From a virus (taxonomy: Duplodnaviria > Caudoviricetes): a stretch of 36,187 nucleotides of DNA. The stretch covers positions 1 through 36,187 of the IMG/VR virus record IMGVR_UViG_3300036975_000041, one strand, 5' to 3'. The position numbers were made by a program, and so were the translations under genes. The notes beneath the pieces were generated by a model that was not told where the DNA came from, did no database searches, and saw only the letters and a list, made by a program, of their open reading frames with translations. Of the stretch, positions 1-36,187 are shown piece by piece; position 1 is the first letter of the stretch; every line of letters starts with the position of its first letter.

Positions 1-470
1 TGTATGAAGACGGGGACACTGTATATAATGTAACAAGGGAGTCTTTACTTGATATGTTTCCAGGCGGGGACGCTTTGGTAACTGAACAACCTATGGTATT
101 GCAAGCAGATAAGGTAATATTTGATTTAGTAATGCCAACAAGTATAGTGCCTGCACGCATACCAAGTTGGGGAGGGGAATCTGAATTTCCTAACATTTTG
201 AAGTATACGGCATTAGGAACAGATACAAAAACGGTTGGTGAATGGGTGGATTCTTTATGTGAAATCTGGTATAGTAGCTCTTTAAATGAAGTTCAAATCT
301 ATTCAAATGTAATAAATAACACTTGGTTGCAATTTCATCTTGTAAGGGCTTTTGTTTTAGAATTTACAATGGCTAATCATGGAAGCTTATCGAAGAATAC
401 TGAGTATATAACTGTCGATGTCGCTGAAACTCGCAGGAGTGGCGGTGGATGGACTAAATTACAACCATAA
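1..470 (+). CDS. Virion/tail-associated protein, probably 5'-truncated by the window edge
   Basis: The frame of ORF 54..470 is open back to position 3 (YEDGDTVYNVTRESLLDM...); its stop overlaps the next start; tail-module context. Confidence 0.55.
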   Translation, partial: YEDGDTVYNVTRESLLDMFPGGDALVTEQPMVLQADKVIFDLVMPTSIVPARIPSWGGESEFPNILKYTALGTDTKTVGEWVDSLCEIWYSSSLNEVQIYSNVINNTWLQFHLVRAFVLEFTMANHGSLSKNTEYITVDVAETRRSGGGWTKLQP

Positions 471-1597
471 TGACATTCCCTTTGAAAATAGTAGGACTTT
501 TGAAAAGTAAAGTCGAACCTGTTGATCAAATTGTAATAACAACAAATCAAAGTAGTTTACAAACTGTTGGTATTACTCTTGCATTCTCAACGGGAACGTT
601 AACAGTTGATTGGGATGACGGATCAGCAAATGAGAATTTCACAACAGGAGTTGAAAAAACAAAAAACTACGCTGGTACAGGTACTTATGAGATAAAAATT
701 TCAGGTGATTTAACTGAAATAACCAGATTTATTGCTGACAATAGTAGAATAACAAGTATTACAGGGCTAAAGACAGGATTATTAACTGATTTCAGGATAA
801 ATGACAACTTGTATTCTGGCACATTAGATATGTCAAATGCACCAGTTAGTGGCTTATTTCATATTCACGTAAATGCGGGTTTATCTGGAATTATATCTGC
901 AAGTTCAGGAAATGGCACCCTGAACGATGTTAGGTTATATGGGACTTCCATAACATCGTTAGATTTAAACACTCCTGATATACCTATAAGCGGTATATTT
1001 TTTGGACCAAACAATGCTAGCTTTACCAGTATTTCATTCGCTAGTTCTGGTAATGGTACTTTGACCTATTTTACGATGAGTTCTACAGGTTTAACATCGT
1101 TAGATTTAAACACTCCTGATATACCTATAAGTGGTATATTTTCAATAAGAAATGGAAGCTTAACATCGATTGATTTTGCGAATGCTGGAAATGGGTCAGT
1201 TTCACAAATGTATTTAGACAATAACGATTTAATATTTATAGATTTTAAAGATATTTCATTTGCAGGAATCACTAGATTATGGATATATTCTAATTTTACT
1301 CTAGGTGATATAGACATTAGTGGAGTTTCTGGAAATATTAATTCATTTAGAGGATATAGTTGTGATTTGACTAATATCGATTTTTCTGGATTAAGTACTC
1401 CGATAAATCCGGAGGTAAGTATTCAAAGTAATAACATGACATCAACAGAAGTTGACGATCAAATAATTAATCTTGACAATACAGGATGGATTAATGGAAT
1501 CCTTAATATTGCGGGAACAAACGCAGCAAGAACAAGTGCAAGCGATACGGCTTATAATAATTTAATTGCAAATGGTTGGACAATAACAGTTAATTAA
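470..1597 (+). CDS. Putative tail fibre/adhesin with N-terminal PKD-like segment and LRR-like solenoid repeats
   Basis: TVDWDDGS...KNYAGTGTYEIKISG (PKD-like), then repeated 'lTSLDLntPdiPISGIF...tSIsFAssGNGTL' units and C-terminal 'AYNNLIANGWTITVN'. Confidence 0.6.
   Translation: MTFPLKIVGLLKSKVEPVDQIVITTNQSSLQTVGITLAFSTGTLTVDWDDGSANENFTTGVEKTKNYAGTGTYEIKISGDLTEITRFIADNSRITSITGLKTGLLTDFRINDNLYSGTLDMSNAPVSGLFHIHVNAGLSGIISASSGNGTLNDVRLYGTSITSLDLNTPDIPISGIFFGPNNASFTSISFASSGNGTLTYFTMSSTGLTSLDLNTPDIPISGIFSIRNGSLTSIDFANAGNGSVSQMYLDNNDLIFIDFKDISFAGITRLWIYSNFTLGDIDISGVSGNINSFRGYSCDLTNIDFSGLSTPINPEVSIQSNNMTSTEVDDQIINLDNTGWINGILNIAGTNAARTSASDTAYNNLIANGWTITVN
951..1142 (+). repeat. Intragenic direct repeat, 51 bp x2 (951-1001 and 1092-1142), 1 mismatch, period 141 bp
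   Basis: taacatcgttagatttaaacactcctgatatacctataag(c/t)ggtatatttt read at both positions. Confidence 0.95.
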
Positions 1598-1598
1598 T

Positions 1599-1967
1599 AT
1601 GAAAAAATTAATAATAATACTATTTTTAACACCTATTTTGGCAATAAGTCAAAAAAACAAGCCATTTATTCCAAAGGACAAGATTTTTCACCTATCCGCC
1701 GGATGTTTAATTTCTGAAACTGCTTACATTCCTTATTACTCTGGAAATTGGGATTTTAGAACTTCTACAAAGGTTGCTTTTTGGGGTAGTATTACCATAG
1801 CCTGTTATAAGGAAATGGCAGATAGTTACGGTCAAACTGGTTGGAGTTGGAATGATATTGGATGTACAATGGCTGGAAGTTTGACGACAATAGGAGTCAA
1901 TTATGTAATTCACAAGTTTAAAAAAAGAAAGCATAAAAAACAAATAAAAACACTAGTAGAATTTTGA
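1599..1967 (+). CDS. YfiM/DUF2279-like membrane protein with signal peptide
   Basis: MKKLIIILFL signal-like N-terminus; DKxxH...KExxD...SWxD motif pattern; hydrophobic helices. Confidence 0.55.
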   Translation: MKKLIIILFLTPILAISQKNKPFIPKDKIFHLSAGCLISETAYIPYYSGNWDFRTSTKVAFWGSITIACYKEMADSYGQTGWSWNDIGCTMAGSLTTIGVNYVIHKFKKRKHKKQIKTLVEF

Positions 1968-2443
1968 GTACAATAGATGCCATAGTAAAAGAAGTAGAAA
2001 AGTTTAATGAATCAATAATTGAGGCGTTAAATGTAAAAGGTATTTCAGATACAGGAGAAGCCGCAAGGTCATTGCGCATTGAATATGGAAAAGATTTTGT
2101 TCGCTCAATAGGTGTATTTTATTTGGAATTTCTTGATACTGGTCGAGGGCCAGGGAGATGGCCACCTTATGAGCCAATATCCAGGTGGGTGTCAAGTAAA
2201 CTTGGAATAAATAAACAGAATCCTAAACATGAGAGTGTAGTTTATTTTGTAAGAAAAAAGATTGCTGACTTAGGAACTCAAATATTTATACATCGGCCAA
2301 ATGAGGGTATAGAATTAGACAAAAAAATTGTAACTTTGCGTGAGAACTTACGAAAAGTAGTTACTGAATCGGTAGTTTACGATATAAGGCAAAAATTGGA
2401 TAGATTTAAAAAAATACATAAACAAAACCAATATAAGATATAA
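1964..2443 (+). CDS. Putative neck/tail-completion (virion morphogenesis, HK97 gp10-like) protein
   Basis: DTGEAARSL and YLEFLDTGRGPGRWPP motifs typical of phage neck proteins; TTG start overlapping the upstream stop. Confidence 0.55.
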   Translation: MSTIDAIVKEVEKFNESIIEALNVKGISDTGEAARSLRIEYGKDFVRSIGVFYLEFLDTGRGPGRWPPYEPISRWVSSKLGINKQNPKHESVVYFVRKKIADLGTQIFIHRPNEGIELDKKIVTLRENLRKVVTESVVYDIRQKLDRFKKIHKQNQYKI

Positions 2444-2466
2444 TGGCAACTTAAAAATAAATAAAA

Positions 2467-2844
2467 ATGGCACTATCAGCACAAAGTACAAAGATTAGCA
2501 TTAATTCAAGTAAACTACCATCGGGATATACAGATCCAGGCGGAACCAATTTGAGCGATGCACAGCCAAAGTATGAGAATTTGGCACTATCAGTATTGAA
2601 AGCAACTGTAGAAAATGCAACAAAGTCGACTACATTTGACAATATAAGGACTGATGCAACTATAGGAATTGAAAAGCAAATAGCCGATAAGTTAGGAGCT
2701 GAAATGGACGACGCTGCAAATACGGTTACTTATAATATCGATTGGAAAGATATTAGAAATAACCAAACATTTGCAACTGAATTCTACACTGATACCGCAG
2801 AGGCTTATATCTGCATAGTTGATGTTTATATAGTTATAACTTAA
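2467..2844 (+). CDS. Hypothetical virion structural protein
   Basis: 125 aa ORF, MA- start, coupled to the downstream tail genes. Confidence 0.5.
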   Translation: MALSAQSTKISINSSKLPSGYTDPGGTNLSDAQPKYENLALSVLKATVENATKSTTFDNIRTDATIGIEKQIADKLGAEMDDAANTVTYNIDWKDIRNNQTFATEFYTDTAEAYICIVDVYIVIT

Positions 2845-3815
2845 TGGCAGTTAGTTTAGTAACATATCCGGTTATCACAAGTTCAGGCAAGGTTAGAAAT
2901 ATCTTTGCTGGGTTTGCGCCTGTTGAATTAGAATTTAAAAGAGAAGATATTCAAATTGTTTCTATTTCTTCAGGTACAGATAACAGGATTGTTATTTCGG
3001 TAAGTGGTGACATTACAGGAAGTTTGAGCGTTAATGAGTGGATTTATTACTATGCCGAAGGAACAACACATACTTATGAGGGTGTTTTTCAGGTATATGA
3101 CATAAATTATTCTGCTCCAAATACCCTAATTGAGTTGAATGAGCAGTACATTGAAGCTGCTACAACCGGGTATGTGAATTATAAACAAAATTGGTATTTA
3201 GAAAGCAAATTAGTTTCACCGGATAACAGCTTAATCCTGAAATATCCACAAGTCTTACAAAACGATGGAAGTCCAGACGGTGTTGTGGAGGTTAATACTT
3301 CAATGATTGTTGACTTCTTAGAAAATCAAATAGAAACAACAAGTCAAGAAATAACAGATTCCAGGGATGAATGTTTAGTAATGTATAGGGAAGTTTGGCG
3401 TGAGGATGATACACAAAGTTTTACCTTAGTTGACCAGGAGTTTATAATTATAATTTATGCCGCCGAAGATTCAGAAATTGAAAGTTTTGTTAATAAATTT
3501 GACTACCCACGAATGTACGAAGGTTATCCGTTCATGCTTAATATGCTGCATTCTTTGGAAAATGAATCAGCAAAAAGAATTTCAATAACTTTTGACGAAC
3601 AAAACATAAACGGAACAGATATAACCAATGATAATCCATTAATTAATTTTGAAAATGAAGATTTTGGAATTTTACAGGCTAATTTTGCGGACAATGTAAA
3701 TCCAATTAACAGCGCAACAAGATTTATAACTTTCAACATGAACTCAATTAGTGAACCTGATTACTTGACAGGAGACTATAACGACAATGATTATTTAACA
3801 ATTAATACACCTTAA
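2844..3815 (+). CDS. Putative tail-tip/baseplate structural protein
   Basis: 323 aa acidic beta-rich ORF, translationally coupled within the tail operon. Confidence 0.5.
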   Translation: MAVSLVTYPVITSSGKVRNIFAGFAPVELEFKREDIQIVSISSGTDNRIVISVSGDITGSLSVNEWIYYYAEGTTHTYEGVFQVYDINYSAPNTLIELNEQYIEAATTGYVNYKQNWYLESKLVSPDNSLILKYPQVLQNDGSPDGVVEVNTSMIVDFLENQIETTSQEITDSRDECLVMYREVWREDDTQSFTLVDQEFIIIIYAAEDSEIESFVNKFDYPRMYEGYPFMLNMLHSLENESAKRISITFDEQNINGTDITNDNPLINFENEDFGILQANFADNVNPINSATRFITFNMNSISEPDYLTGDYNDNDYLTINTP

Positions 3816-3816
3816 T

Positions 3817-4638
3817 ATGGCTGGTAAAAGTAGAACAGAATTAAAAACACAAACAGATAGCGCATTAACGGCTGTATTAACGCTATCAACACATCGATCG
3901 TATCTTAAAGATGATATGATTGAGAGTGCAGTTCTTAGAAAAGATGTAATAGCAAGCCAAACACCTTCAGGCGGAAACGTGGCTGTTGATTTTTCTTCAA
4001 AAGACCTTTGCACGGTAACGACTACAGGAAATTTGAGTGTTTCATTCTTAGGAATGGACAATGGAGATGTGAAGTATCTGGCAATAACTAAGAATGCTGG
4101 CAATACTATTTCATTCACAGGCTCGACTGATGTAAGCCCACGCCGTGACTATATAGATGCAACTGCATTAACCGTGATTTACAAAGTAGCCAATAAAAAC
4201 GGCACTATTTGGGTATGTGCAATAAGTATTGATTTTGATTTCCAGCCTGATTTGGATGCACTTGAAACCTCACTTACAAGCTATATAGACAATGAAATAT
4301 CGACTGCAACTGATGATTTAATAACCGTGGCTTTGCCAATTGGCGCATGGGATATGGACGCCAATAGCAGTGTAAATGTTAGCTATACTATCCCTTCAGG
4401 TAAAAAAATTATAGGATTACAAGTAGTCATTTTTAACGATGTAAATAACGATAGTCATCCACTTAATCATGTAAATGGACTTCCATCAAATGCAAATGTG
4501 CAGGGTGGATTTGCATACAGGGTAAGTTCAACAAGATTTGAATTAAGTAGATTAACAAGTGGTTTTTTTGATTCAACACTATATGATGACACCGGAGTAA
4601 ATAGAGGTTATATAACTTTTTATCTAGTTGATGTGTAA
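3817..4638 (+). CDS. Putative tail fibre-related protein
   Basis: Segment GNVAVDFSSKDLCTVTTTGNLSVSFLGMDNGDVKYLAITK resembles the C-terminal domain of ORF 35303..36106; tail context. Confidence 0.5.
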   Translation: MAGKSRTELKTQTDSALTAVLTLSTHRSYLKDDMIESAVLRKDVIASQTPSGGNVAVDFSSKDLCTVTTTGNLSVSFLGMDNGDVKYLAITKNAGNTISFTGSTDVSPRRDYIDATALTVIYKVANKNGTIWVCAISIDFDFQPDLDALETSLTSYIDNEISTATDDLITVALPIGAWDMDANSSVNVSYTIPSGKKIIGLQVVIFNDVNNDSHPLNHVNGLPSNANVQGGFAYRVSSTRFELSRLTSGFFDSTLYDDTGVNRGYITFYLVDV

Positions 4639-5063
4639 TGGCTTTACTATCGACAAAAACATGTAAATATATACGTCCTGATTCAGTTGACGATCCGAAT
4701 GCTGAATTGTACGAGTATTTTTTGGTCTGGTTAAGCCCAGACGGGGGTGTTTATTGCTGGTTGTTTGAAGATTTTGAGCTAAAAAAGGATATAAACAGCG
4801 AAATAATCAACACAAAAGAAAATATTACAAAGTTATATAAGAATGCAAACAGGTCAGTTGGGGTGGTTGCTGAAGACCTGACCGAAAATGAATTTGATAC
4901 ACTTTCTGACATAACCAGGGCAATAGTTGTAAGAAGATACTATAAAGATGGTACTTTTGACAGATTAGCAATAGTAACCGATAGGATCATAAAGCCAAAA
5001 TCACAATTCAGGTATAATTTAGAACTGGAAGTTGAAGAAGTTGAAGATAAGATAATGCGTTAA
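4638..5063 (+). CDS. Putative distal-tail-like structural protein
   Basis: 141 aa, WLSPDGG..CWLF motif, immediately upstream of a hub-sized tail protein; inferred from size and position. Confidence 0.4.
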   Translation: MALLSTKTCKYIRPDSVDDPNAELYEYFLVWLSPDGGVYCWLFEDFELKKDINSEIINTKENITKLYKNANRSVGVVAEDLTENEFDTLSDITRAIVVRRYYKDGTFDRLAIVTDRIIKPKSQFRYNLELEVEEVEDKIMR

Positions 5064-6787
5064 TGGCACAATTAAAGATAGATGGTAATGGAATCGAACT
5101 TGGAAGAAATAGGCTTGTTTTTTCTAAAGCTGGTTACTCATTTACTGATTGGCTAACAAGAGATATTACTTATTCTGAAAGGATAACACTTCCAGAGACA
5201 TCTTTACTTAATTCTATCTTTTTTCGGCCGTATTCTACTGAAATAACAGGACAAAAGTTCTCTAAGTTTCACACATTCAAGTATATAGAAAATGGAAAAA
5301 TAGTTAATTCCGGTGTCGCTAAATTGTTTAGGTTCAATGAGAATAAGGAATACGAAATCCAATTGTTGGATAAGAGCTTTGAATTATTTGATAACCTAAA
5401 TAACGAGCTAACTGCCCTAGACTTAGAATCTTCTGATTTTACTTTTAATACAACTAGTTATAACACCTTAAAAGTGCTTAATAGCTCTGTTTGGATTTGG
5501 TCGGCAAGTTCGATGCATCAGGATAAGACATTGGCAAAGAATATACTTTCAGGTAATTTGGCTTTTTCACGTCCATTTTTGTCTGTCAAACGATTAGTGG
5601 AGGCCATGTTTGCCGCAAATGGATGGAGTTATAATTTAGAGGTTAATTGTGATGCTTTTGATACTTTGATTGTAAGTCCTAAAGCTGAATTTGTTTTTAC
5701 ATCATTTGAAAAGTCATTCACAACTACTTTGACAACTGGAAATATTGATTTATCAAGCCCTGACTTTATAAATGGGGATACTGTTTCACCTGCAACACAA
5801 TTAAACACGACTTACAATAGTAAGCTAAGGTTTAGAGGCGATGCAGATGCAGACAATGATTTTATTCTAACTATTACAGTAACTGGTACTAAGCCATTCG
5901 TGCAGACATTCATTATAAACCAGGGTTCAAATGACTACGATCTGACAAGTAACGAAATAACCGGGGGGGATGCTGTTGTGATTTCCTTAACAGGAACAGG
6001 AAATATTGACCTTACAAGCTTCTTAATTTACACTATAATTGACGAAAACGATTTCGGCACAATGTCAAGTGCTAACTTTGCAGGATATAAAGTTAAGACT
6101 TATGACAATTTACCAGAAATCGAACAAAAAGAACTATTCAAACATTGCTTGGTAAGTATTGGAGGTTTTTTTACCTCTGATAATTTCGGCAAAAAGATAA
6201 ATATATTTTCTGTTAAGTCACTATATAGACTTGGCGCAATTGATTGGAGTAGCAAATATGTAGAAGATTCAGAAAGTGTAGAGCCTCTTGATAATTACGG
6301 AAAAGTTAACTATTATGTTTACGATAATTCAGATATCAAACCATTTAACTTAGGCCGTGGAAGTTTCCAGGTAGACAATGAAACATTACCAAATAAGATA
6401 AATGTGTATGAATCTGTTTTTGCGGCATCTTCAGAGGTTACAATTACAGATATAATGATTGATAATGATGTATACGACGATACCGAAAGGATTAATGACA
6501 TAAACACATTAATTGGGTACTATGAAGTTTCAGGTGTTTACACAGTAGCAAGATTTGAACAGCTTAACGGTAATTCAATATTATCAAATTATTATTCTAA
6601 CTTTGTAAAGGCAGTTCAAAGAGGTGAACTAGTCGAAGCTGAATTTAATTTAAACAAATCAGATTTTTTTCTTTTTGATTTCACAAAACTAATTTATCTA
6701 AACCAAAAGAAATCAACGTTTTACGTATTAGGAATAAATAATTATACTGAAAATGATAAAACAGATGTTACTTTATTACGTGTGTAG
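5063..6787 (+). CDS. Putative tail-tip/baseplate hub protein
   Basis: 574 aa; N-terminal 'TYSERITLPET..N..F' and 'IDWSSK' segments of the kind seen in Bacteroidota siphophage tail-tip proteins; context. Confidence 0.55.
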   Translation: MAQLKIDGNGIELGRNRLVFSKAGYSFTDWLTRDITYSERITLPETSLLNSIFFRPYSTEITGQKFSKFHTFKYIENGKIVNSGVAKLFRFNENKEYEIQLLDKSFELFDNLNNELTALDLESSDFTFNTTSYNTLKVLNSSVWIWSASSMHQDKTLAKNILSGNLAFSRPFLSVKRLVEAMFAANGWSYNLEVNCDAFDTLIVSPKAEFVFTSFEKSFTTTLTTGNIDLSSPDFINGDTVSPATQLNTTYNSKLRFRGDADADNDFILTITVTGTKPFVQTFIINQGSNDYDLTSNEITGGDAVVISLTGTGNIDLTSFLIYTIIDENDFGTMSSANFAGYKVKTYDNLPEIEQKELFKHCLVSIGGFFTSDNFGKKINIFSVKSLYRLGAIDWSSKYVEDSESVEPLDNYGKVNYYVYDNSDIKPFNLGRGSFQVDNETLPNKINVYESVFAASSEVTITDIMIDNDVYDDTERINDINTLIGYYEVSGVYTVARFEQLNGNSILSNYYSNFVKAVQRGELVEAEFNLNKSDFFLFDFTKLIYLNQKKSTFYVLGINNYTENDKTDVTLLRV

Positions 6788-6829
6788 TGGGTAACATTTT
6801 CAACACAAACACTATTAATATTTAGAACT

Positions 6830-7051
6830 ATGCCAAGAGAAGAAGACCTGCCTCCATCAAAAAGAGGGCAATTAGAAAATGAAATTACAAGTGAGACGCT
6901 AAAATTTCATGAAGAAGTCGGACAAAATCAACTATTTGTCCACAAAACTGATAAACAAAAGATTGATTATTTAATAACATATTTTATTAAGAATCAGTCA
7001 ATTATGAAATTACAAATTGAATACTTGCTTGAAAAAGTTTCTCAAAGATAA
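6830..7051 (+). CDS. Hypothetical protein
   Basis: 73 aa ORF with ATG after an AT-rich leader. Confidence 0.5.
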   Translation: MPREEDLPPSKRGQLENEITSETLKFHEEVGQNQLFVHKTDKQKIDYLITYFIKNQSIMKLQIEYLLEKVSQR

Positions 7052-7451
7052 CTGGATAGGACTGATTTTGTTCTTACTTTATTTCATGACCGAAATCGGG
7101 TATTTAGCTTTTTCTGAAATCCATTTTAAGACAAAGATAGTCAATGGATGTGCTAAGGAAATAATGTTAAATACTCCGGTTTACTATTTTAGTTTAGCTG
7201 TCAAGAATTTGTTTATGATTTCGGTTATTCTAATTTTAGTCTGGAAAATAAGGTCACTAAAAGCAATAACATGCGGATTGATGACATGGGATATTAGGGA
7301 GCTTTATCAAGAATTTTGTTACTTGGCTGGTTATAATGAAGATGTATTAAATATCGAAGTGGGTTTAATTGGTCAAGTATTAATAGTATGTGTTGTCATA
7401 ATAGCTGTATATGTGTTGGATTATTTCAAATCGCCTTACAAGCGGGGATAG
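7017..7451 (+). CDS. Multi-pass membrane protein, possible holin
   Basis: 3-4 hydrophobic segments and a basic C-terminus; function inferred only. Confidence 0.45.
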   Translation: MNTCLKKFLKDNWIGLILFLLYFMTEIGYLAFSEIHFKTKIVNGCAKEIMLNTPVYYFSLAVKNLFMISVILILVWKIRSLKAITCGLMTWDIRELYQEFCYLAGYNEDVLNIEVGLIGQVLIVCVVIIAVYVLDYFKSPYKRG

Positions 7452-7921
7452 GTATATTTGTAGGTCTAACGATTGTTACGTATTTTTATAATCTAAAAAT
7501 CAAATATGAAAAAATAAAGCGAATTAAGAGGATAAGACAAGGAATAAACGAATTAAAGGAACAGATTATGAGCGATAAAAAAGACTTGGAGCATGAAATT
7601 TTAGAATTAAAGATAAATAAAATCGCTTATGAAAATTCGCTAAATAATAAAGCTGTAATCGTTCAATTAAATTCAGAGTTTGAAGTCGTAAACCTGAGAC
7701 TTGACAACATAAATAAATCAGTTGATCAAACTAATTTAAAACTTGATGATTTCATAGTGGCTACAAATGAAGAAATAAAAGGACTTAAAAAAGAAATAGA
7801 ACCTTTGAAGTTAATGAAAAAGATACCTAAGTGGGGATATATATTAGCATTCATTGGGCTAACAGTAACATTGAATTTCAAGCAATTAATGGCATGGATA
7901 AATAAATTATTACCTTGGTAA
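7388..7921 (+). CDS. Coiled-coil protein with C-terminal transmembrane helix (start uncertain; ATG 7568 is an alternative)
   Basis: Heptad-rich core then WGYILAFIGLTVTL; stop 1 nt before the tape measure start. Confidence 0.5.
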   Translation: MCCHNSCICVGLFQIALQAGIGIFVGLTIVTYFYNLKIKYEKIKRIKRIRQGINELKEQIMSDKKDLEHEILELKINKIAYENSLNNKAVIVQLNSEFEVVNLRLDNINKSVDQTNLKLDDFIVATNEEIKGLKKEIEPLKLMKKIPKWGYILAFIGLTVTLNFKQLMAWINKLLPW

Positions 7922-7922
7922 A

Positions 7923-10900
7923 ATGGCAGATGAACAAATCATAGTAGATATAGAAGTTGATAGCGATGAGGTAAAGAAAGCTGAAAAACGCATTGACGAA
8001 CTTACTGATTCTATTGAAGAATTAGCAGCAAAAATAAAAGATGCGAAAAATAGAAATGCTGAATTTCAGGCAAAAGTAAATAAATTAAATGATGAACTTG
8101 CGGATGGCAATATAACTATAGAAGAAAGGAATAAAGAATTAGAAAAATTAATAAAACAGCAACATAAAGATAATGTATTTATAGCCGAATCAACAGTTGA
8201 GCTTCAAAAGCAGAAACGAGAAAGAACGGCAAACATAAAGGTTATACAATCTGAAGAAAATAGCAGGGAAAGATTAAGACAAAGGGTAGCATTGCTAACA
8301 AAGGAATACAACTCCCTTAATTTAGAAACTGTTGAAGGGCGCAAACGTTCCGAACAATTACAAAAAGAACTCAAACAACTCAATGAGGAATTAAACGAAG
8401 GCTCAAAAGCAGCCGGAAATTTCAAAGATAATATCGGTAACTATCCTGAAGCTGCTGAAGGTGCAATAATAAGTTTACAGGGCGTTGGTGACGGCATGGA
8501 ACAGGTAGGTGGTTCTTCTGCACAGGCTGTTGGTGGTATAAAAACATTGGGTAATGCATTTAAAGCCTTATTAGCTAATCCTGTTGTTTTAGTTTTGGCA
8601 GCTATTGTTGCTGGGCTATCTGCTTTATTTAGTGCATTTAAAAAGTCGGCATCAGGTGCTAGGATAATGGACAAGGCTAGTGCTGTTCTTGATGGGACAA
8701 TGGCTGTATTGACCAAAAAAATGAATGAATTAGGAGAGGCAGCCGAACAGTCGTTCAAAAAGGGTGAAGATGGGACTGTAGGTTTTTGGGAGGCGCTAAA
8801 AAAGAACGTGGTCTATAAATTTCAGTCAGTAATTGAATTATTCAAAGCTGTAGGAGACGGGTTAAAAGCACTTTGGGAAGGCAATACAGAGGCTATCGAA
8901 AAAGCATCAGAAAAAGCAAAAGAGGCTCTAATAGGGATAGTTACAGGACAAACTTCTGAACAATTAGAGAAAATAGCAGATAAATTTAAAGAGACTGCAA
9001 AAGAAGCCAATGAATTAACACAAGCGTTCTTAAAATTGGCAGATGCCCAATTAAAAGGCCGTGCATCCGCAAGAAACTTAGAAAAAGGAATTGCCCAAAC
9101 AAGTGCAGAATTAGAACGCTTAACAGAAATTGCGGGGGATGATACCAGAGCAATGAGCGAACAAAGGGAGGCCGCAATTAAGGCTGGTGAAGTCGCTCAA
9201 AAATTAGCAATGCAGGAAAAAGCATTAGCGGGTACAAGATTAGCATTAATTAATCAAGAGGTTGCTGTAAGGCGTAGTGCAGGTCAAGATATTCAGGATT
9301 TACTAGACGAACAGGCAGATGCTTATTTGGCATATGTTGACGCTCAAAGCCGTGCAGCAGTTGCAGCTCAAAAGATAGCAATAGAGCAAAGAAAAATAGA
9401 AAGGGATATATTTGAGCAAAATCTTGATATTCTTATAGATGTTGGTGATAAGATAAAAACAGAAAGGGAAAAACAAATCCAGGATGAAAGCCTATCACTG
9501 GACAAAAGAAAGCAATTGCTTGAAGGTGCCAGGGCTGCATTAGAGGCTAATTTTGACGCTATAAAAAAAGAATACGAATTATACGGCGTTACAGCAGAGC
9601 AGATTAATGAAGTCATTTCTGCCAGCGATGCAAAACAAGCAAATGAAAAATTAAAAGCACTAGGATTAAATGAAATAGCAAACAATAGACTACGTGAAAT
9701 AATACTCGAAAGGAGACAGGCCGAACTTGATTTTAATGATCTTCAAAAAGACTTATCAGATGAAGAAATTTCCAGAAAAGAAAAAGCAAACGATAAGATT
9801 CAGCAAATAAATGAAGACAGGATATTATCACAAATAGATAATGAAGAAGAGCTAAAAAATAAGTTAATAGAATTAGAAGAAGCGAAAAGAAAATCATTAT
9901 TACAAAGCAAAATACTTACTAAAGAAGAAAGGCAGGCTATATTAGAAAACGAAACATTAACCGATGATGAGAAAAAAACTCTTTTAGAAGATAAAACCCT
10001 ACTTGAAGAAGAAAAACAGGCTATTATCCTTGAATCAGAAGAAAAAATAAAGGAAATTGAGAATGAATTTGCTGATAAAAAAGAAGAAAAAGAAAAAGAA
10101 AAATTAAAAAGGCGCAAAGAACTTATACAAGAAAGCCTGGATAATATTGTTTCTATAACTGAAAAGTTCGCAGGCAAAGAGGCTGCTTTATTTGGGAAAA
10201 TAGCCGTAAATATTGGTAAAGCTTTTGAGGATGGAAAATTAACAGCTACAGAGGCAATCAACGGTATTACTTCTATTACACAAGCTTCTTTTGATGCTAT
10301 TCAAGAGCGTAGGGATATTGACTTACAAAATATAGAATTAAAGCGCCAAAAAGAATTAGAACTTGCAGGAGACAATTTAGAGGCACAAGTTGAAATCAAT
10401 CGAAGATACGACCGTGAAGCAGCTGTAATTAAGCTAAAACAGTTTAAAGCAGACAAAGCAAAAGCACTTGTTGATATTGCTATTCAAACAGCTGTTGCAG
10501 TTGTAAAGGCATTACCTAATGTCCCATTGTCTATCACTATTGGTGCGCTTGGTGCGGTACAGGCTGGCATAGTTGCAAGCAAGCAACCTCCTAAATTCAA
10601 AAAAGGTGTTAACGATATTGTTTCAATTGGAGGATCACACGAATCAGGCAGGGATGTTGATGTGTTTGGAGTTTCAGGAAATCAAACACAATATTTTGGT
10701 AAAGTAGAAAAAGGTGAAGTCATGCCAGTAATCAGGAAAAGTGCAATTAATGATTATATGATTGCAAAATTAAACGGGTCTTTTTCTCCAAATAAAAGAA
10801 TTTTCCAAACTGGAACACCTGATATTACGAATGTAAACCAACAGAGTTTATCAGCAGAAGATATTGCGGCAGCATTTAAATTAATAAACCTTAGCGTTAA

Positions 10901-10964
10901 AGTTGAAGATATTACTAAAGAAATAGCTAAGAAAGTTGAGGTTGTTGATAATTCAAAAGTATAA
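7923..10964 (+). CDS. Tail tape measure protein
   Basis: 1013 aa helical Ala/Glu/Lys-rich; NIGNY motif, ANPVVLVLAAIVAGL hydrophobic patch, C-terminal 'AVQAGIVASKQPPKFKKG...GGSHESG' typical of Bacteroidota phage TMPs. Confidence 0.85.
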   Translation: MADEQIIVDIEVDSDEVKKAEKRIDELTDSIEELAAKIKDAKNRNAEFQAKVNKLNDELADGNITIEERNKELEKLIKQQHKDNVFIAESTVELQKQKRERTANIKVIQSEENSRERLRQRVALLTKEYNSLNLETVEGRKRSEQLQKELKQLNEELNEGSKAAGNFKDNIGNYPEAAEGAIISLQGVGDGMEQVGGSSAQAVGGIKTLGNAFKALLANPVVLVLAAIVAGLSALFSAFKKSASGARIMDKASAVLDGTMAVLTKKMNELGEAAEQSFKKGEDGTVGFWEALKKNVVYKFQSVIELFKAVGDGLKALWEGNTEAIEKASEKAKEALIGIVTGQTSEQLEKIADKFKETAKEANELTQAFLKLADAQLKGRASARNLEKGIAQTSAELERLTEIAGDDTRAMSEQREAAIKAGEVAQKLAMQEKALAGTRLALINQEVAVRRSAGQDIQDLLDEQADAYLAYVDAQSRAAVAAQKIAIEQRKIERDIFEQNLDILIDVGDKIKTEREKQIQDESLSLDKRKQLLEGARAALEANFDAIKKEYELYGVTAEQINEVISASDAKQANEKLKALGLNEIANNRLREIILERRQAELDFNDLQKDLSDEEISRKEKANDKIQQINEDRILSQIDNEEELKNKLIELEEAKRKSLLQSKILTKEERQAILENETLTDDEKKTLLEDKTLLEEEKQAIILESEEKIKEIENEFADKKEEKEKEKLKRRKELIQESLDNIVSITEKFAGKEAALFGKIAVNIGKAFEDGKLTATEAINGITSITQASFDAIQERRDIDLQNIELKRQKELELAGDNLEAQVEINRRYDREAAVIKLKQFKADKAKALVDIAIQTAVAVVKALPNVPLSITIGALGAVQAGIVASKQPPKFKKGVNDIVSIGGSHESGRDVDVFGVSGNQTQYFGKVEKGEVMPVIRKSAINDYMIAKLNGSFSPNKRIFQTGTPDITNVNQQSLSAEDIAAAFKLINLSVKVEDITKEIAKKVEVVDNSKV

Positions 10965-11018
10965 CATTCGTTAAAAATGCATTAAAACGCATTTTAGCTC
11001 AGTGTTATAAACAAGTGC
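10956..11018 (-). other. attC/dif-like palindromic site A (short form); may double as bidirectional terminator
   Basis: Minus strand: GCACTT GTTTATAAC actga GCTAAAATGC GTTTTAAT GCATTTTTAAC gaat GTTATACTTT; homologous to sites at 29932-30001 and 30477-30543. Confidence 0.7.
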
Positions 11019-11102
11019 TTTAAGTTTGTCACTCGTTTTAAGTGTAGTGGGTATTTGACCAAAAAAGAAAAAGCCCACCGCACTTTTGTTTTTTCAAAAC
11101 AA

Positions 11103-11375
11103 TTAGAATAAAGAACCCTGGTTAATTTTCTTAGCTTCTTCAATTTCTAATGCTCTGTTTAAAAAATGTAATCCAATTTCAGGGTCTACCAAATTTCTGA
11201 GTATTTGTATTTTATTGTGTTTTATTGGCACACCTTTTAAATTAAAGCCATATCTTCCATTAGTTACTGTTTGTTCCGAAATTGGCTTTTCGGGTTCAAC
11301 ATGTAATTTATGTACAAAAAAGTTACACCAAAAATAATACCTGCCAATTTCAACGGTAGGTCTTACTAATGGCTC
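11103..11375 (-). pseudogene. C-terminal remnant (90 codons, no start) of a phage-type DNA (cytosine-5) methyltransferase
   Basis: My translation: EPLVRPTVEIGRYYFWCNFF...KIQILRNLVDPEIGLHFLNRALEIEEAKKINQGSLF*. EPL...GRxYFWxNF and RNxVDPExG match the C-terminal half of small phage C5 MTases; the 5' half is replaced by a 62-bp duplication. Not in the ORF track. Confidence 0.7.
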
Positions 11376-12226
11376 AATCGACCTTTTCTATCTTGCCTTC
11401 TTTTTGAAGTTGTTCCAATGCTGTATTCATTTCTTTCCAGAATTATTTTTTGCCACCCCGCCTCAGTTTTTTCAAAACTGTAAAGGTTAAAAAACTCGTT
11501 TATTGTTTTCCCACTTAACCACCATTGCATAGCTGTTTCACCATCTCCATTAGTTGCACAAGTGAGCTTCCATTGTGGGTTATTTGCCATGCCCTTTGTA
11601 ATTGCTTTTTTAATAGCTGTGTAATATTTTGGGTACAAGTCAAATTCTGCTTGCCTTGCTCCTTTTCTACTTACCAAAGGGCAACCAACACAGCCGAGTC
11701 TACACGCACCAGTTTTATAGTGAGGTGCAAGTTCAATATTGTGCTTGTCTATAAACTCATATACATCATCATCTTCCCAGTCGTATATTGGGTATATATG
11801 TTGTGCTCCATTTTGCCACTTTCGGTTATCGCATTGTACATAGTCTCGGTTTTGTCTTTTACGACTTTCTACTGCCCTCACTCCCTCAAATACGTTTTTA
11901 CCAACAGAACCATACTCTTTTAAAAATTCGCAACAGTATCTATTTAATCTTGTTGGCAACCCTTTACGCTCTACAAGTTGATAAAAACTCTCATTTGGGT
12001 GCAGTATTTTTGTGTGTGGGTAAAATGTTCTTATATGTTTAATCGTACCCCTAGGGTCAATAGTGGTGTTTGTATAATAGCTATCAACTTCGGTTCTTAT
12101 TCCTGCAAGTTCAATCAGTTTATCAACTACTGCACTATCTTTACCACCACTATTGCCACTATGCAAGTTAGGCATATTTCGGTGTATCGTTTTTATAAAC
12201 TTTATCGCTTTATTTTCTAATATCAT
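11366..12226 (-). CDS. Phosphoadenosine phosphosulfate (PAPS) reductase family protein, likely Fe-S; C-terminus altered
   Basis: SGGKDS PP-loop, RYCCEFLK, GVRAVES..R, YPIYDW, RLGCVGCP. Likely start ATG 12226 (track uses 12259). The last ~23 aa are read from the duplicated 62-bp segment. Confidence 0.85.
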   Translation of the reverse strand: MILENKAIKFIKTIHRNMPNLHSGNSGGKDSAVVDKLIELAGIRTEVDSYYTNTTIDPRGTIKHIRTFYPHTKILHPNESFYQLVERKGLPTRLNRYCCEFLKEYGSVGKNVFEGVRAVESRKRQNRDYVQCDNRKWQNGAQHIYPIYDWEDDDVYEFIDKHNIELAPHYKTGACRLGCVGCPLVSRKGARQAEFDLYPKYYTAIKKAITKGMANNPQWKLTCATNGDGETAMQWWLSGKTINEFFNLYSFEKTEAGWQKIILERNEYSIGTTSKRRQDRKGRLSH

Positions 12227-12411
12227 AAAAAACCCTCCATAAAAAATAATTTTTAACATTCGTTTTTCAAATCAAAGTCGGTGCGTAATTGTCGCACAGG
12301 TCATATTACTATTCGTTATACTTTAATCCTAAAAGAAACATTACTACAGCAATCGACCTTTTCTATCTTGCCTTCTTTTTGAAGTTGTTCCAATGCTGTA
12401 TTCATTTCTTT
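11375..12411. repeat. Perfect 62-bp direct repeat (11375-11436 and 12350-12411)
   Basis: caatcgaccttttctatcttgccttctttttgaagttgttccaatgctgtattcatttcttt at both positions. Confidence 0.97.
12250..12324 (-). other. attC/dif-like site A0 at the head of the minus-strand accessory block (atypical)
   Basis: Minus strand: AAAGTATAAC gaata GTAATATGAC ct GTGCG acaatta CGCAC ... ttgaaaAAC gaat GTTAaaaa. AAAGTATAAC is the exact complement of the far end of site A; AACGAATGTTA is shared with sites A and D. Confidence 0.5.
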
Positions 12412-12498
12412 GTAAATCTCGCCCCAAAGCAAAGACTTTTTAACTTTTGTCCTTGTTTTGCCAAGGTCGGTAAGTAGTTTTAAAATTAGTTCTTTCAT
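12316..12498 (-). CDS. Small hypothetical protein (possible winged-helix fragment)
   Basis: 60 aa, coupled to the upstream HTH gene; ALEQLQKEGKIEK motif; its stop lies in the GTATAAC box. Confidence 0.55.
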   Translation of the reverse strand: MKELILKLLTDLGKTRTKVKKSLLWGEIYKEMNTALEQLQKEGKIEKVDCCSNVSFRIKV

Positions 12499-12692
12499 AC
12501 CAGAAACATTTTTCTAAATTCTTCCAAGTCATCTTGTTTAATCCTGTATTCAAGTCGTGCGCCGTGGTGAACCTGAATAGCATTAAGTCTCACTTTGTCC
12601 TTTGTTAAGCCTACACGAATATAATTTCTTACCGTTTGCGGTTCGACGCTTAACTTTTTAGCTGCTTCTTTAACTGTCAACATTTTTATCAT
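12495..12692 (-). CDS. Excisionase-like (HTH_17/MerR-type) DNA-binding protein
   Basis: MLTVKEAAKKLSVEPQTVRNYIR.G...L.A.......YRIKQDDLEEF is the AlpA/Xis-like HTH pattern. Confidence 0.8.
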   Translation of the reverse strand: MIKMLTVKEAAKKLSVEPQTVRNYIRVGLTKDKVRLNAIQVHHGARLEYRIKQDDLEEFRKMFLV

Positions 12693-12864
12693 TTTTTAAT
12701 GGACATAAACACGAAATCCCATCTCCCCAAAATTCTGATGTGATAGATTCATGTATAATTCCTTTGTTATTGTACGATTTGAGTAAATCACATGTAAATA
12801 GCACTGTTCCGAGCTTTGTTGATTCAACAGTTAAGTGTCTGCATTTATTGCAACTTAATTCCAT
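12670..12864 (-). CDS. Small Cys-rich hypothetical protein
   Basis: CxxC...C...CLCPL in 64 aa; first gene after a minus-strand TAnnTTTG box. Confidence 0.55.
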   Translation of the reverse strand: MELSCNKCRHLTVESTKLGTVLFTCDLLKSYNNKGIIHESITSEFWGDGISCLCPLKNDKNVDS

Positions 12865-12876
12865 AATTTTTTTTTA

Positions 12877-12906
12877 CAAAGATAACAAATAAACGTTAAT
12901 AACGTT
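12877..12906 (-). promoter_or_regulatory. Leftward promoter -7 box with adjacent palindrome
   Basis: TATCTTTG on the minus strand (12877-12884); AACGTT-AAT-AACGTT at 12892-12906; no clear -33 TTTG. Confidence 0.45.
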
Positions 12907-12924
12907 GTGATTTACCCTAATTTC

Positions 12925-12955
12925 TTTGAAAAGGCGTAAATGTGCTATAATTTTG
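12925..12955 (+). promoter_or_regulatory. Bacteroidota primary-sigma promoter for the head operon
   Basis: TTTG (12925-12928)-N19-TAATTTTG (12948-12955), 16 nt before the ATG. Confidence 0.7.
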
Positions 12956-12971
12956 ATAAAAAATAAATTAT

Positions 12972-14072
12972 ATGGCAAAGCCTATTTTATTATACACACC
13001 AATTTTTAGTGATACAGCTGAAAGCATTACACGACAATTATTCGATTTTCCAGCAAATGAAGAAATAGAAATATGGATGAACACCCCGGGGGGGTCTGTC
13101 AGTGCTGGTTGGTCAATATTGGCAGCCCTTAATGAGTTGAAAAGAGATGTTAATGTAACTGTATTAGGTGACGCTCAAAGCTTTGGGTTTTTCATGTTGC
13201 TTTTTGCCAACAAAGTAAAAGGTTATGATACTTCTAATTTTATGATACATAGGGCAGCTTCTTTTTGGGAGGATGTTATGACTGATGAAGAATTAAAAGA
13301 AATCGAAGACCGGAACAAAATCATAAGGGGTAAGCTAGAAGTCAGGATTAAAGAAGATAAATTCAAAGAAATTACCGGAAAATCTTTTGATGATATTTTT
13401 TCAATGGATGACCGCTTAGACGTGAATCTAACTGCAAAACAAGCAAAAGAAATAGGGCTAATTGACGAAGTAATAAGCTTGGATGTAAAAAAGAGGAAAG
13501 AAATAGAAAGCCGTTACTATGATGAAATAATGGCACTTAGTATTAATTCAAATAAAAAAAAGATGGGAAAATTAACTGATTTGATTTTCGGCGAAAAAGA
13601 CCCCGTTTTAATTGCTCAAATTGGCGAAACCCAGTTTGCTTATAGTAAACTAGAAATGGGCGCCAAAATTAAAGCAGTTGGAAAAGGTGATCACGAACCT
13701 ATTTCGGGAACTTTTGAAGCTGAGAACAAAACTGTAACTGTTGTAGAAAATGAAATCACAGCGATTACAGAAATTGACAAAAGCGGACAGGAAATAGAAG
13801 CTCTTAAAGCCGAAATAAAAGCACTTAAAGAGAATCAAATTACTGTTGAAGATGTGGCAGAAGTGATTAACAAACTTCAGGATGAGCAGGCATCAGAGCT
13901 TAACGCTATTCGTGAAATTTTGGAAAAAGCAAAATTAGCGGTTTCAAAACCAGAATTACCAGAAGGTGAATTTGTTGACGAACCAGTTGGTGAAATCTTA
14001 TCAGTAAGGGAGAGGTTAACTGCTTTGCAAAACGAAAAACACGATCAGAAACGTAAACAAAGGGAGGAATAA
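12972..14072 (+). CDS. ClpP-like prohead protease fused to a scaffold-like C-terminal region
   Basis: MNTPGGSV, AQSFG (catalytic Ser), FMIHRA (His), LTAKQAKEIGLIDEV; coiled-coil C-terminus; directly upstream of the capsid gene. Confidence 0.85.
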   Translation: MAKPILLYTPIFSDTAESITRQLFDFPANEEIEIWMNTPGGSVSAGWSILAALNELKRDVNVTVLGDAQSFGFFMLLFANKVKGYDTSNFMIHRAASFWEDVMTDEELKEIEDRNKIIRGKLEVRIKEDKFKEITGKSFDDIFSMDDRLDVNLTAKQAKEIGLIDEVISLDVKKRKEIESRYYDEIMALSINSNKKKMGKLTDLIFGEKDPVLIAQIGETQFAYSKLEMGAKIKAVGKGDHEPISGTFEAENKTVTVVENEITAITEIDKSGQEIEALKAEIKALKENQITVEDVAEVINKLQDEQASELNAIREILEKAKLAVSKPELPEGEFVDEPVGEILSVRERLTALQNEKHDQKRKQREE

Positions 14073-14075
14073 AAA

Positions 14076-15026
14076 ATGGCAGATACTTTTGTTAGCACGA
14101 ATTACAATGGTGAATTAAATGATTATTTGTATAAAGTATTGGGTCTTGGTGCCCAGACTGCGCAAAAAGGTGGTTATCATTTAATTCCAGACGTAAATTC
14201 TAAAGAAGAATTGGACTATCTGGAGACAGATGAGGATCCAATGACTGACTATACTGACGACACCCCAACAACAGGTGAAGCCAATACAACTTTGAAAAAA
14301 AGGGAAGTAGAACCAAGCAAATTTACAGTATGGGGCAAAATTACTCCGTCCGCATGGTTGCCAATTTGGAGAAAATACCGTTCACAGGGCACATTAACTC
14401 AATTGAATGCAAATCCTCAATTTTTAGGGGATGTTTTCGCAGTTGTTGGGAATGCTACTGCCAGGCAACTTGATAAATTATTTTGGCAAGGTGATAAAGC
14501 TGCTGGAGCCGCAAGTCCATTAAGGTTTATTGATGGGGTAATCAAAAAAATTGAAGCAGATAGCGACACAAATATAACATTTGTAACACCTGCTGGTTCA
14601 ATTACAAAGACAAATGTGGTTGATATTTTGGAGGCTATTTATACAGCAATGCCAGACAAATTTTTTGATGATCCTGATTTTAAAATTCACATGAATACAG
14701 GTGATTACAAATTGCTTCAATTCTTTAACAACGACGTCAAAAAAACAACAGTTGGGGTATTAGATGAAAATATACGCAAGTTATTCTTGGAAAAAAGAAT
14801 TGAGCATTTTACTAACTTGCCAGCTTCTCACATTGTAGCTGCAAAAACTATGAGTTCAGAACAATCTAATTTAGTTCTTGCTATGTATGCCTCGCTTGAA
14901 AATGAAATGATGGGATTGAAAGTCGAAAAGAAAGAGCTTTCAAACATTACTCGTTATCGTTTTGACGGGATGGCCGACGCTCAATACAGATACGGTGGTG
15001 ATATCGTTTATTACAAACCAGCTTAA
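14076..15026 (+). CDS. Major capsid protein
   Basis: 316 aa after the protease; 'TNYNGE', 'LDKLFWQGD', 'FIDGVIK' motifs of Bacteroidota phage HK97-fold capsids. Confidence 0.8.
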   Translation: MADTFVSTNYNGELNDYLYKVLGLGAQTAQKGGYHLIPDVNSKEELDYLETDEDPMTDYTDDTPTTGEANTTLKKREVEPSKFTVWGKITPSAWLPIWRKYRSQGTLTQLNANPQFLGDVFAVVGNATARQLDKLFWQGDKAAGAASPLRFIDGVIKKIEADSDTNITFVTPAGSITKTNVVDILEAIYTAMPDKFFDDPDFKIHMNTGDYKLLQFFNNDVKKTTVGVLDENIRKLFLEKRIEHFTNLPASHIVAAKTMSSEQSNLVLAMYASLENEMMGLKVEKKELSNITRYRFDGMADAQYRYGGDIVYYKPA

Positions 15027-15038
15027 ATAGGAGGTATT

Positions 15039-15386
15039 ATGTATAGAAATCAAGCTATAGCGCAAGCTACATTGACAGATACAGGGGTTGTAATCTCTGA
15101 TCCTGCTCATTTTATTGAGGATGAATTTGAGGGCGTTGTTGGATTTGCAGTTCTGGCAAATGAAGTTTCTGGAACTTTGGACGGCGATTGCCAGTTACAA
15201 GGTTCTTTAGATGGAACCAACTGGGTAAATATTGGTTCTACTGTAGCAATTGTAGACGGAGTGACTGTTTTTGTGCCACTTGGTGGAACAGTACTATATT
15301 ATAACTATTATAGAATTACAACTACAGGTGTTGGAACTCAATCCACAACCTTAGATGTAACTTATATAGCAAAAGGAAGGAATTAA
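15039..15386 (+). CDS. Putative capsid decoration/structural protein
   Basis: 115 aa beta-rich, LQGSLDGTNW motif, follows the capsid gene. Confidence 0.5.
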   Translation: MYRNQAIAQATLTDTGVVISDPAHFIEDEFEGVVGFAVLANEVSGTLDGDCQLQGSLDGTNWVNIGSTVAIVDGVTVFVPLGGTVLYYNYYRITTTGVGTQSTTLDVTYIAKGRN

Positions 15387-15388
15387 TT

Positions 15389-15970
15389 ATGGCATGTGTA
15401 TTAGAAAGTCAAAGCTTACTAGATTGTGATATCCCTCCAATTGGAGGTGTTCAGAATTTTGTAATGCTATATAATTACACTGAATGGCGTGAAATGGTAG
15501 ACGGCGGAAATGTTACTTTTGATGCTGCCGGAATGATTACCGGAATAACCAACGCTTCAGGTGTACAGGCATGGCGTTTTGATGTGCCGGATGAAACTGC
15601 TTTAGTTTTGGGTTCAGTTGATAGATTAGTTGACGGCGGAATTGATGGTTATGACCATAGTCTTAATATGTCAATTATTGATACTAAGCAAGCTCAAAAA
15701 AATGTTTTAAAAGCAATGTCTTTTGAAAAAGTTGTTGCTGTTGTTTATCGGAAGAATGGTACTGGTGAAGTTTACGGAGGTGAGCAAGGATTAAAGAGTA
15801 CAACTAACACTTATAACCCAAACGATCCATCATTCGGTGGGGTTATTCCTGTACAGTTGGCTACAAGCTCACGTACAAGTCCTGAAAACTTGATGCCAGC
15901 AGACGTATTTGATACAGATATTGCAACTACAAAAGCATTAATTGAAAGTCTTAACGTACCAGGTGTTTAA
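15389..15970 (+). CDS. Putative major tail tube protein
   Basis: MAC..., 'DC..PIGGV', 'VVAVVYRKNG...VYG...GL' pattern, 193 aa, in the high-expression part of the operon. Confidence 0.65.
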   Translation: MACVLESQSLLDCDIPPIGGVQNFVMLYNYTEWREMVDGGNVTFDAAGMITGITNASGVQAWRFDVPDETALVLGSVDRLVDGGIDGYDHSLNMSIIDTKQAQKNVLKAMSFEKVVAVVYRKNGTGEVYGGEQGLKSTTNTYNPNDPSFGGVIPVQLATSSRTSPENLMPADVFDTDIATTKALIESLNVPGV

Positions 15971-15986
15971 TTTTAAATCTTAGATT

Positions 15987-16220
15987 ATGGCAAAGAAAGC
16001 AAGTAAAGATGTAGAAGAAACTACAGAAGTAAAAGAAGAAAAAAAGCCTAAAAAAGAGGTTAAAAAGTACAAGGTAAAAGATGAAAAAGAACTCGGTTTT
16101 CGCAGGAGACATTATCATACAGGTGAAGAACTTGTCTTGATAATTGCAGGCAAGGAGTATGATGAAGAAACTTATAACCAATTCAATCATAGAGCTAAGG
16201 CAATATTTTTTGAATCTTAA
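15987..16220 (+). CDS. Small charged hypothetical protein
   Basis: 77 aa, Lys/Glu-rich N-terminus. Confidence 0.55.
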   Translation: MAKKASKDVEETTEVKEEKKPKKEVKKYKVKDEKELGFRRRHYHTGEELVLIIAGKEYDEETYNQFNHRAKAIFFES

Positions 16221-16245
16221 TTACATTCAAATAGCTTTATTTATT

Positions 16246-16275
16246 AGCCCGTCCGCTACTTCGGGCGGGCTTTTT
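16246..16275 (+). terminator. Rho-independent terminator upstream of the portal gene
   Basis: AGCCCGTCCG-ctactt-CGGGCGGGCT followed by a T tract. Confidence 0.85.
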
Positions 16276-16286
16276 AATTAAATAAC

Positions 16287-17585
16287 ATGGCAGAAATTAA
16301 AGGAAAATATAAAACCTCATCAGAAAATGATGCACGGGAGCCGCAAATACAGGTAAATAGTTTGGATTTTTTAGTGTCAGTTGACCGGATGCCGACTTTT
16401 CATAGTGGGGCACAAGACATTTATTTGTATGGTTTTGATAATAATTACCCTAGAAAAATAGTACAATCATCTGATAGGAGCAGTGCCCTTGTGACAGCAA
16501 AAAACAAGCAAGCTCAATTTGTACAAGGGTTAGGCTTTCCAGGTGCAACAGCAAACGATGTAAAAAACGATACGGCTATTGTAATTAATGAAAAAGGACA
16601 AACAGCATATGACTTGCTTAAGTTTTGTGCAGAGCAAAAGAGCAATATAAATATTGCTATTCATGTGAATTATAATGCATTAGGTGAAGCTGTTGAGTTT
16701 AATCTGATTCAATACGACTTTGTACGCCGGAAAATAAAAAAGAAAAAGGATAAATTTGTTAAGTATATTATTACTAATATTTGGCATCTTGAAAACGACT
16801 ATACTCAGTATGGATATGCAGCAAAAATTATGTCATTCAATAAGTGGGTAGAAGATAAAGAAACTGAAATAGACTTCTTAGCATTGGAGGTTTTTGATTA
16901 TAACCCCGATCCTATTGTAGTAAGGGAGCAAATAGAATTAAGCGGCGGAATAGAAGACTATCCAGGCCAAATTTTCTACATGAAAAGAACAGAAGACATA
17001 TACCAAAAGGCTGTATATGATAGTGTTGCAGATGATTTTCAGTTTTTATCTGAATGCAAACTAGCTAGTTTGAGTAATATTCAAAATGGCTATAGTGCCG
17101 GAGGTATTTTCAAGCATTTTGGAAATTTGACAGGAACGAAAGAACTAGAAGAATTAAAAGGAAAACTAAAAAATACAACTGGAGCAAAGAACACTGGCAG
17201 GATAGTAGCTGTAGAAATACTTCAAAATGCAGATGGCAATATTCCTACAAATCTATTTGAGCCAACTCAAATGCAAAATATAGATAAGTTATATGAACAG
17301 CAAAAAAAGGATGCAAAAGAATCGATAAAACAACTATATTCACAACCAAGTGCCTTGATTGGTGAAGATACTACTGGCAATTTCGCCACTCAAAAAATGC
17401 AGGAAACATTTAATTTTTATAACTCTGTTACGGAGCCGTTAAGACAGGAACTTGAAATCGAATTAACAACTTTGTTTAAAAATTCTGTATTTGCAAACCA
17501 AATTCAATTACCTGTTGAAATAGAACCATTAAAGTATATGGAATTAACAGAAATAAAGCAAGATGAAACTACTAACAACGATTGA
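16287..17585 (+). CDS. Portal protein
   Basis: 432 aa; 'YGFDNNYP', 'NIQNGYSAGGI', 'TGAKNTGRI', 'FYNSVTEPLRQELE' match Bacteroidota phage portal patterns. Confidence 0.75.
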   Translation: MAEIKGKYKTSSENDAREPQIQVNSLDFLVSVDRMPTFHSGAQDIYLYGFDNNYPRKIVQSSDRSSALVTAKNKQAQFVQGLGFPGATANDVKNDTAIVINEKGQTAYDLLKFCAEQKSNINIAIHVNYNALGEAVEFNLIQYDFVRRKIKKKKDKFVKYIITNIWHLENDYTQYGYAAKIMSFNKWVEDKETEIDFLALEVFDYNPDPIVVREQIELSGGIEDYPGQIFYMKRTEDIYQKAVYDSVADDFQFLSECKLASLSNIQNGYSAGGIFKHFGNLTGTKELEELKGKLKNTTGAKNTGRIVAVEILQNADGNIPTNLFEPTQMQNIDKLYEQQKKDAKESIKQLYSQPSALIGEDTTGNFATQKMQETFNFYNSVTEPLRQELEIELTTLFKNSVFANQIQLPVEIEPLKYMELTEIKQDETTNND

Positions 17586-18291
17586 AGATATAAGGAAGTA
17601 CAGGCAATTAGGTAAACAACTTAATTCAGAAAATTTTGAAGGAAGGGTAAGAGAAGTGCAGGAAAATGAGCTAACTGAATTACTTGGGGAAAGTTTGTCC
17701 TATGAGTTTTTTGATTTTCTGGAAAATAATTGGAATAGCCAGGCGGGGACATTTACAAGGGATAGCGCAATGCAATTCACAGCACCCGGAATAGATTTGA
17801 GCGCATGGACTTCTGACTATTCTTTAAGAATTAACGATAATACTTTTGTAAGCGTAGTAAGTGCCGTTTTTGGAGGCGTAGACACGATAATAACAGTAAA
17901 AGGGTACGATTTGCCAGAAGCATTAACAACAATTGAATACAAGGCTGAAAATAAGTATATTAAGCTACTTAATGGAGAAAGTTATACTAAGGATTCTGAA
18001 ACTGTAAGTTTTAATGGTTTAAGGCCGTTTATTGCATGGAAATTACTTGCTATTTTTATTACAGATGGAAACGTAAAGCATTCAGATGTAGGAAATTTTT
18101 CAATCACTTCAACTAACTTTATTAACCCTTCAAATGCAGAATTAAAAGCCGCAAAGTCTACTTATTTACAAAATTCAACACGAGAAGAAAATAGGATAAC
18201 AGACTATTTGAATGAAAAAAGTACAGACTTTCCACTTTGGGAAACAAAAGGCGATCAGAATATTGAGAATTTTAATTTCATAGTTATTTAA
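17563..18291 (+). CDS. Putative head-tail adaptor protein
   Basis: 'REVQENELTELLGESL' N-terminus and 'YLNEKSTDFPLW' C-terminus; follows the portal gene. Confidence 0.55.
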   Translation: MKLLTTIEDIRKYRQLGKQLNSENFEGRVREVQENELTELLGESLSYEFFDFLENNWNSQAGTFTRDSAMQFTAPGIDLSAWTSDYSLRINDNTFVSVVSAVFGGVDTIITVKGYDLPEALTTIEYKAENKYIKLLNGESYTKDSETVSFNGLRPFIAWKLLAIFITDGNVKHSDVGNFSITSTNFINPSNAELKAAKSTYLQNSTREENRITDYLNEKSTDFPLWETKGDQNIENFNFIVI

Positions 18292-18314
18292 TTATTAGTT
18301 TATTGAATTGTTTT

Positions 18315-18340
18315 AGCCCAGGTTAACGCCTGGGTTTTTT
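18315..18340 (+). terminator. Rho-independent terminator ending the head operon
   Basis: AGCCCAGG-ttaacg-CCTGGGTT then TTTT. Confidence 0.85.
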
Positions 18341-18435
18341 ATTTCAAAAAATTGTGTACATTTATCAGAATGTAGCTTCAAAATATTAAGTAAGTGTTAA
18401 AAAATGTTAAAACTATGAAAATAATTGCCTAAATA

Positions 18436-18494
18436 TTTGGTCAATATTAAAATAGTTCGTATATTTGAACTATAAAACAATTAAAAATTAGCAA
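18436..18494 (+). promoter_or_regulatory. Early promoter/operator copy 1
   Basis: TTTG(18436-39)-N20-TATATTTG(18460-67); the -7 box lies inside inverted repeat ATAGTTC-N8-GAACTAT; 18450-18494 is identical to 19726-19770. Confidence 0.8.
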
Positions 18495-18496
18495 CT

Positions 18497-18883
18497 ATGA
18501 AAACAACAAACGAAATAAGAAGCAAAGTAATGAAAGCAGCCTGGACAATTTACCGTAAATACAAAGTACAAAGTATGGCTAATTGGTCAAAAGCTTTGAA
18601 AAAAGCATGGAAATGGGCAAAAGAAAACTTATATAAATTATTTAATGTTTGGACTCCAAACAATGAAATGTTCAGATTCTATATAGGTAAAAATTATATA
18701 CAGGTTAATATAAAAGAAAGAAACCCTTACGGATATTATGAAAATCATAGATATTGCAAAGGTGAACGCTTCGAAACTGGATTTTATAAATTAGTAGGTA
18801 TTTCAAAAGAAGATTTTAATAACATATATGGAGACGCTATTTTCAACTACTTACATGTTGACTTAGTACCTTCAAAATTTTAA
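18497..18883 (+). CDS. Early hypothetical protein with Trp/Lys-rich N-terminal helical domain
   Basis: RSKVMKAAW...WSKALKKAWKWAK, a recurrent phage early-gene N-terminus; first gene after the promoter. Confidence 0.6.
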   Translation: MKTTNEIRSKVMKAAWTIYRKYKVQSMANWSKALKKAWKWAKENLYKLFNVWTPNNEMFRFYIGKNYIQVNIKERNPYGYYENHRYCKGERFETGFYKLVGISKEDFNNIYGDAIFNYLHVDLVPSKF

Positions 18884-18941
18884 AAAAAAGAGTAAGCCGA
18901 AAATCTTAAAAAGAGTAGGCCAAAGTGACAAATTAATAATT

Positions 18942-19454
18942 ATGGAAAATTTAACAAGATTTTTAGAAGAAAACAAAACTGCATTAGCAATGGATTTTGG
19001 AGCCATGAGTATAATAACTCACTATAAAGGCATTCATCAAATTCCAATGTTTGATTATGAATTTTCAGGTATATTGTACTGCCAAAAAGTTCATTTCGAA
19101 GGGCTTTTATCATTGGGGGTTAAAATAGACTTCTCTGATATAAGGGTTGGATTTCAAAATAACCAAAATTCTTGCGGAGGTTCTGGAAACACTAATGCAG
19201 TAAGGGTTCAGTTTAATTTTGAAACGTATAAAAGAATTGAGAAATTTTTTAGAAAAGAAGGAAGTTTAAATATGTTAAATAATCATCATTTAATGAAATT
19301 AGGATTTCCGTTTACTAAAAGATGCCATTTTTCTCAAGAGTCTATTCTTTCAGAAAGTCAATATTTACGGATTAAAAAAATAAGAAGAATGTTTTACGAA
19401 AAAACGTTAAGCGATAGATCAAGAAATTGTTATTATGTACAAAAAAATTTATAA
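18942..19454 (+). CDS. Hypothetical protein
   Basis: 170 aa ORF with ATG after an AT-rich leader. Confidence 0.6.
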   Translation: MENLTRFLEENKTALAMDFGAMSIITHYKGIHQIPMFDYEFSGILYCQKVHFEGLLSLGVKIDFSDIRVGFQNNQNSCGGSGNTNAVRVQFNFETYKRIEKFFRKEGSLNMLNNHHLMKLGFPFTKRCHFSQESILSESQYLRIKKIRRMFYEKTLSDRSRNCYYVQKNL

Positions 19455-19456
19455 AT

Positions 19457-19693
19457 ATGAAACAAAAAATAGAACATATCCGCAAACAAGTGGGTATTTT
19501 AATCCAACAAGTGATTAAAGAAAAAGGGCTTACTAGAACAAAAGTTGCTGAGCTGGCAGGAATAACCAGGGAGCAATTAGCATGGGTATGCAGGGGTGAA
19601 AAAGACTATACAATTACTACATTCATAAAAATATTAATTGTATTAGAACTTAGCGAGTTATTTATAATCAATATAAATAAACACTTTTATTGA
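19457..19693 (+). CDS. XRE-family HTH transcriptional regulator
   Basis: KEKGLTRTKVAELAGITREQLAWVCRGEKDYTITTFIKILIVL; ATG 19457 preferred over TTG 19427. Confidence 0.8.
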   Translation: MKQKIEHIRKQVGILIQQVIKEKGLTRTKVAELAGITREQLAWVCRGEKDYTITTFIKILIVLELSELFIININKHFY

Positions 19694-19709
19694 AAATAAT
19701 TTATATTAT

Positions 19710-19770
19710 ATTGCTTATACGTTAGAAATAGTTCGTATATTTGAACTATAAAACAATTAAAAATTAGCAA
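19710..19770 (+). promoter_or_regulatory. Early promoter/operator copy 2
   Basis: 45-bp exact repeat (19726-19770) of 18450-18494, including TATATTTG and the inverted repeat. Confidence 0.8.
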
Positions 19771-19771
19771 T

Positions 19772-20101
19772 ATGGAATTAGAAAAATTAATAAATCAATT
19801 AGGCATTGAACTTATAGAAATAGATGTCACAAAATACATCGAAGATACTTTCTTTGTAGTAGATTTTAAAAACTATCCAAACGGTTCATTTAAATTTGAA
19901 TTAAAAGATAGTCTTAATCCAGCTGTCCCTCAAAATATAATTAATTATGAAGGAACTGGAATCTTAAACAACGGCTCTATTAATTTGCTCAATATAGAGT
20001 TTTACCACGACTTTACGTATAAAACACTTGATACAGTTGCACCTACTAAAATGGTGTATAATATCGAAAGAATTGAAAATTTAATACTTAGCTGGATATG
20101 A
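19772..20101 (+). CDS. Hypothetical protein
   Basis: 109 aa ORF directly after promoter copy 2. Confidence 0.6.
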   Translation: MELEKLINQLGIELIEIDVTKYIEDTFFVVDFKNYPNGSFKFELKDSLNPAVPQNIINYEGTGILNNGSINLLNIEFYHDFTYKTLDTVAPTKMVYNIERIENLILSWI

Positions 20102-20235
20102 AAGAACTATTAAAAAAAGCAATAAAAAGAAATCAAGAAACAAACGAGCGCCTTTCTTTAGCCTTACACAAGCAAAAAGAGTTTGAAGCTGAAAAAGAAG
20201 AAAACAAAATTAATTGGATAATCGAAAATCATTAA
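20098..20235 (+). CDS. Small hypothetical protein (45 aa)
   Basis: ATGA overlap with the upstream stop; MKELLKKAIKRNQETNERL...; below the ORF-track cutoff. Confidence 0.5.
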   Translation: MKELLKKAIKRNQETNERLSLALHKQKEFEAEKEENKINWIIENH

Positions 20236-20240
20236 TAATT

Positions 20241-21050
20241 ATGAAAACAATTTATTTACAAGACGAAAATTTTGAATGGAAAAAATTTGAATATGAAAAT
20301 ATTTCAGATTTGTCTAGTGAATTTGAAAAAAGTAATATAAAACTTGGTAACTGGTGCAAACTTGGTGACGAGTGCGAACTCGGTAACTCTGCCGAAATCG
20401 GATACTTTGCCGAAATCGGGGACTTTGCCAAAATCGGGGACTCTGCCAAAATCGGATACTTTGCCGAAATCGGGGACTCTGCCAAAATCGGGGACTCTGC
20501 CAAAATCGGGGACTCTGCCAAAATCGGGGACTCTGCCAAAATCGGATACTCTGCCGAAATCGGGGACTCTGCCGAAATCGGTAACTCTGCCAAAATCGGT
20601 AACTCTGCCAAAATCGGATACTTTGCCAAAATCGGATACTCTGCCGAAATCGGGGACTCTGCCGAAATCGGTAACTCTGCCGAAATCGGATACTTTGCCA
20701 AAATCGGATACTTTGCCGAAATCGGGGACTCTGCCGAAATCGGATACTTTGCCGAAATCGGGGACTCTGCCAAAATCGGGGACTCTGCCAAAATCGGATA
20801 CTTTGCCGAAATCGGGGACGAAATTAAAATAATAAGAGGGCTATTTATTTTAGGATCAAAACATCAGTTAACATATACAGGCAATAGCACTATTTCAATA
20901 GGATGCCACAATATGACTATAAAAGAATGGTTAAAAAATGGCTTAGAAATAGCAAAAAAAGAAGGATATTCAGAAAATGAAATTACTGAATATAAAATGT
21001 ATATTAATTTAATTAAACGATTTAAAAAGTTACATTATGAAACAAGATAA
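20241..21050 (+). CDS. Hexapeptide-repeat (left-handed beta-helix) protein
   Basis: 24 units of A(E/K)IG(D/Y/N)(S/F) plus 3 degenerate units; C-terminal 'ISIGCH...EW' domain; ATG 20241 preferred. Confidence 0.85.
   Translation: MKTIYLQDENFEWKKFEYENISDLSSEFEKSNIKLGNWCKLGDECELGNSAEIGYFAEIGDFAKIGDSAKIGYFAEIGDSAKIGDSAKIGDSAKIGDSAKIGYSAEIGDSAEIGNSAKIGNSAKIGYFAKIGYSAEIGDSAEIGNSAEIGYFAKIGYFAEIGDSAEIGYFAEIGDSAKIGDSAKIGYFAEIGDEIKIIRGLFILGSKHQLTYTGNSTISIGCHNMTIKEWLKNGLEIAKKEGYSENEITEYKMYINLIKRFKKLHYETR
20391..20822 (+). repeat. Tandem array of 24 x 18-bp units
   Basis: Consensus GCC(G/A)AAATCGG(GG/AT/TA)ACT(C/T)T, counted directly. Confidence 0.97.
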
Positions 21051-21069
21051 AAAAGTCTAAACAAAAGCT

Positions 21070-21228
21070 ATGGAATACGAAGAAATAGTAAGAATATCAA
21101 AGCAAAACATTGCTAAAACAGAAAAGATGATTGAAGAAGCTGAAAAATTCTATCAGGAAAAACAGGATAGAATATTTGAAAAAAAAGTAATTGAAAATAC
21201 AGAAAATTTTTGGACATATGAAGATTAA
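21070..21228 (+). CDS. Small hypothetical protein (52 aa)
   Basis: MEYEEIVRISKQNIAKTEKMIEEAEK...; fills the intergenic gap. Confidence 0.5.
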   Translation: MEYEEIVRISKQNIAKTEKMIEEAEKFYQEKQDRIFEKKVIENTENFWTYED

Positions 21229-21288
21229 ATTAACAAGCACATCATTAAGATCTATATTAACGGCTATTGAACTAAAAAAGGAATCAGG

Positions 21289-21561
21289 ATGGAAAGTAAT
21301 AAAGAAAATAAAAAAAATACTGTGGTGGTATCAAGTAACAATGAAGAAATGAAAGAGGTTATTTCATGTCATATTAATAAGATTCTTAATGAAACTGATC
21401 ATAATCCAAAGGATATTTGGGAGTCTTCAGGAATTGAGAAAACCTCTTATTACAACGTATTAAAAGGTATAGCTTCAGTTGACACAATGCTGAAAGTAGT
21501 AAAAGTCTTAGATTCAAGGCTGTACGAACATATTAAGAATTTAATCATTAAATCAAAGTAA
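21289..21561 (+). CDS. Putative XRE-like HTH protein
   Basis: PKDIWESSGIEKTSYYNVLKG.ASVDTMLKVVKVL. Confidence 0.6.
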   Translation: MESNKENKKNTVVVSSNNEEMKEVISCHINKILNETDHNPKDIWESSGIEKTSYYNVLKGIASVDTMLKVVKVLDSRLYEHIKNLIIKSK

Positions 21562-21562
21562 T

Positions 21563-21856
21563 ATGAAATGTAAAATTTGTGGTCGTGAAACGAGAAAAGA
21601 CAGGCCGGTATGTATTGGATGTTATTCTCTGAGGGAGGTTGTCAAAAAAAAGGACAAAGCCCCTAAAAGTAAAGTAGAAAAAGCTACTAATCATTTATTA
21701 AAAAATCCAGGTTTAACGATAATTAGCTGGATAATACCTCCGGTACACCTTCAAAAATCGAAAAATGGAGGTTATAAATTAAAAGATGGAAGACATAGGG
21801 TTTGTGCATATAAATTGCTAGGGATAAAGTCAATTAAGGCAAAAAAAGCGTTTTAA
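21563..21856 (+). CDS. Zn-finger protein with ParB/sulfiredoxin-like motif
   Basis: CxxC-X10-CxxC N-terminus; PPVHL...YKLKDGRHRVCAYKLLG. Confidence 0.6.
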   Translation: MKCKICGRETRKDRPVCIGCYSLREVVKKKDKAPKSKVEKATNHLLKNPGLTIISWIIPPVHLQKSKNGGYKLKDGRHRVCAYKLLGIKSIKAKKAF

Positions 21857-21924
21857 TGATTTTTTTTGAATGTTATATTAAAAATACGTTAGAAAATAAT
21901 TATTAATTTTGAAAAAAAATAACT

Positions 21925-22299
21925 ATGGAAAAAGTAAAGATTAAATTCTCTGTAGATACAGGTAAAAAAGCCAAAAATGGCAATCCAATAATCAACATTG
22001 AACTTGAAGATGGCCGTAAAGGTGCAGCTTTTGATAGCTCATTTTTAGGCTTGCCATTAGGGCAAGAGGTTGAAATTGAATTAAAACCTGCACCAGATTA
22101 TGAAGGTGAAAAAAGATTTTGGTTTTCAATACCAGGGCAAAAAAAAGCAGGTGGGTTTAAAAAAGATTGGAATCTTGAAAAGAAAAGGATTAGTCTGGAA
22201 TGCGCTGTATCTGCAATAAACAAAACAGATAAGCAATTTTCATCTGATAATATTATAGAACTGGCTAAAAAGTTTTATTCATACTTAAATGAAAAATAA
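21925..22299 (+). CDS. Hypothetical protein, possibly ssDNA-binding (OB-like N-terminus, helical C-terminus)
   Basis: Beta-rich N-half; KRISLECAV...IIELAKKFYSYL C-half; near the exonuclease gene. Confidence 0.45.
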   Translation: MEKVKIKFSVDTGKKAKNGNPIINIELEDGRKGAAFDSSFLGLPLGQEVEIELKPAPDYEGEKRFWFSIPGQKKAGGFKKDWNLEKKRISLECAVSAINKTDKQFSSDNIIELAKKFYSYLNEK

Positions 22300-22517
22300 T
22301 GGATAATAAAATAGATCAATGTATAAAGATTGCAAATAAAATAGAAGATGATATTGCATCTCTGCATTATGAGCTTGAATATGAACAAATTGTCAATATA
22401 GCAATAATAGTTGTTAAGGCAGTTATTAAGGAAATACCTATGTATACAGGTTTGCTTAACCCTAAGTGGGAAAAATATGACTATGTATTAACGTTGCTTA
22501 AAAATAGACTATCATGA
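22299..22517 (+). CDS. Hypothetical protein
   Basis: 72 aa, coupled on both sides. Confidence 0.6.
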   Translation: MDNKIDQCIKIANKIEDDIASLHYELEYEQIVNIAIIVVKAVIKEIPMYTGLLNPKWEKYDYVLTLLKNRLS

Positions 22518-23269
22518 AAATATTCATTGATGAAGATGCAAATCAACTCAACATATTAGACGAAAGATATTACCAGAGCCGAAAAAACAAAGATGTATAT
22601 TATCCAGGTGTAACCACAATTCTAGATGCCTATTACAAAGGCTATGGCTATTCAGAATGGCTAAAACAAGTAGGCTATAACGCTGATGAAATAGTAAAAA
22701 AAGCAGCCGAACAGGGCAGTAATGTACATGAAATGATTGAAAACTATCTAAAAGGATTTGAAATCAATTGGGAATTTGAAGGAAAACAACTTTACACCCT
22801 TAACGAGTGGAAAATGTTTTGCAAGTTTATTGAATTTTTCGAGACTTACAAGCTAGAAATATTAGCGATTGAATTTGTTTTTTGTAATGAAGATTTAGGT
22901 TTTGGGGGGTGTATTGATTTGATTTGTAGGATTAATGACCAAATATGGCTAATTGACCACAAGACTTCAAATTATATCCACAAAACACACGAACTCCAAA
23001 TATCTGCTTACCGAACAGCTTGGAATGCATTAAACCTACAATATGAGATTCAAAGAAGTGGTATATTATGGCTAAACGCTGCAACACGTGGAGCAGATAA
23101 ACAAGGCAAGAAAATACAAGGAAAAGGCTGGCAGTTAAAAGAATTTGGTAGGAACTTTCAAGAAGCTTTTAGATTATTTGAACACACACAAGCTATTTGG
23201 ATAGAGGAGCATCCAAATTATAAACCTAAGAATCAAATTTATCCGGCAAGTTTTAAATTAAATAAATAA
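22514..23269 (+). CDS. PD-(D/E)xK superfamily exonuclease
   Basis: YPGVTTIL, GSNVH, GCIDL, IDHKTS and QISAY motifs. Confidence 0.85.
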   Translation: MKIFIDEDANQLNILDERYYQSRKNKDVYYPGVTTILDAYYKGYGYSEWLKQVGYNADEIVKKAAEQGSNVHEMIENYLKGFEINWEFEGKQLYTLNEWKMFCKFIEFFETYKLEILAIEFVFCNEDLGFGGCIDLICRINDQIWLIDHKTSNYIHKTHELQISAYRTAWNALNLQYEIQRSGILWLNAATRGADKQGKKIQGKGWQLKEFGRNFQEAFRLFEHTQAIWIEEHPNYKPKNQIYPASFKLNK

Positions 23270-23337
23270 CATATCTAATTATTTATTTTAATGTTAGATT
23301 AGGGATATAAAGCGAAGCTATACAAATAATCAAAAAA

Positions 23338-23508
23338 ATGAGATACCTAATAACAACAAACGAAAAGCACCAACCATTTTTAACAAAGTGGTTTGATCCG
23401 GAAAATCATTTTAATCCCGATATTGGGATGATAGTTTATGACCTGGTAGAAGAAAAATTCACAACTGACGGGGTTAACTGGAATGATATTTTAATTGACC
23501 ATTTATGA
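23338..23508 (+). CDS. Small hypothetical protein (56 aa)
   Basis: MRYLITTNEKHQPFLTKWFDPENHFNPDIGMIVYDL...; ATGA overlap with the next gene. Confidence 0.6.
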   Translation: MRYLITTNEKHQPFLTKWFDPENHFNPDIGMIVYDLVEEKFTTDGVNWNDILIDHL

Positions 23509-23738
23509 AACAATTTTTCACAAAAGAAAACTTAATCCTATCCATTCTAAAATACATGGATAAAAAAGAATCAAAAGAGGCTGTTTTAAGTAATATTGAC
23601 GAAATGTTTAAGTATTACCATGTAAAAAAGAAAAAAGTTGCTAAAATCGGACTTAAAGAGGCATTGTATCAATTTTTAGATAATAAAAAAGGAATGGATT
23701 TTTTACTAAATCAATTAAAGAGTAGTTTATGCAAGTAA
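23505..23738 (+). CDS. Hypothetical protein
   Basis: 77 aa ORF in the operon. Confidence 0.55.
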   Translation: MKQFFTKENLILSILKYMDKKESKEAVLSNIDEMFKYYHVKKKKVAKIGLKEALYQFLDNKKGMDFLLNQLKSSLCK

Positions 23739-23844
23739 AAGGCTAAAAATCCACCAAATGCAAAAACGATTATTTTAAAACTATGAAGAAATTTAGGATT
23801 ATAATATTAGGCATGTTAGCACATTTTACGCCGTCTATACAATT

Positions 23845-24105
23845 ATGATTGCCCTAGGTGTAGGATTAAGGGACAAACTTACAAAAACTGACTTAGAAGG
23901 CAAAAAAAGTAAGTTTATTTTGCTTTTCATCTACGGATATCTGATGTACTCAAAAAGCAAATTCCGAAAAACAAAGGACGATAAACTTCTTAGCATTGCC
24001 AACGATTTCGAGTTACTTTCTAGTGAGTTTGACATTGATTTTGATAAGGAGACAGTAACTAATTTAAGCGAAATAAATAAAGATATAAAAGGATTATTAA
24101 AATGA
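23845..24105 (+). CDS. Hypothetical protein
   Basis: 86 aa; ATGA coupling downstream. Confidence 0.5.
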   Translation: MIALGVGLRDKLTKTDLEGKKSKFILLFIYGYLMYSKSKFRKTKDDKLLSIANDFELLSSEFDIDFDKETVTNLSEINKDIKGLLK

Positions 24106-24299
24106 TAGGACAAGAAGCATATGCAGATAAAGTTTTTTATTGCATTTCTGATATTTTGGTAGAAATAAAAAAACTCAAAGGTTACGAAAAAAAGAAACGA
24201 GACAAGTTAATTGATATAATTATAACTGACTATTCAGTTAGTGCAGGTTTAAAACCGGAAATAATTAAATGTATAATTTATTCAAAATGGAGACAATAG
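24102..24299 (+). CDS. Hypothetical protein
   Basis: 65 aa coupled ORF. Confidence 0.5.
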   Translation: MIGQEAYADKVFYCISDILVEIKKLKGYEKKKRDKLIDIIITDYSVSAGLKPEIIKCIIYSKWRQ

Positions 24300-24748
24300 A
24301 GATATATTACGCAACAAGTAAGCATGACCAATTACCGGTAAATCAAAAGGTAATTAAAAACGGATTAGTCAGTATTCCCGGCAAGAAACCTCTTAAAGTA
24401 CCTTATAAAACGTTTTTATATTGGTGGTCAAATGGCATGATTAAGAAGGAAAAGCAAAAGACAAAGCTTTCTCTTGATAAAATTCATGATATTGTTTGCC
24501 AGTTAGAAGGATTAAAAAGCAATGCGGTAAAATCAACTATACGTAAAAGAAGTCTTGTAAAAGCAAGACAAATAGTTTATTACATTGCAAAGGAAAATAA
24601 GCTAGGAAGCTTTCAGGACATTGGGAATTTTTACGGGCAGGATCATGCAACTGTAATTCATGCTTGGAAAACAATAAAAAACGAAATAGATGTTTATCCC
24701 TGGATGAAAGCAAAAATTGAAGAAATATCTAACTTATTAAGCGTATGA
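24287..24748 (+). CDS. Protein with DnaA C-terminal (domain IV)-like HTH
   Basis: RKRSLVKARQIVYYIAKE...SFQDIGNFYGQDHATVIHAWKTI; ATG 24287 preferred. Confidence 0.8.
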   Translation: METIEIYYATSKHDQLPVNQKVIKNGLVSIPGKKPLKVPYKTFLYWWSNGMIKKEKQKTKLSLDKIHDIVCQLEGLKSNAVKSTIRKRSLVKARQIVYYIAKENKLGSFQDIGNFYGQDHATVIHAWKTIKNEIDVYPWMKAKIEEISNLLSV

Positions 24749-24990
24749 AAACAAAAAATGTAAAAGACATAAAAATAGGTGATAAAGTTCTATTGCCTGA
24801 AACTGGATTTGAATATGTTGTTACCTATATAACTGACGCAAGCATATTAATAAATAGGGCTGATAAAAAATATTGGATACCAAAATCATTAATTGTAATA
24901 TTTGATTCGCTGTTAAGTACCTCTGGTTATAGGCTTTTTAAATTTAAAAATCTTCCTGAATGGTTTATAGCTAAAAATGAAATAGAATGA
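24745..24990 (+). CDS. Hypothetical protein (SH3-like beta barrel)
   Basis: DIKIGDKV...WIPKS motif; ATGA coupling. Confidence 0.55.
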   Translation: MKTKNVKDIKIGDKVLLPETGFEYVVTYITDASILINRADKKYWIPKSLIVIFDSLLSTSGYRLFKFKNLPEWFIAKNEIE

Positions 24991-25088
24991 CAATAGTATT
25001 TATAATAACAGCTATTTTAGCCTTAATAGGCATGTTTGGGCTTGCCTATCTGGATAAGATAATCCGAAAGTTAAAAAAGAAAAATTAA
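24987..25088 (+). CDS. Single-TM micropeptide (33 aa)
   Basis: MTIVFIITAILALIGMFGLAYLDKIIRKLKKKN; ATGA overlap. Confidence 0.5.
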   Translation: MTIVFIITAILALIGMFGLAYLDKIIRKLKKKN

Positions 25089-25166
25089 TACAGTATGAAG
25101 AAATTACTAACAAAAATTAAAGCTAAGATATATTATTTCTGGCTTTACAACGAAAAGCCTTTTTAA

Positions 25167-25325
25167 ATGAAACAATCAACCGAACTACGTAAGCAGATAA
25201 CAGAAGTTGAAAAACTCCTGGCTGAAGAAAAGAACTTCCTCAAAAGAGAGGTTCTAAGGTATGAAAAAAGAGTATTAGAAATGAAACTTAATAAATGTTT
25301 AAATGCACGAAAAGAACTTATTTAA
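25167..25325 (+). CDS. Small coiled-coil protein (52 aa)
   Basis: MKQSTELRKQITEVEKLLAEEKNFLKREVLRYEK... Confidence 0.5.
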   Translation: MKQSTELRKQITEVEKLLAEEKNFLKREVLRYEKRVLEMKLNKCLNARKELI

Positions 25326-25401
25326 CAAAATAATCCCTGCAATACTTATTATTTTAATGGTAGTTGCTTTGGTAGGATTTGTAATTGGAATATTAATTTA
25401 A
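25303..25401 (+). CDS. Single-TM micropeptide (32 aa)
   Basis: MHEKNLFNKIIPAILIILMVVALVGFVIGILI. Confidence 0.45.
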   Translation: MHEKNLFNKIIPAILIILMVVALVGFVIGILI

Positions 25402-25405
25402 TGCT

Positions 25406-25837
25406 ATGAAAAAATATAAATTAAAAACCAAAAGAGGGCAGACAGTATTCAGGATTGAAATAAATCTACGTTCTGACCAATACAATAAGACTTCGTTAAA
25501 TCCGGACGGGATATATATAACTGAGTTAAAAATAGTCCATCAGACAGAAAGAAAAATTGCATTATCTGATACATGGATAACAACATTGGACAGACAAGGA
25601 ATTAATGAAAAAAAAGATAAATATTGGCACTATTTAGAGGATATTAATATATCAATTAAAACAATGGAAACATACTTTGCAAATGGGATATTTGCAACTT
25701 GTTATACTCTAAAAAATCCTAAAAAAATAATTGAAAAAATGAAGCATGAAATTCATTTAAAAGTAAATCGAGAATATGGATTTTTATTTGATGGATTGGC
25801 CAATAAAATAGATAGTTTAAAAGTTTTTGAAAAATAA
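25406..25837 (+). CDS. Hypothetical protein
   Basis: 143 aa ORF. Confidence 0.6.
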   Translation: MKKYKLKTKRGQTVFRIEINLRSDQYNKTSLNPDGIYITELKIVHQTERKIALSDTWITTLDRQGINEKKDKYWHYLEDINISIKTMETYFANGIFATCYTLKNPKKIIEKMKHEIHLKVNREYGFLFDGLANKIDSLKVFEK

Positions 25838-25852
25838 TTAGTATATTTGTAG

Positions 25853-25940
25853 TGATTAGTGAGGTAATCAAAAAGACATTGGGACAAACCCACAGAAGCC
25901 ATTTTGAGAGTGCCTCACCACTTGATAAATGGCTTTTTTA
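25853..25940 (+). ncRNA. Candidate structured leader/small RNA with complementary (kissing) loops
   Basis: TATATTTG at 25842-49; hairpin TGATTA-GTGAGG-TAATCA; hairpin AAGCCATTT..GAGTG-CCTCAC-CACTT..AAATGGCTT plus T tract. Confidence 0.55.
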
Positions 25941-25949
25941 TTTTATACT

Positions 25950-26660
25950 ATGGCTAAACGATTTATAGATACTGGATTATTTGATGACCCCTGGTTTATG
26001 GATTTATCTAAAGACGGGAAAATACTTTGGATTTATTTGATAACCAAATGTGACCATGCTGGCATTATAGATATTAATGAAAAACTTTGCAAATTTCAAA
26101 CCGGAATACAAAAACTTGAAACAGTTATTAAAGAGTTAGGATACCGTTTACAAACAGTTAACGAACACTTTATTTTTATTCCAAAATTTTTTAAATATCA
26201 ATATCCAAACTTTCCAGATAAGCGATTTAGAGCGGCGGAGAGTGCATTCAATAGACTACAAGAATTAGGAATAGACGAAGAAAAATTAAAGACTTACCTA
26301 ACACTTAGTAAAGACTTACCTAAGTCTTATAGTATAAGTAATAGTAAAGGTAATAGTAAAGGTAATGGTAGCGGAAATCATTTTTTTAAAAATTCTCCTT
26401 ATTTTGATTTTGAATACCTGAAGAAATCAATTGATGAAAAATATCATAAATATGATTTATCCTATTACTATGATTCTGCTGTAAACTATTCAGAAAGCAA
26501 GGGCGCAATGTATAAAGATTGGCTGGCTGCCATTAGGAATTGGATAAACAAGGACGAAAAAGAGGGTAAGGCTAAATACATTAAGCAAAAAAAATACACT
26601 GATGAAGAAATAATAAACGGCTTAGCCCCTCAACCAAAAAAGATTTTCAGGAATGAATGA
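25950..26660 (+). CDS. Phage replication initiator (replisome organiser-like)
   Basis: MAKRFIDTGLFDDPWFMDLS..K.LW.YL.T.CDHAGI N-terminal wHTH-type domain, low-complexity linker, KDWLAAIRNW C-terminal motif; upstream of the primase-helicase. Confidence 0.75.
   Translation: MAKRFIDTGLFDDPWFMDLSKDGKILWIYLITKCDHAGIIDINEKLCKFQTGIQKLETVIKELGYRLQTVNEHFIFIPKFFKYQYPNFPDKRFRAAESAFNRLQELGIDEEKLKTYLTLSKDLPKSYSISNSKGNSKGNGSGNHFFKNSPYFDFEYLKKSIDEKYHKYDLSYYYDSAVNYSESKGAMYKDWLAAIRNWINKDEKEGKAKYIKQKKYTDEEIINGLAPQPKKIFRNE
26119..26370 (+). repeat. Candidate origin iterons within the initiator gene
   Basis: AAACAGTTA-like units at 11-bp spacing (26119, 26130, 26141, 26152); TAAAGACTTACCTAA x2 (26287, 26309); TAATAGTAAAGG x2 (26339, 26351). 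Confidence 0.5.
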
Positions 26661-28320
26661 TGAAATACAAAAATATCTTAATCATGGTTTTAACGTGATT
26701 CCTGTTAATCAAGATAAGACCCCCGCATGCGATTGGAAACATTTCAAAAATAATAAAATTGAAAACCTAAAACTATTTACAACTGATTGCATAGGTATTG
26801 TTTGTGGCAAGATTAGCGATAGTTTAGAAGTATTAGATTTTGACAATCACAACGGCACGGCAAAAGAAAACTTATCTAATTTCTTAAATCACGACTTAAT
26901 TAAACCTATTTACGAAAAATACAAACTTCCGGTTGTAAAAACTCAAAGCGGTGGGTTTCATATTTATTATCGTTGCGATAAAATCGAAGGAAATCAAAAG
27001 CTTGCAATGGTAAAACTAAATGGCAAACCAGATGCAATAATTGAAACACGTGGAGAAGGTGGCTATATATTAGCACCTCCAAGTAAAGGATATGAATTTA
27101 TAAGGAATTCTTTTGAAGATTTACAATTCATTACAGAACAGGAACGACAATTGATAATAGAATTTGCAAAAACATTTAACAAACATGAAAAGTCTATTAA
27201 AAAATACAAAGCAAATACTGATAATGATAAACCTGGAAATATTTATGATAATACACCAGAAGCCATTGAAGAAGCAAAGTCAGCTTTGAAATCAATAGGT
27301 TGGGAAGATTTAGGTTTTAATAATTGTTGGAGGCGTCCAGGTAAAAACAAAGGAATCAGCGCAACTTTTGGAAATATAGCGCCAAATGTATTTTATTCTT
27401 TTAGTTCAAATGTAGAATATTTTGATTTTGAAACTGCATACACACCTTTTTCGATAGTTAGCTTAATAAAATATAATGGTGATTTTAGCAAATTTGCTTC
27501 TGAATTAGCAAAACGGTATAAACTAAACGGAAAAGCAAAAGAACCGGAACCAAGCAAAGAAGATTTAAAAGCTGAATTACTAAAATACTACAATGACCCT
27601 GATATAAACATTGAAAAACCTCCAATGGTAATCGGTATCAGGACACAAAATAACATAGCTCCTATAATGACATTAGGCAATTTAAGTGTTTTAAAAGGTG
27701 CTGCAAAAAGTAAAAAAACCTATTTAATGTCAATGTTTGCGGCTTCTGCAATAGCAAATTCTGAACTATTTAGGGATATAATTACAGATATTCCAAAAAA
27801 TAAAAGGCAGGTTGTTATTTTTGATACAGAACAAAGCAAATTCCATTCTGCAAGGTTGTCTAATCGGATTATAAAAATGTCTTATAGCAATGCGGAACAT
27901 TTTGGAAGTTTTAATTTTAGAGGTTTAGAGGCAGAAAAAATAATACAATTAATAAATTATGCTTGTGATTTATATTCACAATTGGGTGTTTTATTCATTG
28001 ACCAGGTTGCAGATTTAATGAAATCAGTTAATGAAGAAAAAGAAGCAATACAGGTTGTTAGATTTTTAGAACATCTTAGCGATAAAAAGCAGATTCATAT
28101 TTGTGTTGTAATCCACCAAAATAAGTTAAATAATTTTGCTCAGGGGTGGTTAGGTACTCAATTAATGAAAAAAGCAGAAACTATAATCGAAGTTGAAAAA
28201 GACCATGAATTTGCCAATATGAGCACTGTTAAGGCAAATCTTACCAGAGATATTGGATTTGAAGATTTTAAATTTTTAATAAACGATAACGGCTATCCAG
28301 AGGTAGCAAAAACATTTTAA
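26653..28320 (+). CDS. Prim-Pol (AEP) primase-polymerase fused to a RecA-type (AAA_25-like) helicase
   Basis: VLDFD, TQSGGFHIYY, ETRGEGGYILAPPS; Walker A GAAKSKKT, DTEQS, Walker B LFIDQVADL, VIHQN. Confidence 0.85.
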   Translation: MNDEIQKYLNHGFNVIPVNQDKTPACDWKHFKNNKIENLKLFTTDCIGIVCGKISDSLEVLDFDNHNGTAKENLSNFLNHDLIKPIYEKYKLPVVKTQSGGFHIYYRCDKIEGNQKLAMVKLNGKPDAIIETRGEGGYILAPPSKGYEFIRNSFEDLQFITEQERQLIIEFAKTFNKHEKSIKKYKANTDNDKPGNIYDNTPEAIEEAKSALKSIGWEDLGFNNCWRRPGKNKGISATFGNIAPNVFYSFSSNVEYFDFETAYTPFSIVSLIKYNGDFSKFASELAKRYKLNGKAKEPEPSKEDLKAELLKYYNDPDINIEKPPMVIGIRTQNNIAPIMTLGNLSVLKGAAKSKKTYLMSMFAASAIANSELFRDIITDIPKNKRQVVIFDTEQSKFHSARLSNRIIKMSYSNAEHFGSFNFRGLEAEKIIQLINYACDLYSQLGVLFIDQVADLMKSVNEEKEAIQVVRFLEHLSDKKQIHICVVIHQNKLNNFAQGWLGTQLMKKAETIIEVEKDHEFANMSTVKANLTRDIGFEDFKFLINDNGYPEVAKTF

Positions 28321-28323
28321 ATT

Positions 28324-28536
28324 ATGGAACAAATGAGATGTAAAACTTGTGGAAGATTTATAAAGTATGATTCTGGCTGGAGCTGGGCTTTAATAGTATC
28401 ATGGTTTGGAGTAGATGGTGAAATATTTAGATGCGAAAAATGTACGGATAAATATGGAATAATTGAATCAAACGCAAAACCTTATGATGGTAATATGAAA
28501 CCATATCAAGGGATAAATTTAAATTATGCACCATGA
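28324..28536 (+). CDS. Small Zn-finger protein
   Basis: CKTCGRFI...CEKC. Confidence 0.6.
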   Translation: MEQMRCKTCGRFIKYDSGWSWALIVSWFGVDGEIFRCEKCTDKYGIIESNAKPYDGNMKPYQGINLNYAP

Positions 28537-29012
28537 AAAAATATAAAATAAATCTAATCCTGAATAATATCTGTAATCGGATGTATTCAAAAAAATTAAA
28601 TAAGATGAAAAAAAAGACACTAAGTAAATATAAACAAGAACTTTGGAAGTTATTTTCGCTTTATATTAAGAAAAAATACGAAACTGAGGAAGGTTGGTGT
28701 AGATGTTACACTTGTCAAAAGCCTTTAAAAATTGGTACTTCTGATTGTCAAAGCGGACATTATTACACAAAAAAAGGTTATCCAGCTCTTTTTTTTGATG
28801 AAAACAACGTAAGACCACAGTGTTATCATTGCAATATTAATTTAAGTGGTAATATTGTTATATTTGGAGAAAACCTAAAAAATGAAATAGGATATAATGC
28901 TATGGAAATTATGAAATCAAAGCGACATGATCAAGTCAAAAGAACAAAATCAGATTATATCGAATTGATTGAATTTTACAAGGATAAGCTTGCACAATTA
29001 ACTAATAATTAG
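28533..29012 (+). CDS. NinG/Rap-like HNH-type recombination endonuclease
   Basis: FSLYI, CYTC, GHYY, FDENNVRPQCYHCN; true start may be ATG 28605. Confidence 0.8.
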   Translation: MKKYKINLILNNICNRMYSKKLNKMKKKTLSKYKQELWKLFSLYIKKKYETEEGWCRCYTCQKPLKIGTSDCQSGHYYTKKGYPALFFDENNVRPQCYHCNINLSGNIVIFGENLKNEIGYNAMEIMKSKRHDQVKRTKSDYIELIEFYKDKLAQLTNN

Positions 29013-29021
29013 TAAATTAGT

Positions 29022-29435
29022 ATGAAATTTCTAGTTAAAAAACAGTTTGGGAAACTTATTCCGGTTTATAATTCTGATGCTGAAAAGTTAAAAGCTTGTA
29101 AGCTTAAAGAAGGTGAGGTTTACGAAGTTGAGATAAAGAAAAAAAGGAATTACGAATTTCATAAGAAGTATTTTGCCTTGATTAATCTTTGTTATGACAA
29201 TCAAGATGTATTTGATGAGTTTGACAATCTAAGAGATTATTTAACCTGCAAATCTGGTTTTTATATAAAAATAACTACTCCAGATGGAGAAATGATAAAA
29301 CCAAAGTCAATAAGCTTTGCAAATATGGATAATATCGAATTTGAGCAATTATATCAGAAGACAATCGGTGCCATTTGTAAGTTTATTGATGTTGAAGAAA
29401 AAGACATTTTAGATGAAATTGTTAATTATATGTAA
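29022..29435 (+). CDS. DUF1367-like phage protein
   Basis: KRNYEFHKKYFAL and PKSISFANMD..EFEQLY motifs; its stop lies in the ATGTAAC box. Confidence 0.7.
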   Translation: MKFLVKKQFGKLIPVYNSDAEKLKACKLKEGEVYEVEIKKKRNYEFHKKYFALINLCYDNQDVFDEFDNLRDYLTCKSGFYIKITTPDGEMIKPKSISFANMDNIEFEQLYQKTIGAICKFIDVEEKDILDEIVNYM

Positions 29436-29492
29436 CGGGCTTGTGGTATGAAACCGACACCACCACAGTAATAATTTTAATTTGAAAACGAA
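29427..29492 (+). other. attC/dif-like half site B0 at the head of the second accessory block
   Basis: TATATGTAAC (29427-36) pairs, with two G-T pairs, with GTTATGTATA (30534-43) at the far end; followed by GGTATGAAAC and the shared tttgaaaacgaa motif. Confidence 0.45.
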
Positions 29493-29945
29493 ATGGAAGC
29501 AAAAAATTTTAGAATAGGAAACTTCGTAAATCTCAAAAACTGGCAAGATGAAATAAGTTTTTTTGGTGAATTTGATATATCGCAAAAAGGATTAGATAAA
29601 CTGGTAAAAACAGGCGATGGAAACGCTATGATATTAACTATTACAAGTAAAGAACTTGAGCTTTTAGCTTATGGTTGTGAATTAGATTTTTATAGTTACA
29701 AAGAAATATTGCCAATAAAAATTACTGAAAAATGGCTTATTGATTTAGGGTTTAATAAATTCCCCGGAAGCGGACAGTTGTTCGATACTGATGATTTTTG
29801 GTCTGGCAGACTTATAAATGAAGGTTTTTTTGAGATTTCACACTTAGAATTAACGTTGAAGTATGTTCATGATTTGCAGAATGTTTTTTTTGCGTTAACC
29901 GGTAGAGAACTTCAATTGAAAAACGAATGTAGCACTTGTGGTTAA
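29493..29945 (+). CDS. Hypothetical phage protein (candidate cassette cargo)
   Basis: FRIGN...PIKITEKWL..LGF...LKYVHDLQNVFFALTGREL pattern of Bacteroidota phage hypotheticals; stop within site C. Confidence 0.7.
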   Translation: MEAKNFRIGNFVNLKNWQDEISFFGEFDISQKGLDKLVKTGDGNAMILTITSKELELLAYGCELDFYSYKEILPIKITEKWLIDLGFNKFPGSGQLFDTDDFWSGRLINEGFFEISHLELTLKYVHDLQNVFFALTGRELQLKNECSTCG

Positions 29946-30001
29946 ACGATGGGTGTAAACTGTCGTTTTAATGCGGTTTTACCCCGTGTTAGCTGCTGGG
30001 C
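29932..30001 (+). other. attC/dif-like palindromic site C (short form)
   Basis: GCACTT GTGGTTAAAC gatg GGTGTAAACTGTC GTTTTAAT GCGGTTTTACC ccgt GTTAGCTGCTGGGC. Confidence 0.7.
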
Positions 30002-30090
30002 GTGAAATTAGCAGATACTTCAATTGAAATACAAAAATAAAAAGTGAAGGGTACGGCTTACTGACCCATTAATTAAATACATTTTACAAA

Positions 30091-30420
30091 ATGGAAGAAA
30101 AGCAAATTAAATTTGAGAGCTGGGCAATAGTTGAGTTATTTGGACACAACCAACTTGCCGGAAAAGTAACAACTGAAAACATAGCCGGACAGGAATTTGT
30201 ACGGATAGATGTTCCAAAAACAACTAAAGTGCCAGCTTTTACTAAGTACCATTTACCAAGTGCAGTTTATGGATTAACGCCAGTTGATGAAGATTACGCA
30301 ACCCGTATGGCTGACAGGATTAATGCACAGCCTATAAACGATTATAAGCATAACGAAGTAATCCGTGAGATTATTAAAGAAAAGCTGGCAGAAATGGGGA
30401 CGAAAGCACTTGATTTTTAA
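30091..30420 (+). CDS. Hypothetical phage protein (candidate cassette cargo)
   Basis: WAIVELFGH..LAG.V..E.IAG..FVRIDVP; lies between sites C and D. Confidence 0.7.
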   Translation: MEEKQIKFESWAIVELFGHNQLAGKVTTENIAGQEFVRIDVPKTTKVPAFTKYHLPSAVYGLTPVDEDYATRMADRINAQPINDYKHNEVIREIIKEKLAEMGTKALDF

Positions 30421-30476
30421 TTGCGGGTGGGGCTTTTTGTTTTCTCCGCATCCGCACGATGTTGATTAAATGAACT

Positions 30477-30543
30477 GCCCCAGCCTTGCAGCTAACGTTG
30501 AGCTAAACAACGTTTTAATGTTGTTTAACGAATGTTATGTATA
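30477..30543 (+). other. attC/dif-like palindromic site D (short form)
   Basis: GCCCCAGCCTT GCAGCTAAC gttga GCTAAACAAC GTTTTAAT GTTGTTTAAC gaat GTTATGTATA. Confidence 0.75.
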
Positions 30544-30583
30544 TTTGCAAGCAGGTGTACTATGTCTAACTAAAAAAATAGCA

Positions 30584-30850
30584 ATGAGTATGTTTTATAT
30601 TATTTTTTCAATAGCATTTATAGTTATGGTAATTTGGGTTATTTATTTGCTAATAACAAGAAATGAAAAACCAAAAGAACATATCGATGGTAAGACACTT
30701 ATTGAATTATTAGTAATCGGACAAACTGAAATGACCGATTCAGATAAGATAGTATGGATTTCAAAACTTATTAACCAGGTTGATTTCACAAAACTTGAAA
30801 TTTGGCAGGTGCATGGATTTTTTAATTTAATAAACAGGATAAAAAGATGA
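30584..30850 (+). CDS. Membrane-anchored hypothetical protein
   Basis: N-terminal TM helix from ATG 30584; the track's upstream extension runs through site D. Confidence 0.55.
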   Translation: MSMFYIIFSIAFIVMVIWVIYLLITRNEKPKEHIDGKTLIELLVIGQTEMTDSDKIVWISKLINQVDFTKLEIWQVHGFFNLINRIKR

Positions 30851-31020
30851 AAAAAGACACAGAAGTAACATTTATTATTTACCCAGTTCATAAAAACGGG
30901 ATGCAAGCCTCTGGAATTGCAGTTAGTATAAAAGATAGCAAAGCGGCATATTCGCAGGCATTAGCTGAAGCCAAATTAAGAAGTAGGCTATCTGATTTCC
31001 CTGAATGGTCATTTTATTAA
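30847..31020 (+). CDS. Small hypothetical protein (57 aa)
   Basis: MKKDTEVTFIIYPVHKNGMQASGIAVSIKD...; ATGA overlap. Confidence 0.55.
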   Translation: MKKDTEVTFIIYPVHKNGMQASGIAVSIKDSKAAYSQALAEAKLRSRLSDFPEWSFY

Positions 31021-31150
31021 AATAACGGAAATAATATTAGCTGATTGCCCAACCAAAATAGTAGAAACTTAATAAAATATACAGACTTATGAGAACAAAT
31101 AAACTTTCAAAAAAGCTCGGCAATTTGCCTATATTTAGTGTTATAGCTAG
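31019..31150 (+). other. attC-like site E (long form, ~70-nt spacer)
   Basis: ATAAC ggaaat AATATTAGC tg ATTGCC ... GGCAAT tt GCCTATATT tagt GTTAT; the arms pair imperfectly. Confidence 0.5.
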
Positions 31151-31190
31151 TTTTTTGCGGGCTGACTTACACCGAGCAAACATTTTTATT

Positions 31191-31221
31191 TTTGCTAATT
31201 ATGTTATATTTTGTAACTTTG
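31191..31221 (+). promoter_or_regulatory. Bacteroidota promoter for the terminase/tail operon
   Basis: TTTG(31191-94)-N19-TAACTTTG(31214-21). Confidence 0.7.
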
Positions 31222-31242
31222 TACGGATAAAATATAAAAGCT

Positions 31243-31683
31243 ATGGGAGCGCCTTATGGTAATCAATTTGCAATAGGTAATAACGGAGGACAACCACCTA
31301 TTTATAAGAATGCAGAAGAGTTAAAAGAGGGCATAAATGCATATTTTACTGAGCAGCCAGATAAAAGAAATGTTATAGTAGGGGATAGTATTATAGAAGC
31401 ACCTATCTATACAATGACAGGGTTAGCATTATTCTTAGGTTTTGCAAGCCGACAAAGCCTTTATGACTACGCAAAACGAGATGAGTACTCTTACTTAATA
31501 AAAAGAGCACAAACTTTTATTGAAAGAGAATATGAAAAAAAACTACAAGAGGCGAGTTGTACAGGAGCTATATTTGCCTTAAAAAACATGGGATGGACAG
31601 ATTCAAAAGATATTACCTCTGGAGGTGAAAAAATAAACACCTCAGAAATGATAGTTAAGATAGTTGATGGAAAAGAAAAATGA
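31243..31683 (+). CDS. terS: Terminase small subunit (P22 gp3-like)
   Basis: GAPYGNQFA, EL...I.AYF, TGLALFLG, GAIFALKN; adjacent to terL. Confidence 0.8.
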   Translation: MGAPYGNQFAIGNNGGQPPIYKNAEELKEGINAYFTEQPDKRNVIVGDSIIEAPIYTMTGLALFLGFASRQSLYDYAKRDEYSYLIKRAQTFIEREYEKKLQEASCTGAIFALKNMGWTDSKDITSGGEKINTSEMIVKIVDGKEK

Positions 31684-33050
31684 TTGAAGTATTAAAGCTA
31701 TTTGAACCTGCATTGTATACAGATGCAAGGATAGTTGACTTATTAGGTGGCAGAGGGCGTGGAGGGTCGCATTTTATGGCCCAACATGCCCTAATTCAAT
31801 TATGTACAGCTAAATATTTTGATGCCTATTTTATGCGGGCTGTTCACAAGGATATTAAAACCTCACTTTGGAAAGGATTTAGGCAGCGATTTGATGAAGC
31901 AGTTGAACAAAGGATAATAGATGAAAGCTGGTTTGCTATTTCAGATCGTGAAATGACTATTAAGAACCTAAGAAATGGTAACGAAATTAGGTCAAAAGGT
32001 TTTAAGACTTCATCCGGTGGCCAAACCGCAAACCTTAAATCGCTGGAAGGTGCTATGACTATTTACATCGAAGAGGCAGAAGAAATAACCAAAGAACAGT
32101 TTACTAAGCTAGAAGATAGTTTAAGAACAACTAAAGGAAAACTCCAGGTGTTCAGAGCTTGGAACATCCCACCAAAGAACCACTTTCTTGTTAATGACTA
32201 TTACGACGCTGAATCAGTAGAATTGATAGACGGGAATGATATTAAGCACGAAGGTTATTTCAAGTTAATACCTAAAAGATTACCAGGACACTTAACGATA
32301 TTTGGAACCTATAAGGATAACATAAGGAATATACCTGAACATAAAATAAATACCTGGGAAAACTATTTTTATACAAACCCTGAACACTATTTTACTGACA
32401 TTTGCGGCTATGCAAGTGGAGGCGCTAAGGGTGTAATATTTAAGCAAAATATCAATTGGGGCATTTATGAGGATCTGCCTGACATTGAATTTCATGAAAC
32501 TTATGGACTAGACTTTGGAGGTGGTGGCATCAATGAAGGTCGTAAGATTTATGATGAACTATACAAGTTTGATGAACCAGATGGAAGTTCAACAACTGTA
32601 TTGGTTAAGCTATTAATCAACAAAGCCACTATGTCTGTATATGTCAAGCTACTTCTTTACAAGGCTTATATTTCCCCAGACAATCTTAGCCTGGTTTGTC
32701 AAGAACAGACTATTGAAGAAAGCGAAGGTTACAAAAAGAAAAAGAACATACTTGCTGATAATGCCAGGGCAGATAAGATCCAAGACTTACTTAATGACAA
32801 GCTTAATGTTATTGGGGCAAAGACAAAAGAGGGGGGCTCTCGAAAGGTTGTATCCGGGATAGAGATAATGAAAAAATACAAAATTTACTTTCATAAAGAT
32901 GATATCCCTTGTCATGTTGATGCAAATAATTATAAATGGGAATTCAATAAAACAACAGGTGAACCAACAGGGCAGCCTGTAAAAAAATATGAGAATGTTT
33001 GGGATGCAATTAGGTATCCATTGGTCAACTTTGATTTATACAACTGGTAA
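31680..33050 (+). CDS. terL: Terminase large subunit (PBSX/Terminase_3-like)
   Basis: Walker A GGRGRGGS, Walker B IYIEEAEE, nuclease motifs GLDFG, ADNA, WDAIRY. Confidence 0.9.
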   Translation: MIEVLKLFEPALYTDARIVDLLGGRGRGGSHFMAQHALIQLCTAKYFDAYFMRAVHKDIKTSLWKGFRQRFDEAVEQRIIDESWFAISDREMTIKNLRNGNEIRSKGFKTSSGGQTANLKSLEGAMTIYIEEAEEITKEQFTKLEDSLRTTKGKLQVFRAWNIPPKNHFLVNDYYDAESVELIDGNDIKHEGYFKLIPKRLPGHLTIFGTYKDNIRNIPEHKINTWENYFYTNPEHYFTDICGYASGGAKGVIFKQNINWGIYEDLPDIEFHETYGLDFGGGGINEGRKIYDELYKFDEPDGSSTTVLVKLLINKATMSVYVKLLLYKAYISPDNLSLVCQEQTIEESEGYKKKKNILADNARADKIQDLLNDKLNVIGAKTKEGGSRKVVSGIEIMKKYKIYFHKDDIPCHVDANNYKWEFNKTTGEPTGQPVKKYENVWDAIRYPLVNFDLYNW

Positions 33051-33053
33051 GCT

Positions 33054-33632
33054 ATGAACATAAAAATAAACAATAAGGATTATAAAATTAAGTCGGCTCT
33101 TGAATTAACAGTAAAAGAGTATGTTGAGATATTTAATGGAATTACCGAAGAATCAAGTCAATACGATATTCTGATAAGATATATCTCAGTTGTTACCGGA
33201 TTACCATATCGCAACGTTGCAGACATTTCAATAAGTCCAAATTCAATAAGAAGGCTATTTGCTTATATTGGTGAAATACCACAGGTTAAAGATATGCCAG
33301 AATTAAAGCAGTTCTATTATAAGCGTAAAGGGAGAATGCTATATAGGTCTTATGAGAATTGGCGTACACTTGGGGTTATGAGAATGATTGAGCAAAAGAA
33401 AGTTGATACACAAATAGAACAGGCTGTATATTTATTGGCTATCTATTTAACAGAAGACTATGATAATGATAAGGTTAACAAGGTGTATGAAGATCTTCAG
33501 TCCTATAATGCCATTGAAGTATTAGGCTTTATAATTTTTTTTTTCAAAAACTTATACAATGGAGAAAAGACAAATCAGAACTCTTCAAAAAAGCACAAGA
33601 AAAAAGCAAGCACAAACATAGTGATATTGTAA
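33054..33632 (+). CDS. Putative tail assembly chaperone (short, gpG-like form)
   Basis: 'ELTVKEY' N-terminus; IIFFF over a T10 slippery run followed by a low-complexity tail. Confidence 0.65.
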   Translation: MNIKINNKDYKIKSALELTVKEYVEIFNGITEESSQYDILIRYISVVTGLPYRNVADISISPNSIRRLFAYIGEIPQVKDMPELKQFYYKRKGRMLYRSYENWRTLGVMRMIEQKKVDTQIEQAVYLLAIYLTEDYDNDKVNKVYEDLQSYNAIEVLGFIIFFFKNLYNGEKTNQNSSKKHKKKASTNIVIL

Positions 33633-33823
33633 AGCAAATCACAGGAAAAAGACTAGATAAATATGCGTTTATAAACGAAATTGAATTTGTACTTGAAAAG
33701 GGTTTTGCCAATAATATACAAGATGCTTTGAAAATTGACGATGTTTATTTAACTTTGTCTCAATTAAGTGAAATCGAACGACAGGATGTTGACAGGAAAA
33801 TAAGCGACGAAATAAATAAATGA
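33542..33823 (+). CDS. -1 frameshift extension (gpT-like) of the tail assembly chaperone
   Basis: The -1 frame is open from T10 (33535-44) to TGA 33821-23, has no ATG, and its stop overlaps the next ATG; fusion about 256 aa. Confidence 0.75.
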   Translation, partial: FQKLIQWRKDKSELFKKAQEKSKHKHSDIVKQITGKRLDKYAFINEIEFVLEKGFANNIQDALKIDDVYLTLSQLSEIERQDVDRKISDEINK

Positions 33824-34287
33824 ACATAATCACAATCATACAAACAGCTCTCACAGCTCTTAACAGCGAGTCGGAGCTTTTTTTATTAGAGCGTTCCAGG
33901 GCTGAAAATGAAGAATTAAATCATACTAGCGATGTTGTTATCGTGTTACCTGATTGGCGGGGTCAAAGCCAATTTACACAAGCCCTAGAAATTACCACCA
34001 GACGAACTTATAACATCCACTTTAAAACACTTGATGAGTGGGATAACTCAGATAATAATATCCCTACTTCATACGAAAGCGAAACATCTGTAGATAAGAT
34101 TGAAAGAATGGAGACACTGGCTAACAGTGTTTTTTATTACATCCAAAAAAACAGTAATCTATTTCCAGAAATAATTAAAAAACTTACTTGGTCAATACCA
34201 CGGCCAATACTTAGGGCTAATAATGGAACAATGACAGGTGTAGAAGTTCAGTTGAATATAACATTTAAAGGAGAAAGGAATTGTTAA
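33820..34287 (+). CDS. Putative tail terminator/completion protein
   Basis: 155 aa with C-terminal 'TGVEVQLNITF'; size and context. Confidence 0.5.
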   Translation: MNIITIIQTALTALNSESELFLLERSRAENEELNHTSDVVIVLPDWRGQSQFTQALEITTRRTYNIHFKTLDEWDNSDNNIPTSYESETSVDKIERMETLANSVFYYIQKNSNLFPEIIKKLTWSIPRPILRANNGTMTGVEVQLNITFKGERNC

Positions 34288-35300
34288 TGAGTGAATGTTT
34301 CAATGAAATAATAGGACTAAAAGAAATATCACTATTCAAAAATGAATTTGTTAGACTGGTATATCCTGATATTTCAAATGAAACAGAAGTTAACCTGGAG
34401 GTTAATTATTCAAATACCGATTCAGTTCAAATAGAAATGCGTGAGCCTAAATGGCAAAGAATTGCTTCATACTCTCGAAATTATAAACAGAATTATCTTG
34501 ATGAATTTACCTTTATACTGTATGGATTGGACAGTGAAATTCCTGATATAATTAAGGCAATGCGAAATAATCGTTTGGGTTTTATTATCGCAATAAAAAC
34601 AACTGGAGGTAATGACTACGTTTTTCCTGCTCCTGTATTCCTTAATACTGAAAACACAAAACAAGTTGATTCTTATACCTGGTTAATCAGCTTATCATAC
34701 AAAGTTCCATCGTTTAGCGATAAGTTAACCTTACTGGATGCAATCTATAATGATGAATTAAGGATAATAGATGAAGAAATTGAAATAGTCGGAGTTAAAA
34801 AAATAGCATTATACATAAATGAAGATGTCAGGATCAATCGTCCTAATCCAAATGTAGAGAATGAAGTTGACTTAATCGCACATGCGCAAGGTTCTTTTGT
34901 CATTGATGAGGTTAAGGAAAATCCAAAATGGCAAAGGACAGTTTCTTATTCTGACAATTTTAATCAGGAATATTCAGACGAATTTACATTTCAGCTTAAC
35001 GGAATAGAAAACAATGTACCTGAAATAATCAGAAGCTTGAGAAATAATCGGTTAGGCTATGTAGTCGAAATTATAACAACAGGAAATAAAAGTTATGTTT
35101 TCCCCACTCCGGTATTTTTGAATGAAGAAAACACAAAACAAATTGATTCGCATAGTTGGAATGTTTCATTAGGTTACAGAGTGCCAACAAGTCAAGATAA
35201 ATTAAATAAATTAAACACTATACTAATGATTTACAGCTACGTACTAGGAGGCGGTGGAGATGTTGTCGGTGGCGGTGTAAATGATGTATTAATAGGTTAA
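34287..35300 (+). CDS. Structural protein with two tandem homologous (tail-tube-like) domains
   Basis: PKWQR..SYS.N..Q.Y.DEFTF.L.G...P.II...RNNRLG...YVFP.PVFLN.ENTKQ.DS occurs twice. Confidence 0.65.
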   Translation: MSECFNEIIGLKEISLFKNEFVRLVYPDISNETEVNLEVNYSNTDSVQIEMREPKWQRIASYSRNYKQNYLDEFTFILYGLDSEIPDIIKAMRNNRLGFIIAIKTTGGNDYVFPAPVFLNTENTKQVDSYTWLISLSYKVPSFSDKLTLLDAIYNDELRIIDEEIEIVGVKKIALYINEDVRINRPNPNVENEVDLIAHAQGSFVIDEVKENPKWQRTVSYSDNFNQEYSDEFTFQLNGIENNVPEIIRSLRNNRLGYVVEIITTGNKSYVFPTPVFLNEENTKQIDSHSWNVSLGYRVPTSQDKLNKLNTILMIYSYVLGGGGDVVGGGVNDVLIG

Positions 35301-35302
35301 TT

Positions 35303-36106
35303 ATGGCAAAAATATTGCAAGGTTCAGTTGAAGCAAAAAGGATATATGAATTTCTGATAAAGGCACTATCTACAGGCGATCTTACTGCTTACTATTTATT
35401 GATTGACAAACAAGGTAATGAGAAAGCATTGAGGGTTTCTTTAGCTCATTTGCTTGCATTCTCAGGAAGTGTTTTTTATGATGATGTTTTCAAGTTACTT
35501 AGCCGTGCGGATGATGATGAATTGACCTTTTCTTTAGCTAGTTTAACTGAGAACAGACAATTAACAGTACCGGATAAAAATGGAACAATAGCCTTATTAG
35601 ATGATATTGAAGACTCTTTTGATGATAACGATTTTGAGATTTTCAATAATTCAGATAATACTAAGCTGCTTAAATTCTTATTGTCATCAATTACGACTGG
35701 AACCACAAGAACATTAACAGTTCCAGATGTGAGTGGGTTAATGGCAGTTGCTGGCATGTTAGATGCCTTTCAGTTTGGTGGACAAGCAAATGGAGGTTAT
35801 TCGGTCGAAAGTTTTTCAGCGACAAAGACATTTGACCTAAACAACGGTGTAAGTCAAGAAATGGTAATAACAGGAAATATAACTTCTTTAACGCTAAGTA
35901 ATAAAGTAAATGGAGGCTCATATTTGATTTTTTTAGTCCAAAACGCAACTGGAGGATACACAATACCAACACCGGACAGCACTTTCGGAGGCAAAACAGA
36001 CAATAGTGCTGATTTTGTAACGGATGCAAATGCAGTAAATATAATAAATGTGAATGTTCGGCCAAATGGCACGACATATTATACCGTAGAAACTTATACA
36101 CCGTAA
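35303..36106 (+). CDS. Putative tail fibre protein
   Basis: Two 'L.F.L.S.T...R.LTVPD..G..A' repeats and C-terminal 'TFDLNNGVSQEMVITGN...GGSYLIFLVQNATGG' domain. Confidence 0.6.
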   Translation: MAKILQGSVEAKRIYEFLIKALSTGDLTAYYLLIDKQGNEKALRVSLAHLLAFSGSVFYDDVFKLLSRADDDELTFSLASLTENRQLTVPDKNGTIALLDDIEDSFDDNDFEIFNNSDNTKLLKFLLSSITTGTTRTLTVPDVSGLMAVAGMLDAFQFGGQANGGYSVESFSATKTFDLNNGVSQEMVITGNITSLTLSNKVNGGSYLIFLVQNATGGYTIPTPDSTFGGKTDNSADFVTDANAVNIINVNVRPNGTTYYTVETYTP

Positions 36107-36110
36107 AAAA

Positions 36111-36187
36111 ATGAAAATAGAAATACCAACAACTGAAATAGATGAAATCTACGTAAGCGATAGTGAAAGTATAAGGCCGGAAGCACT
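36111..36187 (+). CDS. Partial ORF running off the window end
   Basis: MKIEIPTTEIDEIYVSDSESIRPEA..., ATG 4 nt after the upstream stop. Confidence 0.5.
   Translation, partial: MKIEIPTTEIDEIYVSDSESIRPEA

Follow-up and report, generated by a model that had tools for sequence, protein, structure and literature searches.

The accessory genes of this phage lie among hairpin sites, and the question they raise is whether genes are exchanged at these sites as cassettes and by which enzyme. The first-pass annotation of the window (the whole 36,187-nt stretch of DNA analyzed here) had proposed such a capture system. We put a probability of roughly 0.8 on the reading that sites A, C, D and E belong to a covarying hairpin family that heads swappable units, that they are likely integron-like recombination sites, and that the phage would use, or once used, an enzyme from its host or from another phage.

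Hairpin sites and cassettes in the window

Three of the sites are short hairpins built around CGTTTTAATG. Site A (10962-11007, minus strand, 46 nt) closes the first array; read on the opposite strand, its GTTA coincides with the stop codon region of the tape-measure gene. Site C (29944-29991, plus, 48 nt) has AAAC instead of TAAC as its left core, likely TAAC plus one added A, and site D (30493-30537, plus, 45 nt) has both cores intact. These had been described as ~55-bp sites; the sites are real and laid out as described, but the cores span 45-48 nt. Their paired stems, the invariant centre and the GC(A)CTTG upstream of all three were confirmed in the sequence. Site E (31023-31143, plus), rightly listed earlier as a related atypical site, is a long-type site of 121 nt with an ATG in its loop, the final site ahead of the terminase small subunit. 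The DNA common to the window and locus L070 at E runs only from TAAC to GTTA, and because this match lies between the cores only, the right end of a hairpin can also be a boundary. Site B0 (12254-12318, minus), listed alongside E, does have a long-type left arm and leader but lacks a matching right arm. Site C0 (29433-29492, plus), which the earlier list did not contain, consists of a left arm and leader heading the gene at 29493, its right arm being absent. Site F (21849-21876, plus) is what remains of a short site, with centre and right half present and the left core lost (model match E 0.043). Its TAA is the stop codon of a ParB-like gene and it heads the recombination/replication genes, so the statement that no site lies within the structural or replication operons needs qualifying.

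The sites do not bracket one accessory block, as had been thought. Instead they fall into two short arrays, both decayed and one on each strand (10962-12318, minus, and 29433-31143, plus), separated by the head, portal, early and replication genes. Damage is seen in the mutated core of C and in the half-sites B0, C0 and F, and a short-pattern search of the window recognized no attI-like TAAC half-site. C, D and E lie within 1.2 kb in a record that has no integrase, which matches a CALIN in layout only.

The full motif was absent from all 300 sequences simulated from the window with an order-2 Markov model, a post hoc comparison given that the motif was drawn from A, C and D, and CGTTTTAATG is present in four copies against a simulated mean of 0.11 and maximum of 2 (order-2 Markov, likewise post hoc). 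The 8-mer GTTTTAAT by itself is not enriched (11 vs. 7.2 in the window). In a generic inverted-repeat scan A and D did no better than shuffles, in a generic AAC...GTT fold scan the window sites were indistinguishable from chance, and free folding of the coding strand is weak (z of -2.2 for A, -1.9 for D, -0.2 for C and +1.2 for E). Because the scans and the free folding are weak, we place the weight on the site family and not on the window hairpins alone.

Array 1 carries on the minus strand a C5 DNA methyltransferase remnant (11103..11378), the C-terminal 91 codons of ~208 aa, behind which a non-coding cassette tail extends to A. There are 49 longer homologs, the best 86% identical and many with PF00145; head and N-terminus have been lost here. 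The PAPS-reductase-family gene (11366..12226, minus) is a cassette body whose homolog, L300, is a complete cassette with a CGTTTTAATG site at its head and matching ends. The break between these two genes lies away from any site: it is the duplication that produced a 62-bp perfect repeat (copy 1 at 11375..11436, copy 2 at 12350-12411; contig depth 79.5 vs. 41-48), and it cut the tail of the PAPS cassette. In array 2, on the plus strand, the cassette gene at 29493..29945 (phrog_10066) has a homolog at L306 that is 87% identical. The best-preserved cassette is the unit from C to D (29947..30495), composed of hairpin C, leader, gene (30091-30420, 109 aa, no assigned function) and tail, with ends complementary across 9 nt, cores included. 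The stretch from D to E holds two small ORFs (30587..31020, plus) and is not a clean cassette, its ends mismatching (2/4); the ends of B0-A do not match either. Searches with gene 30587, and with the methyltransferase remnant in viral contigs, each gave a single weak match with no usable flanks, and homologs of NinB, encoded by the phage along with exonuclease and NinG homologs, were too distant for breakpoint mapping. Contigs from two sequencing runs, one of them possibly the source of the window, contained no excision joints, which is evidence neither way since contigs drop rare forms. RNA-library pieces overlap parts of both arrays and may be DNA.

The hairpin family and the boundaries of its units

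The earlier proposals to look for covariation in the stems and for further copies in Bacteroidota phages and hosts both led to positive results. The site family was found at 129 viral loci, from which ~1000 copies are extrapolated (the scan covered 8/64 parts), and at 124 cellular loci; among the 80 listed, 58 have Bacteroidota titles. Across 105 distinct viral sites Watson-Crick pairing holds at 6.9 of 8 stem pairs, scored at positions left free by the search pattern, against 4.0 with shuffled partners (maximum 4.5 in 500), and all four pair types are present at pairs 1-3. A bulged T occurs in 62 of the 70 bulged viral sites (A and D are without it), and upstream of the hairpin T stands at -7 in 88% of 134 viral sites. 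On the coding strand G.T exceeds A.C by 15 to 1 at stem pairs 4-5 and by 17 to 10 over nine pairs, which indicates a modest strand polarity; an RNA hairpin would give an equal bias. The exact GC(A)CTTG occurs at most 12 nt upstream in 5/134 viral sites and is cassette tail, and the tail motif GTGGGCTTTT preceding A and D precedes only 3 of 132 sites and hence is not family-wide. A genome-wide search with model R1 gave 1/50, with only 118 candidates scored per genome, too few to be informative. Measured against the definition of attC (RYYYAAC...GTTRRRY outer boxes, inner boxes and conserved pairing), the family shows the covariation, the box anatomy and unit-specific complementary ends.

Breakpoints had been expected at G|TT, but the coding-strand junctions in L306, L130, L300/L301, Freya and Danklef are at the left (T)AAC. 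The homology of L306 with the window stops at C's left core, L130 shares DNA from the right end of C to the TAAC of D, and L300 and L301 part at the TAAC following the PAPS gene. Homologs thus change partners at site cores, which bears out the idea of accessory genes as cassettes; ongoing swapping by this phage is not supported, its arrays being damaged and several sites broken. Among 128 sites, 8/10 pairs that share downstream DNA only have a common hairpin (background 4%), compared with 0/2 pairs that share upstream DNA only; L027 and L062 have common downstream DNA, yet unlike hairpins. Unit ends match in 6/16 next-site pairs, against 1/199 unrelated pairs and 2% of 149 same-site controls. 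The order of a unit is (T/C)AAC core, hairpin, GTTA, leader, gene, tail and next core, leader and tail often being complementary. Each hairpin thus heads its cassette, the mirror image of an integron.

Isolates of the cultured marine Polaribacter phages Freya and Danklef differ in their arrays, and 7/7 of these differences break at AAC. Freya_1, 2, 5, 8 and 9 differ from Freya_10 in blocks whose junctions share AAC or CAAC only, Freya_6 has an additional ~470-bp unit with AAC at each end, and Danklef_3 lacks a 781-bp methylase unit, with the break at TAAC; Danklef_1 and Danklef_5 are identical over the region compared. A TAAC half-site before the recombinase gene is the right-hand junction in 5/6 Freya comparisons, the exception being Freya_8, and the recombinase gene is truncated in all five Danklef records. 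These arrays consist of long-type sites like E, with CGTTTTAATG sites absent. The main text of the Freya paper does not mention cassettes, integrons, deletions or insertions, and its supplements may treat the isolate differences.

An array-linked recombinase and competing explanations

The stated absence of a recombinase was confirmed: the record has no tyrosine recombinase. The co-occurring enzyme that the first-pass annotation had suggested looking for was found in 9/28 phage records that carry sites; in 6, its gene lies downstream on the strand of the sites, at a distance of up to about 2.1 kb. It is also present in 14/51 sampled Bacteroidota genomes. A host or helper enzyme for this phage is plausible. 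Downstream of the array the gene is co-directional in phages and convergent in the 9 chromosomal examples observed, and L071, L011, L061, Freya, Leef and Ingeline have a TAAC half-site a short way upstream of it. Five full-length array-linked proteins score 159-217 bits against the integron-integrase model TIGR02249 (cut-off 265), and in alignments to IntI4 the enzymes split into two segments and come out about 48 residues shorter, the IntI insertion being absent. The recombinase falls outside the XerD clade, and a strong site is found near 0/15 XerD loci and 5/19 loci of the array recombinase family (a stricter cut, chosen afterwards), both of which argue against the host XerCD/dif machinery once suggested; at a loose threshold the counts are 3/15 and 8/19, no clear excess. 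The array-linked enzyme is thus neither XerD nor IntI. The Freya enzyme is 37% identical to the short-site-linked enzyme, on a long branch whose placement is unsure. Five site-bearing records of small phages, each with a completeness of 91% or more (G004, G074, G076, G077 and G088), have no recombinase match.

The first-pass annotation knew of no formal description for Bacteroidota phages, but passages of Qi et al. 2023 (PMC9892861) had already treated this site type, predicting and assaying CALIN sites of Polaribacter phage P12002L as classical attC. P12002L is a Bacteroidota phage with no integrase and with its sites among DNA methyltransferase genes; the passages concerned read their "divergent directions" as mosaicism and name no cognate enzyme (PMC9892861). 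We find that P12002L_attC1 has the short-type layout (TAAC, covarying stem, CGTTTTAATG, TGTTA) and that P12002L_attC2 corresponds to a terminal TAAC site read on its reverse strand; IntI1 recombined the latter at G|TT (PMC9892861, section 3.4), equivalent to AA|C on the coding strand, which favors our preferred explanation. The arrays could still be ordinary CALINs, with classical attC sites served by a classical host IntI: in P12002L, HattCI called attC at this site type, and the neighboring attC2 was a substrate of IntI1 (PMC9892861). We nevertheless consider this highly improbable, as the CGTTTTAATG-type attC1 was the sole one of the six sites there that IntI1 did not recombine (PMC9892861), the hairpin heads its gene and does not tail it, the array enzymes fall short of the IntI score and lack the IntI residues, and complete integrons are described as rare in Bacteroidota in the part of PMC9024848 that deals with them. 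Still less probable is that site A acts like an attP and the whole phage is a giant cassette integrating at host arrays or dif in the manner of CTXphi and XerCD. Outside the cores, the two flanks of array 1 can pair over 6 nt, such that an empty site would pair fully, an excisionase-like HTH gene adjoins, and P12002L has a comparable nested match, but nested flank matches occur in only 2/45 and are not general, the two closest phages have no site at the position of A, a search of 401 Bacteroidota genomes for a related portal gene, and with it a related prophage, found none (one query, without positive control), and by inspection the layout is unlike the 28-bp dif consensus.

That the hairpins act as RNA, as terminators, processing sites or translation-control elements, is very unlikely as their main role. 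Their coding-strand position between co-oriented genes (an ORF starts on the same strand within 200 nt of 62/71 sites), the G.T bias and a terminator-like hairpin read from the sequence at A's position in two related phages all fit an RNA. However, Rfam covariance models matched no site (the sole window match, DUF805b at 18887, is unrelated), no intrinsic terminator was called at A or B0 (10800-13000 scanned), inspection of C, D and E found no G+C-rich stem with a T run, and RNA leaves unexplained the matching unit ends, the AAC breakpoints and the adjoining recombinase; the sites, A especially, may have a secondary RNA role. It is unlikely, though less so than the foregoing, that this phage gained ready-made array pieces from other phages, through homologous or illegitimate recombination, and that the sites never recombined in place here. 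The exonuclease, NinG and NinB homologs, the 62-bp duplication off any site, the many broken window sites and the five recombinase-free records agree with it, against which stand the L306 and L130 homologies ending exactly at cores and the precise Danklef_3 unit difference without an intact enzyme of its own; it differs from our preferred explanation solely in the place of recombination.

Proposed mechanism, relatives and significance

Recombination at the hairpin family would proceed as follows. The coding strand would fold into the hairpin, likely while single-stranded during replication, and the recombinase would bind the paired TAAC/GTTA and inner TAAA/TTTA boxes and exchange one strand at AA|C. 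The ends of the excised circle would complete a fully paired site, and the circle would then insert at another core. The arrays of this phage would be decayed leftovers of such events, with a DNA methyltransferase, a PAPS-reductase-family gene and unassigned genes; the cores of D and E are still intact. CTXphi attP and the pdif modules of Acinetobacter also rely on an enzyme in trans, XerCD, acting on inverted 28-bp dif pairs, and a folded single-stranded substrate is proposed for CTXphi as it is here; unlike them, the present family has 45-127-nt hairpins in direct order and a linked enzyme outside the XerD clade. The PeSL of T4-type phages, promoter-bearing stem-loop repeats thought to act through homology, are likewise recurring intergenic hairpins flanking variable small phage genes, whereas the junctions here share 3-4 nt only and other arrays have a dedicated recombinase. 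Integrons, as outlined in sections of PMC8618304 and PMC8138268, comprise IntI, attI and attC cassettes. The likeness lies in tandem one-gene units, in imperfect hairpins with paired outer and inner boxes, in unit-specific complementary ends and in a simple terminal site adjoining a tyrosine recombinase gene. The difference is that genes face the opposite way with respect to the site (in an integron, each attC follows its gene on the 3′ side) and that the recombinase lacks the IntI catalytic-domain insertion and sits downstream of the array.

The site type itself was known from attC1 of P12002L; to the P12002L work our analysis adds that the exchange point is the left core at AAC, that the hairpin comes first and that a non-IntI recombinase is linked to arrays. 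No non-IntI, mirror-oriented cassette system in Bacteroidota turned up in the literature covered, most subscription journals being outside it. We lean towards a broader view in which Bacteroidota and their phages have a second, independent integron, with a small Xer-like recombinase devoid of the IntI insertion and a coding-strand hairpin before each gene. The "integrases" of Freya, Leef and Ingeline would then be cassette shufflers and not prophage integrases, and enzyme-less phages such as this one and Danklef would use the same pool of DNA methylases and PAPS-reductase-like genes via the host's copy. The window is a modest, decayed example of the system, and Freya and Danklef offer cultured phages with a cultured host whose isolates already differ by exact units. 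If true, hairpin recombination without the IntI insertion would alter views on the evolution of single-strand recombination, and the system would account for how lytic phages restock anti-restriction methylases. The family is common in Bacteroidota and their phages although integrons are reported as nearly absent there in the relevant part of PMC9024848, and a major route by which Bacteroidota and their viruses exchange genes may have escaped IntI-based tools.

Hairpin sites and their relatives

The short-type attC-like hairpins A, C and D, with cores of 46, 48 and 45 nt, are as the first-pass annotation described them, and its finding that the window holds no recombinase stands for tyrosine recombinases, of which none was found there. 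The single bracket of sites around the accessory genes gives way to two arrays on opposite strands: array 2 (C0-C-D-E, 29433-31143, plus strand), flanked by NinB and the terminase small subunit, and array 1 (B0-A, 10962-12318, reverse strand), in a variable slot with the tape-measure gene on one side and the head-protease gene on the other. Taken as lone hairpins, A, C and D are weak; the full site motif, itself defined from these sites, occurred 0 times in 300 simulated genomes. A model built from 51 sites (A, C and D included) recovers these three and a half-site, F, at 21823-21877. Site E is of the long type and is shared with another locus (L070) from core to core; in B0 and C0 the right arm is lost.

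A search pattern that fixed only TAAC, CGTTTTAATG and TGTTA matched 129 viral loci in the 8 of 64 parts scanned and 124 cellular loci, with Bacteroidota titles in 58 and other titles in 22 of the 80 cellular loci listed. Stem positions left free were paired in 6.9 of 8 columns in viral sites (105 distinct ones; 4.0 when partners were shuffled) and in 5.9 in cellular sites (122; 3.8 shuffled), kinship being ignored in both cases. Family sites occupy gaps between co-oriented genes: a same-strand start follows the site in 62 of 71, and the upstream gene's stop is the TAA of TAAC in 24 of 71. Two small phage records with terminal repeats, G003 (L409-L411) and G004 (L442-L444), have several sites and lack a tyrosine recombinase; four sites in G004 are of almost the same stem type as A.

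Sites of this kind have been in print since Qi et al. (2023; PMC9892861), who describe a CALIN in Polaribacter phage P12002L. The attC1 of this phage is of exactly the short CGTTTTAATG type and its attC2 is the array's terminal TAAC site on the reverse strand; the sites are therefore already known as predicted attC, though the first-pass annotation was aware of no formal description for Bacteroidota phages. According to the same paper, IntI1 recombined all of six sites but P12002L attC1, and used attC2 at the position equal to AA|C on the coding strand. In the literature searched, no description was found of site orientation, enzyme or breadth of the family.

Unit boundaries and decay of the arrays

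By sequence comparison, the hairpin belongs with the DNA after it, not before it. It is common to 8 of 10 pairs that share only downstream DNA vs 0 of 2 that share only upstream DNA. The genes of the window itself fit this pattern. For the homolog of gene 29493 the DNA match ends at the left core of C, and for that of gene 30091 it runs from the right end of C to the TAAC of D, this homolog being flanked by collapsed TAAC...GTTA stubs. A PAPS-reductase homolog forms a complete unit with a CGTTTTAATG site at its head, and two such homologs diverge at the TAAC past the gene. Neither a model match nor a clear hairpin was found ahead of the distant gene-30091 homologs L132 and L133 or the PAPS homologs L296-L298, so those genes occur outside intact units too. 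Complementary unit ends were seen in 6 of 16 next-site pairs vs 1 of 199 unrelated pairs; a second analysis gave 6 of 16, and 3 of 3 once 13 pairs with an intervening candidate site were excluded. By end matching, C-D is the sole clean unit in the window.

Two other loci show reduced forms. In L130 (1885-1900 and 2395-2480) hairpins have shrunk to TAAC-N5-7-GTTA stubs, with a tiny gene-less unit that has complementary ends. On the minus strand of L071 (~3800-3950) a unit, judged by eye, carries no ORF; its cargo is instead a repeated, tRNA-like sequence that is non-coding and has long complementary ends.

Array 1 carries a gene of the PAPS-reductase family together with the final 91 codons of a C5 methyltransferase, and a 62-bp duplication that was found to be real joins the two; in two relatives the slot holds other small genes and is closed by a terminator-like hairpin. 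Decay of the window arrays went by ordinary rearrangement. The tape-measure gene and a convergent ORF (12316-12498) have identical final codons before TAAC, and array 1 is therefore bracketed by a 10-bp inverted repeat (10956-10965, 12314-12323); its removal would bring the two stops together around a fully paired site.

The phage record and its host

The record is linear, 36,187 bp in length, and belongs to a tailed phage whose genes include those for tail, tape measure, head protease, portal, exonuclease, primase, NinG, NinB and terminases. CheckV estimates 59% completeness. Since both window ends fall in the tail-gene region when gene order is set against the relative G001, and the gap there holds a similar amount of DNA, little is probably missing. 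Promoter-like motifs of the Bacteroidota type (TTTG-N17-22-TAnnTTTG) number 8 in the window vs 3.6 expected; together with the distribution of hairpin sites, these point to a Bacteroidota host.

Several other features were observed. A 45-bp perfect direct repeat (18436-18494 and 19726-19770) lies ahead of the early genes, its first copy overlapping a Bacteroidota-type promoter-like motif. The Rfam DUF805b RNA motif at 18887-18921 scores 46.5 bits, over the gathering score. The gene at 20214-21050 (phrog_5353) has an 18-bp tandem repeat (hexapeptide repeats), and a 51-bp direct repeat (951-1001 and 1092-1142) lies within ORF 470-1597.

A recombinase beside arrays and its relation to integrons

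In six large phage records, a short site is followed, at most ~2.1 kb further on and with the same orientation, by a gene for a tyrosine recombinase of 265-280 aa. Recombinase matches occur in 9 of 28 site-bearing phage records (3 of the 10 near-complete records of that search), and the same family is present in chromosomes of 14 of 51 genomes sampled. In chromosomal cases with a nearby site, the gene lies downstream in convergent orientation (4 site-first and 5 gene-first cases). A simple motif detected the gene in 4 of 80 chromosomal loci with long flanks; most chromosomal short sites are therefore without a recombinase within 5 kb.

A search of named phages with the recombinase picked out genes annotated as 'integrases' in Freya and Leef, both Polaribacter phages, and in the Cellulophaga phage Ingeline. 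Each of them has small genes in front of it, along with TAAC...GTTA sites and a terminal half-site, TAAC. The paper on the isolation (PMC8776804) takes the gene to indicate a temperate lifestyle. Two cautions bear on the comparison that follows: the Freya enzyme is a divergent family member, and the Freya and Danklef arrays have long-type sites like E and none of the short type. Around the array, ~10 kb was compared with Freya_10 for six of nine other Freya isolates (Freya_1, 2, 5, 6, 8 and 9; Freya_3, 4 and 7 match Freya_2 and Freya_6 in length). Five differ from Freya_10 in blocks whose junctions have AAC or CAAC alone in common, and Freya_6 has one extra unit with AAC at either end. Danklef_3 and Danklef_5 differ at TAAC, where an adenine-methylase unit of 781 bp is missing from Danklef_3. 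All seven isolate events, each a gain or a loss, thus fall at AAC, and the differences lie directly upstream of the 'integrase' (Freya_10, L461, 48075-48920 and 1-4962; L464-L476). At 3-4 nt, the overlaps are, we infer, too short to have come from homologous recombination or from an error in assembly. Because the recombinase gene is truncated in all five Danklef records, the enzyme is suggested to act there in trans, though the event may predate the truncation.

The cassette-capture interpretation of the first-pass annotation holds in part: the system behaves as an integron cassette array would if read from the other strand. By both the integrase and the polarity tests it is no integron; the array-linked recombinases fall below the IntI cut-off and have no IntI insertion. 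Nor is it an XerCD/dif system, and the array-linked family is separate from XerD. What makes the finding of interest is the system, which lends itself to testing, more than the window's decayed copy.

What the first reader, a model, noticed from the sequence alone, without database searches (positions are those of the whole stretch)
29988..30533. One apparently intact cassette: its two ends are complementary to each other
Seen: GTTAGCTGC (29988-96) at the left end is the exact reverse complement of GCAGCTAAC (30488-96) at the right end, with further TGGG/CCCA pairing past a small bulge. Within site C or D alone the outer boxes match only over 3-4 bases. Established: this is the integron signature, since R' and R'' of the same cassette pair only in the excised circle. 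Inference: the 546-bp unit carrying the single 109-aa ORF was inserted as a circle at G|TT.
Basis: partly seen in the sequence, partly recalled or inferred. Interest (0 to 1): 0.85.

Follow-up and report, generated by a model that had tools for sequence, protein, structure and literature searches.

The report
Mirror-image gene cassette in a phage
A small phage gene sits between two folded-DNA sites with matching ends, as in integron gene cassettes, and was likely moved by a recombinase together with the hairpin in front of it (the mirror image of the textbook layout), while related phages carry the same gene with no such sites or inside a hairpin loop.

Summary
Observation confirmed: 29988-96 is the exact reverse complement of 30488-96; sites C and D match themselves over only 3 and 4 nt. 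Across 225 related cargos, 135 have ends complementary over 9 nt or more, against 3-4 within sites and about 4 after shuffling. The gene keeps no neighbour in 15 site-linked copies. So it is a cassette-like unit in an integrase-less array of a Bacteroidota-type phage. New here: of 32 gene copies, 16 are bare, 7 lie inside one hairpin's loop, 8 are ordinary cargo, 1 is a remnant, and the nearest relative carries the same core in a loop. The scan found this system before on other DNA. No recombination was shown.

The parts
29022..29435 (+). NinB-like gene; its TAA stop forms the AA of an AA|C triplet at the left border of the array
   Evidence: PHROG 319, E 4.8e-34; sequence
29428..29470 (+). 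B: left half-site-like stretch without a right arm (uncertain; may be a decayed site or a promoter-like motif)
   Evidence: left-half profile score 7.1, above background 99th percentile 4.5; no partner arm within 260 nt; a similar stretch precedes the homologous gene in L311
29493..29945 (+). 150-aa ORF, preceding cargo; its homologue in L311 ends at the equivalent AA|C with no hairpin after it
29939..29996 (+). Site C: short attC-like hairpin (spacers 8/6, loop CGTTTTAATG at 29964); likely the unit's own site; predicted cut 29946|29947
   Evidence: missed by my detector (score 7.9) and not stable alone in DNA folding (z 0.04 and -0.22), identified by alignment to the class
29988..29996 (+). 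Left cargo box GTTAGCTGC, start of a common cargo shell
30000..30090 (+). 5' leader, 77% identical (29986-30088) to the loop segment of the giant site in L001
30091..30420 (+). 109-aa gene, native to nin regions of Bacteroidota phages; predicted SH3/Sm-like beta-barrel plus two helices; no Pfam or NCBIfam family
30421..30487 (+). 3' flank, homologous to L001 up to about 30467, ending in the shell motif AGCCTT
30488..30496 (+). Right cargo box GCAGCTAAC; predicted cut 30495|30496
30488..30542 (+). Site D: short attC-like hairpin (spacers 7/6, same loop at 30511); likely belongs to the next unit
   Evidence: (z -2.1 and -1.5)
30584..31020 (+). Next cargo: ORFs of 88 aa (30584-30850) and 57 aa (30847-31020); ends match over 5 nt only
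31018..31148 (+). Site E: long attC-like hairpin; an ATG at 31089 in its loop opens a 57-codon frame
31191..31211 (+). attI-like array end (T at +1, ATA at +7 to +9) but with AAT instead of AAC; similarity to other phages' terS upstream DNA starts at 31199
   Evidence: (host-attI profile score only 0.2); suggestive only

Best explanation
The 109-aa gene is the cargo of an integron-like cassette in a recombinase-less array of a Bacteroidota-type phage, and it was likely inserted by a tyrosine recombinase that cuts folded single-stranded sites at AA|C on the gene-sense strand, so that the mobile unit is likely hairpin C plus the gene (29947-30495). Shown: the sites, the complementary ends, changing neighbours, and the polarity statistics. 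Inferred: the folded plus strand is the recombined strand; in an excised circle the two cargo boxes pair to close hairpin C; new units enter at an attI-like site at the terminase end of the array, so genes face that site and are read from the phage's own early/nin transcript; the enzyme is an Xer-like recombinase without the I2 insert, supplied by the host chromosome or by the missing part of the phage.
For: Ends complementary over 9 nt or more in 135 of 225 cargos versus 4 and 3 within sites and 4.2 (max 10) shuffled. Six of 8 ordinary copies of this gene match at 9-10 of 10 end positions with five different end sequences. No shared neighbour among 15 site-linked copies at E<1e-4. Hosts: 20 of 20 sites found downstream of the recombinase in 17 of 30 Flavobacteriaceae loci have the opposite geometry to phage gene sense, and in 17 of 17 an attI-like GTT matches the next site over 8-10 nt; in phages cargo genes run 171 sense to 5 antisense. 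An attI-like motif follows 17 of 70 undetected downstream partners, 0 of 58 upstream partners, 1 of 368 site edges, 14 of 1782 background. In 38 cargos with the window's shell type, the 12 nt before the left box are conserved (0.66, 15 distinct) and the 12 nt after the right box are not (0.35, 35 distinct). Qi 2023 Table S3 lists the gene-sense strand of the sibling site as the bottom strand.
Against: No recombinase in the contig and no joint or empty allele in the one run that holds this DNA. No close relative of the phage was found to show an empty site (best terS 59% identical). A direct test on homologous cargos was inconclusive (upstream site closer in 5, downstream in 2, of 8 pairs). Site C is not the site type usually found before this shell (32 of 38 have another right edge), so C and the shell were not always together. 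The window's attI-like end has AAT and scores only 0.2 on the host profile. Site C alone folds no better than shuffles. The 38 shell cargos and the 225 cargos are not independent lineages, and my detector misses one site subclass.
Confidence: 0.74

Rival explanations
1. Classical polarity: the unit is gene plus downstream site D, cut at G|TT (29989-30534).
For: End complementarity fits either polarity; both modelled circles fold about equally (-12 to -13.5 kcal/mol). BLASTn similarity to L001 starts 2 nt before the left GTT. In 2 of 8 homologous cargo pairs the downstream site is the closer one. Site C differs from the shell's usual upstream site.
Against: Host polarity 20 of 20, attI-like ends only downstream (17 of 70 vs 0 of 58), upstream site linked to the shell, copies of this gene and of the 150-aa gene that end at AA|C with no hairpin after (L012, L024, L311).
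Confidence: 0.12
2. The sites act as shared linkers for homology- or microhomology-driven module swapping by phage recombination proteins (the nin region encodes NinB and NinG), without a site-specific enzyme acting on this phage.
For: No recombinase in the contig; sites of one class are similar in sequence; the gene core has changed shells, which site-specific exchange at one box does not explain alone; a 62-bp perfect direct repeat flanks another accessory gene in this phage.
Against: Homology-driven swaps do not predict that cargo ends complement each other while own-site ends do not, nor attI-like ends, nor the recombinase-attI-cassette layout in hosts.
Confidence: 0.09
3. Chance match, or an RNA structure (terminator or long-range mRNA pairing) around an ordinary phage gene.
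For: Only 9 nt; D scores as a terminator-like stem (1 found, 1.0 expected).
Against: p about 8e-5; compensatory change against the shell class (all 38 have C/G where the window has G/C); no Rfam match; 16 copies of the gene work without any site.
Confidence: 0.02

Closest known systems
attC clusters without integrase (CALINs) in virulent phages, especially P12002L_attC1 of Polaribacter phage P12002L (Qi et al. 2023, PMC9892861)
   Same: Same short site class with the identical 10-nt loop and box spacing; no integrase in the phage; single accessory genes between sites.
   Different: The paper treats them as ordinary attC for IntI1; this site was the one of six that IntI1 did not recombine. In the text I read it does not describe inverted gene polarity as a rule, attI-like array ends, a dedicated recombinase, or genes inside loops. 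My detector finds 7 such sites in P12002L.
Classical integrons (IntI, attI, attC cassettes; Nivina 2016 PMC5027507, Escudero 2016 PMC4792948, Cury 2016 PMC4889954)
   Same: AAC/GTT outer boxes, inner stem, asymmetric central spacer, variable loop, cargo ends that pair, attI-first arrays in hosts.
   Different: Genes lie on the predicted recombined strand, behind their own site; GTTRRRY in only 29 of 367 sites; no clear extra base near L'' in C or D; candidate recombinase lacks I2 and scores 199-221 bits on TIGR02249, under the 265 cut-off.
rAID-1 arrays of gut Bacteroidales (bioRxiv 10.1101/471110; PMC12247911)
   Same: XerD-family recombinase followed by co-oriented short genes and repeated intergenic motifs 'reminiscent of integrons'.
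   Different: Described in gut bacterial chromosomes with immunity genes; no site anatomy, crossover or phage form in the passages read; identity of its motifs with these sites was not tested (figure S4 not visible).

Membership tests
attC site | Outer boxes with AAC ... GTT | tested here: met
   C, D, E
attC site | Inner L''/L' stem closing a variable loop | tested here: met
   D and E detected with 0 hits in 5 shuffles; C by alignment to the class, weak alone
attC site | Asymmetric unpaired central spacer, longer on the cut side | tested here: met
   8/6, 7/6, 8/6 in the window; 9/6 in 217 of 368 sites; same sense as the bottom strands in Qi Table S3
attC site | Core consensus GTTRRRY | tested here: not met
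   29 of 367 sites; none of the window's three
attC site | Extrahelical bases near L'' | tested here: inconclusive
   None in 229 of 368, on the long-spacer arm in 102, on the other arm in 37 (the detector's gap costs favour the first); none in D, one possible in C
attC site | Recombined as a folded single strand by an integrase | not testable with these tools
   The published sibling P12002L_attC1 was not recombined by IntI1
integron gene cassette | Cargo ends complementary, own-site ends not | tested here: met
   9 versus 3 and 4 nt; 135 of 225
integron gene cassette | Found with different neighbours | tested here: met
   15 site-linked copies, no shared neighbour
integron gene cassette | Gene followed by its own attC (gene on the top strand) | tested here: not met
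   Polarity inverted
integron | IntI with the I2 insert | tested here: not met
   No PF00589 in the 59%-complete contig; host candidates skip model positions 180-237 and stay under cut-off
integron | attI at the array start | tested here: inconclusive
   Candidate at 31191-31211 has the motif but AAT
integron | Pc promoter driving cassettes from attI | tested here: inconclusive
   Sigma-70 scan below chance (5 vs 8.0) and not suited to Bacteroidota; genes face the candidate attI
CALIN | Two or more attC-like sites within a few kb, no integrase nearby | tested here: met
   C, D, E within 1.2 kb
rAID-1 | XerD-like recombinase 5' of the array, over 44% identical to BF9343_RS08045 | not tested
   No recombinase in the window; host candidates were not compared with that protein
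Flavo-1 or other Rfam RNA | Covariance model match | tested here: not met
   No hit at the sites in the window or in 9 related loci
Hfq/Sm proteins (cargo) | Significant structural or profile match | tested here: inconclusive
   Best Foldseek E 0.11; Z 5-6 for many SH3/Sm-like folds

The most novel reading that the evidence does not exclude
This gene records how cassettes are born: an ordinary phage nin-region gene was captured several times into the loop of a ready-made recombination hairpin, and the window's cassette arose when such an in-loop core moved into an ordinary cargo shell, helped by an inner box that had come to look like an outer box (as in L001, 4 of 368 sites). Phages, not chromosomes, would then be the workshop for new cassettes of a Bacteroidota integron-like system run by a recombinase without I2.
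Probability: 0.3. Interest if true: 0.82.

Novelty: new variant of a known kind. Interest (0 to 1): 0.48.

Why it matters
How new integron cassettes are made is stated to be unknown (PMC4889954). Here one gene family is seen bare, inside a hairpin loop and as ordinary cargo, with the nearest pair sharing a core in two different shells, which gives concrete substrates for testing a route. The corrected polarity and the candidate recombinase would also explain why IntI1 failed on the published sibling site and tell an experimenter which junction to look for. As a single locus it is one more case of a system that this scan has already noted in many phages.

Tried and rejected
1) Idea that D is a 'flipped' giant site (inner box acting as outer box): dropped, because 7/6 short sites with this loop are a common class. 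2) Mining reads for a circle or empty allele: only one run holds the DNA, as contigs, and may be its source; no joints. A 732-nt contig of that run carries a C-like hairpin in another context. 3) Empty-site relatives through terS: 80 loci, best 59% identical, none close. 4) Homologous-cargo co-travel test: 8 pairs, inconclusive. 5) First orphan-end counts (15 vs 10; 37 of 184 vs 18 of 168, p 0.018) were inflated by undetected sites; replaced by the motif count. 6) Direction of change between in-loop and ordinary states: trees of 309 columns do not resolve it; window+L001+L006 is not rejected as a clade (p-AU 0.83, group named after seeing the tree), and all ordinary copies as one clade is not rejected either (p-AU 0.17). 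7) Rfam: nothing at the sites. 8) Annotated phage collection: one weak hit of 92 nt. 9) Cargo function: no Pfam/NCBIfam family, PHROG 29525 unknown, Atlas clusters unnamed, no significant fold match. 10) Promoter scan uninformative. Rows left out: loci L046-L096 (distant homologues, under 52% identity) were mostly left out of site scans; L005, L025-L027, L033 (partial genes) and duplicates L009, L028-L031, L038 were left out of the trees; L032, L043, L045 (long branches) were dropped from the second tree.

Full report
Setting. The window is a whole viral contig of 36,187 bp, estimated 59% complete, with no tyrosine recombinase match (0 of 1, PF00589). Profiles give tail, head, primase, NinG, NinB and terminase genes. 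The finding lies between NinB (29022-29435) and terS (31243). The 12 closest genome hits of the cargo gene (64-83% identity) are all labelled Bacteroidota or Balneolota, so the host is likely in Bacteroidota.

Observation. The two 9-mers are at the stated places, each unique, and exactly complementary; own-site matches are 3 nt (C) and 4 nt (D). Chance for six bases beyond the anchor is about 8e-5. I wrote a site detector (0 hits in 5 shuffles of the window; 0 in 138 kb of shuffled loci) and ran it on the viral and metagenome loci fetched up to plus three genome loci: 368 distinct sites and 225 distinct cargos. Cargo ends match over 9 nt or more in 135 of 225, own-site ends in 4 and 3 of 225, shuffled pairs in 4.2 on average, at most 10. 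The detector misses C (score 7.9) and one whole subclass of sites. C and D were placed by alignment in a short class with the loop CGTTTTAATG; about 1100 stored viral stretches hold a 14-base pattern built on this loop, not all of them sites. A third copy lies on the minus strand at 10957-11012.

Mobility. Homologues came from four scans (5, 22, 6 and 63 loci). Among 32 distinct full-length close copies, states read by eye from the flanks are: 8 ordinary cargo between two sites (window, L002, L007, L011, L012, L024, L036, L037), 7 inside the loop of one giant site (L001, L006, L008, L016, L017, L019, L035; the detector recovers five of these), 1 remnant (L042) and 16 with no site (L014, L018 and L044 have one short flank). 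Six of the 8 ordinary copies match at 9-10 of their first 10 end positions with five different sequences; L036 matches at 7 and L011 has lost its right end. The 15 site-linked copies share no neighbour at E<1e-4, while three bare copies lie next to NinG-like genes. The in-loop copies are rejected as one clade (p-AU 0.0005), as are all site-linked copies (0.027); seven ordinary copies form a starred clade that excludes the window, but all eight together are not rejected (0.17). Repeated capture is the simplest reading; repeated loss of sites is not excluded.

Polarity. In five genomes that carry the gene, the best TIGR02249 match skips model positions 180-237 and is under the cut-off; three such proteins pass NF040815 instead. 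Using one of them, 38 of 61 genomes of the same family matched. In the 30 loci fetched, 20 sites were found downstream in 17 loci, all with the geometry opposite to phage gene sense, and in all 17 a GTT 34-135 nt after the stop codon matches the next site over 8-10 nt, with TAT at -9 to -7 in 15. This is an attI-first array, and the cut lies beside the long spacer. In phages the long spacer follows the left AAC and genes run that way in 171 of 176 cargos. Three checks agree. First, the mirror of the attI motif follows 17 of 70 undetected downstream partners, 0 of 58 upstream partners, 1 of 368 site edges and 14 of 1782 background triplets. Second, the window's ends belong to a shell class: of 70 distinct matches to its start, 38 have a partner end, carry 21 protein families and all read C/G where the window reads G/C; the 12 nt before the left box are conserved (0.66) and the 12 nt after the right box are not (0.35), against 0.48 and 0.45 for all sites; over all cargos, alike ends raise upstream-site similarity by about 0.15 and downstream by 0.06-0.08. 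Third, Qi 2023 Table S3 gives the gene-sense strand of P12002L_attC1 as the bottom strand, where AAC is cut (PMC5027507). Against: the direct test on 8 homologous pairs was 5 to 2, and C is not the shell's usual site (32 of 38 have another edge). The unit is therefore likely 29947-30495, and the array likely runs from the NinB stop to an attI-like end near 31199.

Mechanism. Shown: anatomy, covariation, changing neighbours, polarity statistics. From established integron work: folded single-strand recombination at AAC (PMC5027507). Inferred: that an I2-less Xer-like recombinase does this here in trans; that the unit entered as a circle; that genes are expressed from the phage's own transcript. 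Not shown: any recombination. The only run holding this DNA gave contigs without joints.

The nearest relative. L001 (91% protein identity) aligns with the window from 29986 to 30467 at 80%, and weakly to 30496. In L001 that segment is the loop of one site whose arms match a long-site family (L311), and whose inner box reads like an outer box, seen in 4 of 368 sites. The window has the same core inside a cargo-type shell. The left ends differ by a 33-nt block bounded by a 4-nt direct repeat. So the core has changed shells. L006, the next closest (80%), is also in-loop, which favours loop-to-cargo, but the tree does not fix the direction. Cutting at the inner box is rare for IntI1 (1 of 607, PMC4792948).

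Cargo. The model (pLDDT 82) is a five-stranded barrel plus two helices; matches to Sm/Hfq and SH3-like folds are not significant. A small nucleic-acid- or protein-binding accessory role is my guess, no more.

Comparison and novelty. Phage CALINs, including this very site class, are published (PMC9892861; I read parts 1-4 of 7 of the text, covering all main sections, and part 1 of 2 of the supplement). Recombinase-linked integron-like arrays in Bacteroidales are published as rAID-1 (passages only). Cury 2016 concluded that recombinases lacking the IntI domain near attC are not IntI (passages). I also saw passages of PMC5027507, PMC4792948, PMC8618304 and PMC2864571. Nine literature searches (listings only) showed no paper on inverted phage cassettes or genes in attC loops; the library lacks most subscription papers, and Qi's Dryad file, the rAID motif figure and the Flavo-1 supplement were not seen and may bear on this. 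The labels R', R'', L', L'' and 'Xer-like' follow those papers and NCBIfam. The scan's earlier notes describe inverted polarity, in-loop genes, host platforms, phage recombinases and 'shells' on other DNA; none covers this gene or locus.

Verdict.

Noticed in passing
window 11375-11436 and 12350-12411: Perfect 62-bp direct repeat flanking a minus-strand PAPS-reductase-like gene (11366-12259), with a half-site-like stretch before the gene and a short hairpin site at 10957-11012 further on.
   Followed up: partly
window 31089-31262: A 57-codon frame starts inside the loop of site E and reads through its right box.
   Followed up: no
window 21840-21880: Decayed copy of the short site (same loop, right arm and GTT, no left box).
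   Followed up: no
window 18450-18494 and 19726-19770: Identical 45-bp repeats upstream of two early genes, promoter-like.
   Followed up: no
window 18887-18921: Rfam DUF805b RNA, 46.5 bits, above gathering.
   Followed up: no
window 20214-21050: Hexapeptide-repeat protein gene with an 18-bp tandem array.
   Followed up: no
window 951-1001 and 1092-1142: 51-bp direct repeat, 141 bp apart, inside the 375-aa ORF.
   Followed up: no
window 6796-7400: Detector hit for a possible giant hairpin of 587 nt, with weak outer boxes.
   Followed up: no
L016, L017, L019 (after the giant site): The same 10-nt loop also fills empty cargos between outer boxes, so it occurs at both ends of the folded site.
   Followed up: partly
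L042:9930-10000: Keeps the in-loop leader of L016-L019 without the site's boxes, a likely remnant or precursor.
   Followed up: no
L484 (phage P12002L) 30003-39715: Seven detected sites plus one more short-loop site, all on the gene-sense strand, more than the two tested in the paper.
   Followed up: partly
L454-L483: Many host attI-like sites carry a short palindrome just upstream of the GTT.
   Followed up: no
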